Below, piece by piece: positions 1-64,000 of a DNA stretch of 64,000 bases. The notes beneath the pieces are model-generated. The model ran no database searches. It worked only from the letters and a program-made list of their open reading frames with translations, and had not been told where the DNA came from. Source of the stretch: Pristiophorus japonicus. Taxonomy: Eukaryota. Location of the stretch: NCBI RefSeq assembly GCF_044704955.1, contig NC_091999.1:24118001-24182000 (forward strand). The letters are read 5' to 3'. Each line of letters begins with the position of its first letter. Within the stretch, counting starts at the first letter, position 1. The translations under genes were made by a program, and so were the position numbers.

Positions 1-196
1 CCTGCGGCGTAATACTTGTTCGATGGACTGTAATACTGAACCAGCCACTCCAGCCCCTGTCCGGGAACCTGGCGGACCCAGTGCATGTAGCTGCCACCAA
101 GATCGAAGCCGCTGGTTTTACAGGTCAGTCTCAGGGAGACCCCGGGAATCCTGGTCTCTGCCTCGGGCTGAGTCAACACCACATTCGACTGGACAC
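1..196 (-). CDS. IGHV: Immunoglobulin heavy-chain V exon (IgM-type VH), truncated by the window edge
   Basis: After a TTTTTACAG acceptor: (R)[64 protein letters not shown]. Open frame, first Cys and WVRQ-PGQGLEW intact, splices in frame with the leader over a 126-bp intron (197-322); FR1 [23 protein letters not shown] is the elasmobranch IgM VH pattern. Confidence 0.95.
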
Positions 197-322
197 CTGT
201 AAAAATAACCAAAAACCCCGACGATCAATCCTGGTGAAATGATTCCTGACTCTGTAACATTCCAGAGAGAAACTAACACTGACACAGTAACAGTGAGAGA
301 TTGGACAATAAAAACTACTCAC

Positions 323-368
323 GGGAAAAGAAAGCCAGCAACACACTGAGAGAAATCGCCAACCTCAT
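323..368 (-). CDS. IGHV: Immunoglobulin heavy-chain VH leader (signal peptide) exon
   Basis: ATG at 368; encodes MRLAISLSVLLAFFS plus 1 nt, followed by a GTGAGT donor (phase 1); typical shark VH leader. Confidence 0.95.
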
Positions 369-454
369 CCTCCTGTCAATGTGTGGTGAATGGTTCCGGC
401 AAGAACTCAGTGAGCAAACCCACTTCCAGACTGTTGTATTGCGGTCCCAGTGAC

Positions 455-530
455 CGGCAGTTAAATAGCCGGGAGATGGGGGCGAGGTCACAGGCGCCGC
501 CCATTGATTCCCAGATAGGGGCGGTTTCTG
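455..530 (-). promoter_or_regulatory. VH proximal promoter
   Basis: TATTTAA (461-467, minus) ~95 nt upstream of the ATG, CRE-like TGTGACCTCG (483-492), GC boxes (496-502, 518-524); no perfect octamer nearby. Confidence 0.6.
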
Positions 531-1785
531 TATCCACATCACACCTTCCGCATCACGAACAGAACGGACTCACATCTGGACTGTAAGTTAAATCCCTTTA
601 TGTTCTCACTGTTTCAAGGGGGTGTGAATCTCTGAGATTGAATTACATTATCAGGGTCTAAAGACACTGCCATTTTGTGTTTCTCCATCTCCCACTATCT
701 ATCCATGCATCTGTACCAATAAAGTATCGCTTATAATCTGAATTGTTATCACTCTATGTAACCGAATGCGGGAGATGGGTAATGTGATTCTTTTTACGGT
801 GTACGTGGCTAAAGCTACACACTTTTGGTCTGGAGATGAGATCTTGCTCCTCACATTATGCAATTGTCTCTCATTGCATTTCACTAACTGCCCCTGAGTC
901 TGTGACCCTAAGACAGCCGTTTGTAAAATTAGCTGTAAAATAAGTCCGCTTGACTGATGATAAAGGAGTGAGTTGACGGAGACACATAAGCAAATGGGTC
1001 CCGCCCACTTCAGACCTGCGTTTTATGAGAGAAGCTTGTGAATCAGAACCGATAATATGATCAGCAAACCTCGACATTCAAATCCTTGTAGCTAACTTTA
1101 ATAGCGACCGACTGTGTAACAGACACGGGTAACAGGAACTCGGTGTATCAGGACATAGCGGTATGTTACAGAATATCACAGGAGTAAATGCTTCATCTCC
1201 AGCAGAAACAGATCACAATCTGGGCATTTCACCACCCCATGGTAGCCGGGCTATGAGATGGGTTGTTCAGGGATCCAAATCAGCGCAAATTACACCGCAC
1301 ACTGCGCGGCTACTAATCAGGAATAATGGAGACATTAGTTTAGACCAGACGCAAAATTCTGTGAGAATATTAAAGAAGTGCAGCTGGCACTTCTCTGTGA
1401 GAATATTCAAGGCAATTAAACCTGTTTTAGTTACTTTGCGAATCCCACTCATCTTATTACAGTGTGGGGTGAGGCCATTAAACCTCTCTCCAGCACTTCA
1501 TGCTGTACTGAATAAAGTGACTGAATGGTCTAGAATGGTCTTTATTTGGAAATAGTTTTCCTTAGATACCGTGTGGATCAATTCATTATTTTCCGATCTT
1601 ATCTTATAATATGGCGAGCATAGAATTTATGGAAAATCATTCTTGAGATGTTATACCATGTAAAATGCTTCTTATTTTAAAAGTTCGACTGAATAATTTA
1701 ATGTTCAAATAGTTAAATACCATCTTTCTCCCATTCTTGTTCACGCTAATCTGACCCACACAATATTTGGCAGTAACCTAACCGA

Positions 1786-1795
1786 CTGACGTCAG
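1786..1795. promoter_or_regulatory. Perfect palindromic CRE (CTGACGTCAG) 1.4 kb upstream of VH
   Basis: Exact TGACGTCA in unique sequence; function not shown. Confidence 0.3.
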
Positions 1796-2019
1796 CGAGC
1801 CTCGAACATCAGTGTCATTTACAGGAATCATGTGGGGTTCTGTGCAGTCCATCAAAGGTCAGTTTTCTCACTACTGACCGCATGCCTGGAAGCCAACTTC
1901 AAAACCTTCACATTGTAAAAACACCTATTTATACACACATCTACCCAGTAACAGTACTGGAGTTAAGTTTAATTTTTTCGTTGTGTAAATGTGTGTAACT
2001 GTTCCCATATCTCAGGAAA

Positions 2020-2281
2020 GGAAGTATATCCAATGGGATAGAATTGAAAAGTGCAAAAGTTATGCTAAACTTGGTTAGACCACACTTGAAGTACTTTGTA
2101 TAATTGACCCAATTCCCCGCCCTTTCCCCGAAGCACTGCATTTGTTTCCATTCAGATATGTGGATAGTGCAGGGAAGTGCAGTTGAGGTAGAAGATCAGC
2201 CATGATCCCGTTGAATGACAGAGCAGGCTCGAGGAACCGTATGGCCTAATCCTGCTCCCAATTCTTATGTTCTTATGTTCT
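2020..2281 (+). mobile_element. CR1-clade LINE fragment with HER1/HE1-type 3' tail
   Basis: Ends ...ggcctaatcctgctcccaattcttatgttcttatgttc, the tail shared by many LINE copies in this window. Confidence 0.75.
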
Positions 2282-2389
2282 GATTTTCTCGTAAATATGG
2301 ACATTACATACTCAATCTCTCCTCACAGGACAGCACCACCCTCCACCCCCGCACCCCCTCCACCCCCGCTGCCGTCCCAGGAATCAGGT

Positions 2390-3110
2390 CAGTCTGATGA
2401 ACCTTCGATGCACTCTCTCCAAAGCAAGTGTATCCTTCCTTCGGTAAGGAGTACACAACTGTACACAATATACTAGGTGTAGTCTCAGCAGGGCCCTATA
2501 TATGTGCATGAAGGCTTCTTTGCTCTAATACTCCAATCCCTTTGCAATAAAATGTTGCTTACCAGTTGCGTTCCTAATTGATCACTTTGGCTCTATTTTA
2601 GCTTTCTGTGATTCGTGTACAAGGCCATCCAGCTCTTTCTGAATAACAACATTACCCAGTTTCTCAGCATTCAAAAAATATTCTGTGCTTCTATTTGTCC
2701 TACAAAGGTGCGTAGCTTCACACTTCTCCACATTATACTCAAGCTGTCATGTTCTTGCCCGCTCACTTAACCTGTCAATATCCCTTTGCAGCCTCCTTAC
2801 TCCTTCCTCACTGTTTACTGTACCACCTAACTTTGTATTGTACAGTACGATAATTTAAGTCATTTTCTATACACGTGTAGAAGCTCTAACAATCTGTTTT
2901 TAGGTTTTTGATAGCTTATTTAATTTTATATTTTCTCCCATATTCTCAGTTGCATGTGCATCTTTTGCAGAATTCTAAAATCTTCCCAATTGTTGGGCTT
3001 ACTACTCTTTTTGTCAACATTCTAAGCCTGTTCATTTAATCCACTACTATCTTTAACTTCCCTTGTTAGCCATGGTTGCACCATTTTTCCTGTGAGGTTT
3101 TTATTCATTA
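2390..3110 (-). mobile_element. Degenerate CR1 LINE ORF2 fragments
   Basis: Reverse complement matches the RT C-terminal region of other LINE copies (e.g. 21873-22380). Confidence 0.7.
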
Positions 3111-3504
3111 TGGAAGTTTATCTAATCTGACGGCTCTGTGTGATGGGCTGAAGGTGAATTTGCAACACTAATTTGGATATTCCGCCCTTGATACTTCCTG
3201 ATCATCTGCTCTAAAAAAAATCCTCTGGGTAAACGTTCAAGCAAGTTGTTGTGGTTGGAATTATGAATCATGTTTAAATAAGCTCTGGGGCTTGCAGTAG
3301 ATATCGTTTATCAGAAGGTGGCGACAGTGATCATATTGATACATCAGTCATGTGGAGACGGATGCTGCTGAGCATTTCAGTCACCGTCTGCATTGTCAAA
3401 ACAAGTAAAACAATATAATTAATGCTTCTCATTCAGTCAAATTTGAAAGGAGCATGTATCCTTAGAAATAATCTGAAGGGCAAATAAAGATTGCATTTAT
3501 TTCA

Positions 3505-3880
3505 ATCCACATTTTAGGAAGATTGTCGGGCTCTTGCCGAGGATGCAGAGGAGATTGCTACAAGGCAGAGGGAGTTCAGTTATGTGGAGACGAGAGAGGA
3601 TGGGATTATTCTTATTATAGCAGGGAATGCTTCGTGGGGAATTAAAATTGTGAAGGGGTTTCATAGAGTTGATATTAAGGTAGGGTTTCAATCGGCAGGT
3701 CTATCGGTAACCAGAGGACAAATATTGAGATGATTGATAAAATAAATTAAAGACGGGAGATAAGGAGATTTTTTATGCAGCGAGTTGTAATAACTGGAAT
3801 GTAGTGCTTGAAAGGGTTATGGCAGCAGATTCAAACATAACTTTCAAATATGGAAATCAATATAAATTTGAAAAGGATAG
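3505..3880 (+). mobile_element. Degenerate CR1 LINE 3' fragment
   Basis: ccacattttaggaag...gagttgtaataactggaatg pattern matches the LINE 3' region seen repeatedly. Confidence 0.7.
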
Positions 3881-3884
3881 ATGC

Positions 3885-4822
3885 TCTGGTGTAATAAAAT
3901 GAGAGACAGTGTCGAGGATAATATAAACAGAGACAGTGCCTGGCGTAATATAAAAAGAGACAGGGTCTCGTGTAATATAAACTGAGACAGAATCTACTGT
4001 AATATAAACAGAGACAGGGTCGAGTGTAATATAAACAGGGATAGTGTCTGGAAGAATATAAAGAGAGACAGGGTCTAGTGTAATATAAACAGAGACAGGG
4101 TCCAGTTTAATATAAACAGAGACAGGGTCTAATGTAATATAAACAGGGATAGTGTCTGGAAGAATATAAACAGAGACAGAGTCTACTGTAATATAATAAG
4201 AGACAGGGTCTAGTTTAATATAAAAAAGACAGGGTCTAATGTAATGTAAACAGAGACAGGGTCTAGTTTAATATACACAGAGACAGGTTCGAGTAATGTA
4301 AACAGAGACAGGGTCTAGTGTAATATAAACAGAGATAGGTTATAATTTAATATAAACAGAGACACGGTCCAGTGTAATGTAAACAGAGACACGGTCTCGT
4401 GCAATATAAACAGAGACACGGTTTCGTGTAATATAAACAGAGACAGGGTCTAGTGTAATATAAACTGGGACAGGGTCTAATGTAGTATAAACAGGGACAG
4501 GGTCTAGTGTAATATAAAAAGAGACTGGGTCTAGTACAATATAAACAGAGACAGGGTCTTGTGTAATATATACAGAGACAGGGACTTGGGTAATATAAAC
4601 AGAGACAGGGTCTAGTGTAATATAAACTGGGACAGGGTCTAGTGTAATATAAACAGGGACAGGGTCTAGTGTAATATAAACAGAGACAGAGTCTAGTGTA
4701 ATATAAACAGAGACAGGGTCTTGTGTAATATAAACAGAGACAGGGACTCGGGTAATAAGTGTAATATAAACAGGGACAGAGTCTCGTGTAATATAAACAG
4801 AGACAGGGTCCAGTGTAATATT
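3885..4822 (-). repeat. 27-bp minisatellite array, inverted orientation
   Basis: Tandem TAGTGTAATATAAACAGAGACAGGGTC units; source of the 9-aa periodic ORFs (DPVSVYITL / CLCLYYTRP). Confidence 0.95.
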
Positions 4823-4943
4823 GGATAGAAGTACAGATAGATGGATAGAAGTACGAATCGACGGACGGACGGACGGACAGACGGATGGACCGACCAACCG
4901 AACGACAAACAGACAGACAGACAGATAGACAGTCAGACAGACA
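4823..4943. repeat. GATA/GGAC/GACA tetranucleotide microsatellite
   Basis: Direct reading; lies at the centre of two oppositely oriented 27-bp arrays. Confidence 0.9.
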
Positions 4944-4974
4944 TGAAGATTTGCATGGCTGGAATGTTGCTATC

Positions 4975-5940
4975 AAATTACTCTTGACATTCTCTATGTT
5001 TAAATTACTCTAGACCCTGTTTAATTATAACTGCACTGACCATCTCTCGATTCAGATTGCCCAAGGCCCTGTCTCAGCTATTCCCGCACTCGTCTCAAGA
5101 TCTATTTTATTATTGTAGATCCTGTCTCAGTTACACTGCACTAGACATGGTCTCTGTTTTTATTATGCTAGGCTCTGTATCAGTTATCACATTTCTAGAC
5201 CCTCCGTTATAATACATTAGAACCTGTCTCAGTTACTGCTGAACTAGACGCTGTCTCTGTTTATATTACCGTACACCCTGTTTCTGTCAATATTTGAGTA
5301 GTCCCTGTCTCTCCTTATATTACACTAGACACTGTTTCAGTTTATATTGCACTAGAAAATGTCAATGTTTCTAATACAATAGATCATGTATTAGTTATTA
5401 TTAAAGCACGATATCCTTTATTATATTATGTTAGACATTCTCACTCTTTATATTATACTATCTCCTGTCTCTTTATAATAGATTGGTAGATTGGTCCTTT
5501 CTCTGTTTATATTACACTAGACCTTGTCTCTATTTATATTGCACTGGACCCTGTCTCTATTAATATTGCACCCGACCCTGTATCTGTTTCTATTATACTA
5601 GACCCTGTTTTTTTTATATTACACTAGACACTGTCTCTGTTTATATTACACTAGATACTGTCTCTGTTTATATTACACTAGACCCTGTATTTTTTATACT
5701 ACATTAGACCCTGTCTCTGTTTATATTACACGAGACCCTGTATTTTCTATATTACACTAGACACGGTCTCTGTTTATATTAGACTAATCCCTGTCTATGT
5801 TTATGTTACGCTAGACACTGCCTCTCTTTATATTACACTACACGCTGTGTCTGTTTATTTTGCACTGGACCTTGTCACTATATCCTCACTCTGTCTATGT
5901 TACAATTGGACCTGTCTCGGTTATTACTGCACTGGACCGT
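4975..5940 (+). repeat. 27-bp minisatellite array (GACCCTGTCTCTGTTTATATTACACTA)
   Basis: Tandem units, degenerate on the left and homogeneous on the right. Confidence 0.95.
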
Positions 5941-5959
5941 GGGGTATAGATGTGTCTAT

Positions 5960-6180
5960 ATAGGTCAAATCGACCAATCCGTGTGGCTGAGGGTCAGAGG
6001 TCGCACTGATTTAGCAATGGCGACAAAGTCACGTTGATGACGCTGCATTGTTCTGAACAATGACGTCGCCCATTGTTTACGTGTTGCTGACGTGTTGATG
6101 TCAAACAGGTAAAAACGAAATGCAATATACAGGAAGTTGCACTGATAATACAATTTTTCTGGGATAGTGATGTCACACTG
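5960..6180. promoter_or_regulatory. CpG-retaining cluster of CRE-like and ETS motifs (candidate enhancer)
   Basis: TGACG 6038, TGACGTCG 6061, TGACGT 6088, TGATGTCA 6096, CAGGAAGT 6130, AGTGATGTCA 6166. Confidence 0.35.
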
Positions 6181-6512
6181 TGCCATCAAACATTCCCAGG
6201 GCAGGTACAGCGCGGATCTATGCAGAGAAAAGCTCCCTTGATGCTGTACCATCAAACACTCCCAGCTGAGGTACAGCACGATTCGAGAAACAGTAAACGT
6301 CCCTCAACACCGTCACATCAAACACTCCCAGGCAGGTACAGCACGGTTTAGATAGAGAGTAAAGCTTGATCTACACCGTCCCATCAAACTCTCCCAGGGC
6401 ACGTACAGCACTGGTCTATACAGAGTAAAGCTCCCTCCACACTGTCCCAGCAAACACTCCCAGGGCAGATATAGCACGGGTTAGCTACAGAGTAAAGCCC
6501 CCTCTAAACCGT
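6176..6512 (+). repeat. 67-bp satellite (CCCAGGGCAGGTACAGCACGGGTTAGATACAGAGTAAAGCTCCCTCTACACTGTCCCATCAAACACT)
   Basis: About 5 tandem units; further arrays at ~10700-10840, 26930-27212, 37500-37840, 45690-45966, 60146-60348. Confidence 0.9.
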
Positions 6513-6539
6513 GCCCTGTTCCTAATTCTTATGTTCTTA

Positions 6540-7903
6540 TGTACACTACACCCTGTCTCTGTTTATGTTACACTAGGCCCTTTCTCTGTTTACAGTACAT
6601 TCGACCATGTCCCTGTTCATATTACACTCGAATCTGTCTCTGCTTATATTAAATTAGACCCTGTCTTTGTTTAATGGCCTCTAGGCCCTGACTCAGTTAT
6701 CATTCTGCTAAACCATGTTTCTCTTTACATTACATTCAACGGTATCTCTGTCTATATAAAGTAGGGCCCTGTCTTAGTTGTTCCTGCACTAGATCCTGCC
6801 TTTTTTTATATATTACTCTCGCCAATGTCTCTGTTTATATAACACTAGACCCTGTCTCTGTTTATATATTAGACTAGACCTGTCTCTATTTATATTACAC
6901 TAGGCCTTGCCTATATTTATATTACACAGACCCTGTCTCTGTTTATATTGCACTCGACCCTCTTGCTGTTTAAATTACACTGGACGTTGTCACTGTTTAT
7001 ATAATACCAGACGCTGTCACTGTTTATATTGCACTAGATCCTGTCCCCATCTACAAAAGAACGTAGACAAAAAGCAGTAAACTATAGACGAGTTTGTCTA
7101 AAATCTGTCGTTGGGAAAATGCTGGAGTCTAAGGATCAGTAACGGGACAATTACAAAAGCATAATTCAATCAGGCAGAGTCTGCATGGTTTTATGAAAGG
7201 GAAATCATGTTTGACAAATTTGATGGATTTCTTTAAGTAAGGATGTAACGAGCTGGGTGGATGAAGTAGATTGGTAGATTGGTCCTGTCTCTGTTTATAT
7301 TACACTAGACCACGTCTCCATTTATATTACACTAGACCCTCTCTCTGTTTATATTTCACTAGATCCTGTCACTGTTTATATTACACTAGACCATGTCCCT
7401 GTTTATATTACACGAGGCAATGTATCTGTTTATATTGCACTAGACACTGCCTCTGTTTATATTCCACTAGACCCTGTCTCTGTTTATATTACACTAGGCC
7501 CTGTTGCTGTTTATATTACATTAGACCGTGTCTCGGTTTACATTACACTCGATCCTGTCTCGGTTTATAATACAATAGACCCTGTCTCAGATTATTTTAC
7601 ACTAGGCTCTGTCCCTGTTTACGTTATGTTAGGCCTGTCTCTCTTTATGTTATACTAGACCTTGTCTATTTTCATATTACACTAGACCCTGTCTTTGTTT
7701 ATATTACACTAGACCCTGGCCCTGTTTATATTGCACTCGACCCTGTCTCTGTTTATATTACACAAGGCCCTGTCCTTGTTTATATTACACTAGACCCTGC
7801 TGCTGTTTACATTAAACTAGGCTCTGTCCCTGCTTATATTACGTTATACCTTGGCTCTCTTTATATTGCACTAGACCCTGTCTATGTAATATTACATTCG
7901 ACT
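6540..7903 (+). repeat. 27-bp minisatellite array interrupted by a CR1 fragment (~7050-7265)
   Basis: Tandem units; the insert encodes ..HGFMKGKSCLTNL.. Confidence 0.9.
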
Positions 7904-8899
7904 CTGTGAGGATGCAATACTTTTTTTGGTTTGAAGTATATGTTTAGTTTTGTTAACAGCTATCAAGAGCTGTCTGCAATTTCTGCTTGATTTGGTATTG
8001 TTTCGTTAATATTTGTGTTGAGAAGATGTTGTGAATGTTGCAACAATGTCCAAGAGGTGGACTGGGATTGAGGGACAGGAGTGAAGGTGTGCAATAGTGC
8101 ACTGCACTTTGTACTACTTAGTGGCACTCTGTGTGTTAAAGGTTACTAATTTGCACGCGTGTTGTCCTGTGCCAATTACTCCAAGTTCTTTAATGTTAAG
8201 GATTGTTTTTCCTGCAGTATTTGCTAGTTCGCTGTCACGTGACCCACTGATTATGTCAGACAGAGCCTGGAAACTTGACCTAACAGCACTGCCGGATGGG
8301 CGGCCGCGTGGTCCTAATATCCACCTGAAAGAATTCTCTCATCTCGTTAAGATGAACAACTGAAAAGAGCACACACAAAGTTTTTCCTATATGTGTATGT
8401 GTATGTGTATGTGTGTGTGTACAAAACACATCATTCATTATGTGTGCATTACACAAAGATAAATGATTAGCTTCAACCATTATTTTTCAGCATTTTATTG
8501 TATTCAAAATGCAATTGCATGTCGTTTAATAACTTTAAAATTTATTGATAACCCATTGTCCTGTATGCTCTTGTTTAGAAAGTGATGTCACACTGACCAT
8601 TCCGTTACCAAGGTGACCATGTCTGTCGTTGTATTCAGTGGGAAAGGGGATTAAATCCCACCGAGTATAATGAGCAGCCCCCCGCTTTATTGTCTAGTGA
8701 TAACCTCACCGTCACACAGAAGTTCCTGAGATTTACCTCTATTGTGGATGATTAGTGTAAGTGTTGGTAAAAATGAAAATGCACCTGTACCTGGCATGAG
8801 GTTAATAAATCTGTAATTGTCTGATGTGTTGTTTCGCTCGTTACACCAGACCCCGTCGCAGTTTTTACTGCACCAATACACAGTCTCAGTTTATATGGT

Positions 8900-9940
8900 T
8901 GATGTGGTCCACTTCCAAAAAGCGTTGGATAAAGTGTCTTGATAATATCCTTGCCAGCAAAGTTGAAGCCCATAAAATAAAAAGAACAGTGGCAGCATGG
9001 ATATGAAATTGGCTGAGTGACAGGAATCAGAGAGTAGTGTTTTTATTTGGACTGGAGGAAGGTATACAGTGGTGTTCCGCAGCGGTTGGTAATTGGAACT
9101 CTGCTTATCTTGATTTATATTCATGATGTAGATGTTGGTGTACGGGGCACAATTTAAAATGTCATATCATTCATGGCTTGGAAGCATAGTGAACAGTGAG
9201 GAGGATAGTGCTGACTGCAAGAGGACATAGATATTCTGGTGGAATGGGTGGACACGTGGCAAATGAAACGGAGAAAATTTTCAAGTGATACATTTTTGTA
9301 GCATGAACGCGGAGAGGGAAAATAAACGAAAGAGTACAATTCTAAAAGGTGTGATGAACAGAGAAACCTGGGGGTATGTTTGCACAAATTATCGAAGATG
9401 GCAGGAAAGGTTGAGAAATTGTTTTAAAAGCATACGGAATCCTGGGCTTCATAAATAGAGGCATAGAATACAAAAGGACGGAAATTCTGGACACCATACT
9501 TTAGCAAGGATGTGAAGCTCTTCCAGAGGGGGCAGAAAAGATTGACGTGTTGTTCCAGGGATAAGACACTTCCGTTGTGTGGATAGATGGAGAAGCTGGG
9601 ATTGTTTGCCCTAGAGCAGAGAAGGTTGTGATCAGATTTGAGAGAGGTGTTCAGAATCAAAAGGGGTCGAGACAGAGTAGCTGGAGAGAAACTGTTCCCA
9701 TGAGGAAAACGTTTTTACACAGCTAGAGGTTAGGATCTGTAATGCACTGCCTGAAAGGGTGGCAGAGGATGTGTCATTCATGGCATTACAAAGGGAATTC
9801 GATAAGTACCTCAATTAAGAAAATTCACAGAGCTATGGGAAAGGGCGGGCGAGTGGACTAGCTGAAATACTCTTGCAGAGAGCGGCACGGGCTATATGGG
9901 CCAAATGGCCCTCTTCTGTGTTGTAACCATTCTATGATTC
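8900..9940 (+). mobile_element. Old CR1 LINE 3' portion shared by all unit copies
   Basis: Degenerate RT motifs (DFQKAFDKV, GVPQ..VLG, KFADDTK); paralogues at ~24720-25606, 35450-36585, 43720-44880, 58225-59385. Confidence 0.85.
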
Positions 9941-10009
9941 AATAATACACCAGGACCTGTCTCAGTTATTATTACACTAGACCCTATTCCTGTTTATATT
10001 ACTCCATTC

Positions 10010-10405
10010 ACCACATTAAATATTCGCTACCTCCACCACCGGCGCACTATGTCTGCAGTGAGCACTATCTACAAGATGCATTGCAGCAACTCGCCAAGAC
10101 TTCTTCGACAGCACTTTCCAAACCTACGACCTTTTCTAGCTAGAAGGACAAGAGCTCCGGGCTCATGGGAGCACCATCACCTCCACATAACCCTCCAAAT
10201 CACACACCATCTTAACTTGGAAAGTTATTACCGATCTTTCATAATCGCTGGGTCAAATTCGTGGAACACCCTCCCGTACACTGTGGGAGTACCTTCACCA
10301 CACGGGCTGCAGCGGTTCAAGGTGGCAGTTCACCACATGCTTTTCAAGGCCAATTAGGGATAGACAATCAATGTTGGCCTTGCCAGCGACACCTACACCC
10401 ACATG
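10010..10405 (+). mobile_element. 3' end of a second ancient non-LTR retrotransposon (CR1/L2 group)
   Basis: Encodes HHRR..AV..IYKMHCSNSPRLLRQH..RSFI..GS.SWN.LP..GLQRFK..HH.L, resembling an ORF2 C-terminus; paralogues ~26235-26635, 36650-37025, 44945-45345, 59450-59845. Confidence 0.7.
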
Positions 10406-11717
10406 CCAGCGACCAATAAACAATGTCCCAGTATCATTACTTACAGCACGAGCCACTACTTCAGTTATTATTGCACTAGAAACACTAATATTGTATTAGG
10501 CCCTGTTTCAGATATTACTGGAGTATGCCATGCCTTTGTTGCTATTACTGAAGACCCTGTCTCTGCTTATAGTAAACTAGACAAATACACTCTTTATATT
10601 ACACGAGCCCAATTCTTTCATAATAATAAACTAGACCATGCCTCTGTTTCTATTAAATTAGACCCTGTCTCAGTTAATTACTGCACTAAACTATGTAACT
10701 TACAGGGCAGGTACAGCATGTATCAGATACAGAGTAAAGCTGTCTCTACACAGTCCCATCAAAAACGCCCAGAGCTGGTAAAGCACGGGTTGGATAGTGT
10801 TTAAAGATCCCTCCACATTGTCCCATCAAAAACTGCCAGATAATTAAATGCACATGTCACATTTTGGATGAAAGCTCCTTCTGCGCTTCTGATCAATTTG
10901 GTTCGAGGCATATGATTAGGGCTCAAGGAAAACGTTTGTTGGATGTTGACATCTAGTTGTGGGGAAAAGCCAATTATCCATTCTTGAGAGACAAGACGGA
11001 AAGTGGAAATAGGAGAGGGAGAGGATACAGGAAGTCTCCACTGACACATTTGTGATGTCACTATATACGGTGATTAGAATCTTTCCCCTTTCTGTCCGTG
11101 GGGATCATCTTTACTTTATTCACCTATAATTTAGAGAAATGTATCAAAAAACAGTTGTTGCTGGAATCTGTTGAGAGATTTGCATTTCTCCCTATCTTTA
11201 TTTCTGTGCTGTGTTGGTGGGGAAACATTTATTGTCTTTCTGTCGCTCAATACTCTAATCTGAGACTGCTATTTCTGTGTTTATTTACATAAACGCCTCA
11301 CTGGTTCCGATGAAATATTCATGGCAGCAAAATAAGATAAACAGACTCACTTATTGATTCTTTTCAACTCACAACAAGGGCTTATTTTAAGAATATTGAT
11401 AGTTGGTACACAAAATTATACATATCTCGAACAATGACGTTGGCTTTCGTTTTGTTCAATTAGAACAGATGTGATTTATATGAAAGGAAATAAATTTAAA
11501 AATGAATAATTCAGTTCTGAAAGTTCTGCTGCCAAACTCAGTGGAACACCTCTGAACAGGCTGCTATTCCACTGGATCTCCATTTAGTGGAATACTTAAT
11601 CCATTGAAACTTAATACGTTAAAGCAGTGAGCAGAGGAGTGTCGGACAATCACAGTAATATCTGAGCTTTTCACATATCACAACATGTATTTTCCAATGT
11701 TGACATTTAGAAACACC

Positions 11718-12166
11718 TTACATTTATATAGCACCTTTAATGACCTCAAGTTGTCCCAAAGTGCCTTCCAGCCAATGAATTATTTCGGAAGTGTGGTCAC
11801 CGTTGTAATGTAGGAAACGTGGCAGCCAATTTGTGCACATCAAGATCCCATAAACAGCAATGGAATAATGATAAGATAATCAATTTTTCAGATGTTGGTT
11901 GAGGGATACATTTTTCTGCTGCAAACCCTGGTGAACTCCTCTGCTCTTTAAGATAGTGCCATGAGTCCTTTAAATCCACCTGAGTGGGAAGACGGGGCCT
12001 CAGTTTAATATCTGCCCCGAAAGACAGCACCTCTGATCATTCAGCACTCCCACAGTACTGACATCAGGCGTGTCGGTTTAGATTATGGGCTCAGATGTCT
12101 CAAGCGGGGTTTAGTATCTGTGTCTTTCTGAGTCAGAGGCGAGAGTGATCCCGCTGAGCCGAGGCT
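11718..12166 (-). mobile_element. tRNA-derived DeuSINE (SacSINE1-like)
   Basis: Minus strand has a tRNA-like head (GGCTCAG..CACTCTCGCCTCTGACTCAGAA) and Deu-domain core GTGCTGTCTTTCGGGGCAGATATTAAACTGAGGCCCCGTC..CTCAGGTGGA. Confidence 0.85.
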
Positions 12167-12537
12167 TGAACATATCACAGCTTGTATTTTAAAATGCTGC
12201 CATTCAGCTCATCATGTCTGAGGTTTAAGGTCTGAGCCCAGTCTTACACCGCTCCGTTTATCATCAGACGCGAGTTCTCTTATCTTGCCTGAGATGTCAT
12301 TACCACACTGGGATTTACACTGGGTCCGTAAACAAGTGTCAGTGGTTCCGCAGCGAGCATATGGAAGTGCTAGAGGCAGAAGGACTTATGGAACTTGAGA
12401 TTTACATTGTGTGAGCTGCAGCATCGGAGCAGCTGGAAGCTGGAACTGTTCTCCTTAGAGCCGAGCAAGTTCTGGGCCACTTAATAGAGGTGTTCGAAAT
12501 CATGGAAAGTTTTGATCGGGTAAATTGGAAGTTACAC

Positions 12538-12850
12538 CATCATTCCCTCCGACCATCCCTCCTATCCTCCACCCAACTCTCCTTCCCTCCATCCCTTCAT
12601 CCCTCCCTCTCTCTATCCCTTCCGCCCTCCATACATGCCTCCATCAATCGCTCCCTCCCTGGACCCACCTCTCCCTCCCTCCAGCCGGACTCCACCCGTC
12701 CAATACACTACATCTCCCTTGCTCCACTCCTCCCTCCCTCCATCGCTCCCTCGTGCAACCATTCCTACCTCCGTCCATCGCGCCACCCCTCCAACTCTCC
12801 ATCCATCCCTTGTTCCCTTCCTAACTCCCTCCCTCCCTCTGTCAGCCCAA
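12538..12850 (+). repeat. CT-rich (CCCT/CCAT) low-complexity tract
   Basis: Polypyrimidine tract; paralogues ~29047-29352, 47660-47932, 61930-62115. Confidence 0.9.
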
Positions 12851-15024
12851 ACCTGTCTTTTTTCCCCTTTGCAGTATTTCTGATTCCATTGATGAGGATT
12901 CCTCAGCTGGAATTTTCTGCAGCCAATTCCTTCACCGGGCTTTCATATATATTAACAAATGAGAGAGAGAGCAATGGCAATTATATATATATTTAACCTC
13001 CCCACCCCCACCTAAAAAAGCTGACAAGAATTAAAATGTTGACCTTTCCGGAGAGGGAGTTGGTTGGTGAACTGTCACAGGGTAGGAATTCTAGTTGGCA
13101 CAGTCAGGATATTTTTCCTGTTTATATAAAAAAGTAAGCGTAACAATTTTTAAAATTGTTTTAAGTCATCGTCGACTTTCAGCTGCTGTTTTTTCCTTCC
13201 CTTTCTCGCTGTTGTGGACAGGCCAGTGCCCGCCTGGAGCTCGCTGTCAGTGTGTATACGGGACGGTAGGACCTAAGCTCTCGCTGCGCGGACAGAGTTG
13301 GAGAAGCTGGGGCTGTTCTCCTTACAGCAGAGAAGGCTGAGGGGAGATTTACCAGATTAGTACCAAGGATGAATGATGAGAAACACTAGTTCTGCCCCAG
13401 CTGGAGTATTTTGTCCAATTCTGGGCACCACACTGTAGGAAGGACGTGAAGTCTTTCCAGAGGGTGCAGAATAACTTTACTGGAAACGCATCAGGTATGG
13501 GGGTTACAATTATGTGGAGAGACTTGGGAAGCTGGGGTTGCTCCCCTTAGAGCAGAGAAGGTTAAAAGAAGATTTAGTAGATTGGTACCTAGATGAGGGA
13601 TTTCAGTTAATGTGGAGAAACCGGAGAAGATGGTTTGTTCTTCGAGTAGAAAAGGTTAAGAGGAGATTTAGTAGATTAGTGTCTGGCATGTGATACTTCA
13701 GTTAAGTGGAGTTGAGGTCAGAGACCAGCCATGCTCTTATTAAAATGTGGAGCAGGCTTGAGGGGCCGAATGGCCTACTCTTGCTCCGAATTGTTATTTT
13801 CTTTTGTTCTTAAACAGATACAGTGTGTATAACTCAGACAGGGCCGAGTGTAATATAAATCAGGTCCTGAGGTATGTAAACAGAGAAAAGATCTGTTTCA
13901 GTAATAAGTTATATAGGGACTTATGTAACAAAAACAAAAATATGCTAAGATATAATTTAAATAAAATATGTTCTGGTGCAGAAATAACTGAGAATGGGTC
14001 ATGTGTAATATAAACATTGATATGGTCGAGTATAATATAAACTGAGGCTAGCTTGAGTACACTAATAAATTTGAAAGCGGAATCCTGCTTCAGTATACTG
14101 ATCTAGACAATGTCTCTGTTTAAAGTACAGTAGGACATGTCTTGGTTTTTGCAGCAATCGACCTTGTCTCTCTTTATATTACACTAGACCCTGTCTCTGT
14201 TTATATTACACTAGACCCTGTCTCTGTTTACATTACACTAGACAATGTCTCAGTTTATATTGCACTATACAATGTCTCTGTTTATATTACATTAGACAAT
14301 GTCGCTGTTTACATTACACTCGCCAATGTCTCCGTTAATATTACACTTGACAATGTCCCTGTCTATTTTGAATGAAGAGAGTACTCGAGTAATTTTGACT
14401 GTGGAATGAATGAAAGCTTGTTTTAAGAAGGTGTGAAGTTGCCTGCCTGTTTTAGCTCCACCCACTCTTTCCAAACAGAATGAAATGTTTGTTTTTAACC
14501 CTTCGTAGTGTTGTCCTGTATGTGGGAAGTTTAAGAAACTGTGAACCTTATGGTATTACATTTTAAGTTGGAAACGAAGGTGTGGATATAAGTTACGGAG
14601 CTAGGAAATGCACAAAGGATAGGTTTGTTGAGTAAAAGATAAAAATACATTGTCCCGGTAGTAAAGAAAAAAAAAGTTTGACACGCTCACTTACTTGTCG
14701 AAAGAAAACATGCAATTGGGTTGAAAGACATAAATTGAGTCTAGGAATGAGATAAAGAATGCCTTTCAAAACGCTCCCATTTTCCTTTGTGTAAAACCTT
14801 GACATGAAAGCTTCTAGCTCGGTAAAAAAAAAGAGTTTTAAATTTAGAAATACTTCAGGGATCAGGTCAAACCCCTGGGCGAGTGGTGAGCTATCTGTGA
14901 AGGTGTAAAAGGGACTTTTGAAAAAGGCTAAAATAGTAAGCTTTAGCAGTTTAGAAAAGAAAAAGATAAAGCAGGAAAAGGTCTCTGCCAGGGAACAGGA
15001 GGAGGGCAGAAAAGGGGGACTTGC

Positions 15025-17250
15025 CACAATACCCTATAAGACCTGAAGCTAGAACAGCGGTTGTAGAAATAGTAAAAGGGCTGGTGGAAAAGGGTATCTT
15101 AAAAGAAAGAGTTAGCAACACTAACTCCCCAAAAAGGCCCAGGTAGGGAAATCCCAGGTCCTGTACCTAGGGTACTGCCTCTCAAGGGGCTGAAAGAAAC
15201 GCCCTCGGATAGGAAAAAGGCTGTCAAGGACATGCCTAGACCAGAAACGGTAAGGGGGGTGAGGAAGGTACTGGGCCTCTTTAATTACAGCCGGAACTTT
15301 ATCCCTGATAAAAGGAGACCTATAGCCTATTACTCTACCAGCGAAAGCCCGCTGGTGACTGGGTTATCCAGATGCATATCCGCGCTAGATTGCGCAGTTT
15401 GGGCGCTAAAAATTAAGCGAGCTTGTGGTGATGACTGGAAACATCATTCTCCACAATTATCACACATTGGTAGAAATGTTAAACACAGGAAAACTGAGAA
15501 CCGTATCTAATATGAGACGGGCAAAGTGGGAAGCAGTCCTCTTAACACCCAACAAAGCGGTAACCATAATTAGTGATGTAGGAAACAACCCCACAGAAGG
15601 TATGATGGGTGAGGGGGAACCCCACTTTTGCGAAGAGGTATGTGAGGATATGGAAGAGGATACAATAAAAGACGCCCCCCTTCAAACCGCAGAACAAACC
15701 TTGTTTCTGGACGGCTCACGAAAATACGTAGAGGGACTACCTCGTACCGGATGGGCCGTAGTTAACCAGGATATAGAGACAATTGAATCAGGGCGAATTA
15801 ATGGGGGTCGTCAGTTCAAGTGGCAGAACTGGTAGCCCTCACCCGGGCACTGGAATTATCGGAAAATATGATTGTTAATATCTATACGGACAGTAGATAT
15901 GCATTCGGGGTAGTACACGATTATATGAAAGCATGGGGGAGAAGGCGTGTTTGCGATGGATAAAGAAATAACTTACTAAATACCAGTTGATATCAGCTGT
16001 GAAAAAGATATTGGTTTAATTGAAAAAAAAAGAATTTGAAGATGTAAAAAACACTCTCCATTGATAATGATTTTAAATTATTAAAATTAAGTCAGTGCTG
16101 CTGGGGCCCGAGACGAAGAGATAAGTATTGAGAAACTACACCAGGACACTTCTGAGGAGGAAATAGGTATGTGGACAAAGCAGGGCGCAACGCAAGGGAA
16201 GGATAACGTTTGGAGACGAAACGACAAGGTAATGGCGCCTGAATGCATACAGAATACCTTATTGGAGTTGCATCATGGCCTGTCTCAATCAGGATGAGAG
16301 GCCATGACCGGGAGTCTTGGAAGAGATTGGTGGTGGAAAGGGATGGGGAGAGATATCACCAAACATTGCCATCGATGCGTTACGTGTTCACAATATAATC
16401 CAGGCAGGCCCATTAAAATTAAAATGGGACACAAGCCCCGTCCTCGGGGGCCATAGGAACACATACAAATTGATTTCACAGGTCCTTTGCCCCCATCCCA
16501 TGGAAAAATATATTGCCTAGTGATTATAGATCAATTTACCCGGTGGGTAGAAGCTTTCCCCACACGTGATTGCACTGCCTCAACAGTGGTAAGGATATTG
16601 ACCGCGCAGGTGATTCCCCGATGGGGAGTGCCTCTTCAAATAGATTCCGACCAAGGCACCCACTTCACCGGAAAAATTGTAAAAACAATATGCCAGCTGA
16701 TGGGCATAAAACAAAAATTCCACATCCCCTACCACCCGCAGAGTTCTGGGATGGTAGAGCGCATGAACCATACCCTTAAGAACGCCCTGGCAAAGGCCAT
16801 GCAAACGTCAGGAAAAACGTGGACAGAAGTATTACCCATTATATTGATGAAATTAAGAGCCACGACAAACCGGACAACCGGATTAACCCCTTATGAACTA
16901 ATGACAGAAAGGGCGATGCAATTACCAGAGAACATCATAACAGGGTCGGCCGATGTAGGCCCATTAAAAGACAAAATAAAACGGTATGCTTTGGAACTAA
17001 GTACTCAATTAAAAGGGATGCATAAATTAGTTCGGGACAATCAGGAAGAAAGAGACGCGGAAGCAGAGCTTACAAAGCTCCCTTAAGTCCCGTAGGCAGG
17101 AAGTCACATTATGATAAGGGTCCTTCCGGGAAAAACCGGGGTTTGCCTCAAAAATGGAAAGGACCATATGTGGTTATAATCAGCAGGGACACTTGTGCCT
17201 GCATCGATGTTAAAGGGAACGGACAATGGAAGCATCGGACCCAGCTTAAG
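15025..17250 (+). pseudogene. pol: ERV pol remnant (RT fragments, RNase H, integrase)
   Basis: QYPI..GIL..NSP; KKAQ..VLYLGY; VRKVLGLFNYSRNFIP; RNase H LFLDGS / AELVALTRALE / NIYTDSRYAFG; integrase CxxC, IQIDF, IDSDQGTHF, YHPQSSGMVER, WKGPY; contains stops, frameshifts and deletions. Confidence 0.92.
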
Positions 17251-17384
17251 GTTTTTGAACCAGCCGTTTAGCACACATATTAGTTGTTGTTGTTTGTCTA
17301 TTTACAGATTGACAGCGAGAGATTCTTCAAGCAAGCCATATGGCCATTTTGCCTTTGACTATTTGTTAATTATAGAGTAATAAG

Positions 17385-18631
17385 ATGAAACTATATATTG
17401 CGATCGGTGCGATTATCATAGTTCGTGTTAGGTCCGGCCTGCTAGCTAGACCGAAACGAGAGTTACATGTGAATACCTTTTTGTACATGTCTTATGTTTA
17501 TGCACAAAATTAGAACTTTTCTAGTTGCTGGGTATGTTCGCACATCCCCATACATAGCAAAGGAGGCATCCCTTTGAGGTCAATCTCCCTTAACATTTCA
17601 GAAGTAGCAGAGTGGGTAATGCGACAAAACGGTACAGGGGAAGTAAATGATACTTGGAACCACAGTGGGAATAAAGAAACGTGGAGATCGGGGGGTTACC
17701 TTTTGGATGCATTGACAGATGGTACCAGCCGGAATATAATAGGTCGGTACGATCCCCGTTCCTGGTTTTGATCAACACCTCAGGAGTTGGAAGGCCCACC
17801 GCTGACATTTGTTTCACTAGAGACCTGACCGGTGAGGAAACAGGTTTTGTAGCAGGATGTACTTTAACCTCACCAGATGGAACATAATAGCCAGCGAAAC
17901 AACAAACCAAGGCTTCTTCGAAATAGAGGGTTTGAAGAATGAGACAAGTAGCCAGGACTGGGACCCTAAGATTAGGTGGCGACGGGGGCTGAGAGAGAGA
18001 TTGGGATCGAATCTAACGGCATACAATGGCACTTATTTTGTGTGCGGGCATAAGGCCTACCCCTGGTTGCCTCAGAACTGGAGGGGGTCTTGTTATTTGG
18101 GATATGTGGTCACTTTTGTCAGACGGGTAAGTACTTTAGCAGAAGTACAGACACCAGGTCGACTAAGACGAGATCTTACCGCGGTAGAGAGGCTATTTGG
18201 GGTCATGATGCTCCCATTCGGGATAGGACGCACCATGGATGAATTACATAACCTAGAGAGTGTACTGGAACAGATAGTTAACGGCACTGCTGAAGCAATG
18301 GAGGGCATAACGGCTGAGATGGTAGCCATATGCACAATGTGTCTTAATTGGAGCTGAATGTTGCACTTACATTCCTGATAATTCAGAAAACATAACCAAC
18401 CTCGCTGATCACATAAGAAGGGAGGTAAAGAAGTTATACATAACAGCAGGTGGATCTGGCTGGTTTGACTGACTGTTAGGGGGATCATGGGGGTTCTATC
18501 TTATGCATGGAGTAATTATTCTGGTTATATTAATAATTACTTGCTGTCTGATTATCGGGTGTTTTAATATCTGCTGTAAAGTTACGATGGCTCGACTGAT
18601 GCCAGTAGCCAGTATAATCGCTGAAGAATAA
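17385..18631 (+). pseudogene. env: ERV env remnant, gamma-type
   Basis: Acceptor-like gtctatttacag at ~17307; signal peptide MKLYIAIGAIIIV; SU CWVC (CXXC); furin site RLRR; fusion peptide; CVLIGAECC (CX6CC); hydrophobic TM anchor; disrupted by stops and frameshifts. Confidence 0.9.
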
Positions 18632-18844
18632 GCACATCTGAAGGAAATACCTGAAGACACCAAGAATGAAGAAACAGACGACAATGACACCGACCACTAT
18701 CTTTGAAGGGTAGCCTGGAGCTACAGGCAAGGTGGACATATGGAACATCAGGGAAGTAACATACCCCAAAGGACGAATATATGCAACTATCATTGTGGTC
18801 ATCTGAATTTCGTAAAAATCATCCAGGACCAAAAGGGGGAATAT

Positions 18845-19341
18845 TGTTGGAGCGGATTTTTGGACATATACTGGACTAGTATACGGGACCAAACATTTGT
18901 TTTATTTTCCCCTTTAAATGAATTTTGTAAGGGACAATACTGATGCATTATGCTCGATATTAAAAAAAACAGTTAGACTTTAAGGTATGCTGGCCTTGAG
19001 TTAATGCAGATAGGAAAGTGAGATAATGAACACTGGAGAGTTAAGTGCTGGATATGTTTGTTATACCGGTGTCAAAAGCCTGCACTTGTTTATACTGCCC
19101 TGTCACAACGCAGGATGGGTTATTTCAAAAGCTTAGCCTTCGATAGTCAAAGCTTTGTAGTGCTAAAGCATGTGTTGTAAAGTGACGTAATTTTTAAGAT
19201 AAAAGAACTTCACTACAGATATCAATTTGAGAAGATGGTTCAAAGACAGGGGTCTTTTACACTTCTCCCAAACCTTTGACTCCAATTTAATAAACCTCTC
19301 TTTATATATATTATGCAGTCTCAGAAAAAATTTCCACAACA
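18845..19341 (+). mobile_element. ERV 3' LTR (497 bp)
   Basis: Preceded by PPT AAAAGGGGGAA (18831); TGTTG...CAACA termini; AATAAA at 19289. Confidence 0.85.
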
Positions 19342-20390
19342 TATCACACTAGACAATGTCTCATTTTATATTACACTAGACTCTTCCCCTGTTTATATTA
19401 CACTAGACAGTGTCAATGTTTAGATTACACTAGACATTGTCGCTGTTTACATTACACGAGCCAATGTCTCCGTTAATATTACACTTGACAATGTCCCTGC
19501 TTATAGTACACTAGCCAATGTCTCAGTTTATATTACACTAGACTCTTTCCCTGTTTATATTACACTAGACAGTGTCACTGTTTATATTTCACGAGACAAT
19601 GTCTCTGCTTATATTACACAATAGCCTTTTTCTTTTTATATTACATCAGACAATGTCACAATTTATATTACACTGGACTCCGTCTCAGTTATTACTGCAC
19701 TAGACCATGTCGGTGGCATATTACACTAGGTTCTCTCTCCGTTAGTACTGTACTAGAGTCTGTTTATGTTAATATTGCACAATGCCCTGCCTCATTTATT
19801 ATTGCACTAGATCCGGCGACTAGTTATATTACACTAGGCCCTGCATCTGTTCATATTACACTGGGCCATGCCTCAGTTATTACTGCACTAAGCCATGTCT
19901 CTGTTTATATTACACAATGCTCCCTCTGTTATACTGCATGAGAACACGTCTCTCTTTATATTACACTAGGCCCTGTCTCAGTTATCACTGCACTAGACCA
20001 TGCCTGTGATTAGATTTCACTCAGCCTTGTCTCAATTATTACTGCACTGGACCGTGCCCCTTTTCATATAGTCTTATATTAAATACTGTCTCATTTATTG
20101 CTGCCCTCTGGTATGTATCTCTCATATTACACGAAACCTTGCCTCAGTTATAAAGCACTAAGCAATGTCTATATTTATATTACACTGGGCACTCTCCGTT
20201 ATTACAATCTATACCATGTCTCTATTTATATTACACTAGGCACTGTTGCAGTTATTACTACAGTAGACGACGTCTCCTCTTTATGTTACTAAAGGTCTTG
20301 TCTCTGTTATTAATGGATTCGACCAGTCTTCTGTTTAAATTACACGATACACTTTCTCAATTAGTACTGAACTATACCATGCCTCTATTC
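19342..20390 (+). repeat. 27-bp minisatellite with alternating variants
   Basis: Continues the array 14090-14369 split by the ERV. Confidence 0.9.
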
Positions 20391-20534
20391 AATTAGATGA
20401 CGGATGATCGGCATCTTAACTCCATCGACCAGCTTTGGTTCCGTCGCCCGTAATCTCCTAACCGAACCAAAATCTACCAATCAATCTCTGGCAGCAATCA
20501 GAAAATAATGCCTCTGCCTGTCATAGCCTTACTT

Positions 20535-21340
20535 TTATGAAGGGATTTGATACGGTTAAAAGTGAGACAATGTTTACACTGAGAGTGTCGGTAACCAGAG
20601 GATACATATTTAAGATCATTTGCAAAAAAAAACCAAAAGGGAGCTGTGGAGATGTTTTAATGTAACAAGTGGTTCTGATCTGGAATGCAAAAGGTATACA
20701 CTATCTTTAGTTTTCATAAATAGAGATATAGGGTTCAAATGCGAGGAACTTATTGTTAAGCATCTGTAAAACATTGGTTATACTCCAGCTGGAGTATTGT
20801 GTTTAATTCTGAGCGCGGCATTTAGGAAAGATTGAACGGCTTTGGAAAGTGTGCTTGGGGAATTTACAAGAATAGTACCTTGGATAAAAGACTTCAATTA
20901 AGTGAAGACACTCGGGGCATTGAGATTGTTGTCATTAGAGCAGAGAAGGTTAAAAGCAGCTTTTACAAACATGCTCAAGACCGTGAATGGTTCTGACACT
21001 TTAAATAAGAAGATAATTTTCCAGTGGCTGATGAGTCTGTCACCATATGACACACATTTAAGGAACTTGGCAAAAGAGCCCGAGGCGAAATGAGGAAAAA
21101 GAAATACACAACTAGCTGTTATGATCTGGAATACACTATCTGACAGGGTGCTGGAAGCAGTTTCAGTAATAAATTTCAAAAGTGAATTGAGTAAATAATT
21201 GAACTGGAAATAATGCAGGGTTATTGGGAAATAGCAGGGATAGTGGGACCAATTGCTTAGCTGTTTCAACTCAGTGCAGGCACAGGCACCAGAGGGCTTA
21301 ATGTGCACGTTATGTGCTGTATCATTCTTCCATTCTGTGA
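20535..21340 (+). mobile_element. Old CR1 LINE 3' fragments
   Basis: LEYCV.F..R, LEQRRL and IWN.L motifs plus a degenerate tail. Confidence 0.7.
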
Positions 21341-21467
21341 TTTTATATCGACATCATGTCTCGGTTCATATTACACTAAGACCCGTCTCGGTTTATAAAA
21401 CACGAGTTCCTGCCGCAGCTATTATTGCACTGGTCACGGCATTTTTTTATATCACGCGAAGACCTTA

Positions 21468-22380
21468 GAACACAAGAACATAAGAATATATGAAATAGGA
21501 GCAGGAGTAGGCCATTTGGCCCCTCGAGCCTGCTCTGACATTTAATAAGTTCATGGCTGGTCTGATCATGGACTCAGCTCCAATGCCCTGCCCGCTCCCC
21601 CTAACCCTTTATTCCCTTATCGCTCAAAAATCTGCCCATCTCTGCCTTACATATATTCAATGACTCAGCCTCCACAGCTCTCTGTTGCAGAGACTTCCAC
21701 AGATTTACAACCCTCTGAGAGAAGGAATTCCTCCTCATCTCAGTTTTAAATAGCAGCCCCTTATTCTGAGATTAAGCCTCCTAGTTTTAGTTTCCCCTGT
21801 GAATGAAAATGTCCTCTCTGCATCCACTTTCTCGAGCCCCCTCATTATCTTATATGTTTCGATAAGATCATCTCACATTCTTCTGAACTCCAACATGTAT
21901 AGGCCCAAACTACTCAACTTTTCTTCATACATCAACCCCCTCTTCTCCGGAATCAACCCAATGAACCTTCTCTGAAAAGTAACCTTCCTGAAATCCGGAG
22001 AACAAAACTTTATGCAGTACTCCAGGTGTGGCCTCACCAATACCCTGTAGAGTTGTAGCAGGACTTCTCTGCTTTTGTACTCCATCCCCTTTGCAATAAA
22101 TGGCAACATTCCATTTGCCTTCCTGATTACTTGCTGTACCTGCATAGTAACATTTTGTGTTTCATGCACAAGTACAACCAGGTCCCTCTGTACCGCAGCA
22201 CTTTGCAATTTTTCTCCATTTAAATTATAACTTGCTTTATTTTTTTTTCTGCCAAAGTGGATAATCTGAGATTTTCACGATTATAATTCATCTGTCAAAG
22301 TTTTGCCCACTCACTTAGCCTGTCTATATCTCCTTGCAGAATTTTTTAGTGTCTTCCTCACAATTTGCTTTTGCACCCAA
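21468..22380 (-). mobile_element. CR1 (HER1-like) LINE 3' portion
   Basis: ORF 21873-22208 QRDL.VLVH..KANGML.FI..LVRPHLEYC; tail repeat agaacataaga at 21468-21490. Confidence 0.9.
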
Positions 22381-22464
22381 AATTTATTTTTACACAACCA
22401 CTTGAATGTCCCCATTAACTCCGTGTTGTAGTCAGTTTACTAATCTTCTCAGCAGTCCCTCTCT

Positions 22465-23078
22465 TGTTTATCGATGCCCTGGACCCTGTCACAGTTATAA
22501 TTGCACTATACCCAGTCTCTGTTCATATTACATTGGACTCTGTCTCTGTTTAATTGACATTCGTCCCTGTCTCTATTTATATTACACTAGACCTTGTCTC
22601 TGTTTATATAACATTAGACCCTGTCCCTGTTTATATTACACTACACACTGTCTCTGCTTATATTACACTAGACCCAGTCACTGTTTATATTACACTAGAC
22701 ACTGTCTCTGTTTATATTTCACTAGACCCAGTCACTGTTTATAATACACTAGCCCCTGTCTCTGTTTATGTTACACTAGACCCTGTCTCTATTTATATTA
22801 CACTCGTCCCTGTCTCAGTGTATATTACACTATACTCGGTCCCTGTGTATATTATACTGGACCCTGTCTCAGTTTATATTACACTACACCATGTCTCTGT
22901 TTATATTACACTAGGCACTGTCTCAGTTATTCCTTCCATAGACCATGGCTGAAATATATTATAATAAATGCATGTCTCTCTTCATATTACACTAGATCTT
23001 GTCTAAACTATTAGTGCGCTAAATCCTGCATCTATTTCTTGTAGCATAGACCCTGCCTCAGTTATTTCTCCACTTGCA
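22465..23078 (+). repeat. 27-bp minisatellite array
   Basis: Tandem units. Confidence 0.9.
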
Positions 23079-24061
23079 CATGCGTCTATTACATAGGCAG
23101 ACGATATAAAGAGAGATCGACAGATATTAATATAAATAAAGATGTATATATGTGTGGCTGTGAGGATGCAATACTTTTTTGTTTGGAAGTATAGGTTTAG
23201 ATTTGTTAACAGCTATCAACACGTGTGTGCAATCTTGAATTAATCTGGTATTATGACGGTAATATTTGTGTTGAGAGGATGGGGTGAATCTTGTAACAAT
23301 CTTCCAGTAATGGACTGAGATTGAGGGACAGGACGGAAGGTGAGCAATCGTGCACTGCACTTTGAACTACTGGCAAAATCTGTGTGTTTGAGGTTACTAA
23401 ATCACACTTGTGTTGTCCTGTGCCTATTCCTCCAAGTTCTTTAACGTTAAGGATTGTTTTTCGTCGAGTATTTTCTATTTAGCTGTGACGTGGCCCACTG
23501 ATTATGTAAGATAGAGCCTGGTACCGTGAGCTCAGAGCACCGCCGGATGCGCGGCCGCAGGGTCCTAATATCCACCGGAATAAATGTTCTCACCTTGTGA
23601 AATGAACAACTGAAATGAGGACACAGAAAGTGTTTGGTATATGTGTATGCTTGTTTGTGTATATGTGCATTTGTGTTTTTATGTATGTGTGTGTGTGTGT
23701 GTGTGAATGTATGTGTGTTTGTACAAAACACTTGCTCACATTCATAATGTGTACATGTGCATTCCAGAAAGATAAATGATTAGCTTCAGCCAATATTTTT
23801 CAGCATTCAATTTTATTCAAAATGCAATAACAGGTCGTTTAATAGCTTTAACATTTATTGATAACCCATTCACTTGCGTGCTCTTGTTTAGAAAATGATG
23901 TCACTCTGAAGATTCTGTTACCAGGTGACCATTTCTCTCCGCAGTTTCAGTGTGAAACGGGATTAAATCACACCGAGGATAATGAGCAGCCAGACGCCAG
24001 TCTCTGCGCTTTATCGTCTAGTGATCACCTCAGCATCACCCAGATAACACTGATATACACC

Positions 24062-24575
24062 TTGAGGGAGTGCAGCCTAAGTTCACCAGACTGATTCGCG
24101 GGATGGCAGGACTGACCTATGAAGAAAGATTGGATTGACTAGCCTTATATCCACTGGAATTTAGAAGAATGAGAGGGGATCTCATAGAAGCATATGAAAT
24201 TCTTACGGGATTGGACAGGTTAGATGTAGGAAGAATGTTCCCGATGTTGAGGAAGTCCAGAACCAGGATTCACAATCTAAGGATAAGGGGTAAGCCGTTT
24301 AGGACAGAGATGAGGAGAAACGTCTTCACCCAGAGAAATGTGAACCTATGGAATTCTCTACCACAGAAAGTTGTTGAGTCCAGTTCGTTGGATATATTCA
24401 AAAGGGAGTTAGATTTGGCCCTTACTGTTAAAGGGATCAGGGGGTATGGAGAGAAGACAGGAGTGGGGTATTTACGTTGTGTGATCAGCCATGATCATAT
24501 TGAATGGTGCTGCAGGCTCGGAGGGCCGAATGGCCTGCTCCTGCACATATTTTCTATGTTTCTATGTTTCTATGA
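24062..24575 (+). mobile_element. Young 5'-truncated CR1 LINE inserted in block Y of copy 2
   Basis: RRMRGDLIEAY..F.QR.VNLWNSLP; (TTTCTATG)3 tail; absent from the other four Y blocks. Confidence 0.9.
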
Positions 24576-25606
24576 TTACTGCCCATGATGGTAAAAATGA
24601 AACTGCACTTGTACCTGGCAGGAGGTTAATAAATCTGTAATTATCTGGCATTATTTCTCTCATTACACCAGACCCGTTGCAGATTTTACTGCGCTAGATC
24701 CAGTCTCAGTTTATAAGTTTGATGTGGTGGACTTATAAAAGGTATTTGATAAAGTGCCTTAATAATATCCTTGCCATAAAAATTTTACCACATAGAATAA
24801 AGAGGGCAGTGGCAGCATGGATATGAAATTGGCTGAGTGACAGGAACCACAGAGTAGTGGTGACCAGTTATTTTTTGTTGGACTGGGGGAAGGTATACTG
24901 TGGTATTCTGCAGCGGTTGGTACTAGGAACACTGCGTTTCTTCATTTATATTCATGACTTAGACTTAGGAGTACAGGGTAGAATTTCGAAATTTGCAGAT
25001 GATACAAAACTTGGAAGTAGAGGGAACAGTGAGGAGGATAGTGATGATTTCAAGAGGACATAGACATGCTGATGGAAGGGGTGCACTCGGGGCAAATGAA
25101 ATGGAGAAAAGTGTGAAATGAATCATTTTTATAAGACGAACGAGGAGAGGAAAAATAAACTAAATGTACAATGCTAAAGGAGGTGCATGAACACAGTGAC
25201 CTGATGGTATATGTGCACAAATCATTGAAGGTGGCAAGGCCGGTTGAGAAAATGGTCAAAAAAGCTTACATGGTCCTGGGCTTCATAAATACACGCATAC
25301 AGTACAAAAGAAAGGAAGATATGATGAACTTCACCTGGAGTATTGTGTCCAATTATTTAGGAAGGATGTAAGGCTTGAGAGAGGGTTCAGAAAAGATTTA
25401 CAATTGTGATTCCAGGGATACGGTACTTCAGTTACGTGGATAGTCTGGAGAAGCTGGAATTGTTCTCCTTAGAGCAGAAAGGTTGAGATGAGATTTCATA
25501 GAGGTGTTCAGAATCATACTGGGTCTTGGACAGAGTAGATAGAGAGAAATTGTTCCGATTAGTGGAAAGATCGAGAACAAAGGACACAGATTTAAGGTGA
25601 TTAACA

Positions 25607-26190
25607 GGTTGGAAAACTGCAAATTTAATGCCCCTATTTACGAAAGGTTGCAGGCAAAAAGCAGGAAACTATAAACCAGTTAGTCTAACATCTGTGCTTG
25701 GGAAAATGTTGGAGCCCATTATTAAAGAAGCAGTGGCAGGATATTTGGAAAAGCAAAATTCGGGCAGACAAAGTCAGCATGGATTTATGAAGGGGAAGTA
25801 ATGTTTGACAAATTTTCTGGAATTCTTTGAGGATGTAACAAACAGGGTGGATACAGAGGAACCAGTGGATGTGATGTATTTGGGCTTCCAGAATGCATGT
25901 GACAAGGTGCCACATAAAAGGTTACTGCACAAGATAAACATTCACGGGGTTGTGGCTGATATTTTAACATGGATAGAGGATTAGCTAACTAACAGAAAAC
26001 AGAGAGTCAGGATCAATGGATCATTCTGGGTTGGCAATCAGTAAATAGAGGGGTGCTGCAGGGATCAGTGCTGGGAACCCATCTATATACAATCTACCGA
26101 CTTTAAAGAAGGGATCGAGAGTAACATAGCCAAGTTTTCTGATGAAACAAAGATGGGAGAAAAAGCAATGTGTGACGAGGACACAAAAAT
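25607..26190 (+). mobile_element. CR1 RT core fragment
   Basis: WKTAN..P, NYKPVSLTSV.GKMLE, QHGFMKGK, QGSVLG, KFSDETK. Confidence 0.85.
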
Positions 26191-27548
26191 ACTCCACTAC
26201 ACTACAGTAGACCATTCTCAAGTTTATGTTACCCCATCCACCGCGTTAAATATTCCCGCCCTCCCCCAACGGTGCACCATGCCTGCAGTGACTAACAGCC
26301 CCAAGATGCTTTGCAGCAACTCCCCAAGACTTCATCGACAGCCCTTTCCAGACCTGCGACCACTTCCACCTCGAAGGATAAGGGCAGCGTGCTCATGGGA
26401 ACACCATCACCTCCATGTATCCCTCCAAATCACACATCATCCTGACTTGGAAACTTATTACCGTTCCTTCATAGTCGTTGGGTCAAATTCGTGGAACACC
26501 TCCCGAACAATTTGGGGGTTCCATCACCACATGGACTGCAGCGGTTCAAGGTGGCAGCTCGCCACCTGATTTTCAAGGCCAATTAGGGCTAGACCATCAA
26601 TGTTTGCCTTGCCAGCAACACCCACACCCATATGCCAGGAGACAATAAAGAAATGTCCCTGCATCAGTAATTATTGCACGGGGCCCTATCTCAGTTATTA
26701 CTGCACTAGAACTATTAATATTGTACTAGGCCCGGTATCAGATATTACTGGAATATGTCATGCCTTTGTTCCTATTACACAAGATCCTGTCTCTGTTTAT
26801 ATTAAACTAGACCAGGACATAGATTATATTACACTAGCCCCAACCTTTTACATTACTAAACTAGAACATGTCTCTGTTTATATTCCACTGGACCCTGTCT
26901 CAGTTATTACTGCACTAAACTCTGTAACTTCCAGGCCAGGTTCAGCATGTGTTAGCTACAGAGTAAAACGCCCTCTACACCGCACTATCAAACATTCCCA
27001 GGCCTGGTACAGCATGTGTCAGGTACAGAGTAAAGTGACGTCTATACTACGACATCACATACTCCCAGGGCAGGTAGAGCACGAGTTAGATACAGAGAAA
27101 AGCTCCCTCTACACTGCCCCATCAAACACTCCCAGGGCAGGTACATCATATGTCAGATACAGAGTAAAACTCCCTCTACAATGTCCCATCACACACTCCC
27201 AGCGCAGGTACACCTTTAAGCATAAACCTCCACTATCACATTAGTGATATTGCTGTACATGCTGACGAGAAGGAGTATTTCCTCATTCTGTCCGTGGGTA
27301 TCATATTTCCTTTATTCTAATAAAATTTAGTGAAATGTACCAAAAAACAAATGTTGCTGGAGTCTGTTGAGAGATTTGCATTTCTGTCTATCTTTATTTC
27401 TATGCTGTGTTGGTGGGGAAACATTTATTGTGTCTCTGACGCTCAATACTCTAATCTGGGACATCTATTTCTGTGATTATTTACAAATAGGCCTCAATGG
27501 TTCCTATGAAGTGTTCATGGCAGCAAAATCATGACAACAGAGTCACTT

Positions 27549-27930
27549 ACATAGAAACATAGAAAATAGGTGCGGGGGCAGGCCATTCAGCCCTTCTAGC
27601 CTGCACCGCCATTCAATGAGTTCATGGCTGAACATGAAACTTCAGTACCCCCTTCCTGCTTTCTCGCCATAACCATTGATCCACCGAGTAGTAAGGACTT
27701 CATCTAACTCCCTTTTGAATATATTTAGTGAATTGGCCTCAACTACTTTCTGTGGTAGAGAATTCCACAGGTTCACCACTTACTGAGTGAAGAAGTTTCT
27801 CCTCATCTCGGTCCTAAATGGCTTACCCCTTATCCTCAGACTGTGACCCCTGGTTCTGGACTTCCCCAACATTGGGAACATTCTTCCTGCATCTAACCTG
27901 TCTAAACCCGTCAGAATTTTAAACGTTTCT
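27549..27930 (-). mobile_element. Young 5'-truncated CR1 LINE inserted in block Z of copy 2
   Basis: acatagaaacatagaaaatagg tail; near-identical to 55641-56030. Confidence 0.9.
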
Positions 27931-28247
27931 ATTCTAAACTCACAGCAAGGGCTTATTTTAAGAATATTGACAGTGGGTACACAGAAGTAGCAATATGTCG
28001 AACAGTGACGTTGGCTTCAATTTTGTTTAATTAGAACAGATGTGATTTATATCAAAGGGAATAAATATTAAAAAAATAATTCAGCTGTGAAAGTTCTGCT
28101 GCTGAAATCAGTATTCCACTGGATCTCCACTTCGTGGAAGATTTAACCCAGTGAAACTAAACAAGTTCAAACAGCGACCATCAGTAATATCTGAGCGTTT
28201 CACAAATCGCAACGTGTATTTTAAAATGTTGACATTTAGAAACAACT

Positions 28248-28684
28248 AGCATTTATATAGCGCCCTTCATGACCTCATGATGTCCCAAATGCTTTACAGC
28301 CAATGAATTACTTTGGAAGTGTTGCAACGTAGGAAATGTGGCAGCCAATTTGTGCAGAGCAAGATCCCATACACAGCAATGAAATAATGACCAGATAATC
28401 TGTATTTCAGATGTTGTTTGAGGGACAAATGTTTTCCGTGGAAACCCTGGAGAACTCCTCAGCTGTTTAAGATAGTGCAACGAATCCTTTAAATCCACCT
28501 GAGTGGGAAGGTGGGGTCTCAGTTTAATGTTTACCCCGAAAGACGGCAGTTCTGATTGTGCAGCACTCCCTCAGCACTGGCACCGTGCATGTCGGCATCG
28601 ATTATGGGCTCAGGTCTCTGGAGTGGGGTTAATATCTGCGACCTTCTAAGTCAGAGGCGAGAGTGATCCCACTGAGCTGAGGCT
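28248..28684 (-). mobile_element. DeuSINE, copy 2 paralogue
   Basis: Colinear with 11718-12166. Confidence 0.85.
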
Positions 28685-30391
28685 TGAACATATCACAGCT
28701 TGTATTTTAAAATGTTGCCATTCAGTTCATCCTGCCTGAAGTTCAGGGCCTGAGCCCAGCCTTACTCCGATCCGTTTATTATCACGGGCGACTTCTCTTA
28801 TCTTGTCCGGGATGTCATTCCCACACTGGGGTTTCCACTGGGTCTAGATAAAAGCGATTCCACAAGGAACGTCTGGAAGTGCCCGAGGCAGAAGGACTCA
28901 CGGAACTTGAGTTTTACACTGTGTGAGCTGCACCATAAGAGTAGCTGGAACCTGGGATTGTTCTCCTTCGAGCCGAGCAGGTTATGGGGCACTTATTAGA
29001 GGTGCTCAAGAATATGAAGAGTTTTGATCGGGTAAAATGGGAGATACTCCATCACTCCCTCCAACTATCCTTCACTCCGACCACACGTCTCTCCTTCCCT
29101 CCCACCATCAACCCTCCATCCCTCCATCCCTCCTACGCGCCACCCATCTCCCCGTCCCTCCCTCCCTTCATTACTCCCTCCCACCATCCCTGCCACCCTC
29201 CTTCCATTTCCAACCCTCCATACCTCCATACCTCCCTCCATCAATCTCTCCCTTCCCGCACCCATCCCTCCCACCCTCCGACCATCCCTCCACCCCTCCA
29301 TAACAGCACCCCTTCCTTGCTCCACTCCTACCTACCTCCATCCCTCCCTCAGCTCAGCCGATTCTTATTTTCCCTTTGCAGTGTTTCTGCTTCCATCGAT
29401 GGGGATTCCTCAGCTGGAATATTCTGCACACAATTCCTTCACCGGGCTTTCATATATAATAACAAATAAGAGGGTGAGCGACAGCAAATGTATATATTTA
29501 ACCCACCTGCCTAAAATAATACTGATGATAAATAAAATGGTGACTTTTCCAGAGAGGGAGTTGGCTGGGGAACTGGCACTGGGTAGAAATTCTAGTTGGT
29601 ACAGTCGGAGTATTTTTCCTTTTCATGAATAAATAAAAGAAGGGAAACTTCTTTAAAAATTGTTTTAAGTCATCGTAAACTTTCAACTTCTCGTTTTCCC
29701 TCCCCATTCTGGCTGTTGAGGATGGGCCAGTGCCCGCCTGGAGCTTGTTGCCATTGTGTGTACGGTATGGTAGCTCACAAGCTCTCGCTACATGGACAGA
29801 CTTGGAGAAGCTGGGGCTGTTCTCCATACAGCAGAGAATGGTGAGGGGAGATTCAGTACATTGGTACCTGCATGAGGGACTTCAGTTAAAGCGGAGACTG
29901 GAGAAGATGGGATTGCTCTCCTTGGAGGAGTCAAGGTTCAGGGCATGTCTGATAGAATGTTACCAGGGATGAGGGACTTCAGTTAATGTGGAGAGACAGG
30001 AGTAGATAGGATTCTCCTCTTTAGAGGAGAGAAGTCGAAGAGAAGATTTGATGGATGTTTTTGAAAATATCAATCATTTGACAGAGTAAATAAACAGAAA
30101 TTGTTTAAGATGGATGGTGATTGACAAAAGAACAAGAAGCGATATGTAGACATAATTTCTATGCAACCACTGGTTAGAATTTAGAGTGTACTGCATAATA
30201 GGGTGGTATATACAGATTCAATAGTAGCCTTCAAAAGGAAATTGTGCAAGTATTTGAAGGAGAAAAAATGCAGGGATATAGGGAAGGAGCAGGGGATTGA
30301 CATTAATGGGATTGCTCTTCGAAAGAGCCGGCACAGACTCTATGGGCTGAATGGCCACCCTGTGTGCCGTACTAATCTATGAATGACCATA

Positions 30392-32400
30392 ACATAGTTG
30401 AATTTCAAATTCAGTTGGGGGTGGGAGAGGTGGTGGGGTAGAGTTGTTTCACAATCCAGTATCCTAAGTTTAAATGAAGGATACTATGAGGGCAGAGTTG
30501 GCTAAAGTGGACTGGGAAATTAGATAAAAGGATGGGACAGCTGATGAGCAGTGGACGACATTTATGGAGATATTTCATAACTCGAAACAAAAATATATCC
30601 CAATGAGAAGGCACACTGCATGAGGAGGGATAACCATCCGGAGCAAACTAAGGAAATAAGGGAAGGTATCAAATTGCAAACAAATGCATACATTGTGGCC
30701 AAGACGAGTGGGAGGTCAGAGGATTGGGAAACTTTTAAAAGCTAGCAAAGAAACAATAAATAATAAAGAGAGGGAAGATGGATTATGAAAGTAAACTAGC
30801 ACGAAATATAAAAACAGATAGTAAAAGTTTCTGCAGGTGCATAAAAAGGAAAAGTTTGGCTAAAGTAAATATTGGTCACCTAGAGGATGAGATTGGGCAA
30901 TTAATAATGGAGATCAAGGAAATGGAAAAATCGTTGAATAAATATTTTGTATTTGTCTTCACGGTAGAATACATTAAAAACATTCCAATAGTGGAACATC
31001 AAGGGGCTATAGGGAGAGAGGAACTTATTACAATCACGATCACTAATGAAGTAGTACTCGGTAAAATAATGGGACTCAAGACGGACAAGTCCCCTGCAGC
31101 TGACGGCTTACATCCTAGGATCCTAAAAGAAGTGGCTGCAGATATAGTGGATGCTTTGGCTGTAATCTACCAAAATTCCCTGGATTCTGGGGCGGACCCA
31201 GCAGATTGGAAAACTGCAAATATAACGCCCCTATTTAAAAAAGAAGGCAGACAAAAATCAAGAAACTATAGATCAATGAGCCGAACGTCAGCCATTGTAA
31301 AAAAAAGCTGGATTCCATTCAGGTAGCAGTAGCGGGACATTTGGAAAAGCATCATTCAATCAAGCAGAGTCAGCATGGTTTAATGAAAGGGAAATCATGT
31401 TTGACAAATTTGATGGAGTTCTTTGAAGATGTAACGAGCAGGGTGGATAGTGGGGGACCGGTGGATGTGGTGTATTTGGATTTCCAGAATGCATTCGATA
31501 TAAAAGGTTACTGCACAAGATAAAGGTTCACGGGATTGGGATTAATATACTAGCATGGGTAGCGTATTGGCTAACTAGCAGATCGGCGAGTCGGGATATT
31601 TGGGTCATTTTCCGGTTGGCAAACAGTGACTAGTGGGGTGCCGCAGGGATCGATGCTTGGTCCTCAACTATTTACAATTTATAGTCATGACTTTGGATGA
31701 AGGCACTGAGTGTAATGTAGCCAAGTTTGCTGATGATATAAAGATGGGTGAGAAAGCAAATTGTGAGGAGGACACAAAAAATCTGCAAAGGGATATAGAC
31801 AGGCTAAGTGAGTGGGCAGAACTGTACAGGATATTGTACTACAGTACTGCGTAAGGTTTTAGTCTCCGTATTTAAGGAAGGATATACTTACATTGAAGGT
31901 TGTCCAGAGAAGGTTTACCAGGATGAGTCCGGAGATGAGGTGGTTGACTTATGAAGATAGGTTGAGTAGGTTGGGACTATACAGATTGGAGTTCAGAACA
32001 ATGAGAGGTGATTTTACTGAAACATAGGATAACGAGAGAGCTCAACAAGGTGAATGCAGAGAGGATATTTCCACTCAAAGGGGAGAAAGAAACTAGGGGA
32101 CATAGTCTCAGAATAAGGGGCAGCACATTTAAAACTGAAATGAGGAGGAATTTCTTCTCTGCGAGGATTGTATATCTATGGAACTCTATGCCCCAGAGAG
32201 CTGTGGAGGCTAGACATGCAATATATTTAAGGCGGAGACAGACAGATATTTGAGCGATAAGGGAATAATGAATTGTGGCGAGCGGGCAGGGAAGTGAGGC
32301 TGAGTCCATGATCAGATCAGCCATGACATTCCTATATGACGAAGCAGGTTCGAGCGGCCAGTTGGCCTACTCCTGCTCCTATTTCTTATGTACTTATGTT
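30392..32400 (+). mobile_element. CR1 LINE ORF2 remnant (~2 kb) with internal deletion
   Basis: ORFs 30778-31326, 31341-31523, 31633-31854 give KSP..DGLHPR.LKE, QHG.MKGKSCLTNL, YLDFQ, KFADD; HER1-type tail. Confidence 0.92.
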
Positions 32401-32584
32401 TTTATATTTATATTGCATTAGGCACTGTAGCTATTTCAATTACACTAGACCTTGTCTCTGTTTATAATACACTAGACCCTGTCTCTGTGTATATTACACT
32501 AGGCCCTGCCTCTGTTTATATTACACTAGACCCGATCTCCCTTTATGATGGACGAGGTCATGTATCATTGCACTTCACAAGAAG

Positions 32585-34005
32585 ACCCAGCAGATTGGAG
32601 AACTGCAAATATAAGACCCCTATTTAAAAAAGGAGGCAGCCAGAAAGCAGGAAACCATAGATCAGACAGCCGAAAATCTGTGTTTGGGAAATTGTTGGAG
32701 TTCATTATTAAGAAACTATAGCAGGATATGAGGAAAAGCATAATTCGGTCAGGCAGAGTCAGCATAGATTTATGGAGAGGAAGTCATGTTTGCCAAATTT
32801 GCTGGAAATCTTTGAGGATGTAACGAACAGGGTGAAGAAAGGGGAACCAGTTAATGTGGTGTACTTGGACTTCCTGAAGGCATTTGACATGATGCCACAT
32901 AAAAGGTTAGATCACAAGATAAACCTTCAAGGGGTTGGAGGTAATATATTAGCATTGATAGAGGATTGTCTAATTAACAGAAAACAGAGAGTCGGGCTAA
33001 ATTGGTCATTCGCGGTTTGGCAATCAGTAAATGGTGGCGTGTCACAGGGATAAGTGCTGGGGCCCCAGCTATTTACAATGTATACAAACGACTTGAATGA
33101 AGGGACCGAGTATAACACAGATAAGTTTGTTGACGATACAAAGATGTGAGGAATAGCAATGTGTAAGGAGGACACAAATAATCTGCTAAAGGACAGACAG
33201 GCCATGTGAGTGGGAAAACAATTGACAGCTGGAATATAATGTAAGAAAGTGTCAGATCATGCACTTTGGCAGAACAAATCAAAGAGCAACTTTTTAATTA
33301 AATGGAGAAAAATTGCAAAGTGTTGCAGTACAGCGGGACCTGGGGGTATTTTTGCAGGTAAAGGAAGTGATCAGGAAGGCCAATGGAATTTTGGCCTTTA
33401 TTGCAAAGGGGATGGAGTATAAAAGCAGGTTGGTCTTGATACAGGTATACAGAGTATTGGTGAGGCCACACCTGGAAAACTGCGTACTGCTTTGTTTTCC
33501 ACATTTACGAAAGGTTATACTTGCTTTGTCGGCAGTACAGAGAATGTTCACTAGGTTGATTGCGGATATGAGGGCCTTGACTTACGAGGAAGGGTTGAGG
33601 AGTTTGGGCATCTACTCATTGGAATTCAGAAGAATGAGTGGTGACCTTATCGTAAAGGTGGATACATAGAGGATGTTTCCACTGATAGGGTAGACTAGAA
33701 CTAGGGGCATAATCTTAGAATAAGAGCCGCCCATTTAACATTGAGATAAGGAGGAACTTCTTTTCTCAGAGGGTTGTAAATCTGTGGAATTCACTGCCTC
33801 AGGGAGCTGTGGATGCCGGAAAAAGGAATACATTTAAGACAGAGATAGACAGTTTCTTATGCGATAAGGGATTAATGAGTTACGGCGAGCGCGCAAGGAA
33901 GTGGATCTGACTCCATGATCGGATCATCCATGATCATATTGAATGATGCAGCAGGCTCGAGGGGCCGTATGGCCTACTCATGCTTCTATTTCTTATATCC
34001 TTACG
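32585..34005 (+). mobile_element. CR1 LINE 3' portion
   Basis: RT motifs and tail; splits the cttcacaaga/caatgtctg junction that is intact at ~42351 and ~56934. Confidence 0.9.
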
Positions 34006-34030
34006 GTTTTCTAATGTTACAATGTCTGTT

Positions 34031-34105
34031 TGTGTCAGCCGAGGCACAGTGTGTCTCACTTCGCACCGTCTAAGACAGTTTTGGGATAAACTCACACTCC
34101 AAGGA
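34031..34105 (+). mobile_element. Isolated tRNA-derived SINE head fragment
   Basis: tgtgtcagccgaggc(a/t)cag...cactccaagg resembles the DeuSINE head; paralogues ~42372-42445 and 56955-57030. Confidence 0.55.
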
Positions 34106-34610
34106 ATATATCTCTATTTATTGTACAATAGACCCTGTCTCAGTTATTTCTGCACTTGACCATGCGTCTGTTAGATTTACAGAAGATATATAGACGATGG
34201 ATAGATATTGATAAAAATAAAGACATTTATATGTGTGGTTAGGAGGATTCAATACTTTTTTGGTTAGAACATACGTTTAGTTTCAATAATAGGTAACAAG
34301 AGTTCTGTGCAAAGTCTAATTGTTCTGGTATTGTGTCGGTAATATTTGTGTTGAAGAGATGGGGTTAATCTTGTAACAATCTCCCAGAGATGGACTGGGA
34401 TTGAGGGACAGGACTGAAGGTGAGCAATTCACTGCACTTTACACTACTTAGTGGCAGTCTGTGTGTTAAAGGTTACTAACTCACACTGGTGTTGTCCTGC
34501 GCCAATTGCTCTCGGTTCTTTAATGTAAACGATTGTTTTTCTCGCAGTATTTTCTATTGAACTTTCACGTGACCCACTGATTGTGTCAGAGAGAGCCTGG
34601 AACCGTGACC

Positions 34611-34687
34611 TCACAGCACCGCCGGATGGACGGCCGCAGGGTCCAAACATCCACCGGAATAATAACTCATCTGCTTAAGACGAACAA
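34611..34687 (-). other. Candidate terminal coding exon in block X (copy 3)
   Basis: CTCTTTTCAG acceptor, then phase-1 frame VRLKQMSYYSGGCLDPAAVHPAVL*; no homologue recognised. Confidence 0.25.
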
Positions 34688-34699
34688 CTGAAAAGAGCA

Positions 34700-34973
34700 N
34701 NNNNNNNNNNNNNNNNNNNNNNNNNNNNNNNNNNNNNNNNNNNNNNNNNNNNNNNNNNNNNNNNNNNNNNNNNNNNNNNNNNNNNNNNNNNNNNNNNNNN
34801 NNNNNNNNNNNNNNNNNNNNNNNNNNNNNNNNNNNNNNNNNNNNNNNNNNNNNNNNNNNNNNNNNNNNNNNNNNNNNNNNNNNNNNNNNNNNNNNNNNNN
34901 NNNNNNNNNNNNNNNNNNNNNNNNNNNNNNNNNNNNNNNNNNNNNNNNNNNNNNNNNNNNNNNNNNNNNNNNN
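34700..34973. other. Assembly gap (N run)
   Basis: Ns at the position of the (TG)n tract between X and Y. Confidence 0.99.
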
Positions 34974-37900
34974 CATAAGGTGTGCAAGTGCATTCCACAA
35001 AGATAAATTATTAGCTCCAAACATTATTTTTCAGCGTTTTATTTTATTCAACAGCTAATTGCAGATCGTTTAATACCTTTAACATTTATTGATAACACAT
35101 TGTCTTGCGTGCTCTTCATTAGAAAGTGATGTCACACTGACCATTCCATTACCAAAGTGACCATGTCTGTCCGCAGTAATCAGTGGGAAAGTGGATTAAA
35201 TCACTCCGAGAATAATGAGCAGCCAGTCACCAGTCCCTGCGCTTTATTGTCCAGTGATCACCTCACCATCACACAGAATCCACTGATATACACCTCAAGT
35301 GTATGATTATTGGTGCAAGTGGTGGTAAACATGAAACTGCATCTGTACCTGGCATGAGGTTAATAAATCTGTAAATATCTGACTTACTGTCTCTCTCATT
35401 ACACCAGACCCCATCGCAGTTTTTGTTGCAGTAGACCCAGTTTCAGTTTATGATGGACTTCCAAAAGGCATTTGATAAAATGCTTTGATAATATCCTTGC
35501 CAGCAAAGTTCAGGCCCATAGAATAAAAGGGACAGTGGCATCATGGATATGAAATTGGCTGAGTGACAGGAATCAGAGAGCTGTGTTTTATTTTGGACTG
35601 GAGGAAGGTATACAGTGGTGTTTCGCAGCGGTTGGTACTAGGAACACTGCTTTTCTTGATTTATATTCATGACCGAGATTCGGGTGTACTGGGCACAATT
35701 TCAAAGTTTTTTAACTATTCAAATCTGGGAAGTTTAGTGAACAGTGAGGAGAGGAGGATAGTGATGACTTCAAGAGGACATCGATATGCTGGTGGAATAG
35801 ACGGACACGTGCCAAATGGAACGCAGAAAAGTGTGAAGTTATACATTTTGGAAGGAAGAACGAGGAGATTAAAATTAACTGAAGGGTACAATACTAAAAG
35901 CTGTGATGAACGCAGGGACCTGGGGGTCTAAATGCAAAAGACTTTGAAGATGGCAGGGCAGGTTGAGAAAGTGTTTTAAAAACATATGCGATCCTGGGCT
36001 TCAGAAATAGAGGCATATAATATATAAGCAAGGAAATTATGATGAAGCAGTGTAAAACACGGTTTCGGCCTCAAGCTATTACTGTGTCCAATTCTGGGCA
36101 CCGTACTTTAGGAAGGATGTGAACGCCTTCGAGAGGGTGCAGAAAAGATTTTCCTGTGGTTCCAGGGATAAGGTACTTCAGTTATGTGGATAGACTGGAG
36201 TAGCTGGGGTTGTTCTCCTTAGAGCAGAGAAGGTTGAGATGAGACTTGATATAGGTGTTCAGATTCATAAGGGGTCGAGACAGAGTAGCTGGAGAGAAAC
36301 TGTTCCCATTGGCGGAAGGGTCGAGAACAGAGGATACAGATTTAGTGCAATTGGCAGAACAACCTAAATCAACACAAGGGAAAATTAGGATCTGGAATGC
36401 ACTGCCGGAAAGAGTGGTGGTGACAGATTCAATCAAGGCATGGAATTGGATAAGTTCCTGAAGGAAGAACAATCATAGGGCTTCGGGAAATGGCAAGGGA
36501 GTGGACTAGCTGAAATACTCTTGCAGAGAGCGGCATGGTCTATATAGGCCGAATGAATCTTTTCTGTGATGTAATTCTATAGTTATATAATACACCAGGA
36601 ACTGTCTCAGTTATTAGTATGCTAGACCCTGTTCCAATTTATATTACCGCAGCCACCACGTTAAATATTCCCTCCCCCCACCACCAGCGCTCCATGTCTG
36701 GAGTGATTACTATCCACAAGATGCATTGCAGCAACTCGCCAAGACATCTTCGACAGCACTTTCCAAACCTACGACCTCTTTCACCTAGAAGAACAAAGGC
36801 AGCAGGCTCCTGGGAACGCCATCACTTCCAAGATCGCCTCCAAATCAAATACCATCCTGACTTGGAAATTTATTACCATTGCTTCATAGTCGCTGGTTCA
36901 AATTCGTGGAACCCGCTCCCTAACACTGTGAGAGTGCCTTCACCACACGGTCGACAGAGGGACAAGGCGTCAGCTCACCACCTGCTTCTTAAGATCAATT
37001 AGGGATAGACAATTAATGTTGGCCTTGATTGCACTGCCTGAAAGAGTGGTGGAAACAGATTCAATCATGGCATGGAATTGGATAAGTTCGTGAAGGAAGA
37101 ACAATCACAGGGCTACTGAAAAGGGCGGGGGAGTGGACTAGCAGAAATACTCTTGCTGAGAGCGGCATGGTCTGTATGTGCCGAATCACTCTCACACCCG
37201 CATGACAGGAACGAATAAAACAATGTCCCTGTATCAGTAATTACTGCACTAAGTCCTGCCTCAGTTCTTACAGTACTAGAACTATTAATATTGTACTACG
37301 CCCTGGCTCATATATTACTGGAATAGTATGTGCCTTTGCTCCTATTACACAAGTCCCTGTCTCTGTTTATATTAAACTAGACAAGGACGGTGTTTATATT
37401 ACTCTAGCCCCATCATTTCACTTTACTAAACTAGACAATGCCTCCGTTTATGTTAAATTAGACCCTGTCACCGTTATTAATGAACTAAACACTGTAAATA
37501 ACAGGTCAGGTACAACATGTGTCAGATACAGAGTAAACCGACCTGTACATTGTCACATCAAACATTCCCAGGACAGGTACAGTACGGGTTAGATACAGAA
37601 AAATGGACTCTATACACTGTCCCATCAAACACTTCCAAGGTAGGTACAGTACGGGTTAGATACAGTGTAAAGCTCCCTCGACTCTGTCCCATCAAACACT
37701 CCCAGGACAGGTGCAGCATGTGTCAGATCCAGAGTAAAACGACCTCTACAGTGTACCATCATACACTCCCAGGGACACTGTAGAGCACAGTTTAAATACA
37801 GAGTAAACCTTTCCCTACACTGTCAATTCAAACGCTCCCAGATCGTTTAATTCACAGGTCATATCTTGGATTAAAGCTCCCTCTGCGCATTCCAAATAAG

Positions 37901-38725
37901 TTGGTTCGAGGCATATCATTAGGGTTCAAGGAAAACTTTTGTTAGATTTTAATATCTAGTTGTGGGAGATGGCCAATTATCCATTCTTGAGAGACAATAC
38001 ACAAAGTGGAAATAGGAGAGGGAGAGGATACAGGAAATCTCCACTGACATATTTGTGATGTTACTATATACGGTGAATAGAATCTTTCCCCATTCTGTCC
38101 CTGGGTATCATCTTTACTTTATTCTCTTTTAATTTAGACAAATGTCCCGCAAAACAATTGCTACTGGAATCCGTTGGGAAATTTGCATTTCTTTCTCTGC
38201 TTATTTCTATTCTGTGTTGGTGAGGAAACATTTAAATTGTTTCTGTCACTCAATACTCTAATCGAGAACTTCTATTTCTGTGTTTATTTACATAACCGCG
38301 TCACCGGTTCCCATGAAGTGTTCATGCAACAAAATCAGATCGACAGAGTCACTTATTGATTAGTCTCCTCTCACAACAAGTGTCATTTGTAAAAATATTG
38401 ACAGTTGGTACAACTTTAATAGAAAAATCTCCAACAGTGAGGTTTGCTTCAGTTTTGTTCAATTAGAACAGATGTCATTTATATCAAAGGAATACATTGT
38501 AAAATGAATAATTCAGTTCTGAAAGATCTACTGCCGAAATTAATGGAACATCTCTGAACAGGCTGCTATTCTACTGGATCTCCATTTCGTGGAAGATTTA
38601 ACCCATTGAAACTAAACATTGAAAGTAAAACCAGTGACCAGAGGAGTGTCCTACAATCACATTAATATCTGAGCTTTTCACATATCTCAACTTTTATTTA
38701 CAAGTGTTGACATTTAGAAACACCA

Positions 38726-39000
38726 TGCACTTATATAATGCCTTTCTTGACCTCATGATATCCCAAAGTGCTTTACAGCCAATGAATTACTTTGGAAGTG
38801 TGCTCACTGTTGTAATGTAGGAAACGTTGCAGACAATGTGTGTACCGCAAGCTCCCACAAAGAGCCTGAAATATTGATCAGATAATTTGTTTTTCAGATG
38901 TTGGTTGAAGTATAAATACTTGTGCTGGAAACCCTGGAGAACTCATCTGCTCTTCAGTATAGTGCCATGAATCCCTTAAAACCAACTGAGCAGAAAGATG
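38726..39000 (-). mobile_element. DeuSINE, copy 3 paralogue (head deleted)
   Basis: Colinear with 11718-11990, then a deletion junction. Confidence 0.8.
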
Positions 39001-39112
39001 CAGTGATATAGGGAAAGTGCACAGGAGTGGGACTAACTGGGTTGTTCTTCGAAAGAGCCGGCACAGACTCTATGGGCTGAATTATCACCTTCTGTGCCGT
39101 ACTAATCTATGA

Positions 39113-41131
39113 ATGACCATAACACGGTTGAATTTCAAATTCAGTTGGAGAGTGCGAGAATTGGTTTTCAAACCTCTGACCAAAGCTTAAATAAACGAGC
39201 CTACAAAGGTATAAGGGCAGTAGTGGCTAAAGCGGACTAGGAAAATAGATAAAAGTATGGGACGGTTGATGAGCAGTGGCAGACATTAAAGTAGATAATT
39301 CATAACTCGCAACAAAAAAATATCCCAATTAGAAGGCAAGACTGTAAGAGAGGGGATAACCATCCGTGGCTAACTCAGGAAATAAGGATGGTATCAAATT
39401 GGAAACAAAGGCATACAATGTGGCCAAGACTAGTGGGAGGCCAGAGGATTGGGAAACTTTTAAAAGCCAGCAAAGAACAACTAAACAAATGATAAAGAGA
39501 GGGAAGATAGATTATGAAAGTAAACTAGCGCGAAATATAAAAACAGATAGTCAGAGTTTCTACAGGTACATAACAAGCAAAAGAGAGGTTAAAGTAAATG
39601 TTGGTCATCAAGCGGATGAGACAGAGGAATTAATAATGGAGAACAGGGAAATGACAGAGACGTTGAACAAATATTTTGTATCGGTCTTCATGGTAGCAGA
39701 CACTAAAAACATCCAAATTGTGGAAAATCAAGGGGCTATAGGGAGGGAGGAATTTATTACAATCACTATCACTAATGAAGTCGTACTCGGTAAAATGATG
39801 GGACTAAAGGCGGACAAGTCCCCAGGGCCTGATGGGTTACATCCTATGGTATTAAAGAAGTGGCTGCAGAGATAGTTGATGCATTGGTTGTATTCTACCA
39901 AAATTCCTTGAATTCTGGGGCTGGCCCAGCGGATTGGAAAACTGCAAATGTGGTGCCCCTATTTAAAAAAATAACCAGACAAAAAGCAAGAAACTATAGA
40001 CCAGTGAGCTGAACATCTGTCATTGGGATAATGCTGGAGTCCATTAAGGAAGCAGTAGCGGGAGATTTGGAAAAGCAAAATTCAATCAAGCAGAATCAGC
40101 ATGGTTTCATGAACGGGACGACATGATTGACAAATTTGCTGAAGATCTTTGAGGATGAAACGAACAGGGTGGATTAGGGGAATCCAGTGGATGTGGTGTA
40201 TTTGAATTTCCAGAAGGCATTCGATATGGTGCCGCATAAAAGGTTACTGCACAAGATAAAAGTTCTCGGGTTGAGGGCAATATATTGGCATGGATAGTGG
40301 ATTGGCTAACTAACAGATCGGAGGGTCGGGATAAATGGGTAAATTTCCGGTTGGCAAACAGTATATCGTGGTGTGCCGCAGGGATCGGTGGTGGAATCTG
40401 AACTATTTACAATCGATAGTAATGACTTGGATGAAGGGACCCAGTGTAATGTAGCCAAGTTTTCAGATGATAAAAAGAAGGGTGGGAAAGAAAATTGTGA
40501 GGATGACACCAATAATCTGTAAAGGGATATGGACAGACTAAGTGAGTGGGCAAAACGCTACAGGATATTGGTGAAGCCACATCTAGAGTACTGCGTCCAG
40601 TATTGGCCCCTGTATTTAAGGAAGGATATACCTGCATTGGAGGCTTTCCAGCGAAGGTTGATTCCGGAGACGAGGGTGTTGAATTATGAAGATATTGTGA
40701 GTAGGTTGGGCCTATACACATTGGAGTTCGGAAGAATGAGAGGTGACCTTTTTGCAAACTTAAGATAATGAGGGCACTCGACAATGTGGATGCAGAGAGG
40801 ATACTTCCACTCATAGGGAAAATTAAAACTAGGGGACATAGTCTCAGAAAAACAAGCTGCACAGTTAAAACTGAGCTAACGGGGAATATCTTCGCTCAGG
40901 GGGATGTAAATCTATGGAATTCTCAGCCCAAGAGAGTTGTGCAGTCTAGGTCATGAAATATATTTAAGGCGGAGATAGAAAGATGTTTGAGTGATAAGAG
41001 AATAAAGGGTTATGGGGATCGGGAAGAGAAGTGGAGCTGAGTCCATGATCAGATCAGCCATGATCTTATTAAATGGCGAGCAGGCTCGAGGGGCCAGGTG
41101 GCCTACTACTGTTCCTATTTCTTATGTTCTT
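39113..41131 (+). mobile_element. CR1 LINE ORF2 remnant, paralogue of 30392-32400
   Basis: Same 5' junction (ctatgaatgaccataac) and same internal deletion. Confidence 0.92.
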
Positions 41132-41134
41132 TTG

Positions 41135-42345
41135 TTTACATTACACTAGGCACTGTCTCTCTTATATTACACGAGACGCTGTATCTGTTTATATTACCCT
41201 AGACCCTGTCTCTTTTAAATTACACTAGACCCTGTATCTGTTTATATTACACTAGACCCTGTCTCTGTTTGTATTACACAAGACCCTACCTCTGTTTACA
41301 TTACACGAGACTACGTCTCTTTTTATATTTCACTAGATCCTGTCTCTGTTTGTATTACACTAGACCCTGTCTCTCTGTCTGTTATACTAGACCCTGTCTC
41401 TCTTTATATTACACTAGACCCGGTCTCTCTTTCTATTATACTAGACCCTGTCTCTATATATTACACTCGATCATGTCTCTGTTTATATTATGCTAGACCT
41501 TGTCTCAGTTTATATTACACTAGATCATGTCTCTGTATATATTACACTAGACCATGTCTCCGTTTGTATTACACTAGACCTTGTCTCTGTTTATTTTACA
41601 CTAGGCGCGGTCTCTCTTTATATTACACTAGACCCTGTCTCTGTTTATATTACACGAGACCATGTCTCTGGTTATATTACACTAGACCTTGTCTCTGTTT
41701 ATATTACACTAGGCTCTGGCTCTGTGTATATTACACTAGACCCTGTCTCTGTTTATATTACACTAGACCCTGTCTCTGTTTATATTCCACAAGACCCTGT
41801 CTCTGTTGATATTACACTAGACCCTGTCTCTGTTTATATTCCACAAGACCCTGTCTCTGTTGATATTACACTAGACCCTGTCTCTGTTTATATTACACAA
41901 GACCCATGCCTCTGTTTATATTACACTAGACCTTGTCTCTGTTTATATTACACAAGACCCTGTCTCTGTTTGTATTACACTAGACCTTGTCTCTGTTTAT
42001 ATTACACTAGACCCGGTCTCTGTTTGTATTACACTAGATCCTGTCTCTGCTTATATGACACTAGACCATGTCTCTGTTTATATTACACTAGACCTTTTCT
42101 CTGTTTATATTACACTAGACCATGTATCTGTTTATGTTACACTAGCTCCGGTCTCTGTTTGTATTACACTGGACCTTGTTTCTGTTTAGATTATACTAGA
42201 GCCGGTCTCTGTTTGTATTACACTAGACCCTGTCTCTGTTTATATTACACTAGACCATGTCTCTGTTTATATTACACTAGATCGTGTCCCTCTTCCTGTA
42301 ACACTGGGCCCTGTCTGCCTTTATGTTAGACTGGGCCATGTATCC
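41135..42345 (+). repeat. Long homogeneous 27-bp minisatellite array
   Basis: More than 40 tandem units. Confidence 0.95.
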
Positions 42346-42948
42346 ATTGACTTCACAAGACAATGTCTGTTTGTGTCAACCGAGGCTCAGGGAGTCTCAC
42401 TTTCTCCTCGGTCTGAGATAGTTTTGGATGGACTCCCTCTCCAGGGACTATATCTCTATTTATTGTACAACAGACACTGTTGTCAGTTATTTCTGCCATG
42501 CGTCTGTTAGAGAGACAGAAGATATATAGACGGTGGATAGATATTAATATAAATAAAGATATTTATGCGTGTGGGTAGGAAGATGCAATACTTTTTTTTG
42601 GTTGGAACAAACGTTTAATTTCGTTACTAGCTATCAAGAGTTGTGGGCAATGTCGAATTGATCTGGTATTGTGTCTGTAATACTTGTGTTGAGACGATGG
42701 GGTGAATCTTGTAACAATCTCCCAGAGATGGACTGGAAGTGAGGGACAGGACTGAAGGTGAGCAATTCACTGCACTTTGCACTACTTAATGGCACCCTGT
42801 GTTTTAAATTTCAATAATTCACACTTGTGTTGTCCTGTGCCAATTGCTCCCAGTTCTTTAATGTTAAGGATTGTTTTTCCTGCAGTATTTTCTGTTGAGC
42901 ATTCACTTGACCCACTGATTGCGTCAGACAGAGCCTGGAATCGTGATC

Positions 42949-43019
42949 TCAAAGCACCGCCGGATGGGCGGCCACAGGGTCCCAATATCCACTGGAGTTC
43001 ATTCCCTTACGACGATCAA
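42949..43019 (-). other. Candidate terminal coding exon in block X (copy 4)
   Basis: Same acceptor; DRRKGMNSSGYWDPVAAHPAVL*, 6 nt shorter but in frame. Confidence 0.25.
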
Positions 43020-43037
43020 CTGAAAAGAGAACACACA

Positions 43038-43273
43038 NNNNNNNNNNNNNNNNNNNNNNNNNNNNNNNNNNNNNNNNNNNNNNNNNNNNNNNNNNNNNNN
43101 NNNNNNNNNNNNNNNNNNNNNNNNNNNNNNNNNNNNNNNNNNNNNNNNNNNNNNNNNNNNNNNNNNNNNNNNNNNNNNNNNNNNNNNNNNNNNNNNNNNN
43201 NNNNNNNNNNNNNNNNNNNNNNNNNNNNNNNNNNNNNNNNNNNNNNNNNNNNNNNNNNNNNNNNNNNNNNNNN
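43038..43273. other. Assembly gap (N run)
   Basis: Ns at the homologous (TG)n position in copy 4. Confidence 0.99.
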
Positions 43274-46200
43274 AGTACATTCCACAAAGATAAATGATTA
43301 GCTTCAACCATCATTTTTCAGCATTTTATTATATTCAACAGCTAATTGCAGATCGTTTAATACTTTTAACATTTATTGATAACACATTGTCTTGCACGCT
43401 CTACTTTAGAAAGTGATGTCACACTGACGATACCATTACCAAGGTGACCATGTCTGTCCGCAGTATTCAGTGGGAAAGGGGATTAAATTACACCGAGGAT
43501 AATGAGCAACCAGCCACCAGTCTCTGCGCTTTATTTTCCAGCAATCACCTCACCATCACACAGAGTCTCCTGATATACACCTCAAGTGTATGATGATTGG
43601 TGCAAGTGATGGTAAACATGAAACTGCACTTGTACCTGGCATGTAGTTAATAAATATGTAATTACCTGACTTATTGTTTCTCTCATTACTGCACTAGACC
43701 CAGGCTCAGTTTAAATCGTTGATGTGGTGGACTTACAATAGGTGTTTGATAAAGTGGTTTGATAATATTCGTGCCAGCAAAGTTGAAACCCATAGAATAA
43801 AAGGGACAGTGGCAGCCTGGATGTGAAATTGACTGAATGACAGGAATCAGAGAGTAGTGTTTTTTTTGTACTGGAGGAAGGTATACAGTGGTGTTCTGCA
43901 GCGGTTGGTGCCAGGAACACTGTTTTTCTTGATTTATATTCATGACTTACATTGGGTTTAAGGGCACAATTTCAATATTTATAGACCACTCAAAACTTGG
44001 AAGTATAGTGAACAGTGAGGAGGGTTGTTATAGACTTCAAAAGCATATAGGCTTGCTGGTAGAATAGACGGACACATGGAAAATGAAACACAGAAAATTT
44101 TGAAGTGATACATTTTGGTAGGAAGAACGAGGAGAGTCAAAGTGAACCAAAGGGTTCAATTCTAAAGGGTATGATGAACACAGAGACCTCAGGCTATCTG
44201 TGCATAAATCATTGAATGAGGCAGGGCAGATTGAGAAAGTGGTTTAAAAAGCATAATGGATCATGGGCTTCATAAATAGTGCATAGAATACAAAAGCAAG
44301 GAACGTATGATGAACTTGTATAAAACACTGATTAGGCCTCAACTGGAGTATTGTGTCCAATTCTGGGCACCGCACTTTAGGAAGGATGTGAAGGCCTTAG
44401 AGAGGTGCAGAAAAGATTTACGTGTGTTTCCAGGGATAAGGTACTTCGGTTATGTGGTCTAGTCTGGAGAAGCTGGGGTTGTTCTCCTTAGAGCAAAGAA
44501 GTTTGAGATGAGATTTGATCGAGACGTTCAGAATCATAAGTGGTCTAAACAGAGTAGCTGGAGAGAAACTTTTCCCATTGGCAGAAGGGTCGAGAACAGA
44601 GGACACGGAATAAATGTGATTGATACAACCAAGGCTACATGAGAAAAACGATTTTATGCAGCGAGTGGTTATGATCTGAAATGCATTGTCTGAAAGGGAG
44701 GTGGGCGAAGATTCAATCATTGCATTCCAAAGGGAATTGGATAAGTACTTGAAGGAAGAAAATTCACAGGGCTACGGGGAAGGGCGGAGGACTGGACTAG
44801 TTGAAATACTCTTGCAGAGAGCGGCACGGGCTATATGGGCCGAATGGCCCTCTTCTGTGCTGTAACCGTTCTATGATTCTATAATACACCAGAACCTGTC
44901 TCAGTTATAACTACACAAGACACTATTCCAGTTTATATAACGCCACACACCACGTTAAATATTCACTCCCTCCACCACTGGCGTACCATGTCTGCAGTGA
45001 TTACTATCTACAAGATGCATTGCAGTAACTCGCCAAGACATCTTCAACAGAACTATCCAAATCTACGACCTCTTCCAACTAGAAGGACAAGGGCAGCATG
45101 CTGATGCAAACACCATCATCTCCAAGTACCCCTCCGAATCACACACCAATCTGGCGTTGAAATTTATTGTCTTTCCTTCATAAACACTGGGCCAAATTCT
45201 TCAACTCCCTCCCTAACACTTTGTGAGTACCTTCTCCACACGGTCTGCAGCGGTTCAAGGTGGCAGCTCACCAATTGCTTCTCAAGGCCAATTAGGAAAA
45301 GATAATCAATGTTGGCCTTGCCAGCGACACGCACACCCACATGTCAGGAACCAATAAAACAATGTCCCTGTATCAATCGTTACAGTACTAGCCACTACCT
45401 CTGTTCGTACTGCACTTGAACTACTAATATTGTACTAGGCCCTGTCTCAGATATTAATGGAATATGCCATGCTTTTGTTCCTATTATAAAAGACCCTGTC
45501 TCTGTTTATATTAAGCTAGACAAGGACATTGCTTATATTACAGTAGCCCAATCCTCTCACATTACTGCCTTATACCATGTCTCTTTTTTATATTAGACTA
45601 GACCCTTTCACCGTTATTACTGCACTAGACCATGTGTCTCTTTATATTACACTACACGCGATGTCAGTTATTACTTCTCTAGATCCTATAACTCCCAGGG
45701 CAGGTACAGCATGTGTCAGATACAGAGTGGAGCTCCCACTATACTCTCCCATCACACATTCACAGAACAGTAACAGAACGGTTTAGATACAGAGTGATGC
45801 TCCCTCTATACTGTCCCATCACACACTGCCAGGACAGGTACAGCACGGTTTAGGTACAGAACAATGCTCCCTCTATAACATCCCATCAAACAATTCCCGA
45901 GACAGGTAAAGCACGTGTTAGATACAGAGTAAAGATCCCTCCAAACTGTCCCATCAAAAACTCCCATGCCATTTAATGCACAGGTCACATTTTTGAATAA
46001 AGCTCCCTCTGTGCACTCCAATCAATTTGGTCCGAGGCATATCCTTATGGCTGAGAGAAATATTTTGTTAGATGTTGAATTCTAGTTGTGGGGGAATGTC
46101 AATGATCCATTCTTGAGAGATAGGAGGAAAATGGAAAATTGAGAGGCAGAGGATACACAAATCTCCACTATCACCTTTGTGATGTTGCTGTACATGCTGA

Positions 46201-46846
46201 CGAGAAGCAATCTTTCCCCTTTCTGTCCGTGGGTATCATCTTTACTTTATTCTCCTATAATGTAGAGAAATGTACGAAAAACAATTGTTGCTGGAATCTG
46301 TTGAGAGATTTGCATTTCTCTCTGTCTTTATTTTTATGCTTTGCTGGTGGGGAAACGGTTATTGTGTCTCTGTCGCTCAATGATCTAATCTGGGACTTCT
46401 ATTTCTGTGTTTATTTACATAAACGCCTCACTGCTGGCCATGAAGTGTTCATGGCAGGAAAATCAGATCAACAGAATCACTTATTGATCAGCCTCAACTC
46501 ACAACAATGGCTTATTTTAAGAATATTGACAGTGGGTATACAGAAGTAGAAATATGTCGAACAGCGACGTTAGCTGCAGTTTTGTTCAATTGCAACAGAT
46601 GTGATTTATATCAAACGGAATAAATATTAAAATGAATAATTAAGTTCTGAAAGTTCTGCTGCTGAAATAAGTGGAACATTTCTGAACAGACTGTTATTCC
46701 ACTGGATCTCCATTTAATGGAATATTTAACTAACTGAAACTAAGCAATTTAAACCAGTGACCAGAGGAGTACCGGCAATCACAGGATTATCTGAGCATTT
46801 CACATATCGCAACTTGTATTTTGAAATGTTGACAATTAGAAACACT

Positions 46847-47294
46847 TTGCATTTATCTAGCGCATTTCATGATCTCATGATGTCCCAAAATGATTTACAG
46901 ACAATGAATTACTTTGGAAGTGTGGTCACTGTTGTAATGTAGGCAACGTGGCAGCCAATTGGTGCACATCAAGATCACGCAAACAGCAATGAAATAATGA
47001 TCAGATCATCTATTTTTCAGAAGTTCGTTAAGGGATACATATTTGCGCTGTAAACCCTGGAGAACTCCTCTGCACTTCAATTTAGTGCCATGAGTCCTTT
47101 AAATCCACCTGAGCGGGAAGATGGGGCTCAATTTAATGTCTGCCCCGAAAGACGGCACCTCTGACCGTGCAGCACTCCCTCAGTACTGGCACCGGGCGTG
47201 TCGGCATAGATTATGTGCTCAGGTCTCTGTAGTGGGGTTTAGTATCTGTGACCTTCTGAATCAGAGGCGAGAGTGATCCCACTGAGCCAAGGCT
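46847..47294 (-). mobile_element. DeuSINE, copy 4 paralogue
   Basis: Colinear with 11718-12166. Confidence 0.85.
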
Positions 47295-48676
47295 AAAACA
47301 TGTCACAGCTTGTATTTTAAAATGTTGCCATTCAGCTCATCGTGTCTGAAGTTCAAGGACTGAGTCCAGTCTTACTCCGATCGGTTTATTATCAGGAGCG
47401 AGTTCGCTTATCTTGCTTGGGATGTCATTCTCTCACTGGAATTTCCACTGGGTCCATGTAAAAGTGTCAGCGATTCCGCAAGGAACATCTGGAAGTGCCC
47501 GAAGCACAAGGACTCACGGAACCTGAATGTTACACTGTGTCAGATGCACTATCAGTGCAGCTGGAAGCTGGGACTTTTCTGCTTAGAGCCGAGCAGGTTA
47601 TGGGCCACTTAATAGAGGTGTTCAAAATCAGTAAGAATTTTGTTAGGGTAAATTGACATATACTCCATCACTCCGTTCCTCCATCCCCCCACGCTCCACC
47701 CGTCTCTACTTCACTCCCTCCCTTCATCGCTCCCTCCCACCATCTCTTCCACCCTCCACCCGTCTCTCCTTCCCTCCTTCCGTCCATCCCTCCCGTCCTC
47801 CATACCTCCATCCCTCGCTCCGTCAATCTCTCCCTCCCTGCACACTTCCCTCCCTTTCTCCGTCCATTCCTCACCCCTCCATCACTCCACCGCTCCCATG
47901 CTCCACTCCTCCTTCCCGCCATCCCTCCCTCAGGCCAAGCGATTATTGTTATTTTCCTTTGCATTTTATCTGCTCCCATCGATGAGGATTCCTCAGATGG
48001 AATTTTCTGCACCCAAATCCTTCAGCGAGCTTTAATATATATTATCAAATAAGAGAGAGAGCGATGGCTAATATATATATATATATTTAATCCCCCTGCC
48101 TAAAAACACTGACACGTAATAAATTGGCGACCTTTCTGGAGAGGGAGTTGGCTGGGGAACTGGCACTGGGTAGAAATTCTAGTTGGGGCAGTCAGGATAT
48201 TTTCCGTTATTTAAATAAAAAAGATAAAGGTAAGAATTAAAGAAATTATTTTAAGACATCGTCGACTTCAGAAGTTCATTTTTCCTCCCCCTTCTCGCTG
48301 TTGAGGACGGACCATTGCCCGCCTGGAGCTCGCTGCCATTCTGTGTACGGGATGGTAGGATTCAAACTCTCTCTACGCGGACAGATTTGGAGAAGCTGGG
48401 GCTGTTTTCCTTACAACACAGAAGGTTTCAGGGGAGATTTTCCAGATTGATACCAGGGATAAATGACTAGAAACACTAGTTCAGCCCGAGCTGGAGTACT
48501 GTGTCCAATTCTGCGCACCACACTTTAGGAAGGACGTGAAGACTTTCGAGAGGATGCAGAAGAGATTTAATTGAAATGCATCCAGTATGGGCGATTAAAA
48601 TTATTTGCAGAGACTGGAGAATTCTCGGGCTGCTCTCCTTAGAGCAGAGAAGGTTAAGAGGAGATTTAGTAGATTA

Positions 48677-50050
48677 TAAGGACACAAGAAAATAAGAAAG
48701 AGGAGCAGGAGTGGGCCATACGGCCCCTCGAGCCTGCTCCAACATTCAATACGATCATGGCTGATCTGATCATGGACTCAGGTCCACTTACCCGCCCGTT
48801 CCCGCTAAACCCATATCCCCTTATCGTTTAAGGAACTGTCTATTTCTGTGTTAAATGCATTCAACGTCCCAACTTCCACAGCTCTCTGAGGCAGCGAATT
48901 CCACAGATTTACAACCCTCTGAGAGAAGAAATTTCTCCTCATCACTGCTTTTAATGGGCGGCCCCTGCTCTAAGTTTGTGCCCTCTAGTTCTAGTCTCCC
49001 GCATCAGTTGAAACATCCACTCTGCATCCACTTTTTCAAGCCCCTTCATAAACATATATGTTTCGATAAGATCACCTCTCATTCTTCTGAATTCCAATGA
49101 GTAGAGGGCCCACCGACTCAACCTTTCCTCAAAAGTCAACCCCCTCATCCGCGGAATCATCTGAGTGAACATTCTCTGAATTGCCTCCAAAGCAAGTTGA
49201 TCCTTTCGTAAATATGGAAACCAAAACTGTACGCAGTATTCTAGGTGTGATCACAACAATACTTTATATAGCTGTAGCAAGACTTCCCTGCTTTTATACT
49301 TCATCTCTTTGCAATAAAGGCCAAGTTACCATTGGCCTTCCTGATCACTTGCTGTACCTGCATACTATCCTTTTGTGTTTCATGCACAAGTACCCCCACG
49401 TCCCACTATACGGTGGCATGTTGCAATCTTTCTCCATTTAAATAATAAATTGCTCTTTGTTTTTTTTTCTGCAAAGTGCATGACTTCACACATTCCAACA
49501 TTGTGCTCCATCTGCCAAGTTTTTCCCCACTCACTTAACCTGTCTATGTCCTTTTGCGGATCGTGTGTGTCCTCCTCACACATTGCTTTTCCTCTCATCT
49601 TTGGATTGTCAGCAAACTTTGCCACGTTACACTCAGTCCCATCTTCCAAGTCGTTAATGTAAAAATAAATAGTTGGGGTCCCGGCACTGATCGCTGCACA
49701 CCCCATAGTTTCTGGTTGCCAACCAGAGAATGACCCATTTGTACCGACTCTCTGTTCTCTGTTAATTAACCAATCCTCTATCCATGCTAATATATTGCCC
49801 GCAACCCCGTGAACTTTTATCTTGTGCAGTAACCTTTTACGTGGCACCTTGGTAAATGCCTTCTGGAAGACCAAATACACCACACCCACTGGTTCCCTTT
49901 TATCCATCCTGTTCACTACATACTCAAAGAAATCCAGCAAATTTTTCAAACATGACTTAACCTTCATAAATCCATGCTGCCTCTGCCTGACCGAATTTTG
50001 CTTTTCCAAATGTCCTGCTACTGCTTCGTTAATAATGGATACCAACATTC
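48677..50050 (-). mobile_element. CR1 LINE 3' portion specific to copy 4
   Basis: ORF 49380-50060 with QHGFMK.KSCL.NL, YL.FQKAF.KVP, KFAD; tail at ~48680. Confidence 0.9.
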
Positions 50051-50656
50051 TTACAAGCAAGATTAGTTCTAGGCATTAGAGGCTTCAATTAATGTGGAGA
50101 AACTGGAGAAGATAGCATTGTTTTACTTGGAGGAGAGAAGTTAAAGTGGAGATTTGATAGACGTGTTTAAACTCATCAAGGGTTTAGATCAGTGGTTCTC
50201 AACCGGTGTTCCGCAGAACATTGGTGTGCCGTGACCCCTTCACAGGTGTACCACCAAATTGTGTAAAAGTATGGTGGACTTTAGCTAATTTCACAATAAA
50301 ACACAAACCACTTAACTCTGAAACAGAAGGTTAGGTGGAGAGAGAGAGATAGGCAGACACATATGCACATGTCATCTACCTATATGTATGACGCCACTGC
50401 TGTTATCAACATTGCCAATATTGACAAATAACTATCTATTTATCTCAACTATTGTTAAAACACTATGTTCTAGAGTTGTACAATTAATAATGACAAGAGA
50501 CAACACACACAAACAACTTAAATGACCATACTCAGAACAAAATCCTTTGTAAAATGTGTTTCCCTTTAGTACTGAACACCGCCATCCACCAACCCCCCCT
50601 CTCCCATTCCCTTACTCCCTCCCATTGATAATAGAGAAGTGTGAGTGCCTCCCATC

Positions 50657-50657
<1 letters not shown>

Positions 50658-50722
<65 letters not shown>

Positions 50723-50752
50723 ATAAGTGTGTATATTTATGTTTGTGTGTGT
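50658..50752. repeat. (TG)n microsatellite inside the hAT element
   Basis: Direct reading. Confidence 0.95.
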
Positions 50753-51297
50753 AAGTGGGTCTGTACCAAGTGCGTAGCCAGGGGCGTTTGGGTCATGGCC
50801 ACACCCAATCCAAAATAATAGTATTATATTGTTCATGTGAAAAGCTTACAATGGCATTATTATATTGGATGAAAGAAATGAAAGACGAGTCTAACACATA
50901 TGCAGTAATACGTGTAGTTTTTATAATAAAATGTCAAAAACTATTCAATTACATTTAACCACATTCTAATTTCTATTTTGTTATTTTTGTTTCTTGATCT
51001 GCAGCTTGATGTGTGGCCGGGACTGGCGACATCTTTGATGCTTTGACCTGATACAGCGCCAATTAGTGGCTCCTTTGATGTCGGCGACATCCAATTGACC
51101 TGGCATCGCCACCCTAGCGGTTACTTTGATTTCTGAGAGTTGGCTTTTAGCATATTTTGATCATAGTCAAAATCAAAACTTCCTGTTCAACTCAAGGTTC
51201 GTTTCTGTCTGGACTCTCTGGAGTTTGGAAATTGGAAGTCTCAGTTCGTGTCTGCCTGGAGTTTAGATCAATCAGCCGAATGAAGTTTGTCCCCTCA

Positions 51298-53179
51298 ATG
51301 GACAAATTCATTATAAGAAAACGTAAAAATTAGCAAGGAGATATCAATGACAGTGCCACTACAAGTGGCGCTAATAGGCCGACAACCAAAGCCAGTACAA
51401 GCGGCGCAGAACCAAATCCTAAAAAATCCAAAATTATTCGTCAATATATGGAGGATTATTTGAGGTTCAGTTTTTCATGGACAAGATAAGAAGAATGTCC
51501 AACCATTGTGTGTTTGTGCGGAAAAAACTGTAGAACAGTGCAATGGTTCGCAGTAAATTGAAACGTCATTTTACTACGAAGCATGCACATCTTTCAACAA
51601 AAGATCAGAGTTATTTTAGGAAATTAATGTTGACGCAATCAAAAGAAGTGAAATATTTTGAAAAAAATGTTAAGGGTGTCAGATAAGTTTCAAATTGCTT
51701 CTTATGAAGTTGCTGAATTAATAGTGCAGAAAATGAAGTCTCATACTTTAGCTGAGTCACTTATTTTGCCTGCAAGTCGTAAAATTGCCGAAATATTGTT
51801 TGGTGATGCAGCAGAACAAGACATTGCAAAGATTCCGCTGTCTGATGATACAAATCGGAGAAGCATAAATGAAATGTCACCTTACATTGAAGAAAATGTA
51901 GCCAAGAAGCTGACAAACTCGAATTTAGCTTTGCAAATCGACGAGTCCACCGACATTAGTGGTAACGCACAATTATTAGCATCTGTTCACTTCATTCATG
52001 AAAACGAGATATTTAACCAATTTCTGTGCTGTATAGAAATTCAGAAAATACTAGAGGTCAAGGCATATTTGATTCTGTGAATTCATAATTGGAAGACTTG
52101 AAAATTTTATGGGACTCATGTGCTGGAACCTGCACAGACAGTGCTCAATCTATGGTGAGATGTGTCAAAAGATTCAATATGCTCCCAAAAAAACATAATC
52201 CAAATATATTATTCACCCATTGCTTTTTGCATAGAGAAGCACTTGCTGCAAAGACATTACTGCTAGAATTAAAATCTGTGTTAGATCAAGTTGTTAATAT
52301 TGTAAATTATATAAATCCAAATCTTTAAAAACTTGCTTGTTTAAACAGCTCTGCAAAGCTATGGATGCACAGCACGAATGTTTACTTTTGAATACAGATG
52401 TAAGATGGCTTTCAAGCGGGAAAGTCTTATGTCGTGTATTTGAACGTAAAGAAGAATTGTCAGTATTTTTTGAAAGAGAAGGAAACGATACCTTTTGCAA
52501 ATACCTTAAGAGTGAAATGTGGTGTGCTAAGTTAGCATATTTGGCAGCTATATTTAATTGTCTTTGCAGCGTTAATACCAGTATGCAAGGGCGAAATGAA
52601 AACATTCTCACCTCTACAGACAAGCTATTAGGTTTTCAGAAAAATAATTATATCTGGAAAAAGAGAGCAACAGAACAAAATCTTGAAATGTCCCCTTTGA
52701 TAACAAATCACAGTATTAAAAGTTTGCTCCTATTGTGATGGAGCATTTGGCATCACTGGAAGACAACATCATAACATATTTTCTATCTTTGGATGTAGAG
52801 AAGTATGATTGGATAAGAAATCCATTTTCTCGAAATAGTACGTCAGATTTTGATTTGACATTGCAAGAAGACGAAGAATTAACTTCTATTTCTATAGACC
52901 ACGGTCTTAAAATGAAACATTCAGGTATGTTTCTTGATGCATTCTGGATTTCTATTAAAGAAGAATATCCTGCAATATCAAAAAAAAGCTTTGATAATTC
53001 TGATGCAGTTTTCAACATCGTATCACTGTGAATTAGGATTCTTACCTCTTGCGAACATCAAATGCAAAAAAAGGGAAAAATTTAGTGAACTTGAACACGA
53101 AATGAGAGAGGCCTTATCGGTTATAGGCCCTAATATCAGTGACAGAACTAAAAAACGTCAGGCTCAAGTAGCACATTAA
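51298..53179 (+). pseudogene. hAT/Buster transposase pseudogene
   Basis: MDKFIIRKRK start, BED-finger remnant (SKLKRHFTTKH), LQIDESTDI, CTDSAQSM, THCFLHREAL, VRWLSSG, FSTSYHCELGF, QAQVAH*; several stops and frameshifts. Confidence 0.93.
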
Positions 53180-53737
53180 AATACTAATTAATCTGTAATT
53201 AATGTGAGGAATTATTATTATAGTTTATTATTGTATTGTTTCATTCAGAATAAAAAATAATTAATAACTTACATGTGTACAATGTTGTATATCTCATATA
53301 CTGTGACTAATAAAATGTTTTTTAAATTTTCTGAAACTTGATTTTTTAACCTTTTAATCCCTTCAAGTGTGCACCAAAAATTCTAGTATACGAAATTGTG
53401 CTGCGAATACAAGAAGTTTGAGAACCACTGGTTTAGATAGAGTAAATAAATAGGAATTGATTCAGAAGTAAGGTGATTGACTAAGAACCAGAGGCGATAT
53501 TTGGATGAAATTTTTCATGTAACCACTGGTTAGGATTTGGGTTGTACTGCCTGATAGGGTGGTAGATATAGAATCAATAGTTGCCCTCAATATAAAATTG
53601 TACAAATACTTGAATGAGGAAAAAAATCCAGAGATATAGGGAAAGTGCGCTGGAGTGGGACTAACTGGATTGCTCTTCAAGAGAGCCGGCACAGATTCTT
53701 TGGGCTGAATGGCCACCTTCTGTGCCATACTAATCTA

Positions 53738-55640
53738 TGAATGACCATAACATGGTTGAATTTCAAATTCAGTTGGAGGGTGAGAGAGTTGGTTCTCAAA
53801 GCAGTATCCAAATCTTATATAAAGGGGACTACAAATGTCTGAGGGCAGTGGTTGCTAAAGCGTACTGGGAAAATAGATAAAAGTATGGGACGGTTGATGA
53901 GCAGTGGCAGACATTTAACGAGATATTTCATAACTCGCAACAAAAATATATACTAATGAGAAGGCAAGACTGTAAAAATAGGGATAACCATCCGTGGCTA
54001 AGTAACGAAATAAGAGAAGGTGTCAAATTGGAAACAAAGGCATACAATGTGGCCAAGACTAGTGGGAGCCGAGAGGATTGGGAAACTTTATAAAGCCAGC
54101 AAAGAACAACTAAACAAATTATAAAGAGAGAGAAGACAGATTAGGAAAATAAACCAGCACGAAATATAAAAAAAGATGGTAAGACTTTCTACATGTACAT
54201 AACGCAAAAGAGATGCTAAACTAAATGTTGGTCAACAAGAGGATCTGACTGGGGAATTAATAATCGAGAACAGGGAAATGGCAGACGCATTGAACAAATA
54301 TTATGTATCGGTCATCACAGTAGCAGACACTAAAAACATCTAAATAGTGGAAAATCAAAGTACTATATGGAGGGAGGAAATTATTACAATTATTATCACT
54401 AATGAAGTAATACTCGGTAAAATAATGGGATTTAAGGCAGACAATTCCCCAGGACTTGGTGGCTTACATCCAAAGGTCCTGAAAGAAGTGGCTGCAGAGA
54501 TGGTGATGCATTGGTTGTAATCTACCAACATTCCTTTGTTTCTGGGGCGGTCCCAGCGGATTGGAAAACTGCAAATTTAGTGCTCCTATTTAAAAAAACA
54601 GGCAGACAGAAGGCAAGCAAATATAGACTAGTGAGCCGAACATCTGTCATTGGGAAAATGCTGGAGTCCATTCAGAAAGCAGTAGCGGGACATTTGGAAA
54701 ATCATAATTCAATCAAGCACAGTCAGCATGGTTTCGTGAACGGGAAATCAAGTTTGACAAATTTGGTGGAGATCTTTGAGGATGTAACGAGCAGGTTGGA
54801 TTAGGGTGATCCATTGGATGTAGTGTATTTGGATTTCCGGAAGGCATTCGATAAGATGCCACATAAAAGGTTACTGAACGATAAACGTTCACGGGGTTGG
54901 GGTTAATATATGGATAGAGGATTGGCTAACTAACAGATCGGAGAGTCGGGATAAATTGGTCAATTTCCGTTTGGCAAACAGTAATTCGTGGTGTGACGCA
55001 GGGATCAGGGTTGGAACCTCAACTATTACAATCGATAATAATAAATTGGATGAAGGCCTGCAGTGTAACATAGCCAATTTGCAAATGTTAGAAAGATAGG
55101 GATAGGTGGGAAAGAAAATTGTGAGGAGGACACAAAATATCTGCAAAGGGATATGGACTGACTAAGTTCATGGGCAAAACTGTGCAGGATATTGATGATG
55201 CCACACCGAGAGTACTGCGTCCAGTTTTGGTCTCTGTATTTAAGAAAGGATATATCTGCATTGGAGGCATTTCAGCGAAGATTGATTCCAGAGATGAGGG
55301 GGTTGACTTATGAAGATAGGTTGAGTAGGTTGGGCCTATACACATTGGAATTCAGAAGATGAGAGGTGATCTTATTGAAACTTATAAGATAATAAGGGTG
55401 TTCTACAAGATGGATGCAGGGAGGATATTTCCACTCATAGGGGAAAATAAAACTAGGGGACATAGTCTCAGAATAAGGAGCCACCCATTTAAAACTGAGA
55501 TGAGGGGAATTTCTTCGCTTAGAGTGTTGTAATATGTGGAATTCTCAGCCCCAGAGAGTTGTGGAGGCTAAGTCATTGAATATATTTAAGGTGGAGATAG
55601 AAATATCTTTGAACAATAAGAGAATAAACGGTTATGGGGA
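53738..55640 (+). mobile_element. CR1 LINE ORF2 remnant, paralogue of 30392-32400 (tail resumes at ~56420-56530)
   Basis: Same junctions; 3' tail split by the tRNA-LINE insertion. Confidence 0.9.
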
Positions 55641-56328
55641 TAGAAACATAGAAACATAGAAAATAGGTGCAGGAGTAGGCCATTCGACCCTTCTAGCCTG
55701 CACCGCCATTCAATGAGTTCATGGCTGAACATGGAACTTCAGTACCCCATTCCTGCTTTCTCGCCAGACCCCTTGATCCCCCGAGTAGTAAGGACTTCAT
55801 TTAACTCCTTTTTGAATATATTTATTTAATTGGCCTCAACAACTTTCTGTGGTAGAGAATTCCACAGGTTCACCACTCTCTGGGTGAAGAGTTTCTCCTC
55901 ATCTCGGTCCTAAATGGCTTACCCCTTATCCTTAGACTGTGACCCCTGGTTCTGGACTTACCCAACATTGGGAACATTCTTCCTGCATCTAACATGTCTG
56001 AACCCATCAGATTTTGAAACGTTTCTATGAGGTTCCCTCTCATTCTTCTGAACTGCAGTGAATACAAGCCCAGTTGATCCAGTCTTTCTTGATAGGTCAG
56101 TCCCGCCATCCCGGGAATCAGTCTGGTGAACCTTCGCTGCACTCCCTCAATAGCAAGAATGTCCTTCCTCAAGTTAGGAGATCAAAACTGTACACAATAC
56201 TCCAGGTGTGGCCTCACCAAGGCCCTGCACAAATGTAGCAACACCTCCCTGCCCCTGTACTCAAATCCCCTCGCGATTAAGGCCAACATGCCATTTGCTT
56301 TCTTAACTGCCTGCTGTACCTGCATGCC
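55641..56328 (-). mobile_element. Young 5'-truncated CR1 LINE fused to a tRNA
   Basis: ORF 55870-56172 RKDILAIEGVQRRFTRLIPGM..; (TTTCTATG)n tail at 55641-55661. Confidence 0.9.
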
Positions 56329-56338
56329 AAAAAACATC

Positions 56339-56411
56339 TGCCAAAACCCAGGATTGAACAAGGGACCTTTAGATTTTCAGTCTAACGCTCTTCCAACTGT
56401 GCTATTTCGGC
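56339..56411 (-). pseudogene. tRNA-Phe(GAA) pseudogene / retrocopy
   Basis: GCCGAAATAGCACAGTTGGAAGAGCGTTAGACTGAAAATCTAAAGGTCCCTTGTTCAATCCTGGGTTTTGGCA, 73 nt; 7 substitutions against the canonical vertebrate tRNA-Phe as I recall it, including D-stem and T-stem mismatches; no CCA; T6 four nt downstream. Confidence 0.92.
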
Positions 56412-56554
56412 TGGCATTTCGGTGCATAGAGAGGTGGAGCTGAGTCCATAATCAAATCAGCCATGATAGTAAATTGCAGAGCAGGATCGAGGGACTCGGT
56501 GGCCTACTCCTGCTCCTATTGCTTATGTTATTTTGTTTTTGTTACTATCTTTGT

Positions 56555-56930
56555 TGAAATTACACTAAACCTTGTCGTTGTTTAATTACATTAGGCCATG
56601 TCTCTGTTTATATTACACTTGGCCCTGTCTTGATTTATATTACACTAGATCTTGTCTCTGTTTATAATACACTAGGCCCTGTCTCTGTTTATATTACACG
56701 AGATCTTGTCTCTGTTTAAATTACACTAGACCCTGTCTCTGGTTATATTTACTAGGCCCTGTCTCTCTTTATATTGCACTAGGCCCTGTCTCTGTTTATG
56801 TTATGCTGGACCCTGTCTCCATTTATATTCCACTAGGCCCTGTCTCTGTTTAGGTTACACTAGACCCTGTCTCCCTTTATGTTACACTAGGCCCTGTCTG
56901 CCTTTATGTTAAACTGGGCCATGTATCTGT
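56555..56930 (+). repeat. 27-bp minisatellite array
   Basis: Tandem units. Confidence 0.9.
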
Positions 56931-57537
56931 TGACTTCACAAGACAATGTCTGTTTGTGTCAACCGGGGCTCAGTATTTCTCACTTTTGCCTTCGTATCAG
57001 ATAGTTTTGTGATAAACTCCCACTCCAAGGATTATATATCTATTTATTGTACAACAGTCATGGTTGTCAGTTATTTCTGCATTCGACCATGCGTCTGTTA
57101 GATAGACAGAAGATATATAGACAGTGGATAGATATTAATATAAATAAAGATATATATGCGTGAGGGTGGGAGGATGCAATACTTTTTTCGTTGGAACATA
57201 CGTTTAATTTCGTTACTAGCTAGTAAGAGTTGTGTGCAAAGTAATTTAGATCTGTTATTGCATCGGTAATATTTGTGTTGCGAGGATGGGCTGATTCTTG
57301 TAACAATCTCCCAGAGATGGACTAGGATTGAGGGACAGCACTGAAGGTGAGCAATCCACTGCACTTTGAACTACTTAGTGGCACTCTGTGTGTTAAAGGT
57401 TACTAATTCACACTTGTCTTGTACTGTGCTCATTTCCCCCAGTTATTTAATGTTAAGGAGTGTTTTTCTTGCAATATTTTCGATTGCGATTTTACGTGAC
57501 CCACTGGTTGTGTAAGACAGAGCCTGGAACCGTGACC

Positions 57538-57614
57538 TCACAGCACCGCCGTATCGGCGACTGTAGGATCCGAATATCCACCGAATACTTCTCTCCTATG
57601 GTTTAGACGATCAA
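57538..57614 (-). other. Candidate terminal coding exon in block X (copy 5)
   Basis: CTCTTTTTAG acceptor; DRLNHRREVFGGYSDPTVADTAVL*. Confidence 0.25.
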
Positions 57615-60600
57615 CTAAAAAGAGCACACACAAAGTGTTTGCTATATATGTCTGTGTGTATGTGTGTGTCTGTGTGTGTTTGTGTGTGTATGTATGTACG
57701 TGTGTATGTGTGTATGTGCAAATGTATGTGTGTGTGTCCAAATCATAATATGTGCAATTGCATTCCACAAAGATAAATAATTATCTTCAACCATTATTTT
57801 TCAGCATTTTATTTTAATCAACATCTAATTGCAGATCGTTTAATACCATTTAAACATATTGATACCATGTTGTCTTGCATGCTCTGATGCAAAGTGATGT
57901 CACGCTGACCTTGCTGCTATTAAGGTGACGATGTCTGTTCGCAGTATTCAGTGGGAAAGGGCATTAAATCACACCGAGGAAAATAAGCAGCCAGCCACCA
58001 GTCTCTGCAATTTACTGTGCAGTGATCACCTCACCATCACACAGAATCCCCTGATATACACCTGCAGCGTGTGATGATTACTGCAAATGTTGTAAAACAT
58101 GAAACTGCACCTGCACCTGATTGAGATTAACAAATCTGTAATTAGCTTACACATTGTTTCTATCATTATACCAGACCCTGTCGCAGTTTTTACGGTAATA
58201 GACCAAGTCTCAGTTTTTATGCCGTTGATGTGGTTGACTTCCAAAAGGTGTTTGATAAAGTGCGCTTACAATATCTTTGCCAGCAAAATGGAATCCCACA
58301 GAATAAAAGGGATAGTGGCAGCATGGATATGAAATTGAATGAGTGGCAGGAATCAGAGAGCAATGTTTTTTTTTGTACTGGAGAAAGGTGTACAGTGGTG
58401 TTCTGCAGCAGTTGGTGCTAGGAACACTGCTTTTCTTGATTTTTATTCATGACTTACATTTAGGTGTAAGGGCACAATTTCAAAAGTTGCAGATGACTCA
58501 TAGCTTGGTCGTATAGTGAACAGTGAGGAGGATAGTATGAGACGTCAAGAGGACATAGACATGCTGGTGGAATAGACGGACACGTGGCAAATAAAAAACA
58601 GAAAATTGTGAAGTGATACTTTTTGATAGGAAGAATGAGGACAGGCAAAATATACTAAAGGATACAATTCTAAAAGGTGTGATGAACACAGAGACCCGGG
58701 GATATATGTGCACAAATCATTGAATGTGGCAGGACAGGTTCAGAAAGTGTTTTGAAAAGCATACGTCATCCTGGGCTTCATAAATAGAGCCATAGAATAC
58801 AAAAGCAAGGAAATTATGACGAACCTGTTTAAAACACTGATAAGGCCTCAAATGAAGTTTTGTGTCCAATTCTGGGCACCGCGCTTTAGTAAGGATATGA
58901 AGGCCTTAGCGAGGGTGCAAAAAGATTTACGTGTGGTTCCAGGGATAAGGTACTTCGGTTATGTGGAGAGACAGGAGAAGCTGGGGTTCTTATCCTTAGA
59001 GCAGAGAAGGGTGAGATGAGATTTGATCGAGGTGTTCATAATTATAAGGGATCTAGACAGAGAAGCTGGAGAAAAACCTTTCCCATTGGCGGAAGGGTTG
59101 AGAAAAGAGGACACAGATTTAAGACAGAAGATCCAAAGGCGACATTAGGGAAATATTTTTATGCAGCGATTGTTTAGAATCTGAAATGCACTGCCTAAAA
59201 GGTTGGTGGGGGCAGATTCAATCATGGCATTACAAAGGGAATTGGATAATTACTTGAAGGAAGAAAATTCACAGGGCTACCGGAAAGGGCGGGGGAGTGG
59301 ACTAGCTGAAATGCTCTTGCAGAGAGCGGCACGGACTATATGGGTCGAAAGTTCCTCTTCTGTGCTGTAACCATTCTATGATTGTATAATACACCAGAGC
59401 CTGTCTCAGTTGTTACTGAACGAGACAATGTTCCAGTTTACATAACCCCACACAGCACGTTAAATATTCACTCCATCCACCACCGGCGCACCATGTCTGC
59501 AGTGATTACTATCCACAAGATGCATTGTAGCAACTCGGCTTGACATCTTCGACAGCACTTTCCAAACCTACGACCTCTTCCAACTAGAAGGGCAAGGACA
59601 GCAGGGTCATAGGAATACCATCATCTCAACGTACCCGTCCAAATCACACACCATTATGTCTTTGAAATGTATTACCGTTCCTTCATAGTCACTGGGTTCA
59701 ATTCGTGGAACCCCTCCCTAACACTGTGCAAGTACCTTCACCACACGGTCTGCAGCGGATCAAGGTGGCAGCTCACCACCTGCTTCTCAAGGCCAATTAT
59801 GGATAGACCATCAATGATGGCCTTGCCAGCGACACCCACGTTTCAGTGACCAATAAAACAATATCCCTGTATAGAACTACTAGTATTGTACTCGGCGCTG
59901 TCTCAGATATTACTGGAATATGCCATGCCTTTGTTCCTATTATAAAAGACTCTGTATCTGTTTATATTAAACTACACTAGGACATTGCTTATATTGCACT
60001 AGCCCGATCTTTTCACATTACTGTATTAAACCATGTCTCTGTTAATATTAGACTAGACCCTGTCACCGTTATCACTGCATTAGATTATGTCCTTGTTTAT
60101 ATTAAGCTAGACGCTGTCTCAGTTATTACTGCCCTAGACGCTGTAACGCCCAGGGCAGGTACAGCATCTGTCAGATACAGGGTAAACTCCCGCTATGCTG
60201 TCCCATCACACACTGCCAGGGCAGGTACAGCACAGTTTAGGCACAGACTAATGCTCCCTCTACAAAGTCCCATCAAACAATCGCAGGGCAGATACAGCAC
60301 GGGTTAGATATAGCGTAAAGATCTACACTGTCCCATCATATACTCCCATATCATTTAATGCACAGTTTACATTTGGATTAAAACTCCCTCTGTGCACTCC
60401 GATCAATTTGTTCCGAGGCATATCCTTATGGCTGAGGGTAATCTTTTGTTAGCTGTTGACATTTATTTGTGGGGAAATGTCAATGAACAATTCTTGAGAG
60501 ACGGAACAGAAAATGGAAATACGAGAATGAGACGAGACATGTGATGTTGCTGTTCATGCTGACGAGAAGGAACCTTTCCCCATTCTCTCCGTGGGTATCA

Positions 60601-61169
60601 TTTTTACTTGATTCGAATATAATTTAGTGAAATGTACCAAAAAACAATTGTTACTGGAATCTGTTGACACATTTCCATTTCTGTCCATCTTTATTTCGAT
60701 GCTGTGTTGGTGGGGAAACATTTGTTGTGTCTCTGTCGCTCAATACTCTAATCTGGGGCTTCTATTTCTGTGTTTATTTACAGAAACGCCTCACTGGTTG
60801 CCATGACGTGTTCATGGCAGCATAATCAGAACAACAGAGTCGCTTATTGATTAGACTCAACTCACAACAATGGCTTATTTTAAGCATATTGACAGTGGGT
60901 ACACAGAAGTAGAAATATTTCGAACAGTGACGTTGGCTTCAGTTTTGTTCAATTGCAACAGATGTGATTTATATCAAAGGGAATAAATATTAACATTAAT
61001 AATTCAGTTCTGAATGTTCTGCTGCTTAATCAATGGAACATCTATGAACAGGTTGGTATTCCACTGGATCTCCATTTAATGGAAGATTTAACCAACTGAA
61101 ATTAACCAAGTTAAACCAGTGACCAGAGGAGTGTTCGTCAATTACAGTAATATCTAAGCTGGTCACATA

Positions 61170-61574
61170 AAATGATTTACACACAATGAATTACTATCCA
61201 AGTGTGGTCACCTTTGTAATGTAGGAAACGTGGCTGTCAATTGGTGCACAGCAAGATCCCGCAAACAGCAATGAAATAATGATAAGATAATCTATTTTTC
61301 AAATGTTGCTTGAGGGATAAGTATTTGCGCTGTAAACCCTGGAGAACTCCTCTGCTCTCTAAAATAGTGCCATGAGTCCTTTATATCCAACTGAGTGGGA
61401 AGATGTGCCTCAGTTTAATATCTGCCCTGAATGACGGCACCTCTGACCGTGCAGCACTCCCTCAGTACTGGTACCGGTCGAGTCAGCGTAGATTATGGAT
61501 CAGGTTTCTGGAGTGGAATTTAGTATCTGTGACCTTCTGAGTCAGAGGCGAGAACGATCCCACTGGACCGAGGC
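61170..61574 (-). mobile_element. DeuSINE, copy 5 paralogue
   Basis: Colinear with copy 1; 3' tail removed by a small deletion. Confidence 0.85.
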
Positions 61575-63084
61575 TTGAACATATCACAGCTTGTATTTTA
61601 AAATGCTGCCATTCAACTCATCGTGTCTGAAGTTCAGAGCCTGCGCCCAATCTTATACCGCTCCATTTATTATCAGGAGCCAGTTCTCTTTTCTTGCCTG
61701 GGATGTCATTCCCACACTGGGATTTACACTGGTGTCAGCGATTCAGCGGGGAACATCTGGAAGTGCCCGAAGCAGAAGGACTCACCGAACCTAAGTTTTA
61801 CACTGTGTGAGCTGCACCATCAGAGCAGCTGGAATCAGGGACTGTTCTCCTGAGAGCCGAGCAGGTTATGGGCCATGTAATAGCGGTGTTCAAAATCATG
61901 AAGAGTTTAGGTCGGGTAAATTGGCAGATACTCCATCACTCCCTCCCATCATCCCTCCCACCCTTCACCAGTATCTCCTTCTCTCCCTCCCTTCATTCCT
62001 CCCTCCAGAATTGCACCCTCCCTATACCCATCCCTCCCTCCCGCTGTCCATCGCTCCAACCCAGCTTTACTCCACCCCGCCCTTGCTCCACACCTTCCAC
62101 CCTCCATCCCAGCCTCAGCCCAAACGTTTCTTATTTTTCCCTTTGCAGTGTTTCTGCTTCCATCGATGGGGATTCCTCAGCTGGGATTTTCTGCACCCAA
62201 TTCCTTCACCGGGCTTTCAAATATATTAACAAATAAGAGAGAGAGCGATGCTTAATCTGTGCATTTGACCCCACCACCCCCCACCTTCTCCTAAAAAACT
62301 GACGTGAAATAACATGTTGACCTTTCCGGAGAGGGAGTTGGCTGGGGAACTGGCGCGGGGTAGAAGTTCAAGTTGGGGCAGTCAGGATATTTTACCATTT
62401 TTTAAACAAAAAAGTGCATTTTTGCAAGACAACGATGACTTTCAGCTGTTCTGTTTTCCTCCCCCTTCTCCCTGTTGAGGACGGACCAGTTCCCGCCCAG
62501 AGCTCACTGCCATTGTGTGTACGGGTCGGTAGGATTCAAGTTCTCGCCAGGCGGACAGACTTTGAGAAGCTGGGCCTGTTCTCCTTAGAGCAGGGAAGGG
62601 TGAGGGGAGATATAGCAGATTAGTACCAGGGATGAATGACTAGAAACACTAGTTTGGCCCCAGCTGGAGTATTGTATCCAATTTTGGGCACCACACTTTA
62701 GGAAGGACGTGAAGACTTTCGAGAGGGTACCGAAGAGATTGATTGGAAACGCATCAGGGATGGGCGATTACAAATATGTGGACAGACTGGAGAAGCCAGT
62801 GCTGTTCTCCTTGGAGCAGAAATGGTTAAGAGGAGATTTAGTAGATTGGTACCTGCATGAGGGATTTCATTTAATGTGGAGAGACCGCAGAAGATGGGAT
62901 TTTTCTCCTTAGAGCAGAAATGGTTAAGAGGAGATGTAGTAGATTATCATCAGGCATGAGAGACTTCAGTTAATGTTGAGTTGCGGTCGAAGGCCAGCCA
63001 TGCTCTTCCTGAATGGCGGAGCAGACTTGAGGGGCCGAATGGCCTACTCTTGCTCCTCATTGTTATGTCCTTATTTTCTTAAAC

Positions 63085-64000
63085 AGAGTCTGTGTGTACT
63101 GTAGTATAACTCAGACAGAACCTAGTGTAATATAAACCAGGTCATGAATTATATAAACAGAGAAATATCTGTTTCAGTAATAATTGATATTGGGACTTAT
63201 GTAATATAAACAGAGAAATGGTCAGATATAATTTAACTAAAATATGTTCTGGTGCAGGAATAACTGGGACTGGGTCATGTGTAATATAAACAGGGACATG
63301 GTCCTGTATAATATAAACTGAGACCAGGTAAAGTACATTAATAACTTAGACAGTTATGCCCTGCCTCAGTTATACTGATCTGGAGAATGCCTCTGTTAAA
63401 AGTACAGCAGGACATGTTTTAGTTTTTGCTGTAATAGAACTTGTCTCTGTTTATATTACAGTAGGTCCAGTCTCTGTTTATATTACAGTAGACTATGTCT
63501 CAGTTTCTATTATACTGGACAATATCTCTGTTTATATTGCACTAGAAAATGTCTCTGGTTATATTACACTAGACACTGTCTCAGTTTATTTACACGAGAT
63601 AATGTCTCAGTTTATATTACAGTATACAATCTCTCTGTTTATATTACACGAGACAATGTGCATGTTTACATTGCCCGAGACAATGTTTCTGTTTATTTTA
63701 CACAAGACAATGTCCCTGTTTATATTACACAAGACGATGTCTCAGTTATTACTGCACCAGACCATAGCGCAGGAATATTAGACTAGGTCCTATCTCCATC
63801 AGTACTGTACTAGACTCTTTTTCTGATAATATTGCACAATGTCCTGCCTCATTCATTATTGCACAAGACCTGGTCACTAGTTATTTTACACTATGTTCTG
63901 CATCTGTTCATATTACACTGGGCCATGTGTCAGTTATTACCGCACTAAGCCATGTCTCTGTTTATATTACACAAGGCTCTCTCTGTTAGTATTGCATGAG
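63085..64000. repeat. Inverted then forward 27-bp minisatellite arrays
   Basis: Minus-orientation units to ~63340 and plus-orientation units from ~63355; same arrangement at 13820-14369. Confidence 0.85.

What the first reader, a model, noticed from the sequence alone, without database searches (positions are those of the whole stretch)
7904..64000. Five-copy 8-15 kb macrosatellite directly upstream of a shark IgH VH promoter
Seen: an ordered set of non-TE unique blocks (X, Y, Z, W, V) recurs at ~7.9, 23.1, 34.2, 42.5 and 57.1 kb, with substantial substitution divergence and copy-specific TE insertions, so these are old real duplications rather than assembly error. Known: cartilaginous fish IgH genes form many separate V-D-D-J-C clusters with long spacers. 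Inference: the spacer is a structured, amplified unit. It may be an unannotated gene/lncRNA family or a regulatory module co-amplified with Ig clusters.
Basis: partly seen in the sequence, partly recalled or inferred. Interest (0 to 1): 0.7.

Follow-up and report, generated by a model that had tools for sequence, protein, structure and literature searches.

The report
Fossil tandem duplication beside shark IgM
Upstream of a shark IgM antibody gene lies an old seven-copy tandem duplication of a roughly 10-kb stretch that also sits upstream of many other IgM clusters in this genome; it decays almost as fast as the transposon debris inside it, so it is most likely inert spacer, with a weak hint of an enhancer in one block.

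Summary
Five ordered copies (7.9, 23.2, 34.2, 42.6, 57.2 kb), 13-17% diverged, continue as two more beyond the window, upstream of an IgM V-D-J-C cluster on the minus strand. The array is part of the IgM cluster duplicon: 65 of 77 exact block-Z motif hits lie upstream of a listed V, chance 6%. It is not a homogenised macrosatellite: units group by array position across clusters. An older IgM cluster carries one single-copy unit, the likely ancestral state. The unique blocks are not dispersed TEs, but show no conserved ORF, codon periodicity, Pfam or Rfam match and evolve at 0.93 (0.86-1.02) of co-duplicated TE sequence; the true core promoter gives 0.57 of its flank. Best reading: neutral flank, tandemly duplicated once and carried along. 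Open lead: block Z is slightly slower (0.88) and holds an Ig octamer kept in 27 of 35 copies, not independently replicated. Transcription and chromatin were not testable.

The parts
1..200 (-). IgM-type VH exon (runs off the window's left edge)
   Evidence: Open frame, Pfam V-set E=1.2e-4; J and C exons in L001/L002
320..560 (-). Leader exon (ATG at 368), 5' UTR and core promoter (456-560) without octamer
   Evidence: Sequence; core promoter diverges 0.106 against 0.186 in distal flank
7284..7907 (+). 27-bp minisatellite preceding copy 1; similar arrays precede copies 2, 4 and 5 (22482-23004, 41133-42316, 56548-56944)
7908..13810 (+). Copy 1 core: X 7908-8389, Y 8443-8860, CR1-like pieces 8890-9935, LINE end 10004-10430, 27/67-bp repeats, Z 10840-11690, SINE-like 11700-12160, W 12160-12535, V 12842-13290, CR1-like 13290-13810
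   Evidence: TE family names are recalled, dispersal shown
11178..11185 (+). Immunoglobulin octamer ATTTGCAT in block Z; also at 27374, 38181, 46308; changed in copy 5
14370..19340 (+). Retrovirus-like insertion in copy 1, broken frames; limits approximate, paired LTRs not confirmed
   Evidence: Pfam rve E=2.8e-20 at 16457-17083; single copy in 264 kb; LTR test blank
23162..30050 (+). Copy 2 core, with LINE pieces inserted in Y (24062-24546) and Z (27570-27932)
34243..39000 (+). Copy 3 core (X, Y, Z, part of SINE; W and V absent)
42579..48675 (+). Copy 4 core
48682..56540 (.). Insertions after copy 4: LINE pieces (RVT_1 at 49380-50072), a 3.3-kb single-copy insert (50.1-53.4 kb), tRNA-Phe-like sequence at 56339-56411
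57170..64000 (+). Copy 5 core and trailing 27-bp minisatellite; copies 6 and 7 follow beyond the window

Best explanation
This is a seven-copy tandem duplication of a roughly 10-kb stretch upstream of an IgM cluster, shared in the same order by other IgM clusters, and it is most likely a neutral passenger: a once single-copy flank that was probably multiplied by unequal crossing-over at the 27-bp minisatellites bounding each unit and then copied along with the whole V-D-J-C cluster. Shown: the copies, their order, the link to IgM V genes, positional orthology across clusters, near-neutral rate, one older single-copy unit at another cluster. Inferred: that the single-copy unit is the ancestral state (outgroup tree, junction at the end of Y), that the units arose in a short burst (star-like tree base), that the minisatellite drove the crossovers (units start right after it), and that the blocks have no function now.
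For: Units from different clusters group by position in the array with support 0.97-1.0 over short basal branches (37 of 47 extracted copies). Rate of unique blocks 0.966 against 1.035 for co-duplicated TE sequence; ratio 0.93, interval 0.86-1.02; 1.01 without the largest CR1 piece. The core promoter, as a positive control by a pairwise measure, diverges at 0.57 of its flank over 100 bp; the slowest of 112 overlapping 40-bp windows in the blocks are 0.55-0.64 and isolated. No codon periodicity above TE background, best LRT 8.1 of 198 against 7.2 of 158; stops and frameshifts in the two best exon-like stretches; 0 of 95 stop-free stretches reach a Pfam cut-off; no Rfam family above its gathering score inside a block. 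Units are lost, truncated and re-duplicated among clusters (4.6-kb triplication at C23:16.18 Mb). The cluster at C23:37.31 Mb has one unit, 68-78% identical, in the 30 kb examined; 6 other V-bearing loci had no array in 20-30 kb. That old unit continues past Y into sequence that the array copies have lost at a 27-bp-like junction. X-Y also persists in zinc-finger gene arrays on C9 and C20, away from Ig genes.
Against: The unique/TE ratio is below 1 in 95% of bootstrap samples; block Z alone is 0.88 (0.81-0.96). Slow 8-mers are about twice as dense in unique blocks as in TE sequence (24 in 2377 against 12 in 2070 columns). The octamer in Z evolves at 0.35-0.45 of average. 33 of 39 intact-type C23 V genes have a Z or W motif upstream against 0 of 22 of the broken-V group, though these are few independent lineages. 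Units of the second V group (C90) are closer to the window's units (0.15-0.17) than the two clusters' introns are (0.21), which simple co-duplication does not explain without later exchange or local rate differences.
Confidence: 0.72

Rival explanations
1. Block Z is a distal B-cell enhancer module (octamer plus E-box-like sites) that was multiplied with the unit; copies are redundant, so constraint per copy is weak, and the array would supply the octamer that shark IgH promoters lack.
For: Octamer ATTTGCAT at 11178 kept in 27 of 35 copies, scale 0.35, LRT 7.5, reached by 1.3% of unique and 0.2% of TE 8-mers; Z/TE rate 0.88; Z has 12 of the 24 slow-8-mer peaks; Z-motif hits are confined to C23 and few other contigs, most with Ig genes; the old single unit carries a 7-of-8 variant. 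Shark IgH genes lack the upstream octamer (PMC2435157, passage); the catfish IgH enhancer core uses variant octamers and a muE5 site (PMC1800861, start of abstract).
Against: Six motif classes were scanned; octamers occur 0.6 per 10 kb in control DNA. 23 further Z copies add only LRT 2.3, reached by 11% of unique 8-mers. The octamer is changed in whole clades (copies 5, 6 and most promoter-nearest 'copy 0' units). Slow columns do not cluster more than shuffled ones (P 0.10-0.29). Several V genes have no array nearby.
Confidence: 0.15
2. The unit is, or was, a multi-exon non-coding or short-ORF gene family transcribed away from the V gene or as part of a zinc-finger gene 3' end.
For: Splice-like acceptor and donor strings are visible in X, Z and V (by eye). 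In 11 of 20 non-Ig loci examined X-Y runs through about 0.8 kb into a C2H2 zinc-finger terminal exon on the opposite strand.
Against: No ORF conservation, periodicity, Pfam or Rfam support; near-neutral rate. The X-Y module appears fused to the zinc-finger flank at one point, since 6 other loci break there and continue into W/SINE or Z, and an unrelated ZNF flank matches only beyond it.
Confidence: 0.08
3. The blocks are unrecognised dispersed transposons.
For: High copy number: 629 first-look candidates for X, 204 exact X-motif hits; X occurs on C2, C9, C11, C20 as well.
Against: Hits are clumped on C23, a few Ig-bearing contigs and two ZNF arrays; blocks keep a fixed order with shared TE insertions; 0 of 20 macrochromosome control loci hold X, Y, Z, W or V, while the TE pieces hit 2-17 of 20.
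Confidence: 0.03

Closest known systems
Shark IgM miniclusters (V-D-D-J-Cmu), spaced at least 120 kb apart (PMC2435157, passages; PMC12227049, first 10,000 characters and passages)
   Same: The window is the 5' flank of such a cluster; more than 100 places match the last C exon, most on C23.
   Different: The passages read say nothing on what fills the spacer; here the upstream 90 kb is an ordered seven-unit array shared among clusters.
Tandem segmental duplications in birth-and-death gene clusters (recalled, e.g. mammalian IGHV and KIR flanks)
   Same: Mosaic unit of unique DNA and TE pieces, divergent evolution after duplication, positional orthology, gains and losses of units.
   Different: The repeated unit holds no gene; it is nested inside a larger duplicon that is the Ig cluster itself.
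Macrosatellites such as D4Z4, DXZ4, RS447 (recalled)
   Same: Head-to-tail units of kilobase size.
   Different: Units here are 13-17% diverged and not homogenised, are not GC/CpG-rich (CpG o/e 0.48 against 0.32-0.57 in controls) and carry no ORF.
Octamer/E-box IgH enhancers such as catfish Emu3' (PMC1800861, start of abstract only)
   Same: Block Z holds a consensus octamer; E-box strings occur in the unit.
   Different: Position upstream of V, one octamer per unit, weak constraint, no activity shown.

Membership tests
Macrosatellite (features recalled) | Head-to-tail array of kilobase units | tested here: met
   7 units, same strand, 8-15 kb spacing
Macrosatellite (features recalled) | Neighbouring units nearly identical through concerted evolution | tested here: not met
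   Non-CpG distance 0.13-0.17 within the array; units group by position across clusters
Macrosatellite (features recalled) | Copy number varies between individuals | not testable with these tools
   One assembly only; copy number does vary among paralogous clusters
Tandem segmental duplication | Mosaic of unique and TE sequence duplicated together in fixed order | tested here: met
Tandem segmental duplication, neutral | Unique parts diverge at the rate of co-duplicated TE parts | tested here: inconclusive
   Ratio 0.93 (0.86-1.02); Z alone 0.88 (0.81-0.96); 1.01 without the largest CR1 piece
Dispersed transposable element | Interspersed across chromosomes as independent insertions | tested here: not met
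   Motif hits clumped; 0 of 20 control loci
Protein-coding gene family | Conserved open frame with faster third positions; domain match | tested here: not met
lncRNA or structured RNA family | Match to a curated RNA family | tested here: not met
   Only a tRNA at 56339-56411, outside the blocks, passes its gathering score
lncRNA or structured RNA family | Transcription | not testable with these tools
   No reads could be laid on the stretch
Ig enhancer | Octamer and E-box motifs present | tested here: met
   Octamer in 4 of 5 window copies and 27 of 35 aligned copies
Ig enhancer | Motifs under clear constraint | tested here: inconclusive
   Scale 0.45, LRT 9.7 overall, 2.3 from new copies; no motif-like clustering
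Ig enhancer | B-cell-specific activity or open chromatin | not testable with these tools
   Needs ATAC-seq or reporter assay
Shark IgM minicluster (neighbouring gene) | V, J and C1-set exons within about 15 kb, secretory tail of mu type | tested here: met
   D segments seen by eye only; three C exons found by the pattern used, a fourth not looked for; isotype name partly from recall

The most novel reading that the evidence does not exclude
Block Z is a repeated distal enhancer of shark IgM clusters: each unit brings an octamer that the octamer-less VH promoter lacks, and the number of intact Z copies sets how often a given cluster is switched on for rearrangement, which would make the open question of how one of many shark IgH clusters is chosen directly testable.
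Probability: 0.13. Interest if true: 0.75.

Novelty: new member of a known kind. Interest (0 to 1): 0.33.

Why it matters
As neutral spacer it is ordinary in kind but useful: seven position-specific units with dated insertions give a phylogeny of the IgM clusters that does not depend on the selected V and C exons, and show exchange of flank DNA between IgM clusters and zinc-finger arrays. No description was found in eight searches of the held library, but the key nurse shark BAC paper (Lee et al. 2008, PMC2590587) is not held, so absence from print is not shown. If Z were an enhancer it would be a first candidate cis-element for shark IgH activation. The side finding of a transversion-rich, CpG-flat substitution spectrum over the IgM region may interest specialists more than the array.

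Tried and rejected
Sequencing runs: no RNA holder listed for window 7908-13800, so no reads were laid. Rfam and ARAGORN: nothing inside the blocks. tblastn with the V exon found no V remnant in the units; tblastn with a zinc-finger protein found none in the window. Exon-like readings in block V break by stops and frameshifts. Germline leakage of hypermutation as cause of the odd spectrum: no WRC or WA excess and no gradient from V. One pattern search used a mistyped motif and is uninformative. Paired LTRs of the insert at 14.4-19.3 kb were not found with the ranges tried. Earlier scan notes: nothing returned. Two papers were not held. Protein homology, structure and prokaryote/virus collection searches were not run, as no credible ORF exists.
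Full report
OBSERVATION. After masking tandem repeats, self-BLAST shows the blocks X, Y, Z, W, V in fixed order at 7.9, 23.2, 34.2, 42.6 and 57.2 kb. With 60 kb of left and 140 kb of right flank, two more copies appear at window-equivalent 67.2 and 78.8 kb and an inverted X at 93.6 kb. Non-CpG distance among the seven is 0.13-0.17. Copies differ by insertions: a retrovirus-like element in copy 1 (integrase), LINE pieces in Y and Z of copy 2, and about 8 kb of inserts after copy 4. The two N runs (34700-34973, 43038-43273) fall between X and Y. Copies 1, 2, 4 and 5 start just after a 27-bp minisatellite.

THE NEIGHBOUR. A V exon lies at 1-200 on the minus strand, leader ATG at 368. A J segment and three C1-set exons follow within 14 kb; the last ends in a secretory tail and its best solved relatives are mostly IgM constant regions. 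The window is G000:C23:24118001-24182000. 150 of 838 candidates for that C exon were scored and all matched, most on C23.

LINK TO IG CLUSTERS. Exact motifs from W, Z and X give 126, 77 and 204 hits (only the first 100 listed for W and X). Against 93 of the 126 V rows (duplicate partial rows and the weakest matches dropped), 65 of 77 Z hits and 76 of 100 W hits lie within 110 kb upstream of a V in matching orientation; chance on C23 is 6.2%; 1 Z hit lies downstream. 33 of 39 intact-type C23 V genes have such a motif upstream, 0 of 22 of a broken-V group. Read directly, 9 clusters including this one have multi-unit arrays, among them two of a second V group about 55% identical (C90, C687). Seven other V-bearing loci have none in the 20-30 kb examined: one has a single old unit, two only a degenerate Z (one with part of W), four no block at all (class not determined for three). 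The array is common but not universal.

NOT A DISPERSED TE, NOT A HOMOGENISED MACROSATELLITE. X, Y, Z, W, V hit 0 of 20 macrochromosome control loci; the TE pieces hit 2-17 of 20. A tree of 37 of 47 extracted units (10 short ones dropped) groups copy 1 with copy 1, copy 2 with copy 2 and so on across clusters, over very short basal branches. The array was thus laid down early and then diverged, with later local gains and losses.

ORIGIN. The cluster at C23:37.31 Mb has one unit, X-Y-(67-bp repeat)-Z-W, 68-78% identical to copy 1. It runs on past the end of Y into sequence that array copies lack; in these, Y ends at a junction with a 27-bp-like repeat. Rooted on it, array-type X-Y copies form one group (bootstrap 71) beside a group from other chromosomes (98) (7 near-identical C9 rows left out). 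Those other copies lie mostly in C2H2 zinc-finger arrays on C9 and C20: of 20 non-Ig loci examined, 11 run from X-Y through 0.8 kb into a zinc-finger exon on the opposite strand, 5 continue into inverted W-SINE, 1 into inverted Z, 3 are shorter. Flank DNA has thus moved between Ig and ZNF arrays; the direction is unresolved. Inference: a single-copy IgM 5' flank was expanded in tandem, probably through the minisatellite, and copied with the cluster.

FUNCTION TESTS. On the 37-unit tree (length 2.15, CpG columns masked) unique blocks evolve at 0.966 and co-duplicated TE pieces at 1.035; ratio 0.93, interval 0.86-1.02, below 1 in 95% of resamples; Z alone 0.88 (0.81-0.96); 1.01 when the largest CR1 piece is omitted. 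By base class the gap is 4-6%. For scale, the core promoter diverges 0.106 against 0.186 in distal flank across deep cluster pairs (a different, pairwise measure). No codon periodicity above TE background, 0 of 95 stop-free stretches at a Pfam cut-off (8 weak hits, E 0.009-0.057, all different families), no Rfam family in a block.

THE LEAD AGAINST MY READING. Of six B-cell motif classes scanned, one octamer (11178, block Z) is kept in 27 of 35 copies, scale 0.35, LRT 7.5. With 23 more Z copies the scale is 0.45, LRT 9.7 overall but only 2.3 from the new copies, which 11% of unique 8-mers reach. It is changed in whole clades, including most promoter-nearest degenerate units. Slow 8-mers are twice as dense in unique blocks as in TE pieces (P at most 0.025 against resampled TE columns) but do not cluster more than shuffled unique columns (P 0.10-0.29). 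Octamers occur 0.6 per 10 kb in control DNA. [quoted passage not shown] Also unexplained: units of the second V group are closer to this array (0.15-0.17) than the two clusters' introns are (0.21); later exchange or local rate differences (a C3 unit evolves at 0.53 of its C90 sister, 174 against 326 changes) could both do this.

SIDE FINDING. Paralog differences across the IgM region have transition/transversion ratios of 0.79-0.90, even along the window (0.80-0.96), against 1.55-1.85 for TE pairs on large chromosomes and 0.99-1.68 for six ZNF-array duplicate pairs. CpG transitions run about 2 times the non-CpG C-to-T rate here against about 9 times in ZNF duplicates; there is no WRC or WA excess. 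Adjacent substitutions are 13% against 7.5% expected. Controls are imperfect: TE pairs include master-lineage change, ZNF triplets are few and related, and direct three-way contrasts of the ratio were mostly not significant. Fast-evolving, immune-gene-rich chromosomes are reported in bamboo shark (PMC7677710, passages); the spectrum was not seen in what I read.

LITERATURE SEEN. PMC2435157: passages and reference list. PMC12227049: first 10,000 characters and passages. PMC7677710 and PMC13043367: passages. PMC1800861: search listing and start of abstract. No supplements were read; table S1 of PMC12227049 may bear on cluster layout. Lee et al. 2008 was not available. Eight searches returned no description of such an array. 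TE family names, macrosatellite features and the D-segment reading rest on recall or on reading by eye.

VERDICT. Real, previously undescribed as far as these searches reach, ordinary in kind: a fossil tandem duplication in the IgM cluster flank, most likely neutral (0.72), with a weak enhancer candidate in block Z (0.15). Interest 0.33.

Noticed in passing
window 400-64000 against cluster at G000:C23:24.58 Mb (L041-L050): Transversion-rich, CpG-flat substitution spectrum over the IgM region: ts/tv 0.79-0.90 against 1.55-1.85 in TE pairs on large chromosomes; CpG transitions about 2 times against about 9 times background in ZNF duplicates; no hypermutation-hotspot bias. Could reflect low germline methylation or raised error-prone repair; controls imperfect.
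   Followed up: partly
L139 (G000:C3:330.56 Mb): A unit about 120 kb from an orphan IgM V near the end of a large chromosome has changed about half as much as its sister on C90 (174 against 326, p 1e-11).
   Followed up: partly
L111, L118, L121-L135 (C9:202-225 Mb, C20:77.5-79.6 Mb): X-Y, and in some loci inverted W-SINE or Z, are embedded in duplicated C2H2 zinc-finger gene arrays; ZNF exons also flank this IgM cluster at -35 to -53 kb and +128 to +197 kb.
   Followed up: partly
window 14370-19340: Broken retrovirus-like insertion with integrase domain inside a 27-bp minisatellite; by spacing present in the cluster at 24.58 Mb and absent at 15.28 Mb, so a marker for cluster history.
   Followed up: no
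window 50100-53400: 3.3-kb insert, single copy in 264 kb, with a 146-residue stretch (52298-52735) resembling a hAT-type transposase from recall; no Pfam hit.
   Followed up: partly
window 56339-56411: tRNA-Phe(GAA)-like sequence on the minus strand next to a LINE end (Rfam 55.8 bits, ARAGORN); probably a retroposed copy.
   Followed up: no
window 3865-7907 and throughout: The 27-bp and 67-bp minisatellites are abundant in Ig and ZNF regions but hit 0 of 20 macrochromosome control loci.
   Followed up: no
window 5940-7907: Other clusters hold a degenerate 'copy 0' (Z and part of W, about 75% identical) 6-10 kb upstream of V; it is deleted in this cluster.
   Followed up: partly
L052-L053 (G000:C23:16.18 Mb): Recent 4.6-kb triplication of W-X-Y inside an array, showing that unit number still changes.
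   Followed up: no
G000:C23:13-67 Mb: More than 100 matches to the last IgM C exon and 22 broken V copies of a few related types that lack the array.
   Followed up: partly
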